From contig KB217478.1 of NCBI GenBank assembly GCA_000331305.1, positions 64,544-112,543 on the forward strand: a DNA stretch of 48,000 bases. The letters run 5' to 3'. Below the pieces are notes generated by a model. That model saw nothing but the letters and a program-made list of their open reading frames with translations, made no database searches and was not told where the DNA came from. Within the stretch, counting starts at the first letter, position 1. Every line of letters begins with the position of its first letter. Made by a program: the position numbers and the translations under genes. Source of the stretch: Calothrix sp. PCC 7103. Lineage in GTDB: Bacteria; Cyanobacteriota; Cyanobacteriia; Cyanobacteriales; Nostocaceae. This document shows, one piece after another, positions 1-48,000 of the stretch.

Positions 1-234
1 ATTTGTAATTGCATTCACCGAATCGAAAAATACTAATTCCAATCTTTCACGAGAATAGTTACCTTCGGTATACAATGCTAACGGTAAATAATAAGCAGTA
101 AGAGCATTGATTATCAGTGCTGTTTTGTCATGAGACCGATGCAAAGTTTTATTTTGGATGTAACTAAGTAACTTTGCGTTGTCTGAATCTAATCTTGGCT
201 GATGGCGCCATTTAAAATCTGTTATTGTACCCAT
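1..234 (-). CDS. partial CDS (first 78 codons, runs off the window start); hypothetical protein placed like a ParR-type adaptor downstream of the ParM-like gene
   Basis: My own minus-strand translation from ATG at 234-232 gives MGTITDFKWRHQPRLDSDNAKLLSYIQNKTLHRSHDKTALIINALTAYYLPLALYTEGNYSRERLELVFFDSVNAITN, with no stop before position 1. It is absent from the ORF track because it has no stop in the window. The function is positional inference only. Confidence 0.4.
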   Translation of the reverse strand, partial: MGTITDFKWRHQPRLDSDNAKLLSYIQNKTLHRSHDKTALIINALTAYYLPLALYTEGNYSRERLELVFFDSVNAITN

Positions 235-240
235 AATTTC

Positions 241-412
241 AGGAGTGGGAGAGTGGAGGAGTGGGAGACAAGGGGAGTGGGAGAGTGGGGGACAAGGAGA
301 GCGAAGATAAAAGAATGGAAAATGATGTTTCGTCTTAATAACTTTTCTCCCACTCTCCCACTCTCCCACTCTCCCACTCCTCCACTCTCCCACTCCCCTT
401 GTCTCCCACTCC
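241..412. repeat. GGGRGAGT-octamer inverted-repeat element A (G-rich arm 241-300, C-rich arm 347-412)
   Basis: ggagtgggagagtggaggagtgggagacaaggggagtgggagagtggggg is followed about 45 bp later by its C-rich complement, ctcccactctcccactctcccactcctccactctcccactcccc. The same unit family recurs at 5507-5654 and 21566-21745. Confidence 0.8.
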
Positions 413-1522
413 TTTACTGATTGCTTTAACTTTAATACGGTGGTAAACAGATAGTGCCCAAACATCAGCAAGACGATTACCTAACCATTTTTCATTGAGA
501 CTTTGCGGAATTTCAACACCGCCATGCCACTCAATAGGTGTTACAGGAAACATGTCATCAAGTTCTGTACGTAGATAATCAGCCGTACCTCCACAAATAA
601 TTAACTCGTCTAATTCGTTAGGATGTGGCAATACTTCTTTTAACCAGTTCGCTAGCGTAATTACATACTCTGCTCTCGAAGTACTTACAGCGGATATTAT
701 TTTCTCGATATCAGAATCTTGATGACTGGTTGAGGTGCAAATACTGTAGAAGTGTTGGGGTTTTAGCTCAAAAGCAGCATTGACTATCGCTTGAGTTAAT
801 TGCTCAACTTCTAATCCTGATGTGCGCTCCATAACCTTTTCAACCATTTTCGTCATACCTAAATTAGTAGTTTTACCCCGGTTCAAAATACCGCGTCGAG
901 AAATTATTACCGATGCGTTACGGTATCCCAACATCACGATTGCGATAACCTTACGTCGAATTGCCTCGCCTGTGTTCTTGCAGTACATCGCATAAATCCC
1001 GGCGCCTTCTGGAAAACATTCATAGCCAATCAATCTCGCGTTTAAAATTCCTGTTGGTGTATCAAACTCAATCAAAGCATCCTTGAGCATTGGTTTGAGT
1101 AAAGCTGAATCTTCAAATTCTCCTGGTGGTAGTAGCAGCGCCAGAGATATTTGAAAAGATTCAGGTAATTTATACTTCTGCTTTATCACCCATACCGCAG
1201 CCAGCGTTTTGTATACAGCTAACTCAAATTTTCGTGGTCTTAATCCAGGTGTGGCGCCGTAACTACTACGTGCCAAGTAACCAACTGCTCGATAATCTTC
1301 ACCTATCCCCACCCAAGCTGTATTTTCTGGATAAGCATTACCCAAGTTCCGAGTTTGAAATCCAAGCGATGTTTTCGTTGCTTCAATAACGGCAGGTTCC
1401 ATCCATATTGAGTAAGGTCTACCTCCTTTAATTTGTACAATTCCCTTTGTTCCACTCCCACCAAAGTCCAGCGTTAATATAACGTCTGGTAACTGCTCTA
1501 GGTTTAATCTGCTCATAAGCAC
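335..1522 (-). CDS. actin-like ATPase, ParM/StbA-like plasmid segregation protein; C-terminus is translated repeat element
   Basis: Actin-fold phosphate-1 motif LTLDFGGSGTKG, a central GYRNASVI segment and the adenosine motif ICGGTADYL. Size is about 390 aa. The last ~25 aa (GVGDKGSGRVEEWESGRVGEWEKSY) are encoded by repeat element A. The start is probably the ATG at 1516. Confidence 0.55.
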   Translation of the reverse strand: MLMSRLNLEQLPDVILTLDFGGSGTKGIVQIKGGRPYSIWMEPAVIEATKTSLGFQTRNLGNAYPENTAWVGIGEDYRAVGYLARSSYGATPGLRPRKFELAVYKTLAAVWVIKQKYKLPESFQISLALLLPPGEFEDSALLKPMLKDALIEFDTPTGILNARLIGYECFPEGAGIYAMYCKNTGEAIRRKVIAIVMLGYRNASVIISRRGILNRGKTTNLGMTKMVEKVMERTSGLEVEQLTQAIVNAAFELKPQHFYSICTSTSHQDSDIEKIISAVSTSRAEYVITLANWLKEVLPHPNELDELIICGGTADYLRTELDDMFPVTPIEWHGGVEIPQSLNEKWLGNRLADVWALSVYHRIKVKAISKGVGDKGSGRVEEWESGRVGEWEKSY

Positions 1523-1626
1523 TCACAACAGTTGATGGCATTTGTCTCACATTAGCAGCATCAAATGAAAAAGTGAATGCGACTGGAGTCTAGATTTTTT
1601 ATATGACCCTAGTTGTACAACTATTT

Positions 1627-1699
1627 AGCAGGAAATTGCCAGGAATATTAAGTCCACCATCAAGTTAGTAGTACACACAATTCCTGGCAAATTCCTGCT
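1627..1699. promoter_or_regulatory. 20-bp inverted repeat upstream of the ParM-like gene (candidate operator or centromere-like site)
   Basis: agcaggaaattgccaggaat (1627-1646) and attcctggcaaattcctgct (1680-1699) are reverse complements with 1 mismatch, separated by a 33-nt spacer. The repeat lies about 105-175 nt upstream of the start codon at 1522. Confidence 0.4.
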
Positions 1700-2053
1700 G
1701 TTCATTTTCCTAAAGGTATGGCTTAAAACCGACCTAGTAGCGCTATCTTTTGAAGGAGCAAGCAGTGGTGATATCCGTATTTATTTATCCAGATAAAAAT
1801 AACTTCTTTTGACGAATGTTCTAGGCTACTTTACATTCACGCACGTCCATATACGGCACAATCAAAAACTTGATTTAAATTTCAAACCCACAATACTTGA
1901 TAGGCGCCTTTCAATCATAATATGAGTTGAAGTTTTGTGAGACGCGCGCCTGTAACAAACGGACGCGCGCTTGCCGTAGGATATTAACCGCGATAACGAG
2001 AAAAGCTGTTACAATCAAATTATTCAAAATAGAACAAAAAATTTGAGAGCGCT

Positions 2054-2755
2054 ATGACGACTCATATACCCCGTCAGCCCCGCCCAAAAAATCAGGAATT
2101 ACCACCCCTAGAAAGTGGCGACCGCTTAACTCGCTTTGAATTTGAGCGGCGATATGCTGCTGCACCCCACGTTAAAAAAGCAGAGCTAATTGAAGGAATA
2201 GTTTACGTGGCATCTCCATTACGCTTTACTCCACACGCCGAACCGCACAGCCGTTTGGTCACTTGGTTAGGAACTTATGCTGCTTTTACACCAAGAACTT
2301 TATCAGGTATAGAACCGACAATTCGCCTTGATATAGATAATGAACCCCAGCCCGATATTGTTTTGATTTTGGATGAAGCAGTAGGAGGAAAAGCTAGGTT
2401 AACAGAAGATGGATATCTCGAAGGAGTACCAGAATTAGTAGTTGAAATTGCTGCTAGCAGTGCCGCAATTGATACAGGCAGCAAGAAGCAAGCTTATCGT
2501 CGCAATCAGGTATTAGAATATATTGTTTGGCAATCATTTGAGAATCAACTAGATTGGTTTCACTTAGTAGAAGGAAAGTATCAAACACTTCCTGTTAATG
2601 AAGATGGAATCATTCGCTCTGTGACGTTTCCTGGTTTATGGCTAGCAGTAGAAGCCTTATTAAACAATGATATGGTGCGGGTATTACAGACGTTGCAACT
2701 GGGATTAAATTCGCCTGAACATAGAGAGTTTGTTGAGAAGCTAGAAAAAAAATAG
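2054..2755 (+). CDS. Uma2 family (DUF820) endonuclease
   Basis: Typical cyanobacterial Uma2 pattern: KAELIEGIVYVASP, PDIVLILDE, GVPELVVEIAASS and a C-terminal SVTFPGLWLAVEALL. About 230 aa. Confidence 0.85.
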   Translation: MTTHIPRQPRPKNQELPPLESGDRLTRFEFERRYAAAPHVKKAELIEGIVYVASPLRFTPHAEPHSRLVTWLGTYAAFTPRTLSGIEPTIRLDIDNEPQPDIVLILDEAVGGKARLTEDGYLEGVPELVVEIAASSAAIDTGSKKQAYRRNQVLEYIVWQSFENQLDWFHLVEGKYQTLPVNEDGIIRSVTFPGLWLAVEALLNNDMVRVLQTLQLGLNSPEHREFVEKLEKK

Positions 2756-3086
2756 AAAGGTTAGTGCCTGGATAAATATTATGTAATATACAAGGTAGTA
2801 CAAATTTTCACAGGAGTTTTTGACTTGGGCAACGAAAATCTAATTCCTGAAAACGCGATTGAAGTGGTGCAATACTCGAAAACCGGAGAAAAAGAATCAG
2901 CTTTTTTGTAATATTTTTTAAAAAAAATTAATAATAATTTATATCTATATTTAATAATTTAGCATAACAACTACTGAAGAACCTTAATTTATAATGATAT
3001 AAAGTCTACATAGACTAAATCAAAGAATAAAAATTTATATGTCATTGACTTAGTAAAGCTTGTCAAATATTGCATTAATATTAAAA

Positions 3087-3512
3087 ATGTCAGCAAAACA
3101 AAAACAACAAACGGTTAGATTTGAGATGCTGCTTACTAAAGAGCAGAATGACTCTTTGGTACAACAAGCGGATTCTCTGGGTATCAGTAAAGCGGAGTTA
3201 ATTAGGCGCCGAATAGCAAAATCCCGCATCAAGAGTATTCCACAGGTAAACTGGCAATGCTACTGGCAGTTATTAAAGATTGCCGAAGATATTAAGTGTA
3301 TTGCTCAAACTCAGAATAATGCTCTGGATAATGGTTCAATACCGCAAGCTATTGACCCTATCATGATTGAGGAATTAATGAAACAAATTTCTCAAATACG
3401 ATTACATTTAATTCTCGGCGCCAAGTCTGCCACCGAGGAGTATTCCCGTGGCGAGCTTGGCGCCAACGCCTCAAATATACAACAGGAGGAAAACGATGAT
3501 TGGGAAGGTTAA
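3087..3512 (+). CDS. MobC-like ribbon-helix-helix mobilisation accessory protein
   Basis: N-terminus KQQTVRFEMLLTKEQNDSLVQQADSLGISKAELIRRRI (RHH pattern) lies directly upstream of, and overlaps, the relaxase gene. The ATG at 3087 is preferred over the TTG at 3060. Confidence 0.6.
   Translation: MSAKQKQQTVRFEMLLTKEQNDSLVQQADSLGISKAELIRRRIAKSRIKSIPQVNWQCYWQLLKIAEDIKCIAQTQNNALDNGSIPQAIDPIMIEELMKQISQIRLHLILGAKSATEEYSRGELGANASNIQQEENDDWEG
3417..3464. repeat. 48-bp GGCGCC-bounded palindromic element, copy 1 (in-frame inside the MobC-like CDS)
   Basis: GGCGCCAAGTCTGCCACCGAGGAGTATTCCCGTGGCGAGCTTGGCGCC. It is an imperfect hairpin and is translated as GAKSATEEYSRGELGA. Confidence 0.75.
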
Positions 3513-4518
3513 AAAAGGTAAACATTTCGCTGGGTTAACAAAATATATTTTGGAAAAAGAAGAAGCGGAACTTGTCTGCACTAACCTTGCGGGAGAGACT
3601 CCTATTGATTTTTATAGACAATTGACGGCGACTCAACAACTTAACCCCAGAGTTAAGTCTCCTGTTAGCCATATCAGTATCAGTTTTGCACAGGGGGAAA
3701 AACCACCAACACAACAATTACAAGAAATTGTAAAAGGCGCCCTTACAGGTATGGGATTTGACAAAAACCTATATTTTGCTGCTACTCATGATGACTGTGA
3801 ACACTTTCACATACATATAGGCGCCAGTCGTATCAATATTGATGGTGAGTGTGTATCTGACTGGTACGATAAGCGGCGATTAGAAAAAGTTTTGAGAAAT
3901 TTAGAATCGCAGTTTAATTTGACACCAGTACCATGTTCTTGGGAAGTAGAACACGCGGCGCCGAATTGTGGTCAGAAACGGCGAATGCGACGAGAACAAG
4001 AAGAGTTTAAAAAAGGGTTACGGCGCCAAGCTCGCCACGGGGAGTATCCCCGGTGGCAGACTTGGCGCCAACAAGCAAATTGTAGTGCATTAGAAAAAAT
4101 CCAAAATACAATAGAAGCTGTCATTAAACCAGAGATGACAATGACTCAATTCGTTCATCAACTTGAGTTAGAAGGTGTAAAAACTCAATTCAAAGTTGAG
4201 AATGATGGGGTAATACAAGGTATCTCTTACTCAGTAGGCTCTGTTGCTTTCCAGGCAAGTAAATTAGGTAGAAACACAAAAGCCTGCACAATTAAAGGAC
4301 TTTTAGCACGAGGTGTCAAAGTTAACTTGGAACAAGATGTAGATGCAATTGTGCTTCGTACTAATCACACAGATTTGTCAGATAAGTTGATTGATAAAAT
4401 CAAGCATCATCCTAACAATTTAGATTTAAATACTTCAGCCCCAAATAATCCGACGCAAACAGCATTGACGCTTGAAAGTAATTTACGTCAGCGCCAGCTT
4501 GGGCTAGAACTTAATTGA
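3496..4518 (+). CDS. relaxase / mobilisation nuclease (MobA/VirD2-type histidine-triad relaxase)
   Basis: N-terminal relaxase domain with HISISF and the HxDx..HxH motif ATHDDCEHFHIHIGASRIN. The ATG at 3496 is preceded by AGGAGG 8 nt upstream. The ORF-track start at 3448 is probably too early. Confidence 0.8.
   Translation: MIGKVKKGKHFAGLTKYILEKEEAELVCTNLAGETPIDFYRQLTATQQLNPRVKSPVSHISISFAQGEKPPTQQLQEIVKGALTGMGFDKNLYFAATHDDCEHFHIHIGASRINIDGECVSDWYDKRRLEKVLRNLESQFNLTPVPCSWEVEHAAPNCGQKRRMRREQEEFKKGLRRQARHGEYPRWQTWRQQANCSALEKIQNTIEAVIKPEMTMTQFVHQLELEGVKTQFKVENDGVIQGISYSVGSVAFQASKLGRNTKACTIKGLLARGVKVNLEQDVDAIVLRTNHTDLSDKLIDKIKHHPNNLDLNTSAPNNPTQTALTLESNLRQRQLGLELN
4022..4069. repeat. 48-bp GGCGCC-bounded palindromic element, copy 2 (in-frame inside the relaxase CDS, inverted relative to copy 1)
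   Basis: GGCGCCAAGCTCGCCACGGGGAGTATCCCCGGTGGCAGACTTGGCGCC. It equals the reverse complement of copy 1 over 20 nt on the left and 19 nt on the right, and differs only in the central 9 nt. Confidence 0.75.
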
Positions 4519-4548
4519 TTGAAGTTAACAAGAGTGTTTAGGAAAAAC

Positions 4549-4579
4549 GGGGCGACAACCTGCTATTATTGTCGCCACC
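4549..4579 (-). terminator. hairpin between convergent relaxase and response-regulator genes (likely intrinsic terminator for the minus-strand gene)
   Basis: GGCGACAA (4551-4558) pairs with TTGTCGCC (4569-4576) around a 10-nt loop, and the stem is extendable by flanking G/C pairs. On the minus strand the hairpin is followed by GTTTTTCC. Confidence 0.5.
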
Positions 4580-4589
4580 GTTAGTAGTA

Positions 4590-5486
4590 CTATTCCAATT
4601 GCACTAAACCAATACGTAAAGCGTAAAGCACGGCTTGAATACGGTCATTGGCGCCTAGCTTAATATAAAGGTTGCCAATATGACTTTTGACAGTACCAAG
4701 TGTAATGCTAAGTTCTTCGGCAATTTCTGCATTTTTCTTGCCTGCAACAACAAATTGCAGTACCTGAGTTTCTCTTTGTGTAAGACTATAAGATTTGGCT
4801 GTTTCCTCTACGAATTGAAGGTTTTCTTGTATAGAAGAAGTACTACCTATAACAAAGGGGCGAGTTCGTGCTGTGTCTAATACAATTCGTGCAACTGCCG
4901 GGTCTATCCAGGTTTTACCGCTGTGGGTAATGTGTATAGCTTCCAGCAGATGATTATATTCAATGTCCTTCATGCAATAAGAATCGGCGCCGATTGCAAA
5001 AGCAGACAAAACAGTTTCTGTGTCTTTGTAGTTACCCAAAATTATTGACCTAACGAGATTATCGCTTTGTTGCAGCAATCGTGTTAATTCCATACCATGT
5101 ACACCAACCAAGTCAATGTCTATAAGTGCGACATTAGGTGGTTTCTCCTGTAATAGCTTTAAACCGTCGAGATAAGAAGTTGCCTCACCAACAATTTCTA
5201 TATCTGGACTCTCAGATAGCATTAAGCGAATGCCAGCACGAACAAGTGGATTGCCTTCTATAATTACTACCCAAATTTTACCTGGTAATAATTGAATCTT
5301 TCTTGGTGAAACAGTTGATTTTGAATTTTCTTGCTCATAAATAGTGCTAATTTCGGAAATAGCATTTTTTAATTGAACATCTGAGCCAATCATGCCAACG
5401 ATTCGATTCGCAGTTTGAATGTCCTCTTGCTCTAAGGCTTTCATATACTGCATTAAAATTTCCATGCGTGGTTGCTGTTCTAACAT
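4590..5486 (-). CDS. NarL/LuxR-family response regulator with ~75-aa N-terminal extension
   Basis: REC domain (VVIIEGNPLVRAGIRLML ... VALIDIDLVGVHG ... GADSYCMKD) and C-terminal LuxR HTH (LTQRETQVLQFVVAGKKNAEIAEELSITLGTVKSHIGNLYIKLG). Confidence 0.8.
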   Translation of the reverse strand: MLEQQPRMEILMQYMKALEQEDIQTANRIVGMIGSDVQLKNAISEISTIYEQENSKSTVSPRKIQLLPGKIWVVIIEGNPLVRAGIRLMLSESPDIEIVGEATSYLDGLKLLQEKPPNVALIDIDLVGVHGMELTRLLQQSDNLVRSIILGNYKDTETVLSAFAIGADSYCMKDIEYNHLLEAIHITHSGKTWIDPAVARIVLDTARTRPFVIGSTSSIQENLQFVEETAKSYSLTQRETQVLQFVVAGKKNAEIAEELSITLGTVKSHIGNLYIKLGANDRIQAVLYALRIGLVQLE

Positions 5487-5506
5487 TATGTTGTCCCTAT
5501 TAAGAA

Positions 5507-5654
5507 GAGTGGGAGAAGGGGAGAGTGGGGGAGTGGGAGAGTGGGGGAGTGGGAGAGTGGGGGAATGAGAAAATGAGAAAATGAGAAGTTATGCGGAGTA
5601 TTGAAATCTTTCCCCCACTCTCCCCTTCTCCCTATCCCCCACTCCTTCACTCCC
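5507..5654. repeat. GGGRGAGT-octamer inverted-repeat element B (G-rich arm 5507-5564, AATGAGAA x3 tandem, C-rich arm 5611-5654)
   Basis: gggagagtgggggagtgggagagtgggggagtgggagagtggggg, then aatgagaaaatgagaaaatgagaa, then cccccactctccccttctccctatcccccactcc. It lies between the stop of 5658..6014 and the start of the response regulator. Confidence 0.8.
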
Positions 5655-5657
5655 TAC

Positions 5658-6014
5658 TTATGCATACGGTTTTAAATGGTGCTGACCAATTTCTGTCCAA
5701 AAATTGCCTTGACCTGATTCATTCAGGTGTTTGCAAAAATTGAAAACGCATGAGATAGAAATCATATCTGTGACAACATGATTTGGAAGAACAACTTGAG
5801 TTGTTTCTACTCCCAGACTCTCAATAAATCGTTTACCCTTCGACTTCGGTTTATGCACTACCGCAGTCATCTTACGAGTTGGTACAACAATCTCTCCATT
5901 CATTAACTTGTAGGCAATGACTTTGAAATTGGACTGCCGAATAATGATTCTTTCTTGGATGTACGTAACGTCAGAAGAATCACCACAACTTTGAGGAAAT
6001 TGTCGTTTGGACAT
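5658..6014 (-). CDS. hypothetical protein (118 aa)
   Basis: ORF only; no motif recognised. Confidence 0.3.
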   Translation of the reverse strand: MSKRQFPQSCGDSSDVTYIQERIIIRQSNFKVIAYKLMNGEIVVPTRKMTAVVHKPKSKGKRFIESLGVETTQVVLPNHVVTDMISISCVFNFCKHLNESGQGNFWTEIGQHHLKPYA

Positions 6015-6900
6015 ATGCCATGTTTAAATCTATGTAATTCACCCGAATCGCAAGTCAAGCGTCAAATCAGTAATGCGATAACACGTTCTCCATGTTTAAA
6101 TGAGCGTATACAATAACAAGTTGGTAGTGGTAATGAGTTCGATTACTTACTACCTACTGTTTGCTGTCAAAATTAAGATTTGTGCGGACTTTACAAGTGC
6201 AAGGAGTCTTGTTAGACGGTCATCTAAATTACGGTCATAGTGTGCGTCGGGAGAATAATGATTAACCGTAAAAAGTTTATGGTTATCATTAACTTCACCA
6301 ATATAAGCACAAGTCGTCTACCACCAACTTGATAATTTTGTTATACCGCATTTGAAAAATAATTGACGCCCTTCAAACAAAGTTTTGGCGGCTATTCTAC
6401 GACAAACGTAATACGTAACAGGTTGATATTTATACAAGACTTGCGGGTATACCACACAAAAAGAGAATAAATCCACGCGCTAATGTGAAAATTGCGCTCT
6501 TGTAAGATGAAGTTTCGGTAAATAGAGCAAATTCAGTCGTACTCTGAGTTTTGATAATTTTTATGCAAATATCGCTTTTACCTGATTAAATACAAAACTC
6601 ATACTATAGTCATAGTTATGTATAAGCCAATTTTATACTGGTACTTATTTGACTTAAAAAATACATTTTATGTGAATATACTGATTTTTGTCATTTACCT
6701 AAAATTTTAGAAACTTTACAAAGTTCATCAAATCATATTTATATGCATTATTAAAATTAGTTATTCTATCTATAATTGCTCGGATACTTGCTGTATGGTT
6801 ACTTATAAATACAAAGAAATACTGACAGCAACTAGCTTGATAGTAAATGTATAATTAAAATATTAAAGGTTAACGCGCGTTAATCAAGGCTAAAGTTCTT

Positions 6901-8700
6901 TTACCAAACTTCTTCTTGTTCATGGGTAACTAACTGAATTTCCTCAGTTTGGCTACTAACAGTGGACGGCGCCAAAAGTTGGGAAGCGATGTGTTTTCTC
7001 AAATCAATAGCAGCATCTAACTGATTGATATCAACTTGAGGGGAACGTGCAATTAGTCGTGGACAAAGTTGCTGCTCCCAAAGTTCTTCACTTTTTATGA
7101 TTCGATTGATGTCTGATTGGGGAATAGGAATTGTTAATGGGTAAGGAATAGAACCCTCCCAAGCGGATGAGTAGCCAGGATTGGTAATAACACACTTACC
7201 TTGCGGGAAGCGCATAATCTCATCAGGAGTTATAATAGGCATTGCCTGTAAATTGTCGGTCATTGTTATGGTTTGACCATCTTTAGAATTGCTGATAGAT
7301 TTATTTTTAACAATAATGTCCTTGTTCCCAAAGGACTGAGAAAATTTTTCCGCAGTAGAATAATTGGCAGGGTTATATAAAATTTTGGTACTACAGGCGC
7401 TGGTAATAGCAGCAGCTAAATTTTCTCCATATGCCGAAGCTAGCTGTTCAAGCGACTGAACACCCAATACAAAACAGGCGCCGTTACTTCTATATTCATT
7501 AATCCAATGGGGCAATGCTTTAAGGTACAATGACGGAAGCTCATCAATGAAAATTCCAATTGGGTCAGTACGTGGTGTAGATAAGTTGCTAACGATTGTC
7601 ATATGTAAAGCAGCAGCTAGCAGTGGCCCAACTACGTCGCGTCTAGCATCATCTAATTTAAAAATTAGTATTTGCCGCCCTGATAGTTTGGTAGGTATAG
7701 TACTTTTACCAATAAAACTGGGAAGGAGAGAACGTTGAATGAAACCAGAAAATATTCCCACGGTGGTTGTGTCGATGCTGGCTATAGTTTTTTCGCTATC
7801 TCTAGCTTTGAGATATTGTTGAAACGAAGCTGCAACCCAACGAGAAACTTTTCCTGCTTGTACAGCACTTTGCAGTTTATTAGTAAATTCATCAATCGAC
7901 TGAATACAGTAAACCGTTGCTAAATCTGGACAATCACTGCTTTTAGCTAACTGAATTAAGGCTTTTGCGAGTAAGTCGGCAGCCTTGGAGAAAAACTCAT
8001 CGCCTTTACCACTACCACCAGCGTTTGCATTAATAACTTGTGCAATTTGTGCTGCTGTCACTGCGTCTTCTTGGTTCTCCATGAAATCTAGAGGATTTAT
8101 TACTTCACTATAAGGTTCACCGGGGGCAAATATTCGGACATCATACCCGTACCTAGCTGCAAGCGGCGCCAGTAACTTCATTTGGTCGCCCTTTTTATCG
8201 TAAACAATCAAAGGAAACCCTTGTATCATGCAACTTTCAGCCATACGGTCAATCGTGCCATAAGTTTTTCCTGAACCTGGGGCACCTAATACGAGCGTGG
8301 AACGTTCAGCATGAGGAATCCAAACCGTAGGTGAGGCGCCAAGAAATGTTTGAAAAACGGCGCCTGGTTCTATGAGATTTCCAGAAAACCAGTAACGGGG
8401 AGAACCGCACCAAAAGCAAACTTTATTGTGCTTACGCTCTCGAATTTGTTTTAAGGCTAGATTTGTTGCTGCTACTTTTTCTGTTCGCCCTACAATTCTT
8501 CCGGTAGAAATCTTGCCACTTTTACCATTTCCAAATTGGCTCAACAAAATTAGAAATACTAAACCCCCTAACATCAAGAGCGCTTCAGGATTTGCAAAGG
8601 TTTGAAACAATCCTTGAATATCAAAGCCTGATTTGTAAGAGTTTGCTGGCTGAGTCACTACTTGATACGTAGTTTCATTTGATATAAATTCATGTTTCAT
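6901..8700 (-). CDS. type IV secretion coupling protein (VirD4/TraG/TraD family)
   Basis: N-terminal TM helix (LLMLGGLVFLILL), Walker A LGAPGSGKTYGT, Walker B-like IGIFIDELPSL. About 600 aa. It is the last gene of a leftward operon with overlapping stop/start codons. Confidence 0.8.
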   Translation of the reverse strand: MKHEFISNETTYQVVTQPANSYKSGFDIQGLFQTFANPEALLMLGGLVFLILLSQFGNGKSGKISTGRIVGRTEKVAATNLALKQIRERKHNKVCFWCGSPRYWFSGNLIEPGAVFQTFLGASPTVWIPHAERSTLVLGAPGSGKTYGTIDRMAESCMIQGFPLIVYDKKGDQMKLLAPLAARYGYDVRIFAPGEPYSEVINPLDFMENQEDAVTAAQIAQVINANAGGSGKGDEFFSKAADLLAKALIQLAKSSDCPDLATVYCIQSIDEFTNKLQSAVQAGKVSRWVAASFQQYLKARDSEKTIASIDTTTVGIFSGFIQRSLLPSFIGKSTIPTKLSGRQILIFKLDDARRDVVGPLLAAALHMTIVSNLSTPRTDPIGIFIDELPSLYLKALPHWINEYRSNGACFVLGVQSLEQLASAYGENLAAAITSACSTKILYNPANYSTAEKFSQSFGNKDIIVKNKSISNSKDGQTITMTDNLQAMPIITPDEIMRFPQGKCVITNPGYSSAWEGSIPYPLTIPIPQSDINRIIKSEELWEQQLCPRLIARSPQVDINQLDAAIDLRKHIASQLLAPSTVSSQTEEIQLVTHEQEEVW

Positions 8701-9275
8701 TTGCCAGATACTTTAATTAGAGTATTTTCAACAGGCTGATAATCGTTGCTATCAAAGCAATAGATTAACTTTTGTAAAGTTGTGTTGTTGATAACTTGTT
8801 GAACATCTAAACAAGGTAAACCTGAAGAGTTCTTTGAATTATCGTTTATTAGTGTGATTAAATGCTTACCTGGTAAGACGTTGGGTTGTAAGTACAAGTT
8901 AAGCACTTGCTTTGAACCTTGGGCATTACTCAAATATCCAGCATATAAGCAGCCAAGCTCCCCACACAAATTGGGAGAATTGAAGTTAAATATATACAAG
9001 TGATTCTTTCCTCTTGTTGGAATCACAGCAACTTTAATACCACTAATTTGAGTAGATGGTAAGGTTGTATTTTGAGTAGTAGCTGATAAAAGTAGTGATT
9101 TAGGAACTGCATTAGCATTTTGCCAATTTAGAGAAGTTCCCAAACCATTATCATTACTGCAACCACTAAGGAATAAGCTGGTTATTAGTAAAGAAAATCC
9201 CAAAGCTAGGTGAAAGTAGCGCACTAAACGCACTACTTTTATATAAACAACAGAATCTAGTTTCATGATTAGCAC
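8697..9275 (-). CDS. putative lipoprotein (T4SS-associated by context)
   Basis: Signal peptide with lipobox LFLSGC. A 4-nt overlap with the T4CP gene and a 7-nt overlap with the upstream gene suggest translational coupling. Confidence 0.5.
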   Translation of the reverse strand: MLIMKLDSVVYIKVVRLVRYFHLALGFSLLITSLFLSGCSNDNGLGTSLNWQNANAVPKSLLLSATTQNTTLPSTQISGIKVAVIPTRGKNHLYIFNFNSPNLCGELGCLYAGYLSNAQGSKQVLNLYLQPNVLPGKHLITLINDNSKNSSGLPCLDVQQVINNTTLQKLIYCFDSNDYQPVENTLIKVSGK

Positions 9276-11095
9276 CCAGATGCAATATCTTTGTAGCGTT
9301 GTAATACATCGTTGGCATAATTTTTCACAGACACCCTACCAAAAATATCCTTGGCATTGCTATCAACTTGCGATGAATCTCCACCAAAGTATTTTTGAGT
9401 AACTCGTTCAACCAAACGTTCAGAAGAAAAGGTATTTTTGGTTGTTGGGTCAATTTCTTTGGATGTGCTATTAACTTTATCTGTTATTCGAGTCTCAAAT
9501 ACCGCATCTTGAGCAGCAGGGGGGAAGAATTGAAACAACTCAGATGAATCCGGTTTATAACCCCCAGATAATTTGGCTAAAAACTCTTGACCTCCTTCAA
9601 CTTGAGCTATTTGCTGCTGTACATCTGGGTCGTAACTCTTGACTTGATACTTGCCCAAAGCAACACCACAATTAGTCTCACCATCAACACAAGTGTAAGT
9701 TCCAATTGCGTTGTAATCACCATCTCTACTTTCAACATCATTGATTGATTTACTCAGTGCTGCAACATTGACTCCTTGGATAGTTTCTGTTGGTTGACAA
9801 TTATTTTGAGTAGAAGTTTGTACAACTTCGGAGTTTGGTGAGTTAGAGGCGCCTGTTTTGGTTTTAATGTTACTGTTTTGTGTTTGAGTACTAGTTGGCG
9901 CAATACTATCTTCAGCACCGATAAAGATTGGTGCATTTACCCTATATGTCATGAATGGAACTGGACCAATAAAATAAGGAGTGGCGCCGCAAATATTTTT
10001 AAACCTGAAGAATAAAGCAGTGTCAACGGTATCGGTTTTTTCATTTGGTTCCATCACTACTACTTTGAAAGCACTACCAAAAGGCAACCTTCCTGTAGGT
10101 TCTTTACCACCATTCACTCCTTTCAAACAACCCCAACCACCCGAGACTTTTTGATACTTACCACTAATCCATGAGCGTCCTTCAAATTCTCTCCTAATAT
10201 TACGCCCTGAATTTTCTAAATCGTCGAGTTCAATATAAGGACAACTTTGCCCAGAACAAGGAACAGTAAAACCAGCTACATCTGAACCTGATACCGTTCG
10301 TTGGCGCCGTTTTTCTTCTTTACCCTTTAGGAAATCTATCCTAGCTACGGTATTACCAGACTCATTGAGCTTTATAGGAAATGAAGCTAAAGATAAAGAA
10401 TTGAGTAGAGGTACATCTTTAATTAAACTATTTTGCCAACCAGTAAAGTTAGATAATTGTACTGTTTCAATACCTGGAATATCGGCAACGGTGTATGGAG
10501 ATAAATCAATTTGGTTAAGCTTTAACTTTCCTAATGCCGAATCAGGCGCCACAATTTCCCTTAGTGGACTGTTTAGATTTGTTTGAGGAGACTTTGTTTG
10601 TAACAGTTTCGCAAGTGGTGGAACTTGTGCTGCACTCTTGGATTCCAAGGACGGTACAGCATCAACTAACTCTTCAAGAGTTTGTTGTCCCAATAGTGGG
10701 AAGCTATCTAAACTAAAAGTATCTAAATCAGGATAATTAAGAGTTTGAGCAATCGTATTCAAACTTAACAAATCCGGTCGTAGCGCTTCATCAATATCAC
10801 CCAACGTTAAATATTTATCTGGTGTATCTCCTTGGTGCCACTTCCTATCTATTCCATTAACATTAACTGAACCGCTTTCTGCAATAGCAGGCATTCTACT
10901 AAACGATATCTGGCTCCAGTCTGGCAATAGAACATTAGTATTTCCAGAAGTAGTGAGAGTACGAGTTGGCAAATCCCGCTTCTGCGTTGAGTCAACTTGA
11001 GCATTGGACAAAACTAAGTGCCAAGGTTTAAGCCAAAATATTATTACCAAACATACAGAGAATGTAAGTAAGGCTCCAAATCGAAATATCTTCAT
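9269..11095 (-). CDS. secreted/membrane-anchored 608-aa protein with possible C-terminal lysozyme-like (VirB1-role) domain
   Basis: N-terminal hydrophobic helix (FGALLTFSVCLVIIFWL). The C-terminal segment INDVESRDGDYNAIG...GVALGKYQV resembles the ES...Y.A.....G.YQ pattern of lytic transglycosylase / lysozyme-like domains. This is a motif-level guess only. Confidence 0.4.
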   Translation of the reverse strand: MKIFRFGALLTFSVCLVIIFWLKPWHLVLSNAQVDSTQKRDLPTRTLTTSGNTNVLLPDWSQISFSRMPAIAESGSVNVNGIDRKWHQGDTPDKYLTLGDIDEALRPDLLSLNTIAQTLNYPDLDTFSLDSFPLLGQQTLEELVDAVPSLESKSAAQVPPLAKLLQTKSPQTNLNSPLREIVAPDSALGKLKLNQIDLSPYTVADIPGIETVQLSNFTGWQNSLIKDVPLLNSLSLASFPIKLNESGNTVARIDFLKGKEEKRRQRTVSGSDVAGFTVPCSGQSCPYIELDDLENSGRNIRREFEGRSWISGKYQKVSGGWGCLKGVNGGKEPTGRLPFGSAFKVVVMEPNEKTDTVDTALFFRFKNICGATPYFIGPVPFMTYRVNAPIFIGAEDSIAPTSTQTQNSNIKTKTGASNSPNSEVVQTSTQNNCQPTETIQGVNVAALSKSINDVESRDGDYNAIGTYTCVDGETNCGVALGKYQVKSYDPDVQQQIAQVEGGQEFLAKLSGGYKPDSSELFQFFPPAAQDAVFETRITDKVNSTSKEIDPTTKNTFSSERLVERVTQKYFGGDSSQVDSNAKDIFGRVSVKNYANDVLQRYKDIASGC

Positions 11096-11147
11096 AAACC
11101 TGTAATTAAGTGATTTATGAAAAATTATCGATGATTTCTATAATATC

Positions 11148-11167
11148 CGTACTCGACTGGAGACGTA
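11148..11167. promoter_or_regulatory. conserved box CGTAC-N-GACTGGAGACGTA, copy 1 (upstream of the 608-aa gene)
   Basis: cgtactcgactggagacgta is near-identical to 26948-26968 (cgtacctagactggagacgta), and the GACTGGAG core recurs at 1581-1588. TATAAT lies 4 nt to its left on the plus strand. Confidence 0.4.
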
Positions 11168-11194
11168 AGCAAACATGTTTTTGGTATAGATTAA

Positions 11195-13009
11195 TTATTC
11201 AACAAGTGATAATTCCTCCAAAGGTACATAATTAGCATAGTACTCAAGCTTTGCTTCATCCCCCTCTATCCTAGAAATCACAAAGGGTTGCCAACTCTGT
11301 AAGTGTGGATAACAGTTGTCCCACATTACTTTATCTCCAACTCTTAAATTACTAAGAGAGTCTGAACTTAAAGTTGTATCTGATATTTCTGGCTCAACTT
11401 CTACTTTTTCATTATTGGTCTCAAATTTGTGCTTGAGTTCATGTATTCGCGTTTTTTGTTCCGAGTCAAGTAATTCCCAGGATAGTAATTTCAATTCGTT
11501 TGGGCAATTTTGCATTATAGCCACTACTTCTTCTGACCAGGTTTCAAGACCGGATAAATATTCTGCAATTATTACCGCTTCTTCTAGTATTGAATCGGCA
11601 TCACTACTGACTTCTGAATCGGCACCACTATCAAATACGACTACTGACTCATTAATGTCCGAACTATTAACATTGTTGTGAGCTTCTAAATTGGCGCCAT
11701 TATCAAATGCTTCTACTGTCTCTATAACATCTACATTATTAACCTCACTATTGACTTCTGAATCGGCACCAGTATCAAACACAACTACTGACTCACTAAT
11801 GTTCGAGCTATTAACATCGTTGTGAGCTTCTTTTGCGGCGCCATTATCAAATGTTGCTACTGGCTCAACAACATTTACATAATTAATCTCACTGTTGACT
11901 TCTTTTGCGGCGCCACTATTAAACACGACTACTGACTCATTGATGTCCAAGCTATTAATATTGTCATTAACTTTTAAATCAGCTTCATCGCAGCTTACTA
12001 CTATTGGCTCACTAACATCCGAATTATGAACTTCCGAATCTAATTTTGCTCTTTGTAGTTCTTCGCTATTAGATGATTGTAGTTGAGTGTCTGTGTTCGT
12101 AGAAGTAGAGTTAGGCGCCTCAACGTTCCCATTCGTATTAATTCTCTCAAAATCAAAAAGGCTTTTTCTTAAACCATCGTTTAACTCTTGAGAATTCTCT
12201 ACCCGGACTAACTCTCCTGACTCGTAAGCTTCAACTAGTGACATTGCTTGTCTAACAACAGTTTGGGGAAGTACGCCTTTTTCTTTAACGATTCTTTGTA
12301 TGGTAGTACCAGTGAACTCATCCGATTCGTGAATAGATCCAATTTGGCAATACCTCTTACCTGATATGTTACGGCGCCAAACACTCACATCTTTAGTGGT
12401 ATCCGAATTATTGTCATCCGAGGTTTCTTCTTTTTGAGGTTTACGACTAAGTTTGATTAATTCGCGTACTCTTTTTTGAGTAATATTAGCCTCATTTTTA
12501 AGCTGCTCAATCACTGGTTGGTACTTTTTGTTATTTTTAGCAAGCAAAAATATTGTGTCAGGTTCAACTAAAGCTAAATCTTGAGGGTCAAAGCCAACGA
12601 ATGTCTTACCAACTTTTACATACTTCTTGTCCTCTCCTTCCAAATCCAGAGATACAACTACTTTTTTATACTCTTTTCTCTTCAGTATGCGTTCTTGCTC
12701 CTCCAAGTAGAAAGAGACCTCAAGAATATTTATGCTGCCTCTTTGCAGTTTTCTTGAGGCTTCAGCATACTTATATAGTACATATGACTTCTTCGCATAC
12801 TGCTCCTTCTTGACCTCTCCCGATGCTGGTGAGTCACTTATTACGTCGAAGCCTTGATTTTGTGCCATCATATGTTCATACCCTCCAAAGCAAATTTGTA
12901 TTGTTGCGGTGGAAGCAGTTGAAACGAGAACATAGAAATCGCGTTTCAACTGCGGAGCGTCAAACATAGATAAACCTTTGTCAGAGGTTTTTGTTTGACG
13001 TTGAATCAA
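11195..13009 (-). CDS. acidic 604-aa protein with internal tandem repeats; function unknown
   Basis: Long ORF heading a leftward operon. The central Asn/Ser/Glu/Val-rich region repeats with a 24/48-aa period (ESVVVFDxGADSEVNSEVNNVDVIETVEAFDNGANLEAHNNVNSS). Confidence 0.6.
   Translation of the reverse strand: MIQRQTKTSDKGLSMFDAPQLKRDFYVLVSTASTATIQICFGGYEHMMAQNQGFDVISDSPASGEVKKEQYAKKSYVLYKYAEASRKLQRGSINILEVSFYLEEQERILKRKEYKKVVVSLDLEGEDKKYVKVGKTFVGFDPQDLALVEPDTIFLLAKNNKKYQPVIEQLKNEANITQKRVRELIKLSRKPQKEETSDDNNSDTTKDVSVWRRNISGKRYCQIGSIHESDEFTGTTIQRIVKEKGVLPQTVVRQAMSLVEAYESGELVRVENSQELNDGLRKSLFDFERINTNGNVEAPNSTSTNTDTQLQSSNSEELQRAKLDSEVHNSDVSEPIVVSCDEADLKVNDNINSLDINESVVVFNSGAAKEVNSEINYVNVVEPVATFDNGAAKEAHNDVNSSNISESVVVFDTGADSEVNSEVNNVDVIETVEAFDNGANLEAHNNVNSSDINESVVVFDSGADSEVSSDADSILEEAVIIAEYLSGLETWSEEVVAIMQNCPNELKLLSWELLDSEQKTRIHELKHKFETNNEKVEVEPEISDTTLSSDSLSNLRVGDKVMWDNCYPHLQSWQPFVISRIEGDEAKLEYYANYVPLEELSLVE
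11600..11965. repeat. intragenic tandem repeat, ~144-bp unit made of two ~72-bp half-units, about 2.5 copies
   Basis: DNA units such as gacttctgaatcggcaccactatcaaatacgactactgactc recur at ~11607, ~11751 and ~11895, with related half-units in between. Confidence 0.7.
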
Positions 13010-13196
13010 ATTTTGTCTAAAGCGACTGCTAAATTCTTGCCGGAATAGCAGCCGTCTTTATTTTGTCTTCACATAATTATATCGTGCATTCTGCAATACA
13101 CATTAATAGATATGTATTTCTTTACAGTGAAAGAAAATAAGAAGTAGAATTGGAATAAACAAATTTCATACATAGTTTTATTAGCTGTTAAATTTG

Positions 13197-13475
13197 ATGC
13201 AAGTAACACTTACGGTTAACATTGAAGGTTTGGGTGCCAAAATCAGACAGGCTAGGGAGTCTAAAGGGCTGAAGCCAACATGGGTTGCAGCTCAAGCTGG
13301 TATGAGTGTGCCTAATTTATACCGAATTGAAGTCGAAGATTCTAAGTCCATTCCGCTTGATACATTAAAAAGGCTCAGTCATGCAGTCGGTATCGATTTT
13401 GTTGGTATTGATGTCAAAAATGCTCTAATTGAGGATTTTGATATTTCTACTCCTACTGCTGTCCAAAAATCTTGA
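13197..13475 (+). CDS. XRE-family helix-turn-helix transcriptional regulator
   Basis: LGAKIRQARESKGLKPTWVAAQAGMSVPNLYRIE is a typical Cro/C1 HTH. The gene is divergent from the leftward operon that starts at 13009. Confidence 0.75.
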   Translation: MQVTLTVNIEGLGAKIRQARESKGLKPTWVAAQAGMSVPNLYRIEVEDSKSIPLDTLKRLSHAVGIDFVGIDVKNALIEDFDISTPTAVQKS

Positions 13476-13557
13476 ATTTACTTGTGTTTGGTTGAAAAAC
13501 CTCGCAATTATACCTCCTAGTTACAAAGAAAAATTTCTATTAACTTATTTATTCGCT

Positions 13558-13592
13558 GGGCGCCTGGGTTCAAACTGGGCGCCCTCTTTTCT
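13558..13592 (+). terminator. candidate intrinsic terminator built from two GGCGCC sites
   Basis: GGGCGCC (13558-13564) pairs with GGCGCCC (13578-13584) around a 13-nt loop, followed by TCTTTTCT. Confidence 0.45.
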
Positions 13593-13742
13593 GCTTATCA
13601 ACCAATTTTTATCTATTTCTATTATATTATTTTTAGCAAACAAAAAATATATTCAAACATAAAAATATTGCATTAATGCATAAAATGTATGAGTTATAGC
13701 AAAAGTTGTATGATTGGAACATATGGGGGTACGATAGGAATC

Positions 13743-14015
13743 ATGAAAAAGTTGTATTGTCGCTTAGGCGTGTTGATGGCAGAAAAAGACCCGCAGTTGT
13801 CTCAAAGGCAGCTAGCTAAAGAAGTAGGACTCGACATTACGACCATTAACCGTTTATTTACAAACAATTTTGGTAGAGTCGATATTGCTACGGTAGAAGC
13901 ATTGTGTAACTACTTTGACAAAGAAGTAGGTGAATTGTTTGAAATGAGAAAACCTGAAGATATCCCACAGAGAAAGACACGTAAACGTTCTAAGCTTGAT
14001 ACGGCGCCGTTATAA
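13743..14015 (+). CDS. XRE-family helix-turn-helix transcriptional regulator
   Basis: LSQRQLAKEVGLDITTINRLFTNNFGRVDIATVEALCNYF (HTH_26/Cro-like). The ATG at 13743 has AGGA 4-5 nt upstream; the ORF track starts at 13689. Confidence 0.7.
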   Translation: MKKLYCRLGVLMAEKDPQLSQRQLAKEVGLDITTINRLFTNNFGRVDIATVEALCNYFDKEVGELFEMRKPEDIPQRKTRKRSKLDTAPL

Positions 14016-14042
14016 GTAGTATAAATGTTGCTAATATCACCT

Positions 14043-15608
14043 TTAACTACCAAACAAAACGGTTGGCGCCTTAGCCCATCTACTTTTATCTGGCGATGCT
14101 GCTGGTCGTGCATAAAAAGCCTTGTTGCGAATCTCAACAATTTTGTCTTCTTCTCGAATCATGCTGGGGGTGAAACTATTTCGTTGCTCAATAAAATCTC
14201 CGACTGTTACTTGTAAAGCTGAAAGTGCGAGTTCTTCGCCTAAAAATTGCTTACTGTTTCGGTAAAAAGCTGTTTCTGCGGTTTTTCTGACAATAAGGGC
14301 GATTTCAGCAGGAGTTAAGAGTTTAGTTTCTCCTAGCAGGCGCCACCAGTCTTTATCGCTAAAATCTAAACCTGGAAAGTATTTTGCTAGGTGCAACTTG
14401 AATATTTCGTACCTGGCGCCTGCATGAGGCAGGTCTACAAAAATAATGTCATCAAAACGGCGTACAAGTTCAGGGGGTAAAAATTCTAATCTATTGACTG
14501 TTGCCATTACCAGTACTTGAGAGGTTCGCTCTTGCATCCAGGTCAGCAACTTTCCTGCTAATTGACGAGATATTCCACCATCATTATCTGAGTAGAAACC
14601 AGCGAAACCTTTATCAAAATCGTCAAAATATAGAACTAAACCATGTTCCCCGTTCGCATCACAGAATTTTAGAAACTCCCGTAAATTTTTTCTTGACTCA
14701 AAAGCAGTGGCGCCACGTAGTCCTGACCAGTCGGCAGCAACCATTGGTACACCCATTTTAGAAGCTGCGAGTTTTGCACTTAAGGATTTACCTGTACCAG
14801 GTGGTCCCCATAAAATCATTCCCTTTGGAAATTTGAGATTATGGTTTTTGGCTTCAGGTTTGAGTAAAGCTCCCGCACGCTCTAGTATTTCCTCTAATAA
14901 ATCTAAACCTCCAGCTTCTGGGACATCCGGTGAGCTAATAAATTCAACTCCCTGCCCCTTCAACTTGTTTTTCTTATAAGCTAAGACTGCATTAACTAGT
15001 TCTTCATTACTATTAATGGCCCTTGATAATCTCAAGAGAGCCATTTCCAGTTCGCCACAAGGCAAACCTAGACAGCTTCGATAAAGATTTTCATCTTTCA
15101 AATCAAACTGACCTCCAAAAATTTTCTTCACTATTTGTTGTAATTGTTCTGGACTAGTATGCTCATAAGCTAGAACTGGAATTAACGGCGCCAGATGTGC
15201 AGGTAGCTCGACATAAGTCTCTAAGCAAACAACGAACTGCTGTCTTACACTTGTAGATAGCTCGTAAAATAAATTACTAAGTATCGCTTGTGTATGCTGT
15301 GAAACGGCGCCAGTAATAGTATCTGGAGAAATCTCGCTTTCAAAGATAAATATCCCTGTTGCATCAGCGTTTTCCAATAGCCAAGCTAAACCCGAAGTGC
15401 ATTTGCTTGTTTGCCTATTAAGCTGTAATGATTGATTAACTTGCTGCAACTGCGTGTAACCTTGATTCCAAAAATATAGATTTTGTCCGCGACTAGTAGC
15501 AATCTGATACACCAACTCTAGTATTTTCATACGTTCGGTAAGTGGCGCCTCGACTGCGACAACAGTTTGTCCGTGGTCAAATAGCATTGGTAAATCTTTG
15601 AGCAGCAT
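14043..15608 (-). CDS. AAA+ family ATPase (classic clade) with ~250-aa unknown N-terminal domain
   Basis: Walker A ILWGPPGTGKSLSAKL, Walker B GLVLYFDDFDK, sensor-1/Arg-finger region VLVMATVNRLEFLPPELVRRFD. It is the last gene of the T4SS operon, 2 nt from the upstream gene. Confidence 0.85.
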   Translation of the reverse strand: MLLKDLPMLFDHGQTVVAVEAPLTERMKILELVYQIATSRGQNLYFWNQGYTQLQQVNQSLQLNRQTSKCTSGLAWLLENADATGIFIFESEISPDTITGAVSQHTQAILSNLFYELSTSVRQQFVVCLETYVELPAHLAPLIPVLAYEHTSPEQLQQIVKKIFGGQFDLKDENLYRSCLGLPCGELEMALLRLSRAINSNEELVNAVLAYKKNKLKGQGVEFISSPDVPEAGGLDLLEEILERAGALLKPEAKNHNLKFPKGMILWGPPGTGKSLSAKLAASKMGVPMVAADWSGLRGATAFESRKNLREFLKFCDANGEHGLVLYFDDFDKGFAGFYSDNDGGISRQLAGKLLTWMQERTSQVLVMATVNRLEFLPPELVRRFDDIIFVDLPHAGARYEIFKLHLAKYFPGLDFSDKDWWRLLGETKLLTPAEIALIVRKTAETAFYRNSKQFLGEELALSALQVTVGDFIEQRNSFTPSMIREEDKIVEIRNKAFYARPAASPDKSRWAKAPTVLFGS

Positions 15609-15610
15609 GG

Positions 15611-16516
15611 CTATTTTTGATAAGTGGGTAAATAGGTTTTACGATAGTTAGTCTTTGCCCATTTTTTAGCTTGTTTGATAGTCCACATTGGTTCGCTTGG
15701 CAAGTCAGGTATATTGGCTAGTTGATTAAGGTAAGTCAAATCACCTGCAACGCGCGCTATAACCGAAGCGATAAATTTACAGCAACTGTATGGGTATTTA
15801 ACTGCTTGCTTTTCACTAAAGCGAATTACTACCCAGTTATTACTGGTAAAAAATTTATTTCTCATATCATCTTTACCCTGGTTAAGGCAATGGTGAGGAG
15901 CTTTGGTATTACCGACATAAGGCTCGTCAATTTCAATATCAATACTTAAATTACTGTCGTGTACGAGTATAAAATCGGCAGAATATGGGTAAGAAAATTC
16001 TGGATTATCAAATGCCATCCCTTGAGTTACCGAACCAAATAGGCGCCTGAGTACCTGGTAAAAAGCTTTCTCAGAAACTCCTGCGGGTGCATCACTTTTA
16101 CTTGTCGGCTGCAAGACGTTGTTCGAGAGTAAGTAGCTCAGTTTAGCTTCATGTTCAGGAAAACGTAAAACAGCTTTGGGTTTTATGACTGGCGTTTGTA
16201 TTTGATTCATATTTTGATTACCTGACTTTTGAGTGGGCAGGGGTGACAAAGCGCAGACAATACCTAAACCAATTGATGACCAAAGAAGTGCAACTAACCA
16301 CCAAGGAGATAAGGCGCCAAAAGATACTGGGATAAGAAAACCGAGTAAAAAGTATAGGAATTGATAGAGTTTAAATGATGCATTACGTTTTGATAAGTTA
16401 GAAATTTGACTTGATTTAAAGTTAATAGCATGGTGTTTTTGACTAGGTACAGGGTTGTTTGCAAGAAAACTGAGTATTGAAGCTGGATAGATTACAGCAG
16501 GGTAAAATTTGCTCAC
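15611..16516 (-). CDS. membrane-anchored protein with C-terminal DUF559/Vsr-like (PD-(D/E)xK fold) endonuclease-type domain
   Basis: Two predicted TM helices (FLYFLLGFLIPVSFGAL, WWLVALLWSSIGLGIVCAL). The C-terminus ADFILVHDSNLSIDIEIDEPY...DDMRNKFFTSNNWVVIRFSEKQ fits the DF...iEvDg...D..R...L...Gw.vlRf pattern. Confidence 0.5.
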   Translation of the reverse strand: MSKFYPAVIYPASILSFLANNPVPSQKHHAINFKSSQISNLSKRNASFKLYQFLYFLLGFLIPVSFGALSPWWLVALLWSSIGLGIVCALSPLPTQKSGNQNMNQIQTPVIKPKAVLRFPEHEAKLSYLLSNNVLQPTSKSDAPAGVSEKAFYQVLRRLFGSVTQGMAFDNPEFSYPYSADFILVHDSNLSIDIEIDEPYVGNTKAPHHCLNQGKDDMRNKFFTSNNWVVIRFSEKQAVKYPYSCCKFIASVIARVAGDLTYLNQLANIPDLPSEPMWTIKQAKKWAKTNYRKTYLPTYQK

Positions 16517-17283
16517 CTATTTGTTGAGTTCTCTACCATAGGAAGTTTTAACGAATCTGTAGGAATCTGGTTAGGTAATGTGTTTAGTCGTACTTTTAAA
16601 CTATCTTCGATGCCTAATACTCCTAATTCCGTTAATACTCTTAGTGACAAATTAGAGTTTTGTGCAATTTCTACCAATGATTTATTTGAGGTATTTCGGG
16701 CAAGGGCTAAAAATTCTCTAACCTTTGATACTACTGGGTCAGATGCGGGAGCGTAACCTAAACGTATTGACGCAACTAAGCCGCGCTCAATATCTCCTAA
16801 TGTTGCTTTGCGCCCGTCACCAAGCTCTAAAGCAAGATTATTAATTTGGCTAGCCTTGATTGGCGCCATATTTACTGTGCTATATCGTGGTTGATTTTCT
16901 TCTCCTGGCTGGATATTAAACGTATAAAGCCGTGGGTTTCCTGCACTAGTTTTAGTTTTGACAAATAAGTTCGTAACGTTTGCTGTAGTCAAATTTGGAA
17001 ATTTTAACGGCTTGATTTGGCGAAGAAACACTGTTGTTGCTTGACCATTGGATAATGGAGTATCGGTTGCGTAAGTAAAACGACTGGGGTCAGCAAGAAA
17101 AATTTGGGTTATTTGTTCGTTGACATCAGAGAAATCAATCGCTGTTGCTCGACCTGACCAAACTTGAACATTTATTGAAGGGTCTATAGTTTCCGGAGTG
17201 CGTTTTGTAGATTCTTGTGCATGAGATGGCGCCACAAAAACCATAATGCTAAAACTAATCACGCTTATAATAAATTTTTTCAT
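16513..17283 (-). CDS. secreted protein, VirB9/TrbG-like by architecture
   Basis: Signal peptide (MVFVAPSHA/QE). The N-terminal segment ATAIDFSD..ITQIFLADPSRF...TNLFVKTKT....RLYTFNI matches the VirB9 N-domain pattern. Not verified by search. Confidence 0.4.
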   Translation of the reverse strand: MKKFIISVISFSIMVFVAPSHAQESTKRTPETIDPSINVQVWSGRATAIDFSDVNEQITQIFLADPSRFTYATDTPLSNGQATTVFLRQIKPLKFPNLTTANVTNLFVKTKTSAGNPRLYTFNIQPGEENQPRYSTVNMAPIKASQINNLALELGDGRKATLGDIERGLVASIRLGYAPASDPVVSKVREFLALARNTSNKSLVEIAQNSNLSLRVLTELGVLGIEDSLKVRLNTLPNQIPTDSLKLPMVENSTNR

Positions 17284-17291
17284 ACAGGTAT

Positions 17292-18887
17292 TTAGCGAGT
17301 AATTTCAAAGAAACTGTTGAAAAATATAGATACTTTTGTTCCTGTTAGAACGATTGCGACGTTAGGACGGTTTTGCAATTCACTGTCTGCTTTATCCGCA
17401 CGTTTGCTTAAACGCTGTTGCATTGGTTGAAAAAATCCTTCGACTGCTGCGGCCAGAAGATTTGGTTGACGCGCGCCTGTTACAATCGTTTGATTAAACC
17501 CACCATTGGAAATTACTGTTTGAGATTGAGTTTGGTTAAAAACTTGACCTGCACGACCTGCTGCACCAAGTAAACCAATTAGAATATCTTGTTGTGCAAT
17601 GGCGCCACCTCTATCTTGAAGTGATTGTGCAATCAAGGGTTTATTATCTGAACCTCGAATTAAAATTGCATCTCTAGGAATTGATTGCTGTTGAACTTTA
17701 CCAAAGCTGTCGGTATAAACAATTGCAACAACACTTTGTTTTACTAATTTGTTAGCTTCAGACACTGAATCAACCTCTGTAATCAAAATCGTTCCTTTTG
17801 ATAAAGCCACACGACCGTCATTTGATAAAATATCTTCTTCTAACTCAACAGCAAACCGTCCCTGATTTTTATCTTCTTTTGCCCAAATCATTGGTACTAA
17901 TACTTTTGCTTGTGCTGTTGTACCTATTTGAACCTGTAAATTACTTGGGGTATTAGAAGCAGTTTGTGCAAAATTAGAGTATTGAGTATCTGGTTTCTGG
18001 CGGTTAATAATTCCCCATTCCCCTGGTGTTTGAATTTGAGGAGTACTTGTTTCTGTCTGAGTTAGACCACTATTTACGGCAACAGTGGGAATGGATGAAG
18101 GATTATTGATGTTGCTTTTTGAGGTAACGCTATTATTTTGAAAGCTTACTTCTCTGTAAACGGGGGAAGATGAATTGATTGGTGTACCATTTAATGTATT
18201 AGTTCGTTCAACTTTGTTAAGCACAGTCTCGGTTTGTTGAAGTTGCTTATCATCATTAAGAGCAACTGTTTGTTGTCCTAATGTTGCAAGTTCGCTCCAT
18301 TGCTTGAATGGGTCAATTTCTTGTGTTGGTTTACTAACTGGTAAATTTCTAGGTTGTTGACGTGGCGCCGTTTCTCTAATTATTCTTGGTGGTGATGGAA
18401 CTTGAGAACGAATAATTCGAGGCGGTGGCAAGCTGGCAATACGAGTTCGTGCTATGGGCGCCGACTTTTGAACCGTTGGCGATAGTTTTGGTGGTATCGG
18501 TTTCTGTGGCTGTCTCTCTCTTGAGCTTTCTTGGTTACGTAATGCGAGTTCAGCTTTTAGACGCGCTTCTTCTTGACTTTGGGTTTGTGCGAGAGCTTGC
18601 TGTGTTGGTTTTGGTGTAGTAGGAGTTTTTGCGATTTGTTTTGGAGCAAAGAATATTGACCAACACATCCAACCAAAACCCATGACACCACCTACTAAGA
18701 GAGATGCAATGGCGCCTCGAACGAGTGGATTCTCGCTGCTGTCAACTGGTTCGGCTTGTTCTGAGTCACGTTGAATCAAATATTCTTGGTCAATTAAAGC
18801 CACTTGTTCGGGTCGATACCCTGATATTTCTAACTCTTCTTCTGGCGTTATATCATCATCTAATTGTGGACTGTTAAAATTATTCAT
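17292..18887 (-). CDS. VirB10/TrbI-like bitopic protein
   Basis: Cytoplasmic N-terminus, one TM helix (LLVGGVMGFGWMCWSIFF), a Pro-rich linker (SLPPPRIIRSQVPSPPRIIRETAPRQQPRNLP) and a C-terminal beta-rich domain. This is the hallmark VirB10 architecture. Confidence 0.5.
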   Translation of the reverse strand: MNNFNSPQLDDDITPEEELEISGYRPEQVALIDQEYLIQRDSEQAEPVDSSENPLVRGAIASLLVGGVMGFGWMCWSIFFAPKQIAKTPTTPKPTQQALAQTQSQEEARLKAELALRNQESSRERQPQKPIPPKLSPTVQKSAPIARTRIASLPPPRIIRSQVPSPPRIIRETAPRQQPRNLPVSKPTQEIDPFKQWSELATLGQQTVALNDDKQLQQTETVLNKVERTNTLNGTPINSSSPVYREVSFQNNSVTSKSNINNPSSIPTVAVNSGLTQTETSTPQIQTPGEWGIINRQKPDTQYSNFAQTASNTPSNLQVQIGTTAQAKVLVPMIWAKEDKNQGRFAVELEEDILSNDGRVALSKGTILITEVDSVSEANKLVKQSVVAIVYTDSFGKVQQQSIPRDAILIRGSDNKPLIAQSLQDRGGAIAQQDILIGLLGAAGRAGQVFNQTQSQTVISNGGFNQTIVTGARQPNLLAAAVEGFFQPMQQRLSKRADKADSELQNRPNVAIVLTGTKVSIFFNSFFEITR

Positions 18888-18897
18888 AGTCTTCTCT

Positions 18898-19632
18898 CTA
18901 TTTATTTGGAATAAATTCAGAAATTTTTGTTATTTCTAAACCCGCACTTCTAATTTCATATAATTGTTTTTCTAAGACAGAAGCGTTGTTTTCGGGCGGT
19001 TGGGGTATATCTACAGCTTGCAAAGTAAACGTGCGATTTATTGCTATTTCTTCATCGGCGCCACCATTCATATTTACTAGTACTCTTGTAGCAACCATAT
19101 CTACTTCCCACTCACCCAATCTGGTTTGACGAGGATTTGAAAGGTAGGAAATTATAATCTTTGAGCGAACTTGACCGTTAAATATTCGTTGTGGCGTGAT
19201 TTCGGCTAATTGTTGTAATAGAGGTTGTCGGAATCCACCTTTTCCTTGCTGTATTAAAAACGAGCCAAAATAAGCATTTGTTGTAACACGCTTTCCCTTA
19301 CCAATATCCCGTCCTTTATCTTGTTCTTTAGTGGCGCTAATTACACCATCCCAATTAAAAGTTAAATTTGCCCAGTGTCTGACGGTATTTTTTATTACTT
19401 CAGGGTAGCGATATAAATAATCTTGCTCAGATATAACTAAAGCACGACCATTGACCAACTGTACAAAAGTTGTTTTTCTTTCTGAGAGTTGATTTACTTT
19501 AAAACTCAAGAACAATATGAATAAAAAGCTTAATAAACTAAAAGTAGTCAGCCCAATAAAACACAGTGGCAGAATATCTTTAGAATCAAGCAATATTTTC
19601 GGTCTTTTAACCTTTTGTAAAGACTTTAACAT
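18898..19632 (-). CDS. VirB8-like bitopic protein (architecture only)
   Basis: Short N-terminus, a single TM helix (LCFIGLTTFSLLSFLFILFLSF), a ~190-aa periplasmic domain, and a position between the B6-like and B10-like genes. Confidence 0.35.
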   Translation of the reverse strand: MLKSLQKVKRPKILLDSKDILPLCFIGLTTFSLLSFLFILFLSFKVNQLSERKTTFVQLVNGRALVISEQDYLYRYPEVIKNTVRHWANLTFNWDGVISATKEQDKGRDIGKGKRVTTNAYFGSFLIQQGKGGFRQPLLQQLAEITPQRIFNGQVRSKIIISYLSNPRQTRLGEWEVDMVATRVLVNMNGGADEEIAINRTFTLQAVDIPQPPENNASVLEKQLYEIRSAGLEITKISEFIPNK

Positions 19633-19643
19633 TAAACATTACC

Positions 19644-20738
19644 TCACAAACTCTTGCCAGCGAAACCCGTTGCAACAGCTACCACACCATCAAAAGCAGC
19701 ATTAACAAGGGCTGGAACTCGGCTATTAATACCTGTATAAAGCGCAACGCCTCCACCTCCTGCTATTAACAGTGCTAAAGCTGGTGCAAAAATGCTGATA
19801 AATGCTAGAAAAGCTAAATCAGATGCACTTTGCGCGCCAGCAGTAACTATTACCGTTGCAGCTAACCCAACAACAATGTTGTAACCAAGTTGAACTCCAA
19901 ACAATGAAACAAAACCGCTAGCCCAAGCCCATATTGGTTTTGAGCCTAAAGGTAATAAACTTAATCCCAAAGCAATTGGTGCAAAAGTCGCAGTCATAAT
20001 TAGTGCAGCTTCTAAAATGTTTACAAATGCCCATTGCAGGGCGTAGAGAAAGGTGATTAATATTAGCGAAATCGATGCACTGAAAACGGCGCCTGGATTT
20101 TGTACAAAGTCTGTTAACTGTGCCACAGCTTTACGCGCTTCCTCTAGTGGCCCATTATTTTGTTTTTCTGCCTCAGCAAGAATCTGTTCTATAATTGGTC
20201 TTTTTTCTTGGAGGCAGTCTGTAAGGGGTTTACCAGTTTTACCCTGACATTCTGCATAGATTGTAGAAACTTGGGTTTTGACGCTTTGAGTTAAAGTTAC
20301 GTCAGATATTGCTTGTTTAAAAGTAGTATCCGCTAGTTGGATATTGAGAACAGCAATAACTTGCTGATGACCAATGTTTCTGACGATAAGAACTGTTTGA
20401 GAAAGCAAGTAGCCATTACTACCTAAAAATAGAGCAATAACTAAAGGGTAGACAACAGATGCAGCTAGCTCCGACCATAAAAAGCGCTTCTCTTGGTAAT
20501 CAGAAGCCATTTTCACAGCTAAGAAAATTATACTTAATGCTGCAAGGGTAGTACCTAGATTACATAAACCTGCCCATAAGGCGCTATCTTGGTTAATTAC
20601 ATCTCCCCATGCTTTATTCCACGATTCAACGGTTTGTTTACTCAATTCAATACTGCTGGTAATCAAGGTAAGACCAACAGTTGAATCTGAGTTGTTATCA
20701 GGTGGAGTTACTTGCGAAATCAAAAGGGGAGAGAACAT
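19644..20738 (-). CDS. polytopic membrane protein, VirB6/TrbL-like
   Basis: About 6 hydrophobic helices with a large hydrophilic loop in a 364-aa protein, located within the T4SS gene block. Confidence 0.45.
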   Translation of the reverse strand: MFSPLLISQVTPPDNNSDSTVGLTLITSSIELSKQTVESWNKAWGDVINQDSALWAGLCNLGTTLAALSIIFLAVKMASDYQEKRFLWSELAASVVYPLVIALFLGSNGYLLSQTVLIVRNIGHQQVIAVLNIQLADTTFKQAISDVTLTQSVKTQVSTIYAECQGKTGKPLTDCLQEKRPIIEQILAEAEKQNNGPLEEARKAVAQLTDFVQNPGAVFSASISLILITFLYALQWAFVNILEAALIMTATFAPIALGLSLLPLGSKPIWAWASGFVSLFGVQLGYNIVVGLAATVIVTAGAQSASDLAFLAFISIFAPALALLIAGGGGVALYTGINSRVPALVNAAFDGVVAVATGFAGKSL

Positions 20739-20758
20739 AAAGCTTAAATAATCTACAA

Positions 20759-21643
20759 TTACTGACTGGTCGAATCTTGACTAAAGACACTTCCTCCAGG
20801 CATCGTTAATAAGGCGCCTTGAGATGCTGCATTATTACCTGTTGCAATTCTGGTTTGGCGTTCTCCAGTATTAAAGGTATTAAGTTCTTGTGCGGTTTGA
20901 GCAGTGAGAGTTAAATCTAAAGCTCTATCTTGGCGTGCCTGTGATGCTTCCTGTAACTGCAAATCAGCAATTGTGGCATTATTTTTTAGTTGTTGGGATA
21001 TATTTTGAAGAATATGCTGCGAAGTATCAGTATTTTGTGAATCATCCGCCATCGAGCTTGATTCAAGTTGAGAGTTTGCGCTTTGTTCTAATGTATTTTT
21101 AGACTTGTTTTGAGCGTTTTTAGAGAGAGTTTTATTTTGCGCGACTTCAATTGCTCCTACCCGTTCGCTTTGCGACGCTAAGTCTTGACGAATTGCGTAA
21201 GAGTTTTTGAGGTTATTTTCTAATTTGCTTGATGTTTCCCCATCTTCAGGTAGCGAACCTTTCATGATTTCCCCAACAACTTCACCTAAATCGGGGACTT
21301 CAACTGAACCAAGAGCGTTATTAACAAAATTTGTAATCCCTCCAAATAAGTTACCTCTTACAAACGAGCCTAAATCATCAACAAAATTCTGAATTGAATT
21401 TGAGGTATTATTGATAGAATTAGCTGTTTTAGTAATTGAACGAGTTTCTGGTGTATCTACAGTGGCGCCAAACGCTGAATTGATAACGGTTAAACTTAAT
21501 CCAATCGCTGTTATGCCAATTACAGAAATACTCTTCACTTTTTTACTAAATCTACGCACAGCGTAGGAGTGGGGGAGGGGGAGAGTGGGAGAGTGGGGGA
21601 CACAAAAATGTTTTCTTTTCAAATTACTAGTCAATCTAGGCAT
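20759..21643 (-). CDS. secreted Gln/Asn/Ser-rich coiled-coil protein (possible VirB5-role); annotated N-terminus is translated repeat
   Basis: Signal-like KKVKSISVIGITAIGLSLTVINSAFGA. The first 28 codons (..HSPTLPLPHSY) lie in repeat element C, so the in-frame GTG at 21559 is a more plausible start. Confidence 0.45.
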   Translation of the reverse strand: MPRLTSNLKRKHFCVPHSPTLPLPHSYAVRRFSKKVKSISVIGITAIGLSLTVINSAFGATVDTPETRSITKTANSINNTSNSIQNFVDDLGSFVRGNLFGGITNFVNNALGSVEVPDLGEVVGEIMKGSLPEDGETSSKLENNLKNSYAIRQDLASQSERVGAIEVAQNKTLSKNAQNKSKNTLEQSANSQLESSSMADDSQNTDTSQHILQNISQQLKNNATIADLQLQEASQARQDRALDLTLTAQTAQELNTFNTGERQTRIATGNNAASQGALLTMPGGSVFSQDSTSQ

Positions 21644-21745
21644 AAGACATCTCCAAAATTACTCAAATTTCTGTGCATTATTAACATTAATTAACTTCTT
21701 CTCCCCCACTCCCCCCTTCTCCCACTCCCCCACTCCTCTATTCTC
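21566..21745. repeat. GGGRGAGT-octamer inverted-repeat element C (G-rich arm 21566-21600, C-rich arm 21701-21745)
   Basis: ggagtgggggagggggagagtgggagagtggggga, then a ~100-nt loop, then ctcccccactccccccttctcccactcccccactcctc. It covers the VirB4-like stop and the next gene's annotated start. Confidence 0.8.
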
Positions 21746-23792
21746 CTTTAGAGCCGCAACATATACTTTTGTAAACTCAGCCAAACCTTGAAGTTGCCCT
21801 TTAATCGTATTCGGATAGCGTGCCATTAAAGCGCGACGCGCGCGACGTTCTTCTTGGTTTGTTACGACTGCTGCTAAAGCCATTTCACCAGGATAAAATC
21901 TACACTGCCAAAAACGTCCTCCTTTTTCTATGAGCCAGCATGAGTATAAATCTGTTCTATGAGGAAAAAATGACTCAGATGCATTTTGAGAAATGATGTT
22001 ACTTGGGTAGGTTAAATATTTTTGGAATGAAGCAACAGCATTTGATGTAATGCACCCTGTTATTCGGTAGCTGATATTCTGCATAATCATTGCAGCGGCG
22101 GCAGATTGGCAAATTGTATCTGGGTCTTGACTTGATAAAATAATGCTTACACCATCTTTACGCGCGGTCGCACAAAGTTCGCCTACCATTGCACTAAACC
22201 CATCTTTACGGAAAAGTACTGAAAGCTCATCTCCAATAAACAAGCTTTTGGGATAACTCATCGCTACACGTAAACAAGCTGCTTTTGCTGCAACTGCCAT
22301 TGTGTATGAATCTTGGTCGTTACTTAAACCTGTTAGTGCATAGAATTTGACCATTGGTTCTGGGGAAAAGCTGCTTGGTTTTCCTATTGCTGTTCCTAAA
22401 GGACTTACTAAAAGTGCTGTTATTTGGCTGGTTATTTGATTTATTGCTTGGTGGTCAATAGCTTCAGGTTTTTGAATATTGAGACGCGCGATTGAACAAA
22501 ACCGCACAAAGTCTTTTAGTGTTGGAATATCTTGCCATTCGGCTGACTTCCATCCTTTTGTAAAAGCTTCGTTGTAACGCTCAATAATATCTGAGTCACT
22601 TAGAAACATCTCCAGCGCTTGCATTAAAATTGCATCTACTCGTTGTGCTAAATGAGGAGCATTCAGGCGCCCCATTACAATTACACTTAGAGCATTGCGT
22701 ATAAACTCACGCCAGGACTTCATACGTGACGCACGTTCATCAACATCGAAGCGGCGTAAATCTGGGGGTTCCATTAGATTATTAGAAGCAGACGATAAAT
22801 CAAAATAGGCGCCTGCTTCACCTAATAATTCAATTCCCGTTTTAAAAGAGCTTTCGCCGTCTGCCGCAGGAATATCTATACCAACTACTGGGATATTTTG
22901 CGACAATGCATCAAGCATGAACCGCCATAATAATACAGATTTTCCTGAACCTGTTTTACCTGTAACTAAAGCATGTTGAGTGTAGGAGAATAAATCAACA
23001 CAGACAGGTTTTCCACCTCGGTTTGTTAAAAATTCTACACCAATAGAGTCAAGTTCTCTGGGTACTGTTAATGGTAAGATGCCAGCAACTGTTTCGCTTT
23101 CCAACACTAGTCGGCGTTCGCTCAATATCGAACTTGAATGTAATATTCGGCGCCAAGTTATAGGTAAAGTTTCAAGCCAGATTTGTGAAGCAATGTGTCG
23201 TTCGCGTAATACTTTGGCATTACCAAAACTTGAACAAAGTAAATCACACGCTAAATCCAAACTTTCTGCATTCTCGCGCGTGACGAGAAATACAACCGCA
23301 CAATTTAATGGAACGGCGCCTTTATATAATTTTTTCTGTGCGTCAAAACTTTCCTCTTGTTTGATTTCGGCGCCGACATCTCTACCAGTACCTTTGAGTA
23401 AAGCACGTTCGCGCGCGACTTTGGTTTGTTTGGCTTGGCGATGTAAATTATCTTCTGTTAAATAACGGTTAGCAGCAGATATTTCTACAATCGCTTCGGT
23501 GTCACGAACATGGTTCTCACTCAAAACCTTCCACATCCATAATATTTGCTCTCTGACTGATGCCCATGCTGCCACCGTATCTGCCATTGTTAAAACCCCA
23601 CATACTTTATCTTTGATGTATATGCGGTTTGTGCATTGACGATGTTCGGGACATGAGCTTCGTCCGTATTCTCCTGTAATTAAGATAGTTGTGGCGTGTT
23701 TTGGTGAGTTTTGGATTTCTGTTAATTTAATTCCTCTATCTTTATCTTCTGTTAGCACGAGTAGTTGTGGAATTTCTGGAGATGGAGATTTA

Positions 23793-24875
23793 AGTAGTTA
23801 CGCAAAATCGATTATATATTCTTCTCCAAAATTCTTTAAGATGTATTCTACTGACTCAACCAACCTCTCCCAACTCTCATAAGCATCTATTTCTAGCCAA
23901 TAATATTTAATAAAACGCCACAAAGATTCAATGATATTCAATTCGGGGGAGTATGTGGGTAGGAAAAATAAGGTTAATCCTTTTTCTTTCCATTCTTCTA
24001 GTTTATCAAGTAGCGCATGACTAGTATGAATTGAAGAATTATCAACTACTAATACAGTCTTTTTCTCAAGAGTTTCACAAAATTTATCAATACATGCTAT
24101 TACAACATCACTATTAATGCTGCGTTCAAATAAATAAACCTCTAAATCGTTTCTTCTATTTAAAAAGCCTAAAGCATTTAAACGCTTACTTCTCTGAGTT
24201 TTTACAATAATAGTTTCTCCTTTTTCTTGCCATGCATATGGAACATAAGAAGTTAAGCAAAACCCTGTTTCATCAACATATCTTAAATCAATTTCTCCTC
24301 TATCGTCTTGTTTTCTTAATTCTTCTAATTCTTCCTTTTTTTGCTTGTATACTGACTCTTCTGGCTCTCCTGCCACGCCTCTTTTAATGCGGCGCCATGT
24401 AACATCAAAAAACTCTAAAACTCGCTTAATTGTATCATTACTAACATCAATTCCCCATTCATCTCTAATTTTCATTCTTACAATATGTAAATTTCTTGAA
24501 TTTTCAAGCGACCAGTGTTTAACCTGCTCTTTTTGTTCATCATCTAATTTTGACTTTCTTCCTCTTCCCTTTTTGTCGTATAACCCAGCTAGTACATAAT
24601 TATCCCAATCATCAAACCAGTTAGTAATCGTTAGACGACTGACATTAAAAATTTTAGTTAAGTCGGTTATTTTATATCCATCATGACTTAATTTTATACA
24701 CTGCGCTCTCTGCCGTACTTGATGATATTTACTGTATTTATAAATTCTTTCTAAAATTTTGATGGTTTCTTGACTTAATCCTTTGATAAAACGCATGTTC
24801 GCACCCCTTTCTTGACGTTTTAGTTTTCTAGTCATAGTTTATCATGAAATGCATAAATATTTTTGCGTACCTACT
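23793..24875 (-). mobile_element. IS630-family insertion sequence (1083 bp) with TA target-site duplication
   Basis: Terminal inverted repeats AGTAGTTACGCAAAA (23793-) and AGTAGGTACGCAAAA (reverse complement of -24875) match at 14 of 15 positions. TA flanks the element at 23791-23792 and 24876-24877. It carries a single transposase ORF. Confidence 0.85.
23798..24835 (-). CDS. IS630-family (Tc1/mariner-like) DDE transposase
   Basis: N-terminal HTH region, then DDE residues in YVDETGF, LVVDNSSIHTS and LPTYSPELNIIESLWRFIK. 345 aa. Confidence 0.9.
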   Translation of the reverse strand: MTRKLKRQERGANMRFIKGLSQETIKILERIYKYSKYHQVRQRAQCIKLSHDGYKITDLTKIFNVSRLTITNWFDDWDNYVLAGLYDKKGRGRKSKLDDEQKEQVKHWSLENSRNLHIVRMKIRDEWGIDVSNDTIKRVLEFFDVTWRRIKRGVAGEPEESVYKQKKEELEELRKQDDRGEIDLRYVDETGFCLTSYVPYAWQEKGETIIVKTQRSKRLNALGFLNRRNDLEVYLFERSINSDVVIACIDKFCETLEKKTVLVVDNSSIHTSHALLDKLEEWKEKGLTLFFLPTYSPELNIIESLWRFIKYYWLEIDAYESWERLVESVEYILKNFGEEYIIDFA

Positions 24876-25092
24876 TACCCGTAACAAACCACCAACTCAG
24901 AATTAACCAAAAACTAATAACAGCCACTTTCGGAATTCCCCATCCTAACAATCCATCAAAAATAAAGTACGTAATCGTAATAATTGCAAACCAAGGCAAA
25001 ATTTGATTTGCTGGTATTGGACCAAAAGAGGGTTGTTTGCCTAATATCTTATTTACTCTTACTGCTTCTGTATCTGTTGACATTGTTAATTT

Positions 25093-25758
25093 CTAACCTC
25101 CTGGAGCAGTACCACCGCCACCAGCACCTCCGGCGCCAGTTCCATTACCCACAAACAGAAATGTAATTACATCGATTGTGAGAATAATTCCAATTGCTAA
25201 ACCCGCTTGAGTCGCAATTGGGCGCCAGTCGTTTCCTTGTTGTGCTTGGTTATAGGCAAATAGTGCAGCTATACCTACTAATAGTAAAAATACACCCCGA
25301 ATTGCATTGAAAACTAAAGTGATTGCTTGTGGGTCTATTGCGCTTGTACCTCCTGTAGAACTTTGTTGTGCAATATCTGTGAGGAATTGTTCTAAACCGC
25401 TTAGGAAAATTGCCTGTGCTGGCATTTCAAACACTGTGAGAGTTGCGGTTAATGCGATTATTATTACTACAATGTGCCAAAAATTAATTTTCCTTTTGAC
25501 ATAGTAATTTAAGTAAGGAATGTAGCTAATTACTCTGTTAATACAGTAGAAGAACAACGCTAGCGATAAAATTACTGTGACTAAAAGCGGTTCTTTGACT
25601 GCTAGATAAATTAGCCCTGATAATAAAGCAATAAAGGCGCCTGTATCATTAGTAGTCCAATTTAATGAAGACAGTAGCGCAATTGAAATATTATTTCTCA
25701 GGCTTTGGAAGTAACGCTGCTTCGTTAGTTCCTGATGATTGCAGTAGTTTTCATGCAT
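25093..25758 (-). CDS. polytopic membrane protein; C-terminal half VirB2/TrbC pilin-like, Gly-rich tail
   Basis: The C-terminal half has two hydrophobic helices separated by a polar loop (LVFNAIRGVFLLLVGIAALFAYNQAQQGNDWRPIATQAGLAIGIILTIDVITFLF) and ends GNGTGAGGAGGGGTAPGG. It lies directly upstream of the virB3-like segment. Confidence 0.4.
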   Translation of the reverse strand: MHENYCNHQELTKQRYFQSLRNNISIALLSSLNWTTNDTGAFIALLSGLIYLAVKEPLLVTVILSLALFFYCINRVISYIPYLNYYVKRKINFWHIVVIIIALTATLTVFEMPAQAIFLSGLEQFLTDIAQQSSTGGTSAIDPQAITLVFNAIRGVFLLLVGIAALFAYNQAQQGNDWRPIATQAGLAIGIILTIDVITFLFVGNGTGAGGAGGGGTAPGG

Positions 25759-25798
25759 AATAAATCAGTATTTGGAGAGATATGTAATTTACTCAAAC

Positions 25799-26866
25799 TC
25801 AATATTCTATATCTAAGAAAGAATCTCCTCCGGCATTGGCAATTACCGGAGAAAGATTTGAGAGTGTGGGTTTCACCGCAATACTTAAATCACGTACCTG
25901 ACTTGAAGTAAAATCGCACTGTTCAATACTCCATTGATTATATTTACTATCAATTAGAGTTGCTGCAAACACAGGGCGTATTAAATTAGAGCCAGGTTTT
26001 GTTTCAAATCCTTGTAATTTAACAGGTTGTATAGCTTCGTTATGATTGTCAAAACAGCACCCAGAGAATTTGAAGCAATATTGTTTACCTGATTTTGAGT
26101 CGTTCCAAGAAAAAACTTTGGGGATTTCACCTGCCTTTAAATCTATAAATTCTTGCGGTAATACTTGTTGAAAACGCTTAATGACCATTAATCCAGCAGT
26201 ATGCATATCTGGATTATCTTCTGACTGTAAGCTAGAAGCAAGTGTAACTCCCGCTTTGAGAGTTACACCTGTTAGTAACAGTCCATCTATCTCGTTACGC
26301 GATGCCAGTTGATGTGCAACCCTGACTAAACCCGGATTTATCTTGTTAAATTGGTTACAAGTTCCTACCAACACGTCTGTAGTTTCTGGCTGAATAACGT
26401 GTAGATTATCTACTTGTAATGGTGGAGAAACAACAATTTCCCCGTGTGATGAAGAATAAGTAGTAAGATGCCCCCTTGTTTCTACTTGCGCTACATCAAT
26501 TGTACTGATTCGTTCTTTGTAGGGTGTAATGTTACCCTCAGACACCTCCATCTCTAACTGAGTCGGTTTAAAACAAATAGTGGGAGTCGCATTGTTAGGG
26601 TCTTGTTTGAACGCAAAGTTGAATCCTTTAAGTTTGTCCTCCTCAAAAACTAAATTCATCTGTATCTCCCGACCGCGCGCGATACTAACTTCCTTTAAAG
26701 CTGCTTGCACGTCTTTAATATCAGTCAGTTCATGCTTTTCATCCAAAACTTGATTGACTACATCAGATATGTACCACAAGTCTTGAGGGTCAGTAATAGT
26801 CATGGTCGGGTACTGGGTAGTAGTTACAAACTCGACTTTTAAAGCAGAGGTCAGTTTTGCCATCAC
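25799..26866 (-). CDS. hypothetical cytosolic protein (355 aa), first gene of the T4SS operon
   Basis: ORF only; no motif recognised. The start is probably the ATG at 26863. Confidence 0.5.
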   Translation of the reverse strand: MMAKLTSALKVEFVTTTQYPTMTITDPQDLWYISDVVNQVLDEKHELTDIKDVQAALKEVSIARGREIQMNLVFEEDKLKGFNFAFKQDPNNATPTICFKPTQLEMEVSEGNITPYKERISTIDVAQVETRGHLTTYSSSHGEIVVSPPLQVDNLHVIQPETTDVLVGTCNQFNKINPGLVRVAHQLASRNEIDGLLLTGVTLKAGVTLASSLQSEDNPDMHTAGLMVIKRFQQVLPQEFIDLKAGEIPKVFSWNDSKSGKQYCFKFSGCCFDNHNEAIQPVKLQGFETKPGSNLIRPVFAATLIDSKYNQWSIEQCDFTSSQVRDLSIAVKPTLSNLSPVIANAGGDSFLDIEY

Positions 26867-26947
26867 TTCGCTTAGGTGCGAGTGATTTCAAAGGTTTTGG
26901 CTTCGTTTAAAAGTCTTATTGTTTATTTTGAGCTATGTTGTAAAAAT

Positions 26948-26968
26948 CGTACCTAGACTGGAGACGTA
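26948..26968. promoter_or_regulatory. conserved box CGTAC-N-GACTGGAGACGTA, copy 2 (upstream of the T4SS operon, divergent from the HTH gene)
   Basis: cgtacctagactggagacgta lies about 85-100 nt upstream of the start codon at 26866, with TAAAAAT immediately to its left on the plus strand. Confidence 0.4.
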
Positions 26969-27220
26969 CAAAAACTCAAAAGTGGTCTAGTCTTTTGGGC
27001 AGCTAGATTGGTCGTTAATGATAAACAATCCGCTGAAAGTACTACTGTATAAGCTTTTAAGACTAAATTATAGATTTATAAAAGGCACAAAAACTTAATA
27101 ATTGATGATTGATAAATCGCTAAGTTGAGATTAATTTAGGATTAGTGTTCTTGTGATTGAACGGCGCCTGACTACAAGAATGCCTAGCCAATCACTTCAG
27201 GAAAGCAGGAGAGTTCAACA

Positions 27221-27484
27221 ATGTTTCAGTTAGTCGATAAGCGACAAGCGAGAGAAAAACTCAATCTAAGCTTTACCACCCTCAAGAAATATCGTCGAGA
27301 CGGCACATGGGTGGAAGGAATCCACTGGGTAGAAATTAACTGTCGATGTATTCGTTATAACCTGGAGCTTATTCAAGATTGGTTACATAACCGCAATGAC
27401 CCCAAAGCACATCTTCGCGCGATTGAAAAATTCCGTGCCAGTTTAGCCAGTAACCAAAGAGGTTCTGGCAGAAAACAGAGTTGA
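27221..27484 (+). CDS. excisionase/AlpA-like helix-turn-helix DNA-binding protein
   Basis: LNLSFTTLKKYRRDGTWVEGIHWVE...IRYNLELIQDWL matches the HTH_17/excisionase-family pattern. 87 aa. Confidence 0.5.
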   Translation: MFQLVDKRQAREKLNLSFTTLKKYRRDGTWVEGIHWVEINCRCIRYNLELIQDWLHNRNDPKAHLRAIEKFRASLASNQRGSGRKQS

Positions 27485-27607
27485 GGACCTAGAAGTTGTC
27501 GTAAAGCGCTAGTTTGAGGTGCCAATATAAAGTGCGTGTACTTATCCTAAGCATTATTGAAACCAGACCATTAATTTTAATAGCCACAAGCAATAGAAAT
27601 ATTTACA

Positions 27608-27730
27608 GGACTTACGCAAAAATTTTGTCATGCTTCACTGCGTTCAGCATCTCAGAGATTCTACCCTTCGGGAAAACTTCGTTTACACTGCGTTCAGAAT
27701 GACAGTTTTTCGTTAAAATGCGTAAGTCCT
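27608..27730. mobile_element. MITE-like element with 12-bp perfect terminal inverted repeats
   Basis: AGGACTTACGCA at 27608-27619 and its reverse complement TGCGTAAGTCCT at 27719-27730. Subterminal TGTCAT/ATGACA and an internal direct repeat CACTGCGTTCAG x2. No coding capacity. Confidence 0.5.
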
Positions 27731-28017
27731 AAGTTAGACTGTATCTCGGCTCAACCTCTTCTCGACTGGCGCCGAAAGAATTTCTAGACTACGCATCATA
27801 AAATGAAGTGTTGGTGCCGTGCGCCTAAATATTTTTCCTATTTTTTCAAAACCTGCGTAAAAACTCCCGGTCTGATTCGTACAAGGGTTTAGAGAAGTAA
27901 AGGAGTTAGACATTATGCTTTGATAAACAAGCGATAGTCTGACTATCTAATTAACTCCAAATATGCCGAGCGCTAAATATAGCCATCACTTATCAATTCT
28001 AAACACTACTCATATTT

Positions 28018-29052
28018 ATGATACATCAATCAGTAGCAAGCTGTATTGGACAAACTCCACTCGTTCAATTAAATCGCTTATTTCCTTACAAGGGAATCAA
28101 TGTTATCGCCAAACTAGAATTTTTAAATCCAGGTGGTAGCGTCAAAGACCGTCCCGCGCGCTTTATTGTTGAACAAGGATTACAAAATGGAACTATTGAT
28201 CAAAAAACCCACCTAATTGAAAGTACTTCTGGCAATTTAGGTATCGCTTTAGCAATGGTAGCAAAAGTCTATAACCTGCAATTCACCTGTGTAGTAGACC
28301 CAAAAATTTCGGCAACGAATTTGCAAATACTCCACTTGTTAGGAGCAAATATTGAGATGGTTCATGTGCGTGATGACCAAGGTGGCTATCTCAAATCTAG
28401 AATTCAACGGGTTCAAGAACTATTGCACGATATCCCCCAAAGTCTCTGGATTAACCAATATGCCAACGATTTGAACTGGCAGGCACATTACTACGGCACG
28501 GGTAGCGAAATGGTTGCAAGCCTTGATGGTTCTATCGACTGTCTCATCCTCCCTGTTAGCACTACAGGAACAATGTTGGGAATTTCCCGCCGTCTGCGCT
28601 CAGAATTTCCAGGGCTTAGGGTAATTGCCGTTGATGCCGTAGGTTCTGTCATTTTTGGGACACCTTCAGGACAACGAGAGATACCTGGTATTGGGGCTAG
28701 TCGAGTACCCGAACTTAGTAAGCAGATTGAGGTTGATGAGGTTATCTACGTTAATGACTGGGAGTCTGCACAGGGTTGCCGCGCTCTGGTCAAATATGAA
28801 GGCATCTTTGCTGGTGGTTCTTCTGGGTCTGTAATCGCCGCTATTCAAAAACTTCTTCCCAGTGTGCCTTCTCCTTATCGCATCCTGACTCTTTTCCCCG
28901 ACCGAGGAGAACGCTATCTAAATATGGTCTACGACGACAACTGGGTTGGACAGCTACATCATTCAGATGCACAACCCAATTTATCCACTTTTACCACTAA
29001 GCTGCCCACGTTCAACAAAGCTGAACTCAAAAACCTAAATCTATTGACTTAA
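28018..29052 (+). CDS. sbnA: SbnA-type PLP-dependent enzyme (2,3-diaminopropionate biosynthesis, N-(2-amino-2-carboxyethyl)-L-glutamate synthase)
   Basis: PLP-lysine motif NPGGSVKDRPA plus blocks I recall as SbnA-specific: HLIESTSGNLGIALAM, TCVVDPKISATNL, WINQYANDLNWQAHY, PGIGASRVPE, YEGIFAGGSSGSVIAAI. It is paired with an SbnB-like gene. Confidence 0.8.
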   Translation: MIHQSVASCIGQTPLVQLNRLFPYKGINVIAKLEFLNPGGSVKDRPARFIVEQGLQNGTIDQKTHLIESTSGNLGIALAMVAKVYNLQFTCVVDPKISATNLQILHLLGANIEMVHVRDDQGGYLKSRIQRVQELLHDIPQSLWINQYANDLNWQAHYYGTGSEMVASLDGSIDCLILPVSTTGTMLGISRRLRSEFPGLRVIAVDAVGSVIFGTPSGQREIPGIGASRVPELSKQIEVDEVIYVNDWESAQGCRALVKYEGIFAGGSSGSVIAAIQKLLPSVPSPYRILTLFPDRGERYLNMVYDDNWVGQLHHSDAQPNLSTFTTKLPTFNKAELKNLNLLT

Positions 29053-29061
29053 AAGAGAAAT

Positions 29062-30097
29062 ATGCAACAACATCACTCTACCGCCAAAATACCAACAATT
29101 CTCTACCTGAGCAAATCTGACATTATCCAACTTGGTGGAAATTCCTCTCATCTATATATAGAAGCTGTCAATCATGCTCTGACTCTCCATGCTAAAGGCG
29201 AAATTGTCCAGCCACTCAAGCCTTATTTACGTTGGCGTGGAAATGAAAACCATATTGCTGACCGAATTATTGCGATGCCAGCTTATCTAGGTGGCGAGAG
29301 TTCTATAGCTGGTTTGAAATGGGTTGGGAGCAAGCATGATAACCCATCTCGATCTGGTTTGGAACGAGCCAGCGCGCTCATTGTTCTGAATGATACTCAG
29401 ACTCATTACCCTCTCGCGATTATGGAAGGAAGCCTGATTAGTGGTATGCGAACAGCGGCAGTTACCGCAGTCGCAACTCGCCACTTAGCTCGAAAAAATT
29501 TTAGTGATGTCACATGCATTGGCTGCGGTCCAATTGCTCGGATGCAACTGCTGACACTAATTGAGCAATTTCCATCCATTACTACCATCCACCTTTTTGA
29601 CCTTAACCCCTTTGCAGCAAAGAATTTAGTGGAAACTTTGCACCAATCCTTCCCTGATTTGAAATATCAAATTGCTTCAGATGCCCAAAAAGCTGTGCGT
29701 CAAGGCGAGGTAGTAATCACTTGTACGGTCGCAGATAAACCCTATAAGTAGGTACGACTGGCTGCAAAAAGGAACTTTCCTCAGCAATGTTTCGATTATG
29801 GATGTACATAAAGAGGTTTTCCTCAATGCTGACAAGGTAATAGTGGATGATTGGGAACAATCAAACCGAGAGAAAAAAGTGATTAATCAATTGGTTTTAG
29901 AAGGACGCTTCTCGCGCGAGCAACTCCATGCAGAACTGGGTGAGATACTTCTTGGTCGTAAACCTGGTCGAGAGTCAGATGAAGAAATTATCCTCCTCAA
30001 TCCAATGGGAATGGCAATTGAAGACATAGCTTGTGCCCAAAGCATTTATCAAAAAGCTGTTGCAAAACAAGTTGGCATCCGCTTAAACCTCGGTTGA
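29062..30097 (+). pseudogene. sbnB: SbnB-type ornithine-cyclodeaminase-family dehydrogenase, split by a frameshift at ~29746-29752
   Basis: ORF 29062..29751 ends ...VITCTVADKPYK*. The +1 frame continues ..ISRYDWLQKGTFLSNVSIMDVHKEVF.. into ORF 29798..30097. Together they span a full-length SbnB-like protein (HIADRIIAMP, KWVGSKHDNP, LLNPMGMAIEDI). Confidence 0.75.
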
Positions 30098-30270
30098 TAA
30101 GGAACATTGACAAGGCGTTGCACAAAACAGGGCTTTTGTTTTGGACGGGTAAAGCAAAATTCATAAAATAAACTGAAAAGCATACATAAGAATAATTGAA
30201 ATGGTACTCACAATGCTAGTCTGCAAGCAAACATATTTTGTCCAAAGTCCAATCAAAAAGATTTTAGCAG

Positions 30271-33200
30271 TTATTCTATTAGAACAAAATCAGAAATGAT
30301 AGTTTCAGGATATCGAACTAACTGCTCAATAATTACTTCATAACTCTTCAAAAAGCGCTCTATCATCTCAGCAGTAAAAGTTGTTGTGCTGTAACAAGCA
30401 TGAAATTTGATCGCCTGGGTTGTTTCATTAGGATAATCAGCATAAAGCTCCAGAGGGACATCTTGCTCACTCCAGAGACCACGATCGGAGCTAATAGTTA
30501 ATTCCTCACACTTGAGTATTTGACCCAACCAATTTTTTGCTGGAACTAATACAAAGGTAACAGTTCGCAGGATTTTTAGCTTGTTTTCCACTGGTTCCCA
30601 AATTTTTTCTGAGGGAATTGCATAGGTTAGTCCCTCAGTAACAGTTTTTCTAACCTGTCCTAGCAAAGAAATAGCCGTCTGGTTGCAGTTTAATTGAATA
30701 CCTAGTGGCAAATCACTAATGAAACAACCGAGTAATCGTTCGATTTCCAGTATACTGCGATTAGCTATTGTGCCGACTACTAGGATATCTGTTTGTTTGC
30801 TCCATTTGTGCAACAGAATGTTTAGTGCCGTTAGCAGGACGATAAAAGGTGTGACACTACAAGCGTGGCTGAGGGAAGCGATATTGTTGGTCAAACTTAC
30901 AGGCAGTGAGAAATGATATTCGTTAGCAAAAGACCTATCTGGTGTAGACTGGATTGCAGGAAAAAGATCGAGGGAGGTGGGAAAGTTCGCTAGGTGCTGT
31001 TGCCAGTAGGGTAAGTGGGCTGACAAAACTTCCTCACTAAAATTTTTGCGCTGCCAGATCGCAAAATCTGCATATTGGAGAGGTAGTTCTGGCAGAGGTG
31101 AAGGTTTACCTACCAAGAAGTTACTGTAGATGATTTCGAGTTCTTGTAATAAAATGCCACAAGACCAACCATCGGTGATAATATGATGCATGGCAATAAG
31201 TAGCCAATGCTCCTCCTCGGACAATTGAATCAAGATAGTTTTGATAGGAGGTGCGACCGTCAGGTCAAATTCGCGATTCATCGCCTCTCTGAAAATTCTG
31301 TATGCCTCAGCTTCTTTGCTCATCTGCGAACAGAGATACTGTAGATCGATGAACTGAAACGGTAGGGTAAAAGATGGTGCAATTTTCTGGGTGGGCTGCT
31401 CTTTAACAATAGGAAAGGTTGTTCGCAGAATTTCGTGACGACGGATAATTTCGTTGAGACTCCGCTCTAATACTGTGCGAGAAAGCGTACCTGTCAAACG
31501 TAGAGCCATTGAACTATTAGCTGCACACTTACCAGCAAATTTATGCTCTAAACACCATATATAATCTTGAGCAAAAGAGAGTGGGATAACCTGGGTTCTC
31601 GCTTGAGGCGACACTGCTGGTATCTTTCTAAATGAATAACCTTGCGTATTAATGGTGAGGGTAGAATCGATCAATTGACTTAAAGCGGCGATTGTTGGTA
31701 ATTGAAACAGACAACTGAGGGGTAAGTTAATCTCGAATTTTTCGCAAATCCGAGAAATAATTTGAACCGCTAGTAACGAATGACCGCCCAACTCAAAGAA
31801 GTTATTGTAAATGCCTACTTTTTTAAGTGCTAATACCGAAGCCCAAATGCTCGCTAGTATCTCCTCAACCGGAGTGCGGGGAGCGACAAAATTAAGTTCG
31901 AGTTCAGGTTGGTATTTTGGGGCTGGTAGAGCGCGGCGGTCTACTTTACCATTTGGTGTCAGCGGTAAGGCATTGAGTGTTACAAAAGCACTTGGCACCA
32001 TATAATCTGGCAGTTGCTCTTTCAAGAAATCGCGTAAATCGCTTATTATATTAGCTAGTTCTTTATTAGGGACGATATAAGCTATTAATTGTTTGCTGCC
32101 TACAATATTTTCTCTTACGATGACTACAGTTTCTTTTACGGCTGAGTGTTTAGCCAGTAAAGATTCAATCTCACCCAGTTCTATACGGAAACCGCGAATT
32201 TTGACCTGATTGTCAATTCGACCTAGAAACTCAATGTTACCATCCGGTAAGTAACGCACTAAGTCGCCAGTTTTATAAAGGCGAGAACCAGACTTTTGAT
32301 TAAAAGGATTGGGAATAAATTTTTCAGCAGTCAAATCAGGAAGATTAAGATAGCCGCGCGCTAGTCCATCACCACCAATATACAGTTCTCCTGAAACGCC
32401 GATGGGTACAGGCTGCAATTTTTTATCTAGCACGTAAGCCTGCGTGTTAGCAATGGGGCGCCCAACGGGGACATTATCTTCTACGTGGTTAAAATCTGTG
32501 ATTGTGTAGCAGCAAGTAAAAGTTGTGTTCTCCGTTGGACCATAACCATTGATTAGAGTACACCCTTTCAGTTCTTGAAGAGCCTTCTTTACATGAGGAA
32601 CAGATAAGACATCCCCACCAGCTAGAAGTTGACGCACATTTTTTAAGCTTTCAAGCTGCTCATCTACCATTAGGTGAAATAAACCTGCTGTAAGCCACAG
32701 TGTCGTTATCTGGTATTGTACAAGAGCTTGTCCCAACTCTTGCAAAGATGGTTTGTGTGAGGGCATAATCACTAGCAACCCACCGTTGAGGAGGCTGCCC
32801 CAAATCTCAAAAGTTGAGGCATCAAAAGATATGGGAGCAAGCTGAAGGAAAATTTCTTCTGCACCGAAATTTGCATAGTTGGTTGCTTTGACTAACCGCA
32901 CTACGCCCCTATGCATGATGGCTACTCCCTTGGGCTTCCCTGTTGACCCGGAAGTGTAAATGAGATAAGCCAGATTATTGAATGCCGTTTTACTATAAGG
33001 ATTTTCCTCGCTATGTTGGGCAACCTCTTCCCAGTCGGAATCCAAGCAGATAATGCGTTCCGAGCATTGGGGAAGTTTCTCCATTAACTGGGTCTGGGTT
33101 AGCAACACTTGCACTTTTGAGTCTTTTAGCATGAAAGCCAAGCGCTTAGAGGGATATTCTGGGTCAAGCGGAACGTAGGCGCCGCCAGCTTTGAGAATAC

Positions 33201-36200
33201 CAAGCAATCCCACCACCATTTCCAACGAACGCTCTACGCAAATACCTACCAAAACTTCTGGTTCAACGCCTATTGCTTGTAGATAATGCGCCAGCTGATT
33301 CGCTTTTGCATTCAATTCTCGGTAGGTTAGTTGCTCACCCTCAAATACTACAGCTATTGCGTCAGGCGTTAGTTCCACCTGCTCCTCAAACAACTGATGG
33401 ATATACTTATCCTGGGGATATTGTGTTTGAGTATTGTTCCATTCCACCAACAATTGCTGCCGCTCGGCTTCTGTAAGCATTGGCAATTCAGAAATTTGCG
33501 CTTTAGGATTAGTAACAATTCCTGACAATAATGTTCGGAAATGTTCTATCATCCTTGAGATAGTGCTAGCATCAAATAAATCTGTATTATACTCCAAGCG
33601 ACCAATAATGCCCTCTAGTCTAGAGTCGAGTTCGAGGGTTATATCGAACTTTGCTGTATCAGTTTGGATATCCAACTGACTTATCGTCCAGTCCACACTT
33701 AAAGATGGCACTGGGGGTTCCAAAACAAATGCCACCTGGAACAGAGGGTTGTGGCTTAGGTTTCGTTCCGGTTGGAGTGTTTCTACTAGCTTTTGGTAAG
33801 GCAAGTCTTCATGGGCATAAGCTTCTAAAGTTACCGAACGCACCCGAGAAAGTAGCTGTTGAAAACTAGGGGAACCTGAAAGATCGGTACGCAAAACCAA
33901 AGTGTTTAGGAAATACCCCATTAGCTTTTCAATCTCTGGTCGATTGCGTCCCGCGCTGACGGTGCCTACAACAATATCATCTTGCCCAGTGTAGCGGTAG
34001 AGCAAAGTTTTAAATGCTGCTAGCAACGTCATATAGAGTGTGACCCCCTCCTGCTGTGAGAGAGTTTTTAGTGCCTCTGTCAGGTTTTTGGATAGCGCGA
34101 AACAAAGTCTTGCGCCCCGAAAAGTTTGTTTTACTCTTCGGGGGCGGTCGTAAGGCAACTGTAATATGGACAAGTCAGTTAACTGTTGCTTCCAGTAGTT
34201 AAGCTGACTTTGAAGAATTTCTTTTGTAAACCACTGCCTTTGCCAACTAGTAAAATCCGCGTACTGTATGGGTAGTTCTGTAAGTGGCGAGGGTTTGGCT
34301 CTAGAGAAAGCTTCGTAGAGTGTTGCAAGTTCTGGAAGAAACACGCTGTAGAGTGAAACACCATCAATTATAATGTGGTGAAAGGTTAAGAATAGCCTGT
34401 AATCCTCGTCCGCTAGCCGCATCAAGGTTGCTCGTAGCAATGAGCTAGAACTTAGGTCAAACGCCTGCTTTGCTTCCCTAGTTGCCAACCGCAAAGCTTC
34501 TGACTCTCGTCTGTCTTGTGGAAATTGCCGTAAATCCACCACTGCTAGATTGAAAGTAGTGGGTGAATCTATAACCTGAACTGGTTGTCCATCAACCGTG
34601 ATAAAGCGTGATCGCAGACTTTCGTGACGCTGAATAATTTTGTTAAGAGCTTTTTCTAAGGCGGTTACGTCAATAGCACCCCCTAAGCGAATAGTAAAAG
34701 GTTCATTATAAACAGGGGTATCGGGTTGCAATTGTGCAAGGAACCACAGTTGCTCTTGTCCCCATGAAAGAGGCAAGTTTTGGTTTCTGGAAACTCTTTG
34801 GATAGAGGAAGCAAAATTTTTTTTGTTTTCCCAATCAACTGCCTCTATGCTCGTGGCTAATTTGGCTATAGTTAGGGATGCAAACAGGCTATCCACAGAT
34901 AACTTTACCTGTAAAGTGTCATACAACCTGCTTATGATTTGAACTGCTAGTAAGGATTGTCCACCCAACTCCAAAAAATTGTCGTGGATACCAATTTGCC
35001 CAAGTCCTAGCACTTCGTTCCAAATTCTTACCAACACTTTCTCAATCGTGGTACGAGGTGCAACAAAATTTTCTAGCCGTTCGAGTCTTTTTATATCAGG
35101 TGCTGGTAGTGTGAGCCGATCTACTTTTCCATTAGGCGTTAACGGTAAAGCATCAAGCAGTACAAAATAAGAAGGCACCATGTAATCGGGCAGTTTTCCT
35201 TGTAAAAAGCTGCGGATATGGGGTATCAGCTTTTGAACAACGTACCCCTCCAACTCTTTTTGTGCTAATGTTGCTAAGTTTTCTGTATTTCCAACAACAT
35301 ATGCCACTAAGCGTTTGTCGTCCGGTATATCAGAACAGACTGTAACAACAGCATCCAGCACGTTAGGATGTTGCCTCAGTACTGCCTCAATTTCGCCTAA
35401 TTCGATACGAAAACCGCGAATTTTGACTTGATTGTCAATACGACCTAAGAACTCAATGTTACCATCGCGATTGTAGCGTGCTAAGTCTCCAGTTTTATAC
35501 AGGTGCCCATCAGATAAATTACTGAAGGGGTTGGGGATAAATTTTTCATTGGTTAAATCAGGACGGTTCAGGTAGCCGCGCGCTAGCCCATCACCACCAA
35601 TGTATAATTCTCCTAGAACGCCAACGGTTACAGGCTGCAACTTTTCGTCTAACAAGTAAACTTGCGTGTTGGCTATAGGGCGACCAATGGGGACATAATC
35701 TTCTACGTGGTTAAAATCTGTGATTGTGTAGCAGCAAGTAAAAGTTGTATTCTCGGTTGGACCATAACCATTGATTAGAGTACATCCTTTTAGTTCTTGA
35801 AGAGCCTTCTTGACATGAGGAACAGATAAGACATCGCCCCCAGCTAGAAGTTGACGCACATTTTTTAAGCTTTCAAGCTGCTCATCTACCATCAGGTGAA
35901 ACAAACCTGCTGTAAGCCACAGTGTCGTTATCTTGTATTGTATGAGAGCTTGTCCCAACTCTTGCAAAGATGGCTTATGTGGGGGCATAACCACTAACAG
36001 TCCACCATTGAGAAGGCTGCCCCAAATCTCAAAAGTTGAGGCATCAAAAGATATGGGAGCAAGCTGGAGGAAAATTTCTTCTGCACCGAAGTTGGCATAG
36101 TTGGTTGCTTTAACTAACCGCACTACCCCTCTATGCATGATGCTTACACCTTTGGGCTTACCCGTCGAGCCTGATGTATACATCACGTAAGCTAAGTTAT

Positions 36201-36753
36201 TTGGCGTCACTTCGCTATAAGGATTTTCCTCTCTATATTGCGCGATTTCTGACCAGTCAGAATCCAAGCATATGATACGCTGCAAATGTTGAGGAAGTTT
36301 CTCTATAAACTGCATTTTAGTTAGCAGTATTTGCACAGAGGCATCTTCTGCCATAAAAGCCAAGCGTTCAAAGGGGTATGTCAAGTCTAGAGGAACGTAG
36401 GTGCCACCAGCTTTAAGGATAGCTAATAGCCCAACAATCATCTCTAAAGAGCGCTCTATACAAATACCAACCAAAACTTCTGGTTCAACCCCCAGTGATT
36501 GAAGGTAGTGCGCTAACTGGTTGGCTCTTGCATTCAGTTCCTTGTATGTTAGCTGCTTCCCTTCAAATACTAGTGCTACACTCTTCGGCGCTCGCTCAAC
36601 AGTCGCTTCAAAGAGTTCATGAATGCACTTATCATTAGGGTAATCACTTTGAGTATTATTCCACTCAACTAATAACTTATGCAGTTCTGCTTCTGTTAAA
36701 AGGTGTTCTGACTTTGCTACGGGAATTTCTGAATTATTAAAAGATTTAGTCAT
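30271..36753 (-). CDS. bimodular non-ribosomal peptide synthetase, domain order A-T-C-A-T-C (no TE, no starter C)
   Basis: Two adenylation domains (LAYVMYTSGSTGKPKG / LAYLIYTSGSTGKPKG, YKTGDL, GRIDNQVKIRGFRIELGEIE, NGKVDR). Two carrier domains (LGGQSL, LGGHSL). Two condensation domains (HHIIIDGVS, HHIITDGWS). Confidence 0.95.
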   Translation of the reverse strand: MTKSFNNSEIPVAKSEHLLTEAELHKLLVEWNNTQSDYPNDKCIHELFEATVERAPKSVALVFEGKQLTYKELNARANQLAHYLQSLGVEPEVLVGICIERSLEMIVGLLAILKAGGTYVPLDLTYPFERLAFMAEDASVQILLTKMQFIEKLPQHLQRIICLDSDWSEIAQYREENPYSEVTPNNLAYVMYTSGSTGKPKGVSIMHRGVVRLVKATNYANFGAEEIFLQLAPISFDASTFEIWGSLLNGGLLVVMPPHKPSLQELGQALIQYKITTLWLTAGLFHLMVDEQLESLKNVRQLLAGGDVLSVPHVKKALQELKGCTLINGYGPTENTTFTCCYTITDFNHVEDYVPIGRPIANTQVYLLDEKLQPVTVGVLGELYIGGDGLARGYLNRPDLTNEKFIPNPFSNLSDGHLYKTGDLARYNRDGNIEFLGRIDNQVKIRGFRIELGEIEAVLRQHPNVLDAVVTVCSDIPDDKRLVAYVVGNTENLATLAQKELEGYVVQKLIPHIRSFLQGKLPDYMVPSYFVLLDALPLTPNGKVDRLTLPAPDIKRLERLENFVAPRTTIEKVLVRIWNEVLGLGQIGIHDNFLELGGQSLLAVQIISRLYDTLQVKLSVDSLFASLTIAKLATSIEAVDWENKKNFASSIQRVSRNQNLPLSWGQEQLWFLAQLQPDTPVYNEPFTIRLGGAIDVTALEKALNKIIQRHESLRSRFITVDGQPVQVIDSPTTFNLAVVDLRQFPQDRRESEALRLATREAKQAFDLSSSSLLRATLMRLADEDYRLFLTFHHIIIDGVSLYSVFLPELATLYEAFSRAKPSPLTELPIQYADFTSWQRQWFTKEILQSQLNYWKQQLTDLSILQLPYDRPRRVKQTFRGARLCFALSKNLTEALKTLSQQEGVTLYMTLLAAFKTLLYRYTGQDDIVVGTVSAGRNRPEIEKLMGYFLNTLVLRTDLSGSPSFQQLLSRVRSVTLEAYAHEDLPYQKLVETLQPERNLSHNPLFQVAFVLEPPVPSLSVDWTISQLDIQTDTAKFDITLELDSRLEGIIGRLEYNTDLFDASTISRMIEHFRTLLSGIVTNPKAQISELPMLTEAERQQLLVEWNNTQTQYPQDKYIHQLFEEQVELTPDAIAVVFEGEQLTYRELNAKANQLAHYLQAIGVEPEVLVGICVERSLEMVVGLLGILKAGGAYVPLDPEYPSKRLAFMLKDSKVQVLLTQTQLMEKLPQCSERIICLDSDWEEVAQHSEENPYSKTAFNNLAYLIYTSGSTGKPKGVAIMHRGVVRLVKATNYANFGAEEIFLQLAPISFDASTFEIWGSLLNGGLLVIMPSHKPSLQELGQALVQYQITTLWLTAGLFHLMVDEQLESLKNVRQLLAGGDVLSVPHVKKALQELKGCTLINGYGPTENTTFTCCYTITDFNHVEDNVPVGRPIANTQAYVLDKKLQPVPIGVSGELYIGGDGLARGYLNLPDLTAEKFIPNPFNQKSGSRLYKTGDLVRYLPDGNIEFLGRIDNQVKIRGFRIELGEIESLLAKHSAVKETVVIVRENIVGSKQLIAYIVPNKELANIISDLRDFLKEQLPDYMVPSAFVTLNALPLTPNGKVDRRALPAPKYQPELELNFVAPRTPVEEILASIWASVLALKKVGIYNNFFELGGHSLLAVQIISRICEKFEINLPLSCLFQLPTIAALSQLIDSTLTINTQGYSFRKIPAVSPQARTQVIPLSFAQDYIWCLEHKFAGKCAANSSMALRLTGTLSRTVLERSLNEIIRRHEILRTTFPIVKEQPTQKIAPSFTLPFQFIDLQYLCSQMSKEAEAYRIFREAMNREFDLTVAPPIKTILIQLSEEEHWLLIAMHHIITDGWSCGILLQELEIIYSNFLVGKPSPLPELPLQYADFAIWQRKNFSEEVLSAHLPYWQQHLANFPTSLDLFPAIQSTPDRSFANEYHFSLPVSLTNNIASLSHACSVTPFIVLLTALNILLHKWSKQTDILVVGTIANRSILEIERLLGCFISDLPLGIQLNCNQTAISLLGQVRKTVTEGLTYAIPSEKIWEPVENKLKILRTVTFVLVPAKNWLGQILKCEELTISSDRGLWSEQDVPLELYADYPNETTQAIKFHACYSTTTFTAEMIERFLKSYEVIIEQLVRYPETIISDFVLIE
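30274..31596 (-). other. C-terminal condensation-type domain (HHIITDG at aa 1856-1862) in the position normally held by a TE
   Basis: IPLSFAQDYIW ... HHIITDGWS ... YADFAIWQ. It is followed directly by the stop codon. Confidence 0.7.
31669..31884 (-). other. NRPS carrier domain T2 (Ser ~aa 1659)
   Basis: FFELGGHSLLAVQIISRI; the Ser codon is at 31777-31779. Confidence 0.7.
31933..33444 (-). other. NRPS adenylation domain A2 (approx. aa 1104-1607), near-duplicate of A1
   Basis: The hand-read specificity residues are the same as in A1 (D-A-F-W-L-G-G-T-F-K). The DNA is ~90-95% identical to A1 by eye over several hundred bp, at an offset of 3222 bp. Confidence 0.7.
33499..34776 (-). other. NRPS condensation domain C1 (HHIIIDG at aa 792-798)
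   Basis: LPLSWGQEQLWFL ... HHIIIDGVS ... YADFTSWQ. Confidence 0.7.
34849..35061 (-). other. NRPS carrier domain T1 (Ser ~aa 600; unusual GGQS instead of GGHS/GGDS)
   Basis: FLELGGQSLLAVQIISRL; the Ser codon is at 34954-34956. Confidence 0.7.
35110..36666 (-). other. NRPS adenylation domain A1 (approx. aa 30-548)
   Basis: Core motifs A1-A10 are present. The 10-residue code read by hand is D-A-F-W-L-G-G-T-F-K. Confidence 0.7.
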
Positions 36754-37231
36754 TAAATTAAGTGTAAGTTTAATTTATAAAATAAAGTTGCAAGAGAGTA
36801 TATTAGGTTTTATTTATCTAATAAAACCCTGTTGATAATTACTATGAGTAGAGCAGTAGCTATCGTTCCTTTGGATTCAAGTTATTGTTACAACATACGT
36901 TTACCTCGCTGGTTATTTTTTGCTGAAATAGCACTGTCAAATAAGCGTCTCTTCCTGTAGTTTGGGGTACAGGGCACGCTTGTAGCTAATCCCAAAGCGC
37001 AAACACAATTTTCTTTGAGTTTTGCACTGAGAACTAGTTTAAACTCCAGTAGGTTAAGTAATGGTCATTTCTATGTTGGTCATTGATTAACTTAATGTAG
37101 CTGTTTTGCCTTGTGGAATAGTGTAGTCATTGGGGTGTATGTATTAGTACTTAACTACCAATGACTCTAAACAGGATTTTGGGCAAAATCCTTACACAAC
37201 GAGCTTTTAAGTCTCAGTATATTTTTAAAAC

Positions 37232-37435
37232 TCAAACCGGATTCCTATATATTGTAGTGTGATACTTTATACTTATAATTTTCTTAGTTACTGATTTTGT
37301 TTCTCCTACAGGTATATCTGTGTCTCCTTTCTGAAAATTAAGGACAATGGACTTATCCGCGTTATTGGTGAATGGAGTCTGAGTAGGTTTCACTGTTCTA
37401 TCAGTTGGGGTATCTGTATAGATTATTTTACTCAT
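37232..37435 (-). CDS. small hypothetical protein (67 aa)
   Basis: ORF only, upstream of the NRPS on the same strand. Thr/Lys-rich with no recognised motif (not MbtH-like). Confidence 0.25.
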   Translation of the reverse strand: MSKIIYTDTPTDRTVKPTQTPFTNNADKSIVLNFQKGDTDIPVGETKSVTKKIISIKYHTTIYRNPV

Positions 37436-37576
37436 ACTGGTTGCTGCTTTTTAGTTCAAGTTAAATTTCGGTTAAATATCCGATTGATACATAAATTTAT
37501 TTGCATTTTTGATGCTATGCATTCAAGGCAAGAGGCCGCCATTGGCGACCGTCTACACATCTATATGATTATAGTT

Positions 37577-38194
37577 TTATGCTGCAATTTGGTTTTGAGT
37601 TTCAAAGCTGTAACCATCACTTGGATTCCCTGTAAGTACCACTGTCAGCTTTTTCAAACCTTCTAGAGAAATTTCAGTAAAATTATCGCTCATTACAGCA
37701 GAACTGATAATGTCACCCTCTTCATATTCAGAAGTTATTCCAAAATATATCTTAGGGTGAAAAACAAATTCTGCTTTTTGATTTTTACCAACTTGCTCCT
37801 TCCTAGCAATTACTTTTTTATCCTTCAGGGCAATTACACAAATACCTCCGTCAGTGCTAACCTTGTTAAGCACATCAAATTCGTTAGTGGTTTTGTTTGT
37901 ACCCGTTTGTTTCAAACTAAAACCTCCAGGAGTGTCTTCAAGCGCATAGTTTTTACCATTTTCTACACTTATAGGCAAAGTTCCGCTGCTACCATTATCC
38001 CATGTTACTTGAGCCTCGGTATCAATAGTGTATTTAAACTTATGCCAAGAATTGTATCCAACGTTTTTTATTACCTGCCATGCAGTGGAGTAAGCAGAAA
38101 AATTTGATTCTGCTTGTTGCATGAATACCACTATTTCAGGGCGATCGTTATCATCGGACTGGTTGAGGAATGTAATTTCTACATCAATAGACAT
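37577..38194 (-). CDS. 205-aa protein of unknown function, paralogue 1
   Basis: The internal ATG at 38194 is preceded by AAGGAAG and gives exactly 205 aa, the same length as 39622..40239. Shared blocks: STAWQVIKN(V/I)GYN(S/C)WHKF, N(E/Q)FDV(L/I)N, KA(E/V)FVF(H/N)PK(I/L)YF, SEYE.G.II, FTEI.L. Confidence 0.6.
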   Translation of the reverse strand: MSIDVEITFLNQSDDNDRPEIVVFMQQAESNFSAYSTAWQVIKNVGYNSWHKFKYTIDTEAQVTWDNGSSGTLPISVENGKNYALEDTPGGFSLKQTGTNKTTNEFDVLNKVSTDGGICVIALKDKKVIARKEQVGKNQKAEFVFHPKIYFGITSEYEEGDIISSAVMSDNFTEISLEGLKKLTVVLTGNPSDGYSFETQNQIAA

Positions 38195-38841
38195 TGATTT
38201 ATCTTCCTTAAAGTTATTGGAGTTTTTTGTTCTAAAGGTAAGGGTTGTAGATAATATTGCTTGAATTACAAAAATATATTCAGATTTGGAATTTATCAAT
38301 ATATTTAGAGATAAGTTAATCCAATCTATCTATAATCTAAATCTAGCTCAAGCATAAATTATCTTTTTTCTACTTACAGCAGCCATTTTGTACAAGTTGC
38401 TGTAGGTCTTTTGCCCCTTTTAGTAGCTTTGGAAAGCAAAACAGAAACTAAAAGGTTAGCAAGCTGAAAAAATGTCCGTGAATAAATTTAGGCATTTAAC
38501 AAGGACACCTTTTCTTTTTGTGCTGTGCATGTCGAAAAGATTTATCTGCTTACCTGTATCATTTTTATTCTTAATAACACGCTCCCAACACCGAGTAATC
38601 ACTGAAATATTTAGTTTACTTGTAGCAGAGTATTTACGGAGCATCTACTAATTTTTGTTTTTTTTACTAAGTAAATATATTTAAATAGCGATAATATCCG
38701 TTTAGAACTAAGTCAAGTAGGAGGCATGTATAGAAGGAGAAAATATTTGATTTCACTTTAAGTAGGTGGGCAAAAATAAAGCACACTGGTTTTGTTCTGC
38801 TTAAAAGCGCTAAAGTCAAACTGTGAGAGGATTACAGCAGT

Positions 38842-38859
38842 TTTACATTTCGTTACATA
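38842..38859 (+). promoter_or_regulatory. HLR1-type (RpaB-box) motif 1 with conserved downstream promoter-like segment
   Basis: TTTACATT-TC-GTTACATA is a perfect match to (G/T)TTACA(T/A)(T/A)-N2-(G/T)TTACA(T/A)(T/A). It is followed by TTCCATTTACCTACTTATATACAAA. Confidence 0.5.
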
Positions 38860-39116
38860 GTGGTAAATTTTTCCATTTACCTACTTATATACAAAGTTAT
38901 ATGTCCAATGTTAGATATTGTTTCGTGATTGCAATGCCTAACCCTGAATACAAGCAATAAGCTCCTGATACTTCGTCAGCATATTTACGTATAACTGAGG
39001 TTTAGCCTCTTTTATAAGTAGTTGGACGCAATTAAGTAAGTTGGCATTAAAAATCACAACTGTGTTTAGTTTTGTAAGTAAGCTAAAACCCAGCCAAATT
39101 AGGCTTTTACTTTAAG

Positions 39117-39134
39117 TTTACATTCTGTTACATA
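39117..39134 (+). promoter_or_regulatory. HLR1-type (RpaB-box) motif 2 with conserved downstream promoter-like segment
   Basis: TTTACATT-CT-GTTACATA is a perfect HLR1 match. It is followed by TTCCACTCACCTACCTAATTACAAA and lies 275 bp downstream of motif 1. Confidence 0.5.
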
Positions 39135-39621
39135 GTTTAGTTTATTTCCACTCACCTACCTAATTACAAAAATCTGAGATAGGATTCCTGCCAAACAAAG
39201 AAACAGTATAAAATTAATCTGGTATGTTTAATTAACTTAATAATCGTGTAATATTGATTTAACAAACTACATATAGGCAAATTGCTAGTATCCATATTTC
39301 GGGCAAATGTATGTGTACTAGTCCTGTCACTTTTTAGGTCTAGTTCCGAAATTAAGGTTAAGCCCGCATCTGATGTTACAATTTAACCAGTAAAATTAAC
39401 TATGACTGGACATAATTTAACTTGTTCAAATTTAAACTGTTTTGGTATAGAGTGTATTGTGCTGGGGGTCATAGTCTAAAGTATTAAAATTTTTCTGCAA
39501 TATATATTCTAGCAGTTTTTGACCCCTCTTTTCTCAGATTTTATGATAAATCCGGGATATACCCTTGCATATTTTATCGTAACTTTCTTAAAACATAAAA
39601 CTGAATTTTTATCAGTAATTT

Positions 39622-40239
39622 CTATAGATTATTGTAACAAGTCATAAATTTATAACCTTTGGCTTCATTACCTCGAAGAGTAATTGATAAACTTGAACCC
39701 TTAATTAAATCAATTTCTGTAAATATTGTGCTGTTGAGAGGTAGGCAAATAATTTTACCGATTTCATATTCAGAGCAAATTGCAAAATATAATTTTGGAT
39801 TGAATACGAATACTGCTTTTTGCTTACTAGCAATCTGATGTTGTACTTGAATTGGATTACTACCCTTAAGAACTATAACAGAAATATTTTCCGACATACT
39901 AATATTATTAATAACATCAAACTGATTAGAACCATTATTATATTTTGTTTGCACTAAAGACAAATTTCCATTATTTTTTTCAAAAGAATAGCTTGCACCT
40001 AACATAATATTCTTGCTTAAAATTTCAGTTTTACCATTGTTACTCCATAGAATTAAAACCGAGATTTTAAGAGGATATACAAACTTGTGCCAACAGTTAT
40101 AACCTATATTTTTTATTACCTGCCATGCGGTTGAGCTTGCAGAGAAAGGTAATGTAGAAGGCTGCATATAAATAAGAATAGTTGAGTTATTTTGGTAATG
40201 AGACTTATTAACGTATGTGATTTTAATATCAGTATGCAT
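39622..40239 (-). CDS. 205-aa protein of unknown function, paralogue 2
   Basis: Collinear similarity to 37577..38194 (roughly 35-40% identity by eye) and identical length. More AT-rich and Asn/Ile-rich. Confidence 0.6.
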   Translation of the reverse strand: MHTDIKITYVNKSHYQNNSTILIYMQPSTLPFSASSTAWQVIKNIGYNCWHKFVYPLKISVLILWSNNGKTEILSKNIMLGASYSFEKNNGNLSLVQTKYNNGSNQFDVINNISMSENISVIVLKGSNPIQVQHQIASKQKAVFVFNPKLYFAICSEYEIGKIICLPLNSTIFTEIDLIKGSSLSITLRGNEAKGYKFMTCYNNL

Positions 40240-40603
40240 AATAGTTATTGATTATCTTTGTATTCACTCTATGCTAGTTGGAACTAAAACATGCTAAAAT
40301 AGCGGTTAATATTGCATAAATTATATTTGTAAATTACAGATGAGATGGGAGATTTTACTTTATACTACCAAAGTGTAAACCTTTATTACATGAAGATTTG
40401 TAAAAATTATATATAGCAGTCTTAAATCATTCGTAAAGAAGAAAACAAGCTGAAATGCTTGTACATAACTTTCGACCTACGTATTTTTTACACTTTGACT
40501 AGGGTTGTAATCTTACGATAAAGTGTCAGATTAGTATATGGGTTCGCGCATTTATATATAGTCTCAAATCTTGAAATTGCTGAAAGTCTTGTCAAAAGCT
40601 AAT

Positions 40604-40634
40604 TTTACATTGTAGGCTGTGTCTACAATGTAAA
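40604..40634. repeat. perfect 12-bp inverted repeat with 7-nt loop upstream of paralogue 2
   Basis: TTTACATTGTAG-gctgtgt-CTACAATGTAAA. It contains the same TTTACATT word as the HLR1 half-sites, but in inverted arrangement. Confidence 0.4.
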
Positions 40635-41593
40635 TAATTAGGAGCATTTAATAATTCAAGTACAAACCAAAAACCCTATGAAGCTGGCTTTTGGGCATAG
40701 TAGTAAAAACTCTGATAGCTTGTGCTAAAATTATAACTTACCAAAATTGTCAAATTTCTGCGTACATTAAATAAACTGCTTTGATTAAACAGTTAAAAAA
40801 TACACGACACCACAAAACTCAATGTTTCTCTAAATCTGGCTCTTCTTCTAGAGGAAGGTAGCGTTGAATTGTACTAATTACTCTCAATTCTGCAATATCT
40901 TCTGGCTTCCAGGTGTCATAAAGTGCAAGATGAATGCCCTCACTACGTCTTCCTACTTGTCCATTTAGAGCAGAACAGTTTAGCAATTCATAAGTACCAA
41001 ACAAAACCTGTACTGTACCAGTCAGGTTAGCAATTTATTTAATTCAGTTCATTTGTTGTAGCATTTGGTGTCCACCAGATACTTCATCAATGTAAAATTA
41101 CTCATTTTCAGTAAAACTACTGAACCAGTTAGCAAGTAGCTAGATTTAAACTGACTAGTTGAAGGCTGGCGGCGCTTGCAACTCTGTTGAAATAGCACTA
41201 ACTGCCCCAAGTGAATATTTATCTGAGTAATCAGACATCGAATCAAAGGAAAGCAATTCAAGTATTATCGGCTGTAAACTAGGCGATGGTTAGTTGCTGG
41301 TGCGTTGAGGCAACGAACGGTGTGTGAAAGGCAGCCTGCACCTATTTTGGCTAGGGCACAATTTGATGAAGAAATTGGAAGTTGGGGGAATTCCTGTCTG
41401 GCGGTGTTCTGGATGCAACAACAACCCCTTGTGGGTAAAGGATGGGGAGAATTTCTGCTACCGTCCCGTGTTCCTCCTTTGTATCGTTTTTCCTATTTTC
41501 AATTCTTTGTCAAGAATCTGTGGGGATGATGATGTGGGTTTGTTTCTTTTGAGTCAAACTTCCTCAAATCAAGTAAAATAAGGAGCTGAAAAG

Positions 41594-41950
41594 ATGTTAA
41601 AAATTTTAAAAAGGTTGGTAAGGTTAACTGTAGTTACCGGAATTTCCATCATGGTACTGGTTCTTAGTTTTGGAAACCCAGCTAATGCAGCTGACTATCA
41701 TGGTGGAGGAGTAACGCGCGACGGACAGAAGACGGCGGACACAGTGGATGTACTAGTGCTTACCCCAGGAGAATTTACCAAACAAATATGTAACACGGGT
41801 AGTAATGGAATATTGACACTCAAAGCACCGCCATCCGGGACGAATTACACTCAAGGAACTATTTTGCAATACGCAGCAACAGGCGGACTACGCTGCAAAC
41901 TAACTGTCACCAAAATGATAGGACCATCAAAATATAACGTGACAACGTGA
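41594..41950 (+). CDS. small secreted protein (118 aa), unknown function
   Basis: Sec-type signal peptide (LTVVTGISIMVLVLSFGNPANA/ADY) and a GGAG Shine-Dalgarno 8 nt upstream of the ATG. Confidence 0.55.
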   Translation: MLKILKRLVRLTVVTGISIMVLVLSFGNPANAADYHGGGVTRDGQKTADTVDVLVLTPGEFTKQICNTGSNGILTLKAPPSGTNYTQGTILQYAATGGLRCKLTVTKMIGPSKYNVTT

Positions 41951-42873
41951 CAAGTAGCGAAATTTAATTGGCTGATGAAGCCAGAAAAAGAGCAGGGAAG
42001 AAACGATAACTAGACACCCCTCTCCTCACTTATCTCCACCAATGGCGAGCTTACTCCCCAATGCGACTCACCGTCGCACCTAGCTCATAAAGCCAAGGGA
42101 ACCAGCTAGCACTTTTGCGATAATGTCCCCATACTGAAGTTTTAGTGAATCCCTTGGACAAATTCCTCCTTACAATATATCGAAAGTCATTAAACAAATA
42201 ATGCCATCTTTAATACTTCCTTTGATATTTCCCCAACTGAATGTGTAGCGGGCTTTCATCAAGTGGATTCCCCTTGATGCGATCGCCCAAAGGAAATCAT
42301 GACTAACTTTTCCCACCCTCGTCTTCTAAGCAACTTGCCAACCGGAGCCTAGCTACTGCAATTTTAACCAACCGCGCCACAGTACCTGCAACATCGGTGT
42401 TGTGCAGTTACAGGTAATTTTCAACATTAAGCGCGATAAATTTGATTATATTCTAATCGTTAATTCAGTTATCTCCGGTTTCCAGATTAATACCAAAATT
42501 TTGCAAAACTACTATCATATCAACTGAAATAATAAGATAATTAATGATTGAAAAAATGGCTTTGCGAGTAGCTAAATCTAGACCAGAACTATTTAATAGT
42601 CGATTTTTATTAATACTTAATTAGGCAATCTATTAAAAAAAATAACAGATTGAAAAGCTAAATTTGTTATAAAGCCGAGTTGATGGAAATTTTTACACTT
42701 CCAATTGGAAAGAGCGTTGTTGTAAATAAATGAAATAAGTTTTTAAGTAATTGCTGATTTTGAGCAGAAAACAAATGTTTGCTTAATTCCATAGCACTTG
42801 TAAAATTAAAATTGAAAAATTTATCAACTTATCATCGTTAAGCTCGTCTAGTTTTAATTATGGGGATTTCCCC

Positions 42874-42894
42874 GTTCCTCGTTCCCTGTTCCCT
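42874..42894. repeat. heptamer tandem repeat GTTCC(T/C)(C/T) x3 just downstream of the ABC exporter stop
   Basis: gttcctc gttccct gttccct is preceded by the small hairpin ggggatttcccc. It resembles the STRR style of cyanobacterial heptamer repeats, but the unit is not one of the named STRR1-3. Confidence 0.4.
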
Positions 42895-42896
42895 CT

Positions 42897-45617
42897 TTAA
42901 TTAACTAAAGTTTCTGTCTTGAACTTGCTCTGCTTCGCCATTAACTTAGCAAACAATCCCTCTTGGTTAGCTAATTCCTCAAACGTACCTTGCTGCACAA
43001 CTCTACCCGCTTCAATCACATAAATCCGGTCAGCATTACGAATCGTACTCAAACGGTGAGCAATGGCAATCCTTGTTACCTTCAACCGTTCCATACTCTG
43101 ACTCACCATTGCCTGTGTCTTATTATCCAGCGCGCTCGTCGCCTCATCAAACAAAATAATCCTCGGTTTCAACACCAACGCGCGTGCAATTAATAACCGT
43201 TGTCTTTGTCCCCCCGATAAATTCATCCCACCTTCAGAAATTACCGTATGCATTCCCATTGGCATATTTTCCACATCATCGGCAAACCCAGCCATTCTTG
43301 CAGCATCCCAAGCTTCCTCCATACTAATTAAGGCGCCACCACTAATATTTTCAAACACAGTTTCGCTATTAATACGCCCATTTTGCAACACCACTCCTAA
43401 CTGGCGCCGTACAGCAGAAACATCCAACCCAGCTAAATCTTGCCCATCATAGTACACCGTTCCCTGTTCTGGAATATCAAATCCCAACAGCATCCGGTAA
43501 ATAGTAGACTTACCACTACCACTTGGACCTACCAGCGCAATAAACTCTCCTGGTTTTGCCTCGATAGTCACATCATCCAAATTTAGCGGCCCATCAGTGC
43601 GGTAGCGAAACGTTACGTGGTCGAGCTTAACATACCCAGAAAGGCGCCCTGGATCAGCTTGATTTAAATTAATTTCTGGTTCTGTTTCTAAAATTGGCTT
43701 GGCATGTAACCACAACGCAGTAATATCAAGTAAATCAACCAAATTATTACTCAAACTTGTAACACCAGCAATAAACGAAGCAAACGCCGCATTAAACGCT
43801 AAAAACGTACCAGTAGATAAACCACTCCCCGCTTGCTCGGTAGCTAGTAAACTAGAAGCAATCCAAAAAGTAATAATTGGCGTAAAGCTAGATTGCAACA
43901 AATTAAACGCAGCAATCCAATCTTCAATTTGCTGGGTGCCCTGCATTAATTTAAGCTGCTTATGATAAAATCTTGCCCAGTGAGCATAAGCTCGACCCTC
44001 TGCGGCTGTAGTGCGGAGTTTAGAAATACCTCCAATTAGCTGAATTGTCATCCCAGCTATCTCACCATCTAACTCTTCTAATGGCAATGCTTTCTGACTT
44101 TTAAAATATCCAGCAACATTCGTCACCAACACAGTTAAAATCACAACAGCAACAGCAACCCACGCTAATTGCGAACTATAAACAAACAGCAAACCTAAAT
44201 TAAATAAAGCAAAGAAACTGCTGAATAACATATCCAGCCTTTCACCACCTAATTTATCCCGGATGCGGTTAATTGCAGAAACGCGCGATAATATTTCTCC
44301 AGCAGAATATTCTCGGAAAAAAGTCAGCGGCAACTTCAGCAACCTGTCCCATATCCCAGCTTGCAAGTTGAAGACAGAGTAAGATTCCAACCGTACTAAA
44401 GCTAATCCTTGTGTTAATCGAAACAAAGACGTACCAAAAGTAGCTGCCAGTAATGCCAAAGTAAGTTGCAGCAGCAAACCTCTATCAGCATCAGGAATAG
44501 CAGTATCAATCAAAACACCAGTAACTTGGGGAACAATCATCCCAATCAAAGTCCCTGGTATACCCAAAAACAACATCGTCCGTAGTTCCTTGCCTCCCCC
44601 ACGCATCGAATACCGGAATACATTTAGTAAATTCAGTTTTGCATCCGGGAAAGGAGGATAAAACATATACGCACCCGGCGCCAGCAATTTAGCAGTACGT
44701 TCATTGACTTGAGTCCGCTTTTGCGTAACAGGATTGTAAATCTCATAATACTTATTATTTACAGGCAACAACGCCACAGGAGTTTGGTCAGCTAAATATC
44801 CTAACAACGGTCCACAATCTGCCCTAAACCAGCGTTCAGAAAGCAATACACGCCTAATTCGCATTCGTGAAGCGCGCGCAATTGCTTCGAGAGGGTCTTT
44901 CACCCGCTTCATATCTTCCGACCTTGCAGGTGGACGAATGGGAATACCCATAGCTTTTCCAACGGCGCCAGCAGCTACTAACAAAGGGTCGCCAGTTGCA
45001 GCAATTGATAACTGCTGGGTTCCTAACAGCGAAACAAAATCAGTAACTGCTGTTGTCGTCAACTGCTGATTTAAACGTTCGCGCGCTTGAAACTGCACTA
45101 AATTTTGCTGTTGTGCAGACTGTTCAAGTTCATGCAAGCTCGAAATAAAGCCTTGCTGGAAATTCTTGAGAACAACACGCACTGTTTGCCAGGGCATTTG
45201 ACTCGAAATTTCAGGCGCCGGGAAAGGTATGGCTGTTAACTCAAATACCGAACTCAATCGCTCAAACCAAGTTATTATTAAATGAATACTGTTAAAAGAA
45301 CTTGTTGTTACATTTGCTTGGGTGGCGCCTTCATCTAACGAGCGTAAATTTAACTGTAATAAGCGAGTTTCTTTTGTGGCAACAGCCAAAATACAAGTGG
45401 AACCTAACCCTACTTCAATTCCAAACACTGCTTCCCCTGTCTCTACTCCAAATAAATAACGCCGCCCGCTTTGTAATACTGCATCTTGTATTTTCCCTGC
45501 ATACACAGTCATTGACCCAGACTCTATCACCCATAAACTTTCTGGATCATCTAATAGTAATACTTCATTTTCTGCGATGATTTTAAAGGAATTTTGTGTG
45601 TCAGATTTAATATTCAT
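42897..45617 (-). CDS. ABC exporter, fused cNMP-binding-like N-domain + degenerate peptidase-like domain + TMD + NBD (NHLP-bacteriocin-type permease/ATPase subunit)
   Basis: N-terminal beta-roll-like region (LLLDDPESLWVIESGSMTVYAGK...RRYLFGVETGEAVFG), six-helix TMD, Walker A GPSGSGKST, signature LSGGQRQRL, Walker B ILFDEATSALD. The NHLP-family assignment rests on architecture and the adjacent second exporter. Confidence 0.8.
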   Translation of the reverse strand: MNIKSDTQNSFKIIAENEVLLLDDPESLWVIESGSMTVYAGKIQDAVLQSGRRYLFGVETGEAVFGIEVGLGSTCILAVATKETRLLQLNLRSLDEGATQANVTTSSFNSIHLIITWFERLSSVFELTAIPFPAPEISSQMPWQTVRVVLKNFQQGFISSLHELEQSAQQQNLVQFQARERLNQQLTTTAVTDFVSLLGTQQLSIAATGDPLLVAAGAVGKAMGIPIRPPARSEDMKRVKDPLEAIARASRMRIRRVLLSERWFRADCGPLLGYLADQTPVALLPVNNKYYEIYNPVTQKRTQVNERTAKLLAPGAYMFYPPFPDAKLNLLNVFRYSMRGGGKELRTMLFLGIPGTLIGMIVPQVTGVLIDTAIPDADRGLLLQLTLALLAATFGTSLFRLTQGLALVRLESYSVFNLQAGIWDRLLKLPLTFFREYSAGEILSRVSAINRIRDKLGGERLDMLFSSFFALFNLGLLFVYSSQLAWVAVAVVILTVLVTNVAGYFKSQKALPLEELDGEIAGMTIQLIGGISKLRTTAAEGRAYAHWARFYHKQLKLMQGTQQIEDWIAAFNLLQSSFTPIITFWIASSLLATEQAGSGLSTGTFLAFNAAFASFIAGVTSLSNNLVDLLDITALWLHAKPILETEPEINLNQADPGRLSGYVKLDHVTFRYRTDGPLNLDDVTIEAKPGEFIALVGPSGSGKSTIYRMLLGFDIPEQGTVYYDGQDLAGLDVSAVRRQLGVVLQNGRINSETVFENISGGALISMEEAWDAARMAGFADDVENMPMGMHTVISEGGMNLSGGQRQRLLIARALVLKPRIILFDEATSALDNKTQAMVSQSMERLKVTRIAIAHRLSTIRNADRIYVIEAGRVVQQGTFEELANQEGLFAKLMAKQSKFKTETLVN

Positions 45618-46120
45618 GTTTATATTGGTGTATTGAACCGCAAAGGCGCAAAGGAAGAGGGGGAAAGTGTAGATGCAATTTTTTAAACTAACTACTATAA
45701 TGTCATTTTGCCCAGAAAGCTTTGTAAACTAACACCAGCAATGAAGAAATTTGATTATGGGAAGTGGCGCCTGTGTTGAGATTATTATGTATTTTCAGCT
45801 ACGTTCCTACCCGCATAGTATTTAAGTACTATGCTAATAGCAGAAGTCCTCTTAAGAGGACTAAATATACTGCAAACGGGTAAAATTTGAACTTATGTCA
45901 TGCTGAGGTACGTAAACGCAGTTTGGAAGCAAGCTTTAGACGATGAAAGTACTTATGTAATAGAAGTTGCCCAGAAAGCGATTAATGATTTGCAGCAATT
46001 TGAAAGTTTACTGGAAGCTCGTTAATAGCTAGCGATGTAACCGTTTAAGGGGCGCCTGCCGCTAACGAACTTCGCTTAGAAAATTTGTTAGGTAGTTATG
46101 GGCAATAGCTGCTACCAGAT

Positions 46121-46618
46121 TTATTCCTTACTTTTTTGGAAAGCTTGTATTTTTTCAGAAAGCGTTGTTACTGTCTCACCAGTGAATAATTGCTCTCTAA
46201 TTTTGAGATAGTCATCCTTGCCGATCTGAATTATATATTTGTCACCTTTGTCAAGCTGATATTCTTCAATCAGCTTTCCATCTTCAGCCCATTGTTTTTT
46301 ACGAATAATAATACCGTTCTTGTATAAACATTCTATTTTTAATCGCCCACTTTCATACAATTCTTTACATAAACCATTTAAAGCTCCTGATTCATAGTAA
46401 TACTCATAGTGTAAATGTCCATCGGGATACCATTCCCTTGAAATTCCTTGTAAAATACCACCCACATAAGAATTTTCTGCTAATAGCTGACCACTAGTAA
46501 AATTCTCATAAGCAATACCCGTAAAATCTTGTCCCTCGTAAGTGTAGACATGATAATCAGAATAATCAAGTTCATCTATAAGTACTCTCATAAAATAACC
46601 AACTCCAATAACGAACAA
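46121..46618 (-). CDS. MORN-repeat-variant / YwqK-family protein
   Basis: Repeated G.xxG.xxxWYxxG-type units (GILQGISREWYPDGHLHYEYYYESGALNGLCKELYESGRLKIECLYKNG). The start may be the internal ATG (MRVLIDE). Confidence 0.55.
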   Translation of the reverse strand: MFVIGVGYFMRVLIDELDYSDYHVYTYEGQDFTGIAYENFTSGQLLAENSYVGGILQGISREWYPDGHLHYEYYYESGALNGLCKELYESGRLKIECLYKNGIIIRKKQWAEDGKLIEEYQLDKGDKYIIQIGKDDYLKIREQLFTGETVTTLSEKIQAFQKSKE

Positions 46619-46654
46619 TTCTTATTGTAACGTTTTGCCTCTTCTTGATAATTT

Positions 46655-48000
46655 CTAATGTTCATCCTCTTCTTCCTCCTCACTGCGAACAAGTTCAGCG
46701 TAAAATCCACCCATTCTTACTAGTTCTTCGTGTGTGCCTCGTTGGACAACTACACCTTTATCCAGCACAATAATTTCGTCACAATCACGAATACTGCTCA
46801 GACGGTGCGCTACTATTAAGCAACTGCATCCCCGTTGCCGTAGGTTTTCGTAAATAATTTGTTCGGTCTCTCCATCTAAGGCGCTTGTTGCCTCATCTAA
46901 TATTAGAATACTGGGGTTATTTATCAACGACCGGGCAATTTCTAACCTTTGTCGTTGTCCACCACTCAAATTGACGCCACCCTCTAGCAATTCACCACTA
47001 TAACCACCTGGTAATGCCATAATTACATCTTGAATACGCGCGTCAATACACGCACGGCGAATTTGAGAATCAGAAACGGTAGAATCCCAAAGCGTTAAGT
47101 TATCACGCACTGTCCCAGAAAATAAGAAAATTTCTTGCTCGACTGTGGCTATTGAGTTGACTAATATAGAACGAGGTATTTCCTGACGGGGGATAACGTC
47201 AAATAAAATTTCACCCGACCAAGGTTCATAAAGTCCTCCGACTAATTTGGCTATGGTGGATTTTCCTGAACCACTGCCACCTACTAATGCAACTCTTTGT
47301 CCTGGTTGGATGACACAACTAAAGTTTTCTACAAGTGGTTTACTGACTTTCGCGTAGCCAAATGTGATGTTTCGCAGTTCGATATGTCCTTGAAAACGTA
47401 CATTTTGTATATTATTGCGATTATTACTGGCGCCTAATTGCGGGTCGGTTGCGTTTGCTAATACGTCATCTAACCGCATGACGTTACCACTAAGTGTTTG
47501 CAGCATGGCGCCAAATCCCATTAATTGATTGACAGGTTCTTGGAAGCTTGCCATCAAACTTTGAAATGCGACTAGCATCCCGATGGTCATTTTCCCATCC
47601 ATTACTTGCCAACCGCCTATTGCTAAAATCAACATAACTGTTAAACCAGTTAGTAGTGTAGGCAGTACAAATAATATTTCATTGATTACAGCAATATCTG
47701 TGAAAGCATTCCAACTTTTAGATATATAACCTGCCCAACGAGCAAACATATCAGATTCTAATGCTGATGCTTTGAGTGTTTCAATACTCTGGATGCCAGC
47801 AATTGCTACACCATCGGCTTTACCATAGTCTTTGTCAGACTGCATGAAATTATCTTCTCGCCAGCGCTCAACCCACTGAAGTATCAACACATTTAATACT
47901 GCAAAAGACACACCAATAGCAGTTAACACCCAGTTGTAAGCAAACATTACTAACCCGTAGAATGCAGCCATTACCAAATTAATTAATGTACTTGCCATCG
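46655..48000 (-). CDS. partial ABC exporter (C-terminal TMD + NBD; N-terminus beyond the window), likely the peptidase-containing partner of the NHLP-type pair
   Basis: Walker A GGSGSGKST, signature LSGGQRQRL, Walker B ILILDEATSALD, acidic tail EEEEEDEH. The reading frame is open to the window edge. Confidence 0.8.
   Translation of the reverse strand, partial: MASTLINLVMAAFYGLVMFAYNWVLTAIGVSFAVLNVLILQWVERWREDNFMQSDKDYGKADGVAIAGIQSIETLKASALESDMFARWAGYISKSWNAFTDIAVINEILFVLPTLLTGLTVMLILAIGGWQVMDGKMTIGMLVAFQSLMASFQEPVNQLMGFGAMLQTLSGNVMRLDDVLANATDPQLGASNNRNNIQNVRFQGHIELRNITFGYAKVSKPLVENFSCVIQPGQRVALVGGSGSGKSTIAKLVGGLYEPWSGEILFDVIPRQEIPRSILVNSIATVEQEIFLFSGTVRDNLTLWDSTVSDSQIRRACIDARIQDVIMALPGGYSGELLEGGVNLSGGQRQRLEIARSLINNPSILILDEATSALDGETEQIIYENLRQRGCSCLIVAHRLSSIRDCDEIIVLDKGVVVQRGTHEELVRMGGFYAELVRSEEEEEDEH

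Follow-up and report, generated by a model that had tools for sequence, protein, structure and literature searches.

The window, by which the whole stretch of 48,000 nucleotides analysed here is meant, falls into three parts that differ in their content of the hexamer GGCGCC. The first (1..27800, 61 sites) is resident DNA saturated with the motif and consists mostly of an integrated conjugative element with genes for a NikA-like protein, a MOB relaxase, a coupling protein, a TrbI/VirB10-like protein and a VirB4-like ATPase, the 5' part of the last being replaced by an IS630-family (DDE_3) insertion on the minus strand (23793..24874) which has one GGCGCC site of its own. The second (27801..42890) is an island with no excess of the motif and only two sites (32457 and 33178), containing an SbnA-like PALP gene, a split OCD gene and the gene for an NRPS of 2160 aa; it also has AT-rich DNA in which two paralogues of unknown function lie. 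The third (42891..48000, 11 sites) is GGCGCC-rich resident chromosomal DNA outside the conjugative element, with NHLP-bacteriocin-type ABC exporters and a MORN-repeat gene. A preliminary description of this DNA spoke of a replicon, which suggests a plasmid; the window is in fact chromosomal, as an identical ABC-transporter protein is found on an NCBI contig of 8.79 Mb. The homologous element is chromosomal in Calothrix PCC 7716 and Calothrix NIES-4105 as well, and the mobilisation and type IV secretion genes are therefore those of an integrated conjugative element. At the DNA level, the stretch 1..27800 matches loci of PCC 7716 and Dulcicalothrix desertica PCC 7102 with about 92% identity and ENA metagenome contigs with 95.5%. 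The coupling protein is closest to those of PCC 7716 (98% amino-acid identity), PCC 7102 (97%) and NIES-4105 (91%).

GGCGCC occurs exactly 74 times in the window. This is the number given in the preliminary description, which had every listed start position right and whose rough expectation of 2-4 sites is close to the value of about 3 obtained from models and shuffles. At a G+C content of 39.1%, base composition predicts 2.7 sites, a first-order Markov model 3.7 and a second-order model 3.9, while 100 dinucleotide-preserving shuffles gave 3.23 ± 1.75 with a maximum of 7. The excess is thus 20- to 25-fold over the whole window, with an observed-to-expected ratio of about 40 outside the island, and exceeds composition and low-order Markov expectations by the order of magnitude that marks an alternate highly iterated palindrome (HIP). 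Third- and fourth-order models expect as many as 16.4 and 39.1 sites because they already take up the signal by way of GGCGC and GCGCC; the observed count is still above both, and GGCGCC is the most over-represented palindromic hexamer of the window. When synonymous codons were shuffled in the reading frames outside the island, 2.92 ± 1.61 sites were expected against 64 observed. The usual cyanobacterial palindrome HIP1 (GCGATCGC), which is over-represented 15- to 300-fold in HIP1 genomes, has a single copy in the 48 kb, at 42279..42286 as already described, and this copy lies within the island.

The excess itself is already known. In Calothrix PCC 7103 and Calothrix D253, GGCGCC has been described as an alternate HIP (Elhai 2015, Life 5:921, PMC4390886), one of a class of sequences found at 1000-2000 per Mb, and the window has a similar density, 1540 per Mb overall and 2200 per Mb when the island is left out. 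The unit is the same bare 6-mer in the same lineage, and nothing essential is different in the window. The published side signatures were GATC at 16% of expectation, strong depletion of GACGTC and near absence of HIP1 (PMC4390886); in the window, HIP1 is nearly absent, GATC is depleted to an extreme degree (4 against 116 expected in resident DNA), GACGTC is absent and GACGCC/GGCGTC is depleted. Exceptional HIPs were described as sporadic in occurrence and not grouped in clades (Elhai 2015, PMC4390886), whereas the trait is found here in several species-level genomes. Further features were absent from the literature searched: the writing of most Gly-Ala pairs as GGC-GCC, the gain of Gly-Ala and Ala-Pro relative to orthologues, shared codons in two non-sister lineages, random spacing at 2.2 sites per kb, an NRPS island lacking the excess, and decay by central-CpG transitions.

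The placement of the sites is independent of frame, strand and coding status, as the preliminary description had claimed. Sites are spread over the three codon phases (37, 14 and 15) and over genes of both orientations (57 on the minus and 9 on the plus strand), with 8 more in intergenic DNA, and in resident DNA (1..27800 and 42891..48000) the density is 2.29 per kb for coding sequence, compared with 1.60 for non-coding. One reading of phase has to be corrected, as site 4022 lies in the relaxase frame as cGG-CGC-Caa (Arg-Arg-Gln) and not as g-GCG-CC. The flanks have no extended consensus, the only bias being avoidance of G at position -1, and the unit is indeed the bare 6-mer. The spacing is random (exponential, CV 0.92), with no repulsion down to 19-42 bp. 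In Elhai's model, sites should level off at about one per kb (PMC4390886); the density of 2.2 per kb with random spacing is above this proposed cap, an observation that speaks against the model of biased repair favoured below.

The motif has taken up most of the codon pairs able to hold it: 35 of 49 Gly-Ala pairs (71%) are written GGC-GCC and 16 of 31 Ala-Pro contexts match it. An illustration is the coupling-protein gene, where two Gly-Ala codon pairs that are conserved (8335..8364, minus strand) both read GGC-GCC (sites 8335 and 8359). The Dulcicalothrix-type copies have GGCGCC at these positions too; orthologues from HIP1 hosts keep the Gly-Ala but write it GGA-GCA or GGT-GCA in 27-28 of 28 cases. 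HIP1 positions of the orthologues have in turn been erased in the window by synonymous changes (CAG CGA TCG CTT to CAA CGT TCT CTC). HIP1 is itself conserved between distant homologues, one site of the same gene (alignment column 1359) being common to homologues of only 51-55% amino-acid identity. The effect extends to the proteins, which gained Gly-Ala and Ala-Pro dipeptides relative to their orthologues: 14 Gly-Ala positions are found only in the window against 2 only in the HIP1-host consensus (p = 0.004), and 10 Ala-Pro positions against 3, with the reversed dipeptides Ala-Gly and Pro-Ala balanced between the two. The same codons bear GGCGCC in two non-sister lineages of the element, a case of convergence.

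Comparison of homologous loci shows that the motif comes from the host and not from the conjugative element. In 75 loci of other, HIP1-type cyanobacteria, homologues of the element have 4 GGCGCC against 117 expected and 574 HIP1 against 9, whereas five Dulcicalothrix-type loci (106 kb) have 191 GGCGCC against 5 expected and no HIP1. The loci of the three nearest relatives, PCC 7716, PCC 7102 and NIES-4105, are all GGCGCC-rich with zero HIP1 and represent the lineage of Elhai's GGCGCC; the alternate-HIP host proposed in the preliminary description therefore stands, although its replicon does not. Outside the element, NIES-4105 has 32 GGCGCC at a chromosomal locus against 1.3 expected, with 29 in the first 14 kb of the locus orthologous to the ABC-exporter region of the window. 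In 150 kb of plasmid1 of the same strain, GGCGCC is again the top hexamer (150 against 7-10 expected). Its density there falls as that of GATC rises (rho = -0.65, p = 1e-4), and a GGCGCC-poor metal-resistance segment contains all 10 HIP1 sites. The excess is common to at least five species-level genomes (PCC 7716, PCC 7102, NIES-4105, the FI2-JRJ7 MAG and the host of the window) and, judged from the window, the related loci and NIES-4105 plasmid1, is a property of the host as a whole.

Within the window the distribution is strongly non-uniform: the interval from 27.8 to 42.9 kb has only 2 of the 74 sites (binomial p = 2e-10), a gap which the preliminary description overlooked. The two sites compare with about one expected; of the Gly-Ala pairs of the island, 1 of 8 is GGCGCC, and none of its 10 Ala-Pro contexts matches. 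The island also has 13 of the 17 GATC of the window, all three CGATCG and the sole HIP1, and between 28 and 36 kb its G+C content is 41-44%, compared with about 38% for resident DNA. Like the uneven plasmid, the island fits an excess that builds up with time of residence. Judged only by this composition, the 15-kb NRPS island looks recently imported.

The decay of the sites has a direction as well. By our own count, 10 of the 13 transitions separating orthologous sites hit the central CpG, which shows that sites are lost mainly by this route. The only enriched one-step neighbour of GGCGCC is GGTGCC/GGCACC (53 against 21-27 expected, and 63 against 23-28). GACGCC/GGCGTC is depleted: the window has 3 where 8.4 are expected, a 132-kb set has 5 where 21 are expected and the plasmid has 3 where 23 are expected. 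GACGTC occurs 0 times in the window and 2 times against 18.6 expected in the plasmid. The GrCGyC pattern described by Elhai 2015, in which GACGCC/GGCGTC is moderately and GACGTC strongly under-represented, is thus found in both. No recognisable gene for a DNA methyltransferase or a Vsr-like or MutH-like protein was found in the window or the related loci, and the only annotated "C-5 methylase" of NIES-4105 plasmid1 has no Pfam methyltransferase domain. In PCC 7103, no recognisable GGCGCC-specific (NarI-type) enzyme, such as the preliminary description had proposed, is reported, but two methyltransferases of the broader GrCGyC specificity are (Elhai 2015, PMC4390886).

Taken together, the excess is the GGCGCC alternate HIP of the Calothrix PCC 7103/Dulcicalothrix lineage, probably produced by a host-wide directional process, with methylation-linked biased repair along the lines of Elhai's proposal as the most likely mechanism. 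Such a process would slowly rewrite near-GGCGCC hexamers of resident DNA into GGCGCC, in coding DNA of all phases, non-coding DNA, chromosome, plasmid and integrated conjugative element alike. A cytosine methyltransferase covering GGCGCC, for which the GrCGyC enzymes of PCC 7103 are candidates, would methylate the internal C, and methyl-directed repair would favour fresh mutations whenever they yield a full methylatable G-meC site. A preference of this kind could act as a ratchet towards the palindrome, the depleted GACGCC/GGCGTC being its intermediates, with losses mainly through meC-to-T transitions at the central CpG. The drive would occupy almost every permissive codon pair (GGC-GCC for Gly-Ala, G-GCG-CC for Ala-Pro) and fix amino-acid replacements where positions tolerate them, and recently arrived DNA such as the NRPS island would not yet be converted, retaining the GATC and HIP1 content of its donor.

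Methyltransferase-linked repair bias of the very-short-patch type is known to raise the frequency of methylated sites; in Escherichia coli, CCWGG is enriched in this way by Dcm and Vsr. Very-short-patch repair converts T:G mismatches only and depletes the deamination product. Here, by contrast, GGTGCC/GGCACC is enriched 2- to 2.5-fold, and some GGCGCC sites go back to GGA-GCA or GGT-GCT, a change that takes transversions at several positions. Very-short-patch repair alone is therefore a poor fit. HIP1, which is found in most cyanobacteria and linked to cytosine methylation, is another parallel, as it shares with GGCGCC the GC-rich palindrome, the occurrence in all codon phases and intergenic DNA and the conservation at homologous codons; unlike GGCGCC, it is eight bases long with GATC at its centre and has the methyltransferases DmtA and DmtC.

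A less likely but serious alternative is that ordinary mutation supplies the sites and selection keeps them, since the methylated palindrome would have a cellular function. This role could replace that of HIP1; the site might, for instance, mark DNA as self, guide its uptake, promote recombination in the manner of Chi or organise the nucleoid. Between 92%-identical copies, 83-89% of GGCGCC sites are conserved, compared with 66-69% of all hexamers and 50-72% of other all-G/C hexamers, and copies whose DNA is only 70-79% identical still have sites at matching codons. The equivalent conservation of HIP1 was interpreted as selection and not biased repair by Xu et al. 2018, so that this observation also counts against the model of biased repair; persistent repair bias would nevertheless produce apparent conservation too. 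The occurrence of the trait in at least five species-level genomes means that it has persisted, and in Synechococcus PCC 7002 methylated HIP1 raises natural transformation up to 100-fold (Kamoku and Nielsen preprint). Uptake or Chi-type roles have been proposed for HIP1, and GGCGCC resembles the DUS/USS and Chi sequences in being a short, lineage-specific and highly over-represented genome motif, but these are non-palindromic, 8-12 bases long and biased in strand or orientation, whereas GGCGCC, a palindrome of six bases, lacks a flanking consensus and cannot be oriented. A signal required every few kb is unlikely to fill 71% of Gly-Ala codon pairs. Sites only 19-42 bp apart with purely random spacing, forced amino-acid replacements, and a density that is the same whether the DNA is an insertion sequence, a defective conjugative element or non-coding would not be expected under selection, and biased repair remains the preferred reading.

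It is very improbable that the excess is made by small mobile repeats, of the SDR or MITE-like kind, which carry GGCGCC or duplicate it on insertion. Such elements do exist in the window: two hairpin-forming stretches of 48 bp lie in frame in the NikA-like gene (3417..3464, folding energy -18.5 kcal/mol, z = -5.6) and the relaxase gene (4022..4069, -22.7 kcal/mol, z = -7.4), both being 42-bp insertions flanked on each side by GGCGCC. For the second, PCC 7102 has the exact empty site with one GGCGCC (L002 14470 vs L003 14604). This small dispersed-repeat family explains at most 2-4 of the 74 sites; extended shared sequence bounded by indels is found at the two hairpins only, the remaining sites share no flanks, and most lie at conserved codons at which the orthologues of other hosts differ by point substitutions only. 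The analysis of flanks by itself largely refutes this reading. Of the four copies seen, two lie in NIES-4105 plasmid1 and lack GGCGCC ends. Insertion at HIP1 is reported for SDR of Nostocales by Xu et al. 2018, who cite Elhai et al. 2008, and the two hairpins with their duplicated GGCGCC look like a small element targeting the local HIP, with the low number of copies as a difference.

That the excess is a by-product of codon or amino-acid usage, as the half of sites in phase 0 at Gly-Ala might suggest, or of binding sites of the conjugative element is practically untenable and is refuted by the synonymous-codon shuffling, the non-coding density, the spread of sites over every phase and both strands, the near-total lack of GGCGCC from this element family in other hosts, and the excess in window DNA outside the element, a chromosomal locus and a plasmid.

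The palindrome GGCGCC occurs exactly 74 times in the 48 kb of the window, which has a G+C content of 39.1%. Base composition alone predicts 2.7 sites, first- and second-order Markov models 3.7 and 3.9, and 100 dinucleotide-preserving shuffles yielded 3.23 +/- 1.75 sites with 7 as the largest value. Third- and fourth-order models, into which the over-represented pentamers GGCGC and GCGCC are already built, raise the expectation to 16.4 and 39.1, and the observed number is still above both. The exact count bears out the 74 sites and the start positions listed in the preliminary description, and the Markov comparison proposed there as a check places the count above expectation from the first to the fourth order. 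HIP1, the canonical octamer palindrome of cyanobacteria, is nearly absent, as had been claimed, with a single copy at 42279. The GGCGCC sites lie in codon phases 0, 1 and 2 (37, 14 and 15, respectively) in genes of both strands, and 8 are intergenic; this agrees with the earlier reading except for one detail, the site at 4022, which had been assigned a g-GCG-CC phase and is actually read as cGG-CGC-Caa in the relaxase frame.

The distribution along the window is strongly non-uniform, with a gap at 27.8-42.9 kb (the "island", 27801-42890). Outside it, GGCGCC density is 2.3 per kb in coding and 1.6 per kb in non-coding DNA, and the non-island ORFs hold 64 sites compared with 2.92 +/- 1.61 after synonymous-codon shuffling, in which protein sequences and codon usage are kept. 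No extended consensus or repeat unit was found in the flanks of the 74 sites, which supports the view that the unit is the bare hexamer with variable surroundings; the one exception is that G at -1 (equivalently C at +1) is rare, at 7% against a background of 20%. Neither regular spacing nor repulsion between sites was detected, as the spacing is exponential (CV 0.92, Kolmogorov-Smirnov p 0.3-0.99). The sites are therefore randomly spaced at more than 2 per kb.

GGCGCC as an alternate HIP is already published. In PCC 7103 and in fragments of Calothrix D253, GGCGCC is hugely over-represented and HIP1 is not, GATC stands at 16% of expectation, GACGTC is strongly and GACGCC/GGCGTC moderately depleted, and the CGATCG methyltransferase gene is truncated, with two GrCGyC methyltransferases present and no recognisable GGCGCC-specific enzyme (Elhai 2015, PMC4390886). 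The window matches every sequence-level feature of that description of PCC 7103, so that its excess is almost certainly the known host-wide GGCGCC HIP. The assignment of the DNA to an alternate-HIP host is upheld as well, with the PCC 7103 / Dulcicalothrix group as its closest relatives and the published GGCGCC signatures all present.

The left 27 kb carries a conjugative apparatus consisting of a NikA-like protein, a MobA/VirD2 relaxase, a TraG/TrwB-type coupling protein, an AAA ATPase, a TrbI/VirB10-like protein, and a VirB4-like ATPase broken by an IS630-family transposase. To its right follow an SbnA/SbnB-like gene pair and a two-module NRPS, and two NHLP-bacteriocin-type ABC exporters lie at the right end. 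One window ABC transporter matches UniParc UPI0003079180 with 100% identity, and that protein sits on an NCBI contig of 8.79 Mb. This places the window in the chromosome and makes the conjugation genes part of an integrated element. Megablast against the PLSDB plasmids gave no relevant hit, an exact 49-mer had no counterpart among the GTDB species representatives, and exact-protein look-ups returned no entry for the coupling protein or for a 334-aa version of ORF 25799-26866; the sole sequences with 100% identity to the window were Logan contigs of run SRR610348. The IS630-family (DDE_3) insertion at 23793-24874 stands in place of 863 bp kept in two ENA contigs (L082 and L083), so that the VirB4-like ATPase gene has lost ~244 codons at its start (699 aa compared with 954 aa in these contigs) and a 114-aa gene has lost its end. 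The element is probably transfer-defective. Its end may lie at 27221-27735, immediately ahead of the island, where an 87-aa ORF (27221-27484) and a ~20-bp inverted repeat (27601-27735) are found; the idea that this ORF is an excisionase-like end marker was a guess and has been dropped, as it has no Pfam match. No tRNA genes were found in the whole 48 kb.

A protein-guided scan with one genome per species gave 80 coupling-protein loci. The closest relatives are on the chromosomes of Calothrix PCC 7716 (98% amino acid identity) and Calothrix NIES-4105 (91%), on a whole-genome shotgun contig of Dulcicalothrix desertica PCC 7102 (97%), which also carries a second copy (82%), and on a metagenome-assembled contig of the Calothrix FI2-JRJ7 MAG (83%). 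These protein identities place the window host within the PCC 7103 / Dulcicalothrix group, and the strain is probably PCC 7103 itself. In 106 kb read around the five Dulcicalothrix-type loci there are 191 GGCGCC (5.0 expected) and no HIP1 (0.5 expected), while 1.24 Mb around the 75 loci of other cyanobacteria hold 4 GGCGCC (117 expected) and 574 HIP1 (9 expected). As homologous element loci show opposite motif counts according to host group, GGCGCC must be imposed by the host and does not come with the element. The excess is also present outside mobile DNA: the NIES-4105 chromosomal locus has 32 sites against 1.3 expected, and 150 kb of NIES-4105 plasmid1 has 150 against 7-10, making GGCGCC the top hexamer by observed/expected ratio. 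ENA metagenome contigs matching the element of the window at 95.5% identity lack GATC entirely and have 51-52 GGCGCC over 21.6 kb. The trait is thus common to several species-level genomes, contrary to the statement that exceptional HIPs turn up sporadically and do not follow clades (Elhai 2015, PMC4390886). In the 75 HIP1-host loci (L005-L081) the same conjugative-element family is depleted in GGCGCC ~30-fold, and GATC is purged ~30-fold in the PCC 7103 / Dulcicalothrix clade. The two host groups push GGCGCC in opposite directions, and this reciprocal purging may raise reciprocal barriers to conjugative exchange.

The consequences for genes can be followed in 75 coupling-protein genes aligned by codon, where GGCGCC stands at identical columns in the Dulcicalothrix-type copies. 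In the HIP1-host orthologues the peptides at these columns are unchanged (Gly-Ala, Leu-Ala-Pro) and are written GGT-GCA, GGA-GCA or CTC-GCA-CCA; conversely, HIP1 sites of other hosts (CAG CGA TCG CTT) appear as CAA CGT TCT CTC in the Dulcicalothrix-type copies. Codon pairs are close to saturation, with 71% of Gly-Ala in non-island ORFs written GGC-GCC (in one set of 47 pairs, 33 are GGCGCC where codon usage alone predicts ~1.2) and 16 of 31 Ala-Pro written G-GCG-CC. Proteins are affected as well. At least three HIP1-host orthologues were available for 36 sites, and in only 13 of these is the peptide the same as that of the orthologue majority. When every alignment position is counted once, Gly-Ala occurs 14 times in the window only and twice in the HIP1-host consensus only (p = 0.004), and Ala-Pro 10 and 3 times, compared with 6 and 7 for the control Ala-Gly, 6 and 5 for Pro-Ala, 7 and 6 for Gly-Ser, and 15 and 16 for Ser-Gly. 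These alignments indicate that the GGCGCC drive is not confined to synonymous change. In a neighbour-joining coupling-protein tree, built without support values, the Dulcicalothrix elements fall into two lineages that stand apart, the first comprising the window, PCC 7716, PCC 7102 copy a and NIES-4105, and the second PCC 7102 copy b and FI2-JRJ7; each has HIP1-host copies (Pelatocladus, Scytonema, uncultured Calothrix) as nearer relatives than the other Dulcicalothrix lineage. If this tree is right, the shared GGCGCC positions of the two lineages would be convergent.

Turnover of individual sites was followed in the window, PCC 7716 and PCC 7102 copies, which have ~92% DNA identity and 30 GGCGCC common to all three. 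Pairwise, 83-89% of GGCGCC sites are intact, compared with 66-69% of all hexamers, 50-72% of other all-G/C hexamers and 40-61% of NGCGCN non-sites. By our count, GGTGCC or GGCACC make up 10 of 19 single-step variants aligned to GGCGCC, and the central CpG is hit by 10 of the 13 transitions separating orthologous sites. These two hexamers are also the only enriched one-step neighbour, both in 132 kb (53 against 21-27 expected) and in NIES-4105 plasmid1 (63 against 23-28). Such CpG-centred decay is what would be expected if the internal cytosine were methylated and then deaminated, and it indirectly supports the putative methylation of the internal C which the published model requires (Elhai 2015, PMC4390886).

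The mechanism we favour, with a confidence that is evenly balanced, is a methylation-linked repair ratchet that would produce the GGCGCC excess. Such a ratchet would account together for the action at every hexamer position, the scarcity of half-converted GrCGyC forms, an excess that disregards coding status, the saturated codon pairs and the time-dependent islands. It fits poorly in two respects, as GGCGCC is twice as dense as the one site per kb proposed as an upper limit and the exponential spacing is without repulsion; what limits saturation therefore seems to be how many permissive positions are available, not how far away the next site lies. Selection acting on the sites is the main competitor and is rather unlikely: GGCGCC is kept more than the control hexamers, though a persistent bias would also give such conservation, and methylated HIP1 enhances transformation in another cyanobacterium. 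Very-short-patch repair as the sole mechanism is rejected, as the deamination product is enriched, not depleted, and many sites need transversions. Small mobile repeats (flanks without common sequence), a coding artefact (2.92 after shuffling) and an element-specific motif (4 in the 75 other loci) fail as main causes. Six-frame motif scans for a methyltransferase in the window and five related loci gave only spurious matches. BAZ64391.1 on NIES-4105 plasmid1 (L090 14373-15095; AP018291.1 64373-65095) is annotated "C-5 cytosine-specific DNA methylase", probably wrongly, as it has no Pfam methyltransferase domain and resembles a two-repeat protein.

The island, made up of the NRPS cluster and AT-rich DNA, has 2 GGCGCC where composition predicts ~1 (binomial p = 2e-10 for the gap). 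It holds 13 of the 17 GATC in the window, all three CGATCG and the sole HIP1; outside it, 33 kb contain 4 GATC where 116 are expected. One of 8 Gly-Ala pairs is written GGCGCC in the island, compared with 35 of 49 in the rest of the window. At the NIES-4105 chromosomal locus, 6.7 kb of NRPS DNA has 1 GGCGCC and 7 GATC, and the adjoining 14 kb has 29 and 1. Counted per 5 kb on NIES-4105 plasmid1, the two motifs vary inversely in density (Spearman -0.65, p = 1e-4), with 10 of 10 HIP1 inside a GGCGCC-poor segment with metal-resistance genes. The second GGCGCC-poor NRPS region would also fit NRPS genes that are refractory to the process; this is less likely, as the plasmid segment is likewise GGCGCC-poor and richer in GATC and HIP1. 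The simplest reading of these compositions is that GGCGCC accumulates with residence time and that the poor segments would be recent imports from cyanobacteria without the drive.

The NRPS clusters at window 30271-36753 and at the NIES-4105 chromosomal locus (L088 16000-22694) are both GGCGCC-poor and both adjoin GGCGCC-rich NHLP-type ABC exporter genes, in opposite orientation and with only 69-77% identity; the exporter locus may be a hotspot for gaining NRPS genes. The SbnB-like ornithine cyclodeaminase gene beside the SbnA-like PALP gene is split into ORFs 29062-29751 and 29798-30097, either as a pseudogene or by a frameshift. Inside the island, a part with 31% G+C also has two paralogous genes without Pfam match, 37577-38299 (240 aa) and 39622-40239 (205 aa).

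The function and origin of cyanobacterial highly iterated palindromes have been debated for about 30 years. Biased repair (Elhai 2015, PMC4390886) is set against selection (Xu et al. 2018), and recent preprints tie HIP1 to transformation. A full-text literature search found no other papers treating GGCGCC as a cyanobacterial HIP; the 2018 and 2026 HIP1 papers do not mention the PCC 7103 / Dulcicalothrix lineage, and a 2026 preprint tying HIP1 to "T4SS" mentions neither Calothrix, GGCGCC nor conjugation. Not found in the searched literature are the sharing of the trait by several species-level genomes, codon-pair saturation with an amino-acid footprint in proteins, what appear to be convergent sites in two element lineages, random spacing at more than 2 sites per kb, a decay spectrum centred on CpG, and GGCGCC-free, GATC-bearing islands beside converted DNA. 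Taken together, these would describe a stable, clade-wide replacement of HIP1 with independent conversion of the same codons, protein change, and a transfer clock, assay and barrier, a combination to which we give slightly less than an even chance. If true, the drive is not a sporadic, short-lived anomaly, the same codons were converted independently in separate conjugative-element lineages, and proteins are altered by gain of Gly-Ala and Ala-Pro dipeptides. Partial conversion of GGCGCC-poor, GATC-bearing imports, for example the NRPS cluster or the metal-resistance segment of the plasmid, would then be a built-in clock for horizontal transfer, and the converted/unconverted contrast a natural assay of biased repair versus selection. 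The lineage is useful as a test bed, with one conjugative-element family in hosts of opposite motif regimes, codon-pair saturation with a measurable protein footprint, and converted and unconverted DNA adjoining in one window. For annotation, newly acquired DNA in these genomes can be flagged cheaply by its GGCGCC and GATC density.

A hairpin-forming repeat of 36 bp with a duplicated GGCGCC makes in-frame insertions of 42 bp (14 codons) in the NikA-like gene (3417-3464) and the relaxase gene (4022-4069). The relaxase copy is also in PCC 7716 (L002 14470-14517), while PCC 7102 (L003 14604) has the exact empty site with a single GGCGCC; two more copies on NIES-4105 plasmid1 (L090 26820-26860 and 27082-27120) are without GGCGCC ends. 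The repeat resembles an SDR or MITE-like element, and the local HIP may be its target. CGCGCG is over-represented in the window (25 against 2.7-5.9 expected) and scattered over resident and island DNA (for instance 1943, 21837-21839, 23410-23412, 26674-26676, 28155 and 32355), and in NIES-4105 plasmid1 (45 against 14). GGCC occurs 6 times window-wide against 70 expected, with one copy in the island. Over 20 palindromic hexamers do not occur in the window at all, among them CTGCAG, GGTACC, TTCGAA, GCATGC and AGATCT; this avoidance would fit a host that bears a heavy restriction-modification load.

What the first reader, a model, noticed from the sequence alone, without database searches (positions are those of the whole stretch)
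3417..4069. 48-bp GGCGCC-bounded palindromic element inserted in-frame in both the MobC-like and relaxase genes, in opposite orientation
Seen: copy 1 (3417-3464) is GGCGCCAAGTCTGCCACCGAGGAGTATTCCCGTGGCGAGCTTGGCGCC. Copy 2 (4022-4069) is GGCGCCAAGCTCGCCACGGGGAGTATCCCCGGTGGCAGACTTGGCGCC.
The reverse complement of copy 1 matches copy 2 over the left 20 nt and right 19 nt. Only the central 9 nt differ, and there the plus-strand GGAGTAT word is kept in both copies.
Each copy is an imperfect ~20-bp hairpin capped by the HIP hexamer at both ends. Each is 48 bp long, or 42 bp if one GGCGCC is a duplicated target, so both insertions preserve the reading frame. They add GAKSATEEYSRGELGA to the MobC-like protein and RRQARHGEYPRWQTWR to a linker of the relaxase.
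Inference: this is a small mobile or recombination-propagated palindromic element that targets or carries GGCGCC and tolerates coding sequence. It is conceptually like the in-frame Rickettsia palindromic elements. It would give a mechanistic handle on how the iterated palindrome spreads.
Basis: partly seen in the sequence, partly recalled or inferred. Interest (0 to 1): 0.75.

Follow-up and report, generated by a model that had tools for sequence, protein, structure and literature searches.

The report
42-nt mobile hairpin inserted in genes
Two copies of a 42-base hairpin-forming mini-element were inserted, in frame, at pre-existing GGCGCC sites in the mobC and relaxase genes; it belongs to a family found across heterocystous cyanobacteria, mostly inside genes of mobile DNA.

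Summary
Both copies are real and their arms match as reverse complements.

Orthologues give clean empty sites. Both insertions add exactly 42 bp (14 aa) at a single pre-existing GGCGCC or GGCTCC.

The unit is a 42-nt module, GCN-AAGCTC-GCCAC-[12-14 nt]-GTGGC-AGACTT-N'GC. It is not specific to GGCGCC. I found about 60 independent copies, nearly all in Nostocales, at 1-5 per genome, usually with GCA/TGC or GCG/CGC ends.
- The stems covary: 96.8% of cells are paired and 7 pairs show changes on both sides.
- Copies are read in all six frames.
- Most host genes I could identify belong to mobile DNA: TnpB, IscB-like, transposases, relaxase, integrase, phage tail.
- Nested and tandem insertions occur.
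- In 18 of 60 sites a flank repeats at least 5 of the 6 terminal bases of the module.
- All four GGCGCC-lineage sites read GGCGCCAA.
- The "conserved GGAGTAT" is a loop flip that recurs in the family.

GGCGCC is the known alternative HIP of the Calothrix PCC 7103 group. The element uses HIP sites and does not explain how they spread.

The closest precedent is Elhai's small dispersed repeats (SDR5 inserts inside HIP1). How the element is mobilised is not resolved.

The parts
3420..3461 (-). Copy 1: 42-nt hairpin module in family orientation on the minus strand (GCC-AAGCTCGCCAC-GGGAATACTCCTCG-GTGGCAGACTT-GGC). It is read in frame as part of ...GAKSATEEYSRGELGA... near the C-terminus of the MobC/NikA-like protein.
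   Evidence: Covariance model R1 scores 57.5 bits on the minus strand against 16.8 on the plus strand. The copy is absent from orthologues L062 and L063, whose empty sites are GGCTCC and GGCGCC. The 127-aa orthologues lack the 14 aa.
3417..3464 (.). Copy 1 plus the two half-sites of the split target (GGC|...|GCC).
4025..4066 (+). Copy 2: 42-nt hairpin module in family orientation on the plus strand, with a flipped loop (GGGGAGTATCCCCG). It adds the 14 aa RQARHGEYPRWQTW just after the relaxase nuclease domain.
   Evidence: R1 scores 67 bits on the plus strand. All 14 aligned orthologues lack the 14 aa. The empty site GGGTTAC-GGCGCC-AACAAG is seen in L060 and L061; the filled site is also in Calothrix PCC 7716 (L054).
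4022..4069 (.). Copy 2 plus its flanking target halves (the 48-bp GGCGCC-bounded unit).
3087..3512 (+). MobC/NikA-like relaxosome accessory gene (141 aa). Host of copy 1.
   Evidence: Pfam NikA-like PF21983, E = 3e-5, below the gathering cut-off. Homologues are annotated as MobC.
3496..4518 (+). MobA/VirD2-type relaxase gene (340 aa). Host of copy 2.
   Evidence: Pfam PF03432, E = 2.6e-30, residues 17-142.
19326..19342 (-). Unoccupied target site AATT-AGCGCC-ACTAAAG in a 244-aa gene of the T4SS cluster. The orthologue in Calothrix PCC 7716 (258 aa) carries a third module exactly here.

Best explanation
What is shown:
- The two copies are members of a family of non-autonomous 42-nt hairpin modules: 5'-G-N-N-AAGCTC-GCCAC-(12-14 nt inner stem and loop)-GTGGC-AGACTT-N'-N'-C-3'.
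- The family is dispersed at low copy number through heterocystous cyanobacteria. Most host genes I could identify belong to plasmids, conjugative elements, insertion sequences and prophages.
- Each window copy arose by one precise 42-bp insertion into the centre of a pre-existing GGC|GCC site followed by AA. Copy 1 (mobC) came first and copy 2 (relaxase) later.
- 42 nt is 14 codons, and the consensus has no stop codon in any of the six frames, so the host proteins stay intact.

What is inferred:
- The active form is a folded single strand, most likely ssDNA.
- A trans-acting protein recognises its helix geometry and the invariant CTC/AGA triple-wobble segment. An HUH/Y1-type single-strand transposase or a related nuclease is my best guess.
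- The target is chosen because it repeats the module's own terminal hexamer (GCNAAG). After integration the right junction is therefore a short palindrome, and no target-site duplication is made.
- GGCGCC, the hyper-abundant HIP of this Calothrix lineage, simply offers many sites of the form GGCGCCAA.
- The flipped loop of copy 2 is a minute hairpin-loop inversion.
For: Insertion events:
- Five filled/empty comparisons each differ by exactly 42 nt: relaxase, mobC, two different sites in TnpB orthologues, and a T4SS-cluster gene in L024 against the window.
- A sixth 42-nt module is nested in the loop of copy 1 in Dulcicalothrix desertica.
- Tandem arrays abut at CGC|GCG.

Family:
- The genome scan returned 54 stretches of DNA and the metagenome scan 31. 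Apart from a few chance matches, all are from Nostocales.
- Similarity between loci is limited to the roughly 42 nt of the module.

Structure:
- Outer pairs 1-3 are Watson-Crick in 50/50, 49/50 and 46/50 copies, with A-T/G-C/C-G and C-G/T-A switching. Pairing stops at pair 4, which sets the 42-nt boundary.
- Overall 96.8% of cells are paired, 7 pairs and 44 cells show changes on both sides, and 0 of 500 shuffles reach this.
- Mid-stem variants GCCGG/CCGGC and GTCGG/CCGAC keep AAGCTC...AGACTT.

The element acts at the nucleic-acid level:
- All six reading frames are used inside long ORFs.
- Both orientations relative to the host gene occur: 22 against 16.

Target:
- In 18 of 60 independent sites a flank repeats at least 5 of 6 terminal nt (null 1.2%, P about 1e-20). 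The flanks are C|G in 31 of 60.
- All 4 GGCGCC-lineage sites are GGCGCCAA, against 17% of the other GGCGCC sites in the window.

Hosts: TnpB at 7 independent sites, IscB-like, DDE transposases, integrase, DUF3854, Baseplate_J, relaxase and MobC. Two exact-arm copies lie on contigs that IMG/VR calls viral; a third viral-contig match has the atypical 17-nt spacer of the chance matches.

Loop: both loop orientations (about 20 ATACT, 6 AGTAT) and both bulge orientations occur with the same arm orientation.
Against: - No mobilising enzyme was identified, and no co-occurrence test was possible.
- About 70% of sites show little junction identity beyond C|G. The nested insertion in L060 has only 1 nt.
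- The conservation of the arms is partly imposed by my search pattern.
- The strong stems could be kept by intrastrand templating rather than by selection.
- Copy number is very low for an active element (1-5 per genome).
- All copies could be old and spread only by hitch-hiking on mobile DNA.
- The host genome itself could not be searched. Only the window and relatives were available.
Confidence: 0.5

Rival explanations
1. Spread without a dedicated enzyme. The module is copied into new sites by replication template switching (copy-choice) or short-patch gene conversion. The process uses 5-8 nt of identity (such as GGCGCCAA or GTAAAG) shared by the donor's ends and the target. The hairpin only promotes polymerase stalling.
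For: - Junction identity of at least 5 of 6 nt occurs at 18 of 60 sites, and all GGCGCC-lineage sites are GGCGCCAA.
- There is no target-site duplication. The flanks are inverted, not direct.
- Tandem arrays abut exactly at the repeated end sequence.
- Copy number is very low.
- Copy 2 arose 557 bp from the older copy 1 and has the same GCC/GGC ends.
Against: - Most sites lack usable microhomology.
- The nested insertion has 1 nt of ambiguity.
- The CTC/AGA wobble segment stays invariant next to covarying stems. This points to sequence-specific recognition, which this model does not need.
- Near-identical modules occur in different genera.
Confidence: 0.25
2. RNA-mediated mobility, as Elhai et al. 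proposed for SDR elements. A transcript of the hairpin is reverse-transcribed, or is used as a template or guide for insertion.
For: - The element resembles SDRs in size class, hairpin with compensatory changes, nesting, and insertion in a HIP. What I know of that paper comes from its abstract as I remember it and from citing papers.
- The three conserved 'mismatches' are all G.T or A.C, which have wobble geometry in RNA on either strand (sequence).
Against: - There is no orientation bias relative to host-gene transcription: 22 against 16.
- There is no poly-A or other retro-insertion signature.
- There are few G-U pair types in the covariation table.
- No Rfam family matches.
- No reverse transcriptase was linked to the element.
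Confidence: 0.12
3. The hairpin is a functional cis-element kept by selection where it sits. Examples would be a relaxase or oriT-like recognition hairpin, a single-strand initiation or promoter site for transferred DNA, or an RNA-processing site. It would not be a selfish insertion.
For: - It is strongly associated with DNA that passes through single-stranded stages: conjugative elements and IS200/IS605-type elements.
- It has a conserved structure with covariation.
- The two window copies bracket the mobC-relaxase junction in inverted orientation.
Against: - Close orthologues of the same conjugative module work without one or both copies.
- Copy 1 is decaying in Calothrix PCC 7716.
- The element occurs at unrelated positions in unrelated genes, in both orientations and in all frames.
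- 41-nt variants truncate their host ORFs.
Confidence: 0.08
4. The 14-16 aa are an ancestral or convergent protein motif (ARHGEYPRWQT), or the similarity of the two copies is chance.
For: The same frame, ARHG(E/D)(Y/T)PRWQT, appears in the relaxase, a UvrD-like protein (L001) and a hypothetical protein (L004).
Against: - All six frames are used across the family.
- Orthologues lack the segment precisely.
- Intergenic copies exist.
- Zero arm matches are expected by chance.
Confidence: 0.01
5. The element is the vehicle by which the GGCGCC iterated palindrome multiplies in this genome.
For: Each insertion into GGC|GCC converts one GGCGCC into two.
Against: - Only 4 of the 74 GGCGCC sites in the window touch a module.
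- The targets already had GGCGCC or a one-off variant.
- In other GGCGCC-rich genomes the module has GCA/TGC, GCG/CGC or GGA/TCC ends away from HIP sites.
- The literature attributes HIP gain to biased substitution (PMC4390886).
Confidence: 0.02

Closest known systems
Small dispersed repeats SDR4/5/6 of Nostoc and Anabaena (Elhai et al. 2008, Genome Res 18:1484; known here from my memory of the abstract and from citing papers)
   Same: - Very small, non-coding, hairpin-forming mobile modules confined to heterocystous cyanobacteria.
- Structure supported by compensatory changes.
- Nested insertions into copies of themselves.
- One family (SDR5) inserts precisely inside the genome's iterated palindrome HIP1. 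Here the insertion is inside the alternative HIP, GGCGCC.
   Different: - 42 nt rather than 21-27 nt.
- 1-5 copies per genome rather than hundreds.
- Found mainly inside coding sequences of mobile-DNA genes.
- No match in Nostoc punctiforme plasmid pNPUN01, which is in the searched collection.
- A direct sequence comparison with SDR1-8 could not be made because the paper is not held.
Rickettsia palindromic elements (RPE; Ogata et al. 2000; from my own knowledge)
   Same: Palindromic selfish insertions that land in frame inside protein-coding genes, are open in the frames used, and add a peptide segment without killing the host protein.
   Different: RPEs are about 100-150 bp, are specific to Rickettsia, are unrelated in sequence and are not linked to an iterated palindrome. 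No homology is claimed.
Optional GC-cluster palindromes of yeast mitochondrial DNA, such as the 46-bp clusters in var1 (Wenzlau and Perlman 1990; from my own knowledge)
   Same: GC-rich hairpins of about 40-46 bp in an AT-rich genome. They are optional between strains, are inserted in frame in a coding gene, and have no encoded transposase.
   Different: Different domain of life and different sequence. The yeast clusters have short AT-rich target duplications. This is an analogy only.
REP/REPIN elements mobilised by RAYT (Y1 HUH) transposases, and IS200/IS605 ends or PATEs
   Same: Imperfect hairpins with conserved irregularities that are recognised as single-stranded DNA. There is no target-site duplication. 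In IS200/IS605 the target is read by base pairing with element sequence.
   Different: - No 5' GTAG or CGTC tag (seen directly in the sequence).
- A single hairpin rather than left-end plus right-end hairpins.
- Intragenic and low-copy rather than extragenic and high-copy.
- No linked tnpA or RAYT gene was shown.
Alternative HIP GGCGCC of Calothrix PCC 7103 and D253 (Elhai 2015, PMC4390886)
   Same: The window shows the same signature: GGCGCC at 1.5 per kb, 23 times over expectation, and HIP1 almost absent.
   Different: The HIP is a 6-mer spread by substitution. The hairpin module is a separate entity that only uses HIP sites as targets.

Membership tests
SDR elements (Elhai 2008) | Length 21-27 nt | tested here: not met
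   The module is 42 nt (variants of 40-41), from five filled/empty pairs and from the limit of covariation. The SDR sizes are from citing papers and my memory of the abstract.
SDR elements (Elhai 2008) | Restricted to heterocystous cyanobacteria | tested here: met
   Apart from a few chance matches without paired flanks, all hits among 185,579 species genomes and in the JGI metagenomes are from Nostocales.
SDR elements (Elhai 2008) | Common hairpin supported by compensatory mutations | tested here: met
   96.8% of cells paired, 7 pairs with changes on both sides, 0 of 500 shuffles reach this.
SDR elements (Elhai 2008) | Insertion inside the genome's iterated palindrome (SDR5 in HIP1) | tested here: met
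   Three independent events at single (G/A)GC(G/T)CC sites. This holds only for the GCC/GGC-ended copies.
SDR elements (Elhai 2008) | Nested insertion into copies of itself | tested here: met
   A 42-nt module lies inside the loop of copy 1 in D. desertica PCC 7102.
SDR elements (Elhai 2008) | Hundreds of copies per genome | tested here: not met
   1-5 exact-arm copies per genome. There are 2 in the 48-kb window even with a covariance model and filters off.
SDR elements (Elhai 2008) | Sequence identity to an SDR1-8 consensus | not testable with these tools
   The paper is not held. No paper in the library contains the arm or loop sequences. Indirectly, there is no match in N. punctiforme pNPUN01.
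Rickettsia palindromic elements | In-frame insertion in ORFs with open frames | tested here: met
   All six frames are used in long ORFs. 28 of 38 unique 42-mers have no stop in any frame, against 7% of shuffles.
Rickettsia palindromic elements | About 100-150 bp consensus, Rickettsia lineage | tested here: not met
   42 nt, Nostocales only.
REP / RAYT | 5' GTAG or CGTC tag next to the palindrome; extragenic; high copy number | tested here: not met
   The ends are GCNAAG on both strands. About 60% of copies lie inside ORFs of at least 150 aa. Copy number is low.
REP / RAYT | Cognate RAYT (Y1) gene in the genome | not tested
   Only loci of up to about 14.5 kb around each hit were available, not whole genomes.
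IS200/IS605-derived PATE | Distinct left-end and right-end subterminal hairpins | tested here: not met
   A single hairpin of 42 nt.
IS200/IS605-derived PATE | No target duplication; sequence-specific target read through the element's own sequence | tested here: inconclusive
   There is no direct duplication. The flank repeats the module's terminal hexamer at 18 of 60 sites, but most sites show only C|G.
Integron attC | R''/R' core sites RYYYAAC...GTTRRRY, in cassette arrays next to intI | tested here: not met
   The ends are GCNAAGCTC...AGACTTN'GC. The contexts are ORFs of unrelated genes.
Classical MITE | Terminal inverted repeats plus a direct target-site duplication | tested here: not met
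   The flanking triplets are inverted and covary (CGTG...CACG, CGTA...TACG); they are not direct.
GGCGCC-type HIP genome (Calothrix PCC 7103 group) | GGCGCC grossly over-represented and HIP1 depleted | tested here: met
   74 observed against 3.2 expected; HIP1 occurs once. The definition is from PMC4390886.

The most novel reading that the evidence does not exclude
The module is a self-targeting 'nano-transposon'. It would be a 42-nt hairpin whose terminal hexamer specifies the integration site by identity or complementarity, so that changing two covarying end bases retargets it. It would preferentially colonise genes of other mobile elements (TnpB, IscB, transposases, relaxases). That would make it the smallest coding-tolerant mobile element with a guide-like target rule, and a hyper-parasite of the cyanobacterial mobilome.
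Probability: 0.15. Interest if true: 0.85.

Novelty: new member of a known kind. Interest (0 to 1): 0.6.

Why it matters
- It gives clean before/after sites at single-nucleotide resolution for one of the smallest mobile DNA modules known. There are five filled/empty pairs, one nested insertion and tandem arrays.
- It extends the link between SDR5 and HIP1 to the alternative palindrome GGCGCC.
- It shows that short hairpin insertions remodel proteins of conjugative elements and of TnpB/IscB nucleases without inactivating the reading frame.
- It offers a testable target rule: the flank repeats the module's terminal hexamer. That rule could reveal the still unknown machinery that moves SDR-like elements.
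- A practical point: these 14-aa inserts are a source of lineage-specific indels in relaxase and TnpB alignments.

Tried and rejected
- Rfam scan of six loci found no family at the hairpin.
- Literature search for the arm and loop sequences returned nothing relevant.
- Elhai 2008 could not be read by DOI or PMC id, so identity with SDR1-8 is untested.
The host genome is therefore only inferred to belong to the Calothrix PCC 7103 group.
- Protein-motif explanation: rejected, because all six frames are used.
- Classical target-site duplication: rejected, because the flanks are inverted.
- A lineage-specific GCC-ended subfamily as the sole explanation: weakened, because other GGCGCC-rich genomes carry GCA-, GCG- or GGA-ended copies at non-HIP sites.
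- nhmmer and a covariance model with filters off found no further or divergent copy in the window.
- Exact-arm matches in Corynebacterium and Verrucomicrobia genomes, and related metagenome and viral contigs, are chance or coding matches. They have no paired flanks and different spacers.
- I did not use structure prediction. Whether the inserts sit in surface linkers rests only on alignment variability.
Full report
**1. Observation**

The two 48-bp stretches are exactly as described.
- The 19-nt arm GGCGCCAAGTCTGCCACCG and the 20-nt arm GGCGCCAAGCTCGCCACGGG each occur once per strand, only at 3417-3464 and 4022-4069. None is expected by chance, even with three mismatches allowed.
- GGCGCC occurs 74 times in 48 kb against 3.2 expected. 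The usual cyanobacterial HIP1 (GCGATCGC) occurs once.
- Both strands of both copies fold into one long hairpin, as RNA or as DNA, with z-scores of -4.6 to -7.9.
- The host genes are a NikA/MobC-like gene (3087-3512) and a MobA/VirD2 relaxase gene (3496-4518).
- They sit in a conjugative T4SS cluster with a coupling protein at 6901-8700 and a TrbI-like protein at 17292-18887.

**2. Both copies are insertions at a pre-existing GGCGCC**

Relaxase (copy 2):
- 97 relaxase homologues were found, and 14 were aligned with the window protein. All 14, including one 94% identical and one from Dulcicalothrix desertica PCC 7102, lack exactly 14 residues, RQARHGEYPRWQTW.
- At the DNA level the empty site is GGGTTAC-GGCGCC-AACAAG in L060 and L061.
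- The filled site is GGCGCC + 36 nt + GGCGCC in the window and in Calothrix sp. PCC 7716 (L054).

MobC (copy 1):
- Orthologues of 127 aa lack 14 aa.
- Their empty sites are CTC-GGCTCC-AAC (L062) and GTT-GGCGCC-AAA (Rivularia IAM M-261, L063).

Order of events:
- Copy 1 is present in the window, L061, L060 and, in decayed form, PCC 7716. It is absent from L062 and L063.
- Copy 2 is present only in the window and PCC 7716.
- One insertion each, copy 1 first, explains this distribution.

**3. The element is a member of a Nostocales-wide family**

A BLAST search of the region against plasmids hit only the hairpin itself, inside unrelated genes of Nostoc plasmids. I then scanned for AAGCTCGCCAC-N8-18-GTGGCAGACTT.
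- The scan of 185,579 species genomes returned 54 stretches of DNA, and the metagenome scan returned 31.
- Three more came from viral contigs. Two of these carry the typical 14-nt spacer. The third has the 17-nt spacer of the chance matches.
- Apart from a few chance matches, all hits are from Nostocales (Calothrix, Rivularia, Nostoc, Atlanticothrix, Cyanomargarita, Tolypothrix and others), at 1-5 per genome.
- Similarity between loci is confined to about 36-50 nt, so the contexts are independent.
- No Rfam family matches and no paper contains the sequence.

**4. Anatomy**

- The three positions outside AAG/CTT are Watson-Crick paired in 50/50, 49/50 and 46/50 unique copies. They switch between A-T, G-C and C-G, and between C-G and T-A.
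- The fourth position is not paired beyond expectation. The unit is therefore 42 nt, which matches the 42-nt indels.
- On 38 unique 42-mers, 96.8% of cells pair, 7 pairs and 44 cells carry changes on both sides, and no shuffle or slid register approaches this.
- Variants replace GCCAC/GTGGC by GCCGG/CCGGC or GTCGG/CCGAC while keeping AAGCTC...AGACTT.
- The CTC/AGA segment consists of three transition-type (G.T or A.C) oppositions. It gives the hairpin a polarity: covariance model R1 scores 67 and 57.5 bits on the family strand against 28.7 and 16.8 on the other.
- A sister family B (GCG-AAATGYGCCAC...GTGGWCACTTT-CGC) shares the inner core and occurs in tandem with family A.

**5. The "conserved GGAGTAT"**

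- With the arms in one orientation, the family shows both loop orientations (about 20 ATACT, 6 AGTAT).
- It also shows both positions of the bulged base.
- Copy 1 has the majority loop and copy 2 the flipped one.
- This is the minute loop inversion typical of DNA hairpins (established knowledge from chloroplast non-coding DNA). It is not a conserved word. The shared Glu-Tyr codons are a by-product.

**6. It acts at the nucleic-acid level and sits in mobile DNA**

- Inside ORFs of at least 150 aa the module is read in all six frames, in both orientations (22 against 16).
- 28 of 38 unique 42-mers have no stop codon in any frame, against 7% of shuffles.
- 41-nt variants truncate their ORFs.
- Host proteins identified by Pfam, by record annotation or in the window:
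  - TnpB at seven independent sites
  - an IscB-like RRXRR+HNH protein
  - IS630, IS4 and DDE_5 transposases
  - a phage-type integrase
  - a DUF3854 protein
  - Baseplate_J
  - a plasmid UvrD-like helicase
  - a C5-methyltransferase
  - the window's relaxase and MobC
- One identified host is not mobile DNA: a predicted metal-dependent hydrolase. Several other host ORFs had no Pfam match.
- Intergenic copies also exist.

**7. Insertion rule**

Further filled/empty pairs:
- Two different 14-aa inserts lie in orthologous TnpB genes, each empty in the other.
- A module lies in a 258-aa T4SS-cluster gene of PCC 7716. The window's own 244-aa orthologue is the empty site, AATT-AGCGCC-ACT at 19326-19342.
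- A 42-nt module is nested in the loop of copy 1 in D. desertica.
- Tandem modules abut at CGC|GCG.

Junction features:
- There is no direct target duplication. The flanking triplets are inverted.
- The flanks are C|G in 31 of 60 sites.
- In 18 of 60 independent sites one flank repeats at least 5 of the module's 6 terminal bases (null 1.2%, P about 1e-20).
- All four GGCGCC-lineage sites read GGCGCCAA, against 17% of the other GGCGCC sites in the window (P about 9e-4).
- Other GGCGCC-rich Calothrix genomes carry GCA-, GCG- or GGA-ended copies at non-HIP sites. GGCGCC is therefore a convenient target, not part of the element.

**8. Mechanism**

Shown: precise 42-nt insertions, a selected hairpin, a bias for targets that resemble the module's end, nesting, and tandem arrays.

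Inferred:
- A folded single strand, probably ssDNA, is recognised through its geometry and the invariant wobble segment by a trans-acting enzyme. It is integrated where the target matches its terminal hexamer.
- I give this about 0.5. The descriptive core is about 0.9.
- Rivals: copy-choice template switching on 5-8 nt of identity without any enzyme (0.25); an RNA intermediate, as proposed for SDRs (0.12); a functional cis-element (0.08).
- The protein-motif and HIP-vector ideas are essentially refuted.

**9. Comparison with what is known**

- GGCGCC is the published alternative HIP of Calothrix PCC 7103 and D253 (PMC4390886).
- The relaxase protein is 100% identical to an NCBI entry on an 8.79-Mb contig. 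The window most likely comes from that strain group; this is an inference.
- The closest precedent is Elhai's SDR elements. These are tiny hairpin modules of heterocystous cyanobacteria with compensatory changes and nesting, and SDR5 inserts inside HIP1.
- This family differs from SDRs in size (42 against 21-27 nt), copy number, intragenic location and its host range among mobile-DNA genes. It is absent from N. punctiforme pNPUN01.
- Identity with an SDR consensus could not be tested.
- It behaves like RPEs and like yeast mitochondrial GC clusters, but it is not a member of those families, nor of REP/RAYT, IS200/IS605 PATEs, attC sites or classical MITEs (see the membership table).

**10. Verdict**

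This is a real, well-delimited feature. I rate it a new member of a known kind, with moderately high interest.

Noticed in passing
window 242-396 and 5516-5659: Two blocks of G-rich heptamer-type tandem repeats (GGAGTGG / GGGAGAG), each followed by its own inverted C-rich array (55- and 53-nt arms, 89% and 77% complementary). They resemble the STRR repeats of heterocystous cyanobacteria. They lie on either side of the mobC-relaxase-regulator segment.
   Followed up: no
window 27800-43300: A HIP-poor stretch with only 2 GGCGCC in about 15.5 kb, against about 1.5-3 per kb elsewhere. GC content swings from 0.31 to 0.44. It contains a 2160-aa ORF (30271-36753). This suggests recently acquired DNA that has not yet been converted to the host's HIP pattern.
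   Followed up: partly
L060 (Dulcicalothrix desertica PCC 7102) 2880-2925: A second 42-nt module with a compensatory GTCGG/CCGAC stem is nested inside the loop of the mobC copy. It makes that MobC 155 aa long.
   Followed up: yes
L052 3389-3501; L057 5110-5356; L002 1505-1581; L020; L027; L037: A sister hairpin family B (GCG-AAATGYGCCAC...GTGGWCACTTT-CGC) shares the inner core. Family A modules (L057), or B and A modules together, form head-to-tail tandem arrays that abut at CGC|GCG, some of them inside TnpB and tape-measure-like ORFs.
   Followed up: partly
L009, L058, L036, L020, L026, L032, L025, L050, L045: The hairpin repeatedly sits inside TnpB genes (OrfB_IS605 / Cas12f-like TNB) and inside one IscB-like (RRXRR+HNH) gene, at different positions and in frame. 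Whether the inserts affect the nucleases or their guide RNAs is unknown.
   Followed up: partly
L054 6581-6608 (Calothrix sp. PCC 7716): The mobC copy is decaying in PCC 7716. Its left arm GCCAC has become CTGAA and one flanking hexamer is now GGTGCC. The relaxase copy in the same genome is intact.
   Followed up: partly
window 1627-1699: A 20-nt inverted repeat, 95% complementary (AGCAGGAAATTGCCAGGAAT / ATTCCTGGCAAATTCCTGCT), with a 33-nt spacer. It lies upstream of a Uma2-family gene (2054-2755).
   Followed up: no
L004/L010, L008, L014, L018, L053, L055, L056 (Calothrix NIES-4105, HK-06, FI2-JRJ7); L060, L063: The GGCGCC-rich, HIP1-free signature (1-4 GGCGCC per kb) extends to several Calothrix, Dulcicalothrix and Rivularia genomes beyond PCC 7103. 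The other 74 fetched loci, mostly from other Nostocales, average 0.03 GGCGCC and 0.6 HIP1 per kb.
   Followed up: partly
window 3496-3512: The relaxase start codon overlaps the end of mobC by 17 nt and is preceded by AGGAGG. The same overlap is kept in all orthologous loci examined.
   Followed up: no

What the first reader, a model, noticed from the sequence alone, without database searches (positions are those of the whole stretch)
27774..43331. 15.6-kb island almost devoid of GGCGCC: the sbnAB-NRPS-paralogue region looks recently acquired
Seen: GGCGCC density is 61 sites in 1-27773 (about one per 450 bp) and 11 sites in 43332-48000 (about one per 425 bp). There are only 2 sites (32457 and 33178, both in NRPS domain A2) in the 15.6 kb between 27774 and 43331.
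The depleted stretch contains sbnA, the frameshifted sbnB, the NRPS, the two 205-aa paralogues, the HLR1 modules and the small secreted protein. It also contains the window's only canonical HIP1 site (42279-42286).
The left edge coincides with an excisionase-like HTH gene (27221-27484) and a MITE-like element (27608-27730).
Inference: the island came by horizontal transfer from a donor lacking the GGCGCC bias, possibly a HIP1-type cyanobacterium, and has not yet ameliorated. The palindrome can therefore serve as a molecular clock and boundary marker.
Basis: partly seen in the sequence, partly recalled or inferred. Interest (0 to 1): 0.75.

Follow-up and report, generated by a model that had tools for sequence, protein, structure and literature searches.

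The report
Recently acquired DNA lacking host palindrome
A 15-kb patchwork of imported genes next to an integrated conjugative element in a Calothrix-type cyanobacterium has not yet picked up GGCGCC, the palindrome this lineage stamps all over its resident DNA; this is a clear but expected example of a known way to spot foreign DNA.

Summary
GGCGCC occurs 74 times in the window, against about 3 expected. There are 61 sites in 1-27773, 2 in 27774-43331 and 11 in 43332-48000. The two gaps in the island (4.7 and 10.2 kb) far exceed the longest gap (2.2 kb) in 81 kb of host-type DNA.

The host is almost certainly Calothrix sp. PCC 7103. Elhai (2015) already described GGCGCC as the palindrome that replaces HIP1 in that genome.

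Four GGCGCC-rich relatives share the flanks at 90-96% identity but lack the island. They are Dulcicalothrix desertica PCC 7102, Calothrix NIES-4071 and two metagenome contigs. Homology breaks at 27475-27597 on the left and about 42900 on the right.

The island is a mosaic:
- a MITE-like element;
- an sbnA-sbnB cassette (sbnB frameshifted) that is 97% identical to a copy in a different context elsewhere;
- an orphan two-module NRPS;
- IS remnants;
- two rare paralogues.

It also departs from the host's extreme GATC/CGATC avoidance and has higher GC3. Later acquisition is therefore well supported. A direct donor rich in HIP1 is only weakly supported, because the island holds 1 HIP1 site where about 10 would be expected. 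The palindrome works as a boundary marker to within about 0.2-0.45 kb, but as a clock it is slow and uncalibrated. HIP scarcity as a sign of foreign origin was published in 2011, so this is a new example of a known kind.

The parts
1..27597 (.). GGCGCC-rich integrated conjugative backbone, resident in this lineage for a long time. It carries a relaxase (3448-4518), T4CP (6901-8700), a TrbI-like gene (17292-18887), a VirB4-like gene (21659-23758, truncated) and IS630 (23798-24835).
   Evidence: Pfam matches. 60 GGCGCC sites and 1 GATC. 92-96% nt identity to L070 and L082 up to 27475-27479 and to L071 up to 27597. 15 GGCGCC sites are shared in register with D. desertica.
27221..27484 (+). Small conserved gene (87 aa) that ends the backbone.
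   Evidence: No Pfam match, even at E<=5. Homologues of 90% or more in D. desertica and NIES-4071. Three relatives lose homology just after its stop codon.
27598..27733 (.). MITE-like inverted-repeat element sitting exactly at the left junction.
   Evidence: Perfect 12-nt terminal inverted repeats at 27607-27618 and 27719-27730. Fold z-score -2.8. Homology to NIES-4071 stops at 27597.
27821..30172 (+). sbnA-sbnB cassette for 2,3-diaminopropionate synthesis. sbnA is 28018-29052. sbnB is a pseudogene split into 29062-29751 and 29798-30097.
   Evidence: PALP and OCD_Mu_crystall matches. 97.2% nt identity to L069 over exactly this span, where sbnB is intact and the right-hand neighbour is a Haem_oxygenas_2 gene. 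0 GGCGCC sites.
30153..30252 (.). Fragment resembling an IS end, at the joint between the sbnAB cassette and the NRPS.
   Evidence: 77% identity to L071 1405-1503, which lies just upstream of a DDE_5 transposase gene. Weak evidence; no match in plasmids.
30271..36753 (-). Orphan two-module NRPS (A-T-C-A-T-C) with near-duplicate adenylation domains. It holds the only 2 GGCGCC sites of the island.
   Evidence: Pfam. Best non-self homologue is only 56% identical. Both sites have one-off counterparts in the A1 domain. 2 sites against 15.6 expected.
36754..42896 (.). AT-rich tail of the island, made of mixed debris. It holds paralogues at 37577-38299(-) and 39622-40239(-), an IS1380 end remnant at 39327-39570, a gene fragment at 40823-41076, a small secreted protein at 41594-41950(+) and a lone HIP1 at 42279-42286.
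   Evidence: ORFs. Paralogy. Matches to IS1380 and to a plasmid gene fragment in Nostoc plasmids. The paralogue family has only 6 members in the database. 0 GGCGCC sites.
42897..48000 (-). Native GGCGCC-rich right flank: two ABC exporters (42897-45617 and 46655-47998).
   Evidence: Pfam. 93.5-94.5% nt identity to L073, ending at the ABC gene's 3' end, about 42900-42931. 11 GGCGCC sites.

Best explanation
The window comes from a GGCGCC-type cyanobacterium, almost certainly Calothrix sp. PCC 7103. In this lineage a methylation-linked mutation and repair bias slowly writes GGCGCC into all resident DNA. The same lineage purges GATC and CGATCG.

The stretch 27598 to about 42900 lies in the variable zone between the end of an integrated, now defective conjugative element and two native ABC-exporter genes. 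It is a later-assembled patchwork of imported pieces joined at transposable-element debris:
- a MITE-like element;
- a truncated sbnAB cassette;
- an NRPS;
- rare paralogues;
- IS1380 and other remnants.

These pieces arrived from the Nostocales mobile gene pool, probably on HIP-poor plasmids or other mobile elements rather than from a HIP1-rich chromosome. They have been in the lineage too briefly for GGCGCC to accumulate.

Shown: the deficit itself, the absence of the island from relatives at both junctions, the mosaic structure, and the second GATC/CGATC anomaly. Inferred: the mechanism of GGCGCC gain (Elhai's model), the type of donor, and the timing.
For: 1. GGCGCC is a property of the host lineage, not of this element.
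- Elhai 2015 (PMC4390886) describes GGCGCC as the HIP of PCC 7103.
- The D. desertica, NIES-4071 and metagenome relatives have 1.3-1.9 sites/kb and almost no HIP1.
- The window's NRPS maps at 100% to an 8.79-Mb NCBI contig, and its IS630 clusters with a PCC 7103 protein.

2. The same backbone genes take on the host's palindrome. In the HIP1-type contig L091 the VirB4-like homologue (86% aa) carries HIP1 sites and no GGCGCC. Here it carries 5 GGCGCC and no HIP1.

3. The island is absent from relatives. The left flank homology stops at 27475-27597 in L070, L082 and L071, and L070 and L071 share downstream sequence that the window lacks. The right flank homology to L073 stops at about 42900. No fetched relative contains island DNA.

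4. Codon-level signature. 71% (34/48) of Gly-Ala dipeptides in flank genes are written GGCGCC, against 1/8 in the island (Fisher P=0.003). The ratio of GGCGCC to GGTGCC/GGCACC is 72:7 in the flanks and 2:6 in the island (P=8e-5).

5. An independent marker. There is 1 GATC in 27.5 kb of backbone and 13 in the island. CGATC occurs 15 times in the island against 1.3 expected from host-type DNA (P=1.5e-11). This matches Elhai's report that PCC 7103 has the most extreme GATC and CGATCG depletion.

6. Mosaic and mobile character.
- The sbnAB block is 97% identical to L069, which has different neighbours.
- Cassette relatives sit on Mob/Tn3/integrase elements, or inside an 8.5-kb HIP1-free hole in a HIP1-type genome.
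- IS1380 and a gene fragment resemble sequences on Nostoc plasmids.
- sbnB is a pseudogene.

7. GC3 is 0.38 in the island against 0.29-0.34 in the flanks. RSCU correlation with the backbone is 0.77, against 0.92 within the backbone.
Against: - No att-like direct repeats, tRNA gene or integrase bound the island. No relative shows a clean 'empty site' joining the 87-aa gene to the ABC genes, so this is a replacement or variable zone, not a proven single insertion.
- Tetranucleotide usage with the HIPs masked is not distinguishable from the flanks on these short pieces.
- Gly and Ala codon preferences are otherwise host-like.
- GGCC avoidance is shared by the island and the flanks.
- GATC density in the island (0.84/kb) is only a third of that in typical Nostocales and close to the right flank (0.59/kb). 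Some amelioration, or a GATC-poor donor, has to be assumed.
- The source genome itself could not be retrieved, so there is no genome-wide distribution of GGCGCC-free windows.
Confidence: 0.8

Rival explanations
1. Direct, very recent transfer of the whole 15 kb as one unit from the chromosome of a HIP1-rich cyanobacterium.
For: One intact HIP1 at 42279 and one one-off variant (GCGATCGT) at 38141. 12 of 13 GATC sites lie in a CGATC or GATCG context. The closest SbnA and paralogue homologues are in HIP1-type Nostocales.
Against: About 10 HIP1 sites are expected at the 0.67/kb seen in L068, but 1 is found; HIP1 one-off variants number only 3. The HIP1 site of L068's sbnA is GTAATCGC here, and 7 of L068's 8 GATC sites in sbnAB are absent. 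The island is a mosaic, and only 2.35 kb is shared with L069. The NRPS has no relative above 56% identity.
Confidence: 0.12
2. The segment is native and old, but is shielded from, or selected against, GGCGCC formation. Possible causes are local chromatin or transcription state, or a site-specific cost.
For: Delaye et al. 2011 (PMC3025956) note that some native genes, such as rDNA and ribosomal protein genes, lack HIP1 through selection. Codon preferences are broadly host-like.
Against: The segment is absent from four related loci at both junctions. It contains pseudogenes and IS debris, which are hardly under selection. It also deviates in GATC/CGATC content and in GC3. The deficit covers coding and non-coding parts on both strands.
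Confidence: 0.05
3. Acquisition from a non-cyanobacterial donor such as Bacillota or Actinomycetota, where sbnAB-type cassettes are common.
For: The scan of GTDB species representatives returned only non-cyanobacterial SbnA hits, with 66% identity or less.
Against: The larger protein database shows closer relatives in Nostocales at 79-86% identity, some named Nostoc, Brasilonema or Rivularia. GC (0.39-0.44), GGCC avoidance and the IS1380 remnants are all typical of Nostocales.
Confidence: 0.02
4. Assembly chimera or contaminant DNA joined into the contig.
For: The source record could not be inspected.
Against: An independent Logan assembly of run SRR610348 reproduces 27686-32505 at 100% identity, including part of the MITE, the GGCGCC at 27768, sbnAB and the NRPS 3' end. 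Host-type DNA lies on both sides within one contig.
Confidence: 0.01

Closest known systems
HIP1-poor genomic islands of Synechococcus elongatus PCC 7942 (Delaye et al. 2011, BMC Genomics 12:25; PMC3025956)
   Same: Scarcity of the host's highly iterated palindrome, relative to length, is used as a signal of recent foreign origin, on the reasoning that HIPs form in situ by mutation. It is combined with codon usage and comparative evidence.
   Different: Here the palindrome is GGCGCC, not GCGATCGC. The host is a filamentous Nostocales strain. The island abuts a conjugative element and is a mosaic. A second marker (relief from GATC/CGATC avoidance) agrees with the first.
GGCGCC as the replacement HIP of Calothrix PCC 7103 / D253 (Elhai 2015, Life 5:921; PMC4390886)
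   Same: Same hexamer, same density range (1-2 per kb), near absence of HIP1, and extreme depletion of GATC and CGATCG. All are reproduced in the window flanks and in three relatives.
   Different: As far as I read that paper, it treats the genome as a whole and does not map GGCGCC-free islands. This window adds D. desertica PCC 7102, NIES-4071 and several metagenome contigs as further GGCGCC-type genomes.
Staphyloferrin-B-type SbnA/SbnB 2,3-diaminopropionate cassette feeding an NRPS
   Same: A PALP-family SbnA and an OCD-family SbnB lie adjacent to each other and next to an NRPS.
   Different: sbnB is frameshifted. Relatives show the cassette's usual partners, a Haem_oxygenas_2 enzyme and a permease, which are missing here. 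The NRPS is convergent and joined through IS-like debris, so a functional pathway is doubtful.

Membership tests
Horizontally acquired genomic island | Compositional signature deviates from that of the host | tested here: met
   GGCGCC 2 against 34.5 expected. CGATC 15 against 1.3 expected. GC3 0.38 against 0.29-0.34. Masked tetranucleotide usage is not discriminating.
Horizontally acquired genomic island | Absent from close relatives that share the flanking DNA | tested here: met
   L070, L071 and L082 share the left flank, and L073 shares the right flank. None contains island DNA. No single relative spans both flanks.
Horizontally acquired genomic island | Association with mobility functions | tested here: met
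   The island abuts a conjugative backbone. A MITE-like element sits at the junction. IS1380 and other IS remnants lie inside it.
Horizontally acquired genomic island | Flanking direct repeats, a tRNA target, or an integrase of its own | tested here: not met
   No convincing flanking repeats. No tRNA genes in the window. No integrase domain in the island ORFs.
GGCGCC-type HIP genome (Elhai 2015) | GGCGCC grossly over-represented, at about 1-2 per kb | tested here: met
   74 observed against 3.2 expected. 2.2-2.4/kb in the flanks and 1.6/kb in L070 and L071.
GGCGCC-type HIP genome (Elhai 2015) | HIP1 nearly absent, and GATC and CGATCG strongly depleted | tested here: met
   0 HIP1 and 4 GATC in 32.6 kb of flanks. 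1 HIP1 in 81 kb of host-type DNA.
GGCGCC-type HIP genome (Elhai 2015) | Presence of GRCGYC-specific m5C methyltransferase(s) | not testable with these tools
   No methyltransferase gene lies in the window, and the source genome was not retrievable.
Integrative conjugative element | Relaxase, coupling protein and T4SS ATPase/channel genes | tested here: met
   Relaxase, TrwB/TraG-type T4CP, TrbI-like and FtsK/HerA-like ATPase matches. Located on an 8.79-Mb contig.
Integrative conjugative element | Intact transfer genes and an integrase/excisionase | tested here: not met
   The VirB4-like gene is 699 aa here against about 950 aa in relatives, with IS630 at the break. No integrase or excisionase domain was detected in the window.
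SbnA/SbnB L-2,3-diaminopropionate pathway | Intact PLP-dependent SbnA and NAD-dependent SbnB | tested here: not met
   SbnA is intact (PALP, 220 bits). SbnB is split into 229-aa and 99-aa ORFs by a 1-bp insertion, compared with the intact 344-aa protein in L069.

The most novel reading that the evidence does not exclude
The island and the orthologous backbones together form a natural time series for how a highly iterated palindrome is written into DNA.
- Most lineage-specific differences between orthologous GGCGCC sites are T<->C changes at the internal, presumably methylated, cytosine (GGTGCC/GGCACC <-> GGCGCC).
- The naive island keeps these precursors at three times the flank density.
- GATC purging appears to run ahead of GGCGCC gain.

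If this holds genome-wide, it would give direct comparative support for Elhai's model of methylation-directed, biased T:G repair, with two-speed amelioration, and against models in which HIPs are selected uptake or recombination signals.
Probability: 0.3. Interest if true: 0.5.

Novelty: new member of a known kind. Interest (0 to 1): 0.3.

Why it matters
The result shows that the alternative palindrome GGCGCC behaves like HIP1: a slowly written, lineage-specific stamp. Homologous conjugation genes carry GGCGCC in one host lineage and HIP1 in another, while newly arrived cargo carries neither. This gives a cheap, alignment-free way to delimit recent acquisitions in Dulcicalothrix-type genomes, to within a few hundred bases. 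It also provides material for calibrating how fast such palindromes accumulate. The biosynthetic content (an orphan NRPS beside a broken sbnB) is probably decaying and is not a strong lead for natural products.

Tried and rejected
- PLSDB megablast of 20-44 kb gave only two short NRPS or hypothetical-gene matches, so the window is not a known plasmid.
- The genome-contig scan with SbnA returned only non-cyanobacterial hits of 66% or less and not the source genome. This was misleading on its own and was corrected by the protein-database search.
- Exact look-ups of the source-genome proteins P0121 and P0258 failed, so no genome-wide baseline and no second ICE copy could be read.
- TETRA correlations on 5-10 kb pieces were too noisy to discriminate.
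- A repeat search found no att-like direct repeats. There are no tRNA genes and no Rfam families.
- Pfam found nothing for the 87-aa 'excisionase-like' gene or for the small ORFs in 36.8-42.5 kb.
- Blastn of the junction pieces 27485-28017 and 30098-30290 against plasmids found nothing.
- I considered that GGCGCC richness might belong to the conjugative element rather than the host. I rejected this because non-element DNA in L070, L071 and L073 is equally rich.
- I considered that all HTH-bearing metagenome loci share the backbone. Only L082, L091, L096 and L083 do.

Full report
**Observation.** GGCGCC occurs 74 times in the 48-kb window, against 3.2 +/- 1.8 in dinucleotide-preserving shuffles. 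At the flank rate 34.5 sites are expected in the middle stretch, and the Poisson P(<=2) is 6e-13. Across 81 kb of host-type DNA (the window flanks plus three related loci) the 139 inter-site gaps average 542 bp and never exceed 2197 bp. The island contains gaps of 4689 and 10154 bp. Low GC explains only the right third of the island, where GC is 0.30-0.37. The sbnAB+NRPS part has higher GC than the flanks, yet the NRPS has 2 sites where 15.6 are expected (P=2e-5).

**The host and what GGCGCC means there.** Elhai (2015, PMC4390886) reported that Calothrix sp. PCC 7103 lacks HIP1. Instead it has GGCGCC as by far the most over-represented hexamer among 97 cyanobacterial genomes. He also reported the most extreme GATC depletion, very low CGATCG, a deleted CGATCG methyltransferase and two GRCGYC methyltransferases. 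The window's NRPS is 100% identical to an NCBI protein on an 8.79-Mb contig, and its IS630 transposase clusters with a protein named from PCC 7103. The window is therefore chromosomal and almost certainly from that strain, although the record itself could not be fetched.

The left 27.5 kb is an integrated conjugative backbone with a relaxase, a coupling protein, and TrbI-like and VirB4-like genes. The right 5 kb encodes two ABC exporters.

**Relatives.**
- Dulcicalothrix desertica PCC 7102 (L070) has the same backbone, syntenic at 92-95% nt identity.
- An ENA metagenome contig (L082) has it at 93-96%.
- Calothrix sp. NIES-4071 (L071) has a degraded copy at 88-93%.

All three are GGCGCC-type, with 1.6 sites/kb and 0-1 HIP1. 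In all three, homology to the window stops just after the 87-aa gene, at 27475-27479 in L070 and L082 and at 27597 in L071. The MITE-like element (27598-27733) begins exactly there. L070 and L071 share downstream sequence with each other that the window lacks. Their downstream DNA has normal GGCGCC density.

On the right, the metagenome contig L073 matches the two ABC genes at 93.5-94.5% identity. Homology ends at the last codons of the 906-aa gene, about 42900-42931, and unrelated genes follow. No fetched relative contains any island DNA.

It is not met. The palindrome-defined edges (27774 and 43331) are 0.18 and 0.43 kb from the comparative junctions.

**The stamp is written in situ.** Between the window and D. 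desertica (9.1 kb aligned, about 93% identity), 15 GGCGCC sites are shared in register, 3 are window-only and 5 are desertica-only. Across all comparisons, about half of the lineage-specific differences are GGTGCC/GGCACC against GGCGCC.

In flank genes 37 of the 66 coding sites are in frame as GGC-GCC. 71% (34/48) of all Gly-Ala dipeptides are spelled that way, against 1 of 8 in the island (P=0.003). Gly-Ala is also 2.3 times more frequent per codon in the flanks. The ratio of GGCGCC to its transition precursor is 72:7 in the flanks and 2:6 in the island (P=8e-5).

A HIP1-type metagenome contig (L091) carries homologues of the same backbone genes, with the VirB4-like protein at 86% aa identity. 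Those genes hold HIP1 sites and no GGCGCC. Here the VirB4-like gene holds five GGCGCC and no HIP1. Resident mobile DNA therefore acquires whichever palindrome its host lineage writes. The backbone has been in the GGCGCC lineage for a long time, and the island has not.

**A second, independent marker.** GATC occurs once in 27.5 kb of backbone, 13 times in the island and 3 times in the right flank. CGATC occurs 15 times in the island, where host-type DNA predicts 1.3 (P=1.5e-11). Twelve of the island's 13 GATC sites lie in a CGATC or GATCG context, against 6 of 20 in host-type DNA (P=9e-4). This resembles HIP1-type Nostocales, where the figure is 48-76%.

Even so, island GATC density (0.84/kb) is a third of that in typical Nostocales (2.3-3.4/kb). 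Only one intact HIP1 is present, against about 10 expected at 0.67/kb. In sbnAB, 7 of the 8 GATC sites and the HIP1 site of the HIP1-type homologue L068 are absent, both here and in L069. The data fit an ultimate origin in the Nostocales gene pool. Either the DNA travelled on HIP-poor mobile elements, or GATC has been partly purged since arrival. Elhai notes a putative GATC restriction enzyme in PCC 7103. A direct transfer from a HIP1-rich chromosome fits poorly.

**The island is a mosaic.** The sbnAB block (27821-30172) is 97.2% identical to a Logan contig (L069). There sbnB is intact and the next gene is a Haem_oxygenas_2 enzyme, not an NRPS. More distant cassettes (76-82% nt) have the order sbnA-sbnB-Haem_oxygenas_2-permease. 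In one HIP1-type genome the cassette lies inside an 8.5-kb HIP1-free hole. In others it lies on HIP-free elements carrying Mob, Tn3 or integrase genes.

At the sbnAB/NRPS joint lies a piece of about 100 bp resembling an IS end. The NRPS (A-T-C-A-T-C, with near-duplicate A domains) has no homologue above 56% identity. The AT-rich tail holds:
- two 44%-identical paralogues of a family with only six database members;
- an IS1380 end remnant and a gene fragment, both similar to sequences on Nostoc plasmids;
- an orphan secreted protein;
- the lone HIP1 site.

No att-like repeats, tRNA gene, integrase or Rfam family was found. GC3 (0.38 against 0.29-0.34) and RSCU (r=0.77 against 0.92 within the backbone) deviate moderately. 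Masked tetranucleotide usage is uninformative at this length.

**Timing.** Most backbone sites predate the PCC 7103 / PCC 7102 split, and only about 0.1-0.3 sites per kb changed on each branch. A 9-kb coding island with 2 sites (0.9 expected from composition) could therefore be nearly as old as that split. 'Recent' is relative, and the clock is slow and uncalibrated.

**Comparison with what is known.** Delaye et al. (2011, PMC3025956) explicitly used scarcity of HIP1 as a signal of recent foreign origin, arguing that HIPs form in situ. Elhai (2015) established GGCGCC as the HIP of this strain. The finding is thus a well-supported new instance of a known phenomenon, using the alternative palindrome. 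It has two modest additions: orthologous conjugation genes bear different HIPs in different hosts, and GATC and GGCGCC amelioration appear to proceed at different speeds.

**Verdict.** The finding is a new member of a known kind, with interest of about 0.3.

Noticed in passing
window 21659-24875: IS630 (23798-24835) sits where relatives L070 and L082 have about 0.86 kb of backbone. The VirB4-like ATPase is 699 aa here against about 950 aa in relatives, so the conjugative element is probably transfer-defective.
   Followed up: partly
window 37577-38299(-) and 39622-40239(-); L079 10001-12969: The two 205-aa-type paralogues belong to a very small family: 6 proteins in a database of 5.8 billion, all apparently from Nostocales. 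In Nostoc sp. UIC 10607 the homologue lies directly upstream of a PatG-like subtilisin (S8 + PatG_D/PatG_C), which hints at a link to RiPPs or cyanobactins. Repeated TTTACA-N-GTTACA (HLR1-like) motifs lie at 38842 and 39117.
   Followed up: partly
window 1-27500: The conjugative backbone has a single GATC in 27.5 kb (about 96 expected from base composition). This is even more depleted than other host-type DNA at 0.25-0.6/kb.
   Followed up: partly
window flank genes against island genes: Gly-Ala dipeptides are 2.3 times more frequent per codon in GGCGCC-rich genes than in the island (48/9139 against 8/3480, P=0.02). The palindrome drive therefore seems to alter protein sequence, not only synonymous sites.
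   Followed up: partly
L077 8095-16575 (JGI metagenome contig, HIP1-type): An sbnA-sbnB-Haem_oxygenas_2-permease cassette lies in an 8.5-kb HIP1-free hole in a contig that is otherwise rich in HIP1. This is the mirror image of the window's GGCGCC-free island.
   Followed up: partly
L091 1589-4813 against window 21659-25758: Homologous conjugation genes (VirB4-like at 86% aa) carry HIP1 sites in a HIP1-type host and GGCGCC sites in the window and its relatives.
   Followed up: partly
window 27480-27520 against L070 and L071: The window lacks about 105 bp that D. desertica and NIES-4071 both have between the stop codon of the 87-aa gene and the conserved GGTTTGAGGTGCC motif.
   Followed up: no
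window 31800-33500 against 35022-36753: The two NRPS adenylation domains are internal duplicates (76% nt identity, with long identical peptide stretches). They probably activate the same or a similar substrate.
   Followed up: no
whole window: GGCC is almost absent everywhere (6 sites in 48 kb), in both the island and the flanks. This suggests a restriction avoidance shared across Nostocales donors and this host.
   Followed up: no
L136 1-8520 and L082 10745-12760: Downstream of the 87-aa gene in metagenome relatives lies a long gene made of tandem repeats of about 120 bp (TPR/CHAT-like). It is a different cargo again at the same junction.
   Followed up: no

Follow-up and report, generated by a model that had tools for sequence, protein, structure and literature searches.

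We asked how a two-module nonribosomal peptide synthetase (NRPS) that ends in a condensation (C) domain would release its product, and whether the sbnA and sbnB genes beside it have a part in that step. The NRPS gene lies at 30271..36753 on the minus strand of the 48-kb stretch of DNA analysed here (the window), and all coordinates of its parts refer to that strand. According to the ORF list, the translation and Pfam, it encodes a protein of 2160 aa with the order A1-T1-C1-A2-T2-Cterm. Pfam found two copies each of AMP-binding, AMP-binding_C, PP-binding and Condensation, in agreement with the A-T-C-A-T-C order that an earlier note had read from this DNA. The adenylation domain A1 (aa 48-545; 35119..36612; Pfam and code extraction) is followed by the carrier domain T1 (aa 562-640; 34834..35070; Pfam and motif), the elongation condensation domain C1 (aa 658-1102; 33448..34782; Pfam and motif alignment), A2 (aa 1122-1603; 31945..33390), T2 (aa 1633-1695, with GGHS; 31669..31857; Pfam and motif) and the terminal C domain (aa 1719-2160; 30274..31599; PDB matches and clade membership). 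The frame of 6.5 kb is uninterrupted. Type I NRPS core motifs are present, including the T-domain serines S600 and S1659 and the A10 lysines K543 and K1603, and C1 carries HHIIIDG at 34360-34380 and a canonical C5 motif, GYFLNTLVLR. The T1 core at 34954-34965 reads GGQS instead of GGHS or GGDS, as had been noted; Gln at this position was found in none of the 92 T domains of 31 relatives (91 His, 1 Asp). The protein is a singleton whose next-best full-length match is 56% identical.

The two ends of the protein had both been singled out in the earlier note. At the C-terminus, the terminal C domain has HHIITDG (31168-31188) and the frame then stops with neither a thioesterase (TE) nor a reductase, as described there. 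A TE fused through a sequencing error at the 3' end, which the note had named as a way in which its reading could fail, was looked for; remnants of a TE, reductase, A domain, MbtH or PPTase were found nowhere in the 48-kb window outside the NRPS, and only 173 nt separate the NRPS stop from the end of sbnB on the opposite strand. At the N-terminus, a C-A linker sequence had been seen in a protein that starts without a C domain. The linker-like segment LLTEAELHKLLVEWNNTQ (aa 18-35; 36649..36702; sequence and structure alignments) does recur as the C1-A2 linker MLTEAERQQLLVEWNNTQ (aa 1092-1109; 33427..33480; sequence), exactly 3222 nt apart. Structures of C-A pairs align from aa 17-18 and the GrsA initiation domain from aa 25, so that just ~8 N-terminal residues are specific to elongation-module linkers. 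Since GrsA is a classical initiation module, the significance attached to this segment is not supported.

Both A domains carry the code DAFWLGGTFK. It was extracted by a script that also gave the canonical codes for two controls, NcpA and NosC, and it matches the code previously extracted by hand. The code is identical at 9 of 10 positions to the Val signature DAFWIGGTFK and is the one given for malacidin MlcM's Val module (PMC9113097). Across the A domains from 32 related NRPSs it has 13 occurrences, of which two are in the window protein. From the code, both A domains are predicted to be Val-type; the exact match to the MlcM Val module and the recurrence in related NRPSs support the Val/Val specificity that had been proposed.

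A1 and A2 share this code because a 453-nt core has been homogenised between them. Alignment of the two copies shows that this tract holds every pocket residue except Lys517. The maximum-likelihood segment spans 35689..36141 in A1 (aa 205-355, Stachelhaus positions 235-331) and 32467..32919 in A2 (aa 1279-1429; supported also by alignments). The repeat at a 3222-nt offset reported earlier was therefore real: ungapped identity is 90-95% over ~500 nt, and it had been placed within ~80 nt of this best-supported segment of low divergence. The tract has 28 mismatches in 453 nt (6.2%, or 93.8% identity), compared with 28.6% over the rest of the two A domains. Codons for the same residue differ at 23 of 146 positions inside the tract and at 109 of 228 outside (Fisher p = 1.4e-10), and third-position identity between A1 and A2 is 0.80-0.88 inside and 0.36-0.60 outside. 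The lower number of synonymous differences inside the tract argues that the likeness of the A cores is not merely due to protein constraint.

The repeat does not extend to whole modules. Identity between modules 1 and 2 is 72% in the N-terminal part of the A domain, 94.7% in the A core, 68% in the C-terminal part, 50% in T and 35% in C, and nucleotide identity at the 3222-nt offset drops to random past gene nt 1400. The duplicated modules of the earlier note are thus not supported by T and C, and of the two causes it had offered for the repeat, recent module duplication or gene conversion, the latter stands and the former does not. In a four-way nucleotide alignment, A2 is a mosaic: its 5' and 3' ends are 78-92% and 88% identical, respectively, to L001, the locus with the closest relative, whereas its core is only ~40-50% identical to L001 and to a second related locus, L002, and 83-96% identical to A1. 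In this alignment, the A2 flanks resemble the A domains of L001 and L002, which makes them orthologous to A domains from related loci where core and code both differ; the L001 code is DSALIAEVWK. Since the A2 flanks come from the lineage that reads DSALIAEVWK, the simplest account is that the original specificity of A2 was overwritten by an A1-type core, the direction of conversion being based on just two related loci. In the cyanobacterial synthetases McyA2 and McyB1, the specificity part of the A domain was likewise replaced by gene conversion within flanks that retain their own ancestry (PMC3640908). Unlike in that case, the core here seems to have come from within the protein, from its other A domain, so that the exchange would leave fewer kinds of building block, not more.

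What would happen to a Val-Val chain depends on the last domain. Its best PDB sequence matches are the C domains of Txo2, Txo1 and TycC6 (1e-48 to 2.5e-43); E domains reach ~1e-13 and Cy domains 1e-10. By these matches it is of the C type, not the E type. By ancestry it appears to be L-donor-type; the 32 relatives compared contained no recognisable E-C pairs from which a DCL reference set could be drawn. Motifs C1 to C4 read LSFAQ, RHEILRT, HHIITDG and YADFAIW, and in an AF2 model (pLDDT 81.5; TM-score 0.82 to the Txo2 C domain) the fold is complete.

Comparison with its homologues places the domain in a small clade of cyanobacterial C domains that end their chains. The homologues (41-92% identity) stop 0-25 aa past the domain without exception; the distance from domain to stop is 0-15 aa in the metagenome loci (17 of 17), and the window protein also ends at the domain boundary, inside the ~25 aa used to define the clade. 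The window domain has the C-lobe signature of the clade (GCFI[NS]D, LWDE..PLELY, YS...F, YQ..L) and all of its invariant columns (G7, F9, W92, Y102, Y119, S120, F124, Y136 and L143), and it matches 18 of the 19 positions that set the clade apart from elongation domains. Being C-type and in a clade confined to protein C-termini, the last domain is well described as a chain-ending C domain, as had been claimed. Close relatives are few, with 5 matches at E <= 1e-30 among 1.84 billion representatives. A scan of genome contigs with the terminal C domain was swamped by the generic QYADFAIW pattern, and all 78 of its 78 loci had ordinary C domains (33-45% identity), none with the clade C-lobe. In PLSDB, megablast with 27000-38500 hit a single 242-nt stretch of A domain and no relative. 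L002, a 2165-aa 'A-T-C-A-T-C' protein, was considered as a homologue and rejected: its last domain, probably an E domain, is 26% identical to either C domain, and a C-starting gene comes next. Literature searches for a characterised cyanobacterial terminal C domain, with AerG of aeruginosin (C-A-PCP-C-PCP) as one candidate, turned up none that matches the clade.

A C domain at the end of a protein could also be an ordinary elongation domain, with the line split at the C-A linker and Val-Val passed to an A-T protein encoded elsewhere. Several related Nostoc NRPSs (P0004, P0008 and others) do end in a C domain at this linker, and the window protein stops exactly where the linker would start. The Nostoc proteins differ, however, in having a docking-type tail of 40-70 aa that ends in an LSDEE..LL-type sequence, and their C domains, which have a canonical C5 motif, share 45-55% identity with C1 but 34-42% with the terminal C domain. 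A tail is absent from the window protein, which bears the terminal-clade signature, and there is no A-starting NRPS within the 48-kb window, which makes a split line hardly probable at all.

A release by cyclisation deserves more weight. The A-T-C-A-T-C order is classically that of synthetases which form diketopiperazines. In fungal two-module synthetases, of layout A-T-C-A-T-C(-T), the terminal C (CT) domain releases a diketopiperazine by intramolecular amine attack, and HtmB2 of the hangtaimycin pathway probably does likewise. By analogy, attack of the N-terminal amine would release cyclo(Val-Val) here, from a protein that shares with the fungal enzymes and HtmB2 the two-module layout and a C-type domain in last place as putative release catalyst. 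HtmB2-CT (8z0q, 8z0r) is indeed among the top matches of the window domain (E = 1e-33; TM-score 0.80-0.82, within the ten best folds). HtmB2 has the last listed module of its assembly line, and the co-metabolite TDD, a Trp-Dhb diketopiperazine, is linked to that machinery. At 23% identity, however, HtmB2-CT is no closer than ordinary elongation C domains, and the window domain has HHIITDG, an HHxxxDG motif, where fungal CT domains carry SHxxxD (PMC10510592). Furthermore, clade members terminate lines that have one, two, three or more modules, and the last residues before the clade domain are very different. A diketopiperazine is impossible from a single-module line such as L084, an A-T-Cterm protein encoded beside a chorismatase gene. 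Release as cyclo(Val-Val) is thus unlikely, and the L084 line, having no cyclisation route, would need an outside nucleophile.

The neighbouring genes offer a candidate for such a nucleophile, and the earlier note had put it forward: the terminal C domain would join Val-Val to free L-2,3-diaminopropionate (Dap) made by SbnA and SbnB, giving Val-Val-Dap. sbnA (28018..29052, plus strand) is intact, scores above the equivalog cut-off of TIGR03945 (417.6 bits vs 349.95) and lies within 1.3 kb of the NRPS 3' end. sbnB (29062..30097, plus strand; profile match and alignment to an intact sbnB) is interrupted. Its ORF at 29062-29751 covers profile positions 2-212 and a second ORF at 29798-30097, in another frame, covers 231-325; the lesion near 29747-29753 consists of a 1-nt insertion, which makes a TAG stop, and two substitutions. 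In L087, the 97%-identical sbnAB relative, sbnB is intact (344 aa). SbnA alone reportedly gives only the ACEGA intermediate and not Dap (Kobylarz et al. 2014), so that synthesis from the intact gene would stop at ACEGA. sbnAB and the NRPS gene are also convergent and therefore form no operon.

The two sets of genes have separate relatives as well. L087 has a haem-oxygenase-like gene in the place of the NRPS, and its homology to the window stops at 30160; the homology of L001, the NRPS relative, stops at 30250. This puts the rearrangement junction, where the sbnAB fragment meets the NRPS 3' end, at 30161..30249. Besides L087, none of four other sbnA loci has an NRPS, their partners being haem-oxygenase-like, ATP-grasp, methyltransferase or transporter genes, and neither sbnA nor sbnB occurs in ~170 other NRPS loci. 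The haem-oxygenase-like gene was also considered as a link between sbnAB cassettes and terminal-C NRPS loci and was dropped, as the genes of the two sets have no detectable similarity. Other clade members are sometimes found beside amine-forming genes, which makes a new pairing with a diamino-acid cassette conceivable; even so, the frameshift and stop in sbnB, the L087 locus and the ~170 loci do not bear out Dap as the nucleophile, and Val-Val-Dap is very improbable. sbnA is probably a neighbour of the NRPS and not its partner, and the link between NRPS and diaminopropionate genes looks accidental: sbnAB would be a broken piece of an unrelated cassette, brought beside the NRPS by rearrangement.

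The same rearranged surroundings raise the question of whether the NRPS itself still works. Its flanks carry genes for a relaxase, a coupling protein and a T4SS, along with an IS630 transposase and an excisionase-like ORF; flanking repeats were not found around it, and nearby ORFs without an assignment gave no match in Pfam, NCBIfam or PHROGs. In most clade loci an MFS_1/MFS_3 gene comes next downstream, at most one small gene away (annotated in 11 loci; in 3 more, ORF size and position point to it). No MFS exporter gene follows the NRPS or occurs elsewhere in the 48-kb window, where the downstream DNA is the convergent sbnB. The C5 motif of the terminal C domain, LLGCFISDLPLG (30700-30735; alignment), does not match the canonical (I/V)GxFVNT(L/Q)xxR and carries N2013S and R2018G; the Asn and Arg are conserved to 99% and 97% in 73 elongation C domains and to 78% in the terminal-C clade. 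A loss of other catalytic features had been named in the earlier note as grounds against its reading, and this applies in part: the C5 Asn and Arg are missing and HHxxxDG is intact. A literature search retrieved no published support for a salt bridge between the C5 Arg and the HHxxxDG Asp.

Taken together, the mobile-element genes, the broken sbnB, the absent exporter, the two lost C5 residues and GGQS in T1 would fit an orphan relic, a recombinant fragment on a mobile element that no longer makes a product. The few close relatives fit as well, and the A domain of L001, the nearest of them, contains a TGA in frame, so that the whole lineage may be non-functional. Against this stand the unbroken 6.5-kb frame, the A, T and C core motifs, which are otherwise all present, and a dN/dS of 0.25 for the terminal C domain between the window and L001, which indicates purifying selection at least until recently. 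The C5 Arg is missing from P0122 too, a more distant clade member, and the clade may therefore tolerate such a loss. A dead relic is for these reasons rather unlikely.

The reading we prefer, with about even confidence, is that the gene encodes a complete two-module NRPS that makes Val-Val, that its terminal C domain off-loads this chain to a soluble nucleophile, and that sbnAB is unrelated, the system perhaps being in decay. A1 would load Val onto T1, and C1 would couple it to the Val carried by T2. Release of Val-Val by the terminal C domain would then proceed through attack by the nucleophile, most likely an amine, by the logic of VibH and the rhabdopeptide synthetases. With VibH and the terminal C domains of the rhabdopeptide/xenortide systems it shares an intact HHxxxDG, the lack of a downstream A-T and a proposed amine release. 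VibH is free-standing, however, and distant kin, its match being marginal (E = 5e-7, 32 bits, vs 170 bits for elongation C domains). Also unlike VibH and the rhabdopeptide systems, no dedicated amine-forming gene is reliably linked to the clade: across the clade loci no amine-supplying gene was found consistently. Amine-related genes do sit sporadically beside clade members, being Orn/Lys/Arg-decarboxylase-like (L001), deoxyhypusine-synthase-like (P0006) and amidinotransferase-like (L098), and with the single-module L084 line they speak indirectly for an amine acceptor. Another stand-alone two-module NRPS whose first A domain takes Val is the aureusimine synthetase AusA (A-T-C-A-T-R), which ranks second among the NCBIfam matches with 1554.7 bits, short of the cut-off of 2500. 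A reductase closes AusA, which gives a pyrazinone from Val-Tyr; the window NRPS ends in a C domain, and its code reads Val in both modules. The NRPS here would be cargo beside a conjugative element. Its missing exporter and its unusual substitutions (GGQS in T1, N2013S and R2018G) suggest that it may be weakly active or decaying.

A broader reading, which we put forward tentatively, is that the terminal domain represents a functionally specialised cyanobacterial release-C family, always placed last in the protein, coupled to MFS exporters and swapped as a cassette among one- to three-module synthetases on mobile elements. Its off-loading may then differ from that of TE, R, VibH and fungal-CT systems, for instance by capture of a polyamine or amino acid that is common in cells. 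The window would be a case of natural rewiring, with a breakpoint between T2 and the terminal C domain (dS between the window and L001 0.14 vs 0.70), an A-core swap to Val and a new diamino-acid neighbour.

Bimodular NRPSs with a terminal C domain and A-core replacement are both known phenomena, and the gene should be no surprise to specialists. The analysis removes a tempting link between an NRPS and L-Dap, and hence BMAA-type chemistry. If their nucleophile were known, the terminal-C clade could provide portable release modules. The NRPS is also a clean natural example, within a single protein, of three recombination boundaries relevant to engineering, namely the two ends of the A core and the T|C junction in front of the release domain.

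The NRPS is encoded by a single very long minus-strand ORF (30271-36753, 2160 aa), in which Pfam detects AMP-binding, AMP-binding_C, PP-binding and Condensation domains twice each, in the order A-T-C-A-T-C. The protein is a singleton on an 8.79-Mb contig; its best matches are Nostocales NRPSs, and the next-best full-length match is 56% identical. As the earlier note had observed, its N-terminal linker LLTEAELHKLLVEWNNTQ (aa 18-35, minus strand) recurs exactly 3222 nt downstream, where the second copy forms the C1-A2 linker MLTEAERQQLLVEWNNTQ (aa 1092-1109, minus strand). The C-A-pair structures McyB, Txo1, Txo2 and SrfA-C align to the NRPS from aa 17-18. Because GrsA, an initiation module without a C domain, aligns only from aa 25, the part specific to elongation linkers comprises just ~8 residues (LLTEAELH). 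The linker is a mild sign that A1 may descend from an internal module; it is no evidence for a missing C domain, and tblastn and motif scans of the window found no C-domain remnant upstream of A1. Nor did these scans detect a TE, a reductase, another A domain, MbtH or a PPTase at any point of the window, and the terminal C domain (Cterm) directly precedes the stop codon, in agreement with the release-enzyme gap noted before. From that stop to the end of sbnB on the opposite strand, 173 nt remain. The T1 carrier core was correctly read as GGQS (34954-34965, minus strand), its T2 counterpart being GGHS; across 92 T domains from 31 related NRPSs, the serine is preceded by His in 91, by Asp in one and by Gln in none.

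At the 3222-nt offset, A1 and A2 share 90-95% nucleotide identity over ~500 nt, with 70-80% in the remaining A-domain parts and random identity outside the A domains. A likelihood scan bounded the low-divergence segment at gene nt 613-1065, corresponding to 35689-36141 in A1 and 32467-32919 in A2 (minus strand). This tract contains 28 mismatches in 453 nt (6.2%), compared with 28.6% outside. Codons for the same residue differ at 23 of 146 positions within the tract versus 109 of 228 outside (p = 1.4e-10), and third-position identity is 0.80-0.88 within it and 0.36-0.60 outside; the excess A1/A2 identity thus sits at silent sites. Between modules 1 and 2, identity is 72% in the A N-part, 95% in the A core, 68% in the A C-part, but just 50% in T and 35% in C. 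Since the high identity is limited to the A core, the "duplicated modules" of the earlier note were wrong, whereas the gene conversion it also considered was right. The tract (aa 205-355) holds 9 of the 10 Stachelhaus positions.

The ancestry of A2 was compared by four-way nucleotide alignment of A2, A1 and two relatives of A2-T2-Cterm, namely L001 (MAG contig GCA_031976215.1) and L002, one of the more distant relatives from JGI metagenomes (L002-L005). The 5' part of A2 is 78-92% identical to L001 and 81-94% to L002, and its 3' part is 88% identical to L001. The A2 core is only ~40-50% identical to L001 or L002, yet 83-96% identical to A1, and the A-domain code of L001 is DSALIAEVWK versus DAFWLGGTFK in A2. 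The simplest history would be that the original pocket of A2 was overwritten by an A1-type core. Between the window and L001, dS is 0.14 for Cterm, 0.70 for T2 and 1.16 for the A2 3' part, pointing to a further recombination breakpoint between T2 and Cterm. L001, the closest relative of A2-T2-Cterm, itself carries an in-frame TGA (9719-9721) inside the A-domain motif YKTGD(L), as well as 10-N scaffold gaps at 7863-7872 and 8766-8775; this reflects either pseudogenisation or an error in the MAG assembly.

To extract Stachelhaus codes, a script used the A4, A5 and A10 motifs as anchors; it returned canonical codes for the controls (NcpA Gly DILQLGLIWK; NosC Leu DAWFLGNVVK and Gly DILQLGLIWK). 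Both A1 and A2 read DAFWLGGTFK, a code that is listed for malacidin MlcM's Val module (PMC9113097), so the Val/Val specificity proposed earlier holds at the level of the code. Across 32 related NRPSs, 13 A domains carry it, including the window protein's own two. Val-Val is therefore a reasonable prediction for the two substrates, with Ile or other small aliphatic residues as the alternative.

Cterm (30274-31599) has the motifs LSFAQ (C1), RHEILRT (C2), HHIITDG (C3) and YADFAIW (C4), confirming the HHxxxDG domain noted at the protein end. Its best PDB sequence matches are the C domains of Txo2, Txo1 and TycC6 (1e-48 to 2.5e-43), with E domains at ~1e-13. By these motifs and scores, Cterm is a condensation domain and not an epimerisation domain. 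The matched C domains, of teixobactin and tyrocidine synthesis, join L-configured donors, which agrees with the NRPS having no E domain. An AlphaFold model built with 19 homologues was confident (pLDDT 81.5, pTM 0.82) and superposed on the Txo2 C domain with a TM-score of 0.82, so the predicted fold is complete.

The C-terminal lobe of Cterm is unusual. A homology search returned cyanobacterial proteins of 41-92% identity, all ending at most ~25 residues past the domain. A metagenome scan with an alignment of this clade-specific C-lobe (named A2, not the A2 domain) added 17 further loci, in every one of which the stop lies 0-15 aa past the domain end. Compared with 73 elongation C domains of relatives, the clade shows 19 fixed signature differences, for example GCFI(N/S)D where elongation domains have GFFVNT. 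Among the top full-length matches, other C domains at protein ends are of the ordinary type, nearer to C1, with 40-70 aa docking tails; this contrast makes it very unlikely that Cterm is a mere elongation domain at a protein split. Several trimodular Nostoc NRPS proteins (P0004, P0008, P0013) finish with an ordinary C domain followed by the LTEAE linker and a 40-70 aa tail (…LDGLSDEE.NALLNQM); in these assembly lines, the natural split falls at the C-A linker, and the tail is of the docking type. Members of the clade are few: when the 158-aa C-lobe was run by full HMMER against 1.84 billion representatives, five matches reached E <= 1e-30, and roughly a dozen weaker ones lay at the extreme C-terminus of their proteins. 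The release-type terminal C domain postulated earlier is thus borne out as a C-type domain of a clade that always ends its protein.

Host architectures in the clade range from A-T-Cterm to C-A-T-C-A-T-Cterm. L098 shares the A-T-C-A-T-Cterm layout of the window NRPS (2239 aa), and P0006 is a three-module version, 55% identical overall. The last A-domain code varies between clade loci; therefore, the release domain is not bound to one residue or chain length. The L002 locus (1705-11701; JGI Ga0654495_0001614) has two terminal-clade T-C units in tandem, of which the first terminates a 2533-aa protein (47% identical to window T2-Cterm) and the second, ~700 nt downstream, forms a T-C protein of its own (566 aa, 57% identical). 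An MFS_1/MFS_3 exporter recurs as a close downstream neighbour, immediately or past one small gene (listed for L085, L086, L092, L093, L095, L098-L105 and L108; Pfam-annotated in 11 loci; in L100, L106 and L107 inferred by ORF size and position). In L084, a lone A-T-Cterm adjoins an FkbO-type chorismatase, and because a single acyl unit cannot leave by cyclisation, an external nucleophile is argued for. Amine-related neighbours (an Orn/Lys/Arg-decarboxylase-like gene in L001, a deoxyhypusine-synthase-like gene beside P0006, an amidinotransferase-like gene in L098) are sporadic and not consistent across the clade. From this context, we favour, with modest confidence, that Cterm would release the chain onto a soluble amine; diketopiperazine formation, hydrolysis and inactivity are live alternatives.

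Dap, proposed earlier as the nucleophile, did not hold up as a candidate. sbnA is intact (28018-29052; TIGR03945, 417.6 bits), but sbnB (29062-30097) is split into two ORFs in different frames, covering profile positions 2-212 and 231-325. In L087, a Logan contig 97.2% identical over 27821-30160, sbnB is intact (344 aa); relative to it, the window has a 1-nt insertion and two adjacent substitutions near 29747-29753 that create a TAG stop (CCCTATAAGTAGG versus CCCTATAT-TAGT). The site lies outside any homopolymer run, and no other gene in the window looks split; the frameshift is therefore read as a probably real mutation. In L087, sbnB is followed on the same strand by a haem-oxygenase-like gene in place of the NRPS. 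Homology to L087 ends at 30160 and that to the NRPS relative L001 at 30250, and the ~90 nt between them mark a rearrangement junction. The partners at other close sbnA loci are haem-oxygenase-like, ATP-grasp, or methyltransferase and MFS genes, and on a Brasilonema plasmid an EamA transporter; no NRPS is present at any of them, and both sbnA and sbnB are absent from all of the ~170 fetched NRPS loci. The close sbnAB relatives L087, L088 and L089 lie in conserved small cassettes without an NRPS: in L087 and L089 sbnA-sbnB is followed by a haem-oxygenase-like (PF14518) gene, and L088 (7212-15450; JGI Ga0671657_0000427) has two ATP-grasp ligases, sbnA-sbnB, a SAM methyltransferase ~290 nt downstream of sbnB and an MFS_3 exporter. 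Such a methyltransferase beside a Dap cassette may offer a route to N-methyl-Dap (BMAA-type) compounds or Dap dipeptides.

The left half of the window is occupied by a conjugative/mobilisation module (3060-24835: NikA-like gene, MobA/VirD2 relaxase, TraG/TrwB coupling protein, AAA ATPase, TrbI-like and VirB4/FtsK-like genes), after whose conjugation genes lies an IS630-family DDE_3 transposase (23798-24835); a weak excisionase-like ORF (27221-27484) lies just upstream of sbnA. This suggests a conjugative element integrated in the 8.79-Mb chromosome, and the NRPS lies in or beside it. Several clade loci likewise contain transposases, ParB or relaxase. That the NRPS is a non-functional relic is unlikely but not negligible: it lacks the clade's usual MFS exporter, GGQS is absent from the 92 related T domains, the L001 orthologue has its in-frame TGA, and Cterm departs from consensus at eight positions conserved in clade and elongation domains, including C5 Asn->Ser and Arg->Gly. 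However, the 6.5-kb frame is open, dN/dS of Cterm is 0.25 (window versus L001), and the C5 Arg is missing from one distant clade member too.

Upstream of the NRPS, an AT-rich stretch (31-36% GC) holds two paralogous minus-strand ORFs (37577-38299 and 39622-40239; 240 and 205 aa, 43.5% identical); neither ORF matches Pfam, NCBIfam or PHROGs, nor does either have a homologue in the fetched loci. An NHLP-type bacteriocin export ABC transporter (42897-45617; TIGR03797, 960.8 bits) and an adjoining second ABC transporter (46655-47998, running to the window edge) form a RiPP export system and have no relation to the NRPS.

Replacement of an A-domain core through gene conversion is an already known process; in microcystin synthetases, the specificity-conferring part of the A domain was replaced in this way (PMC3640908). 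The NRPS has an instructive mosaic history, and its Cterm falls in a clade of terminal C domains that is small and uncharacterised.
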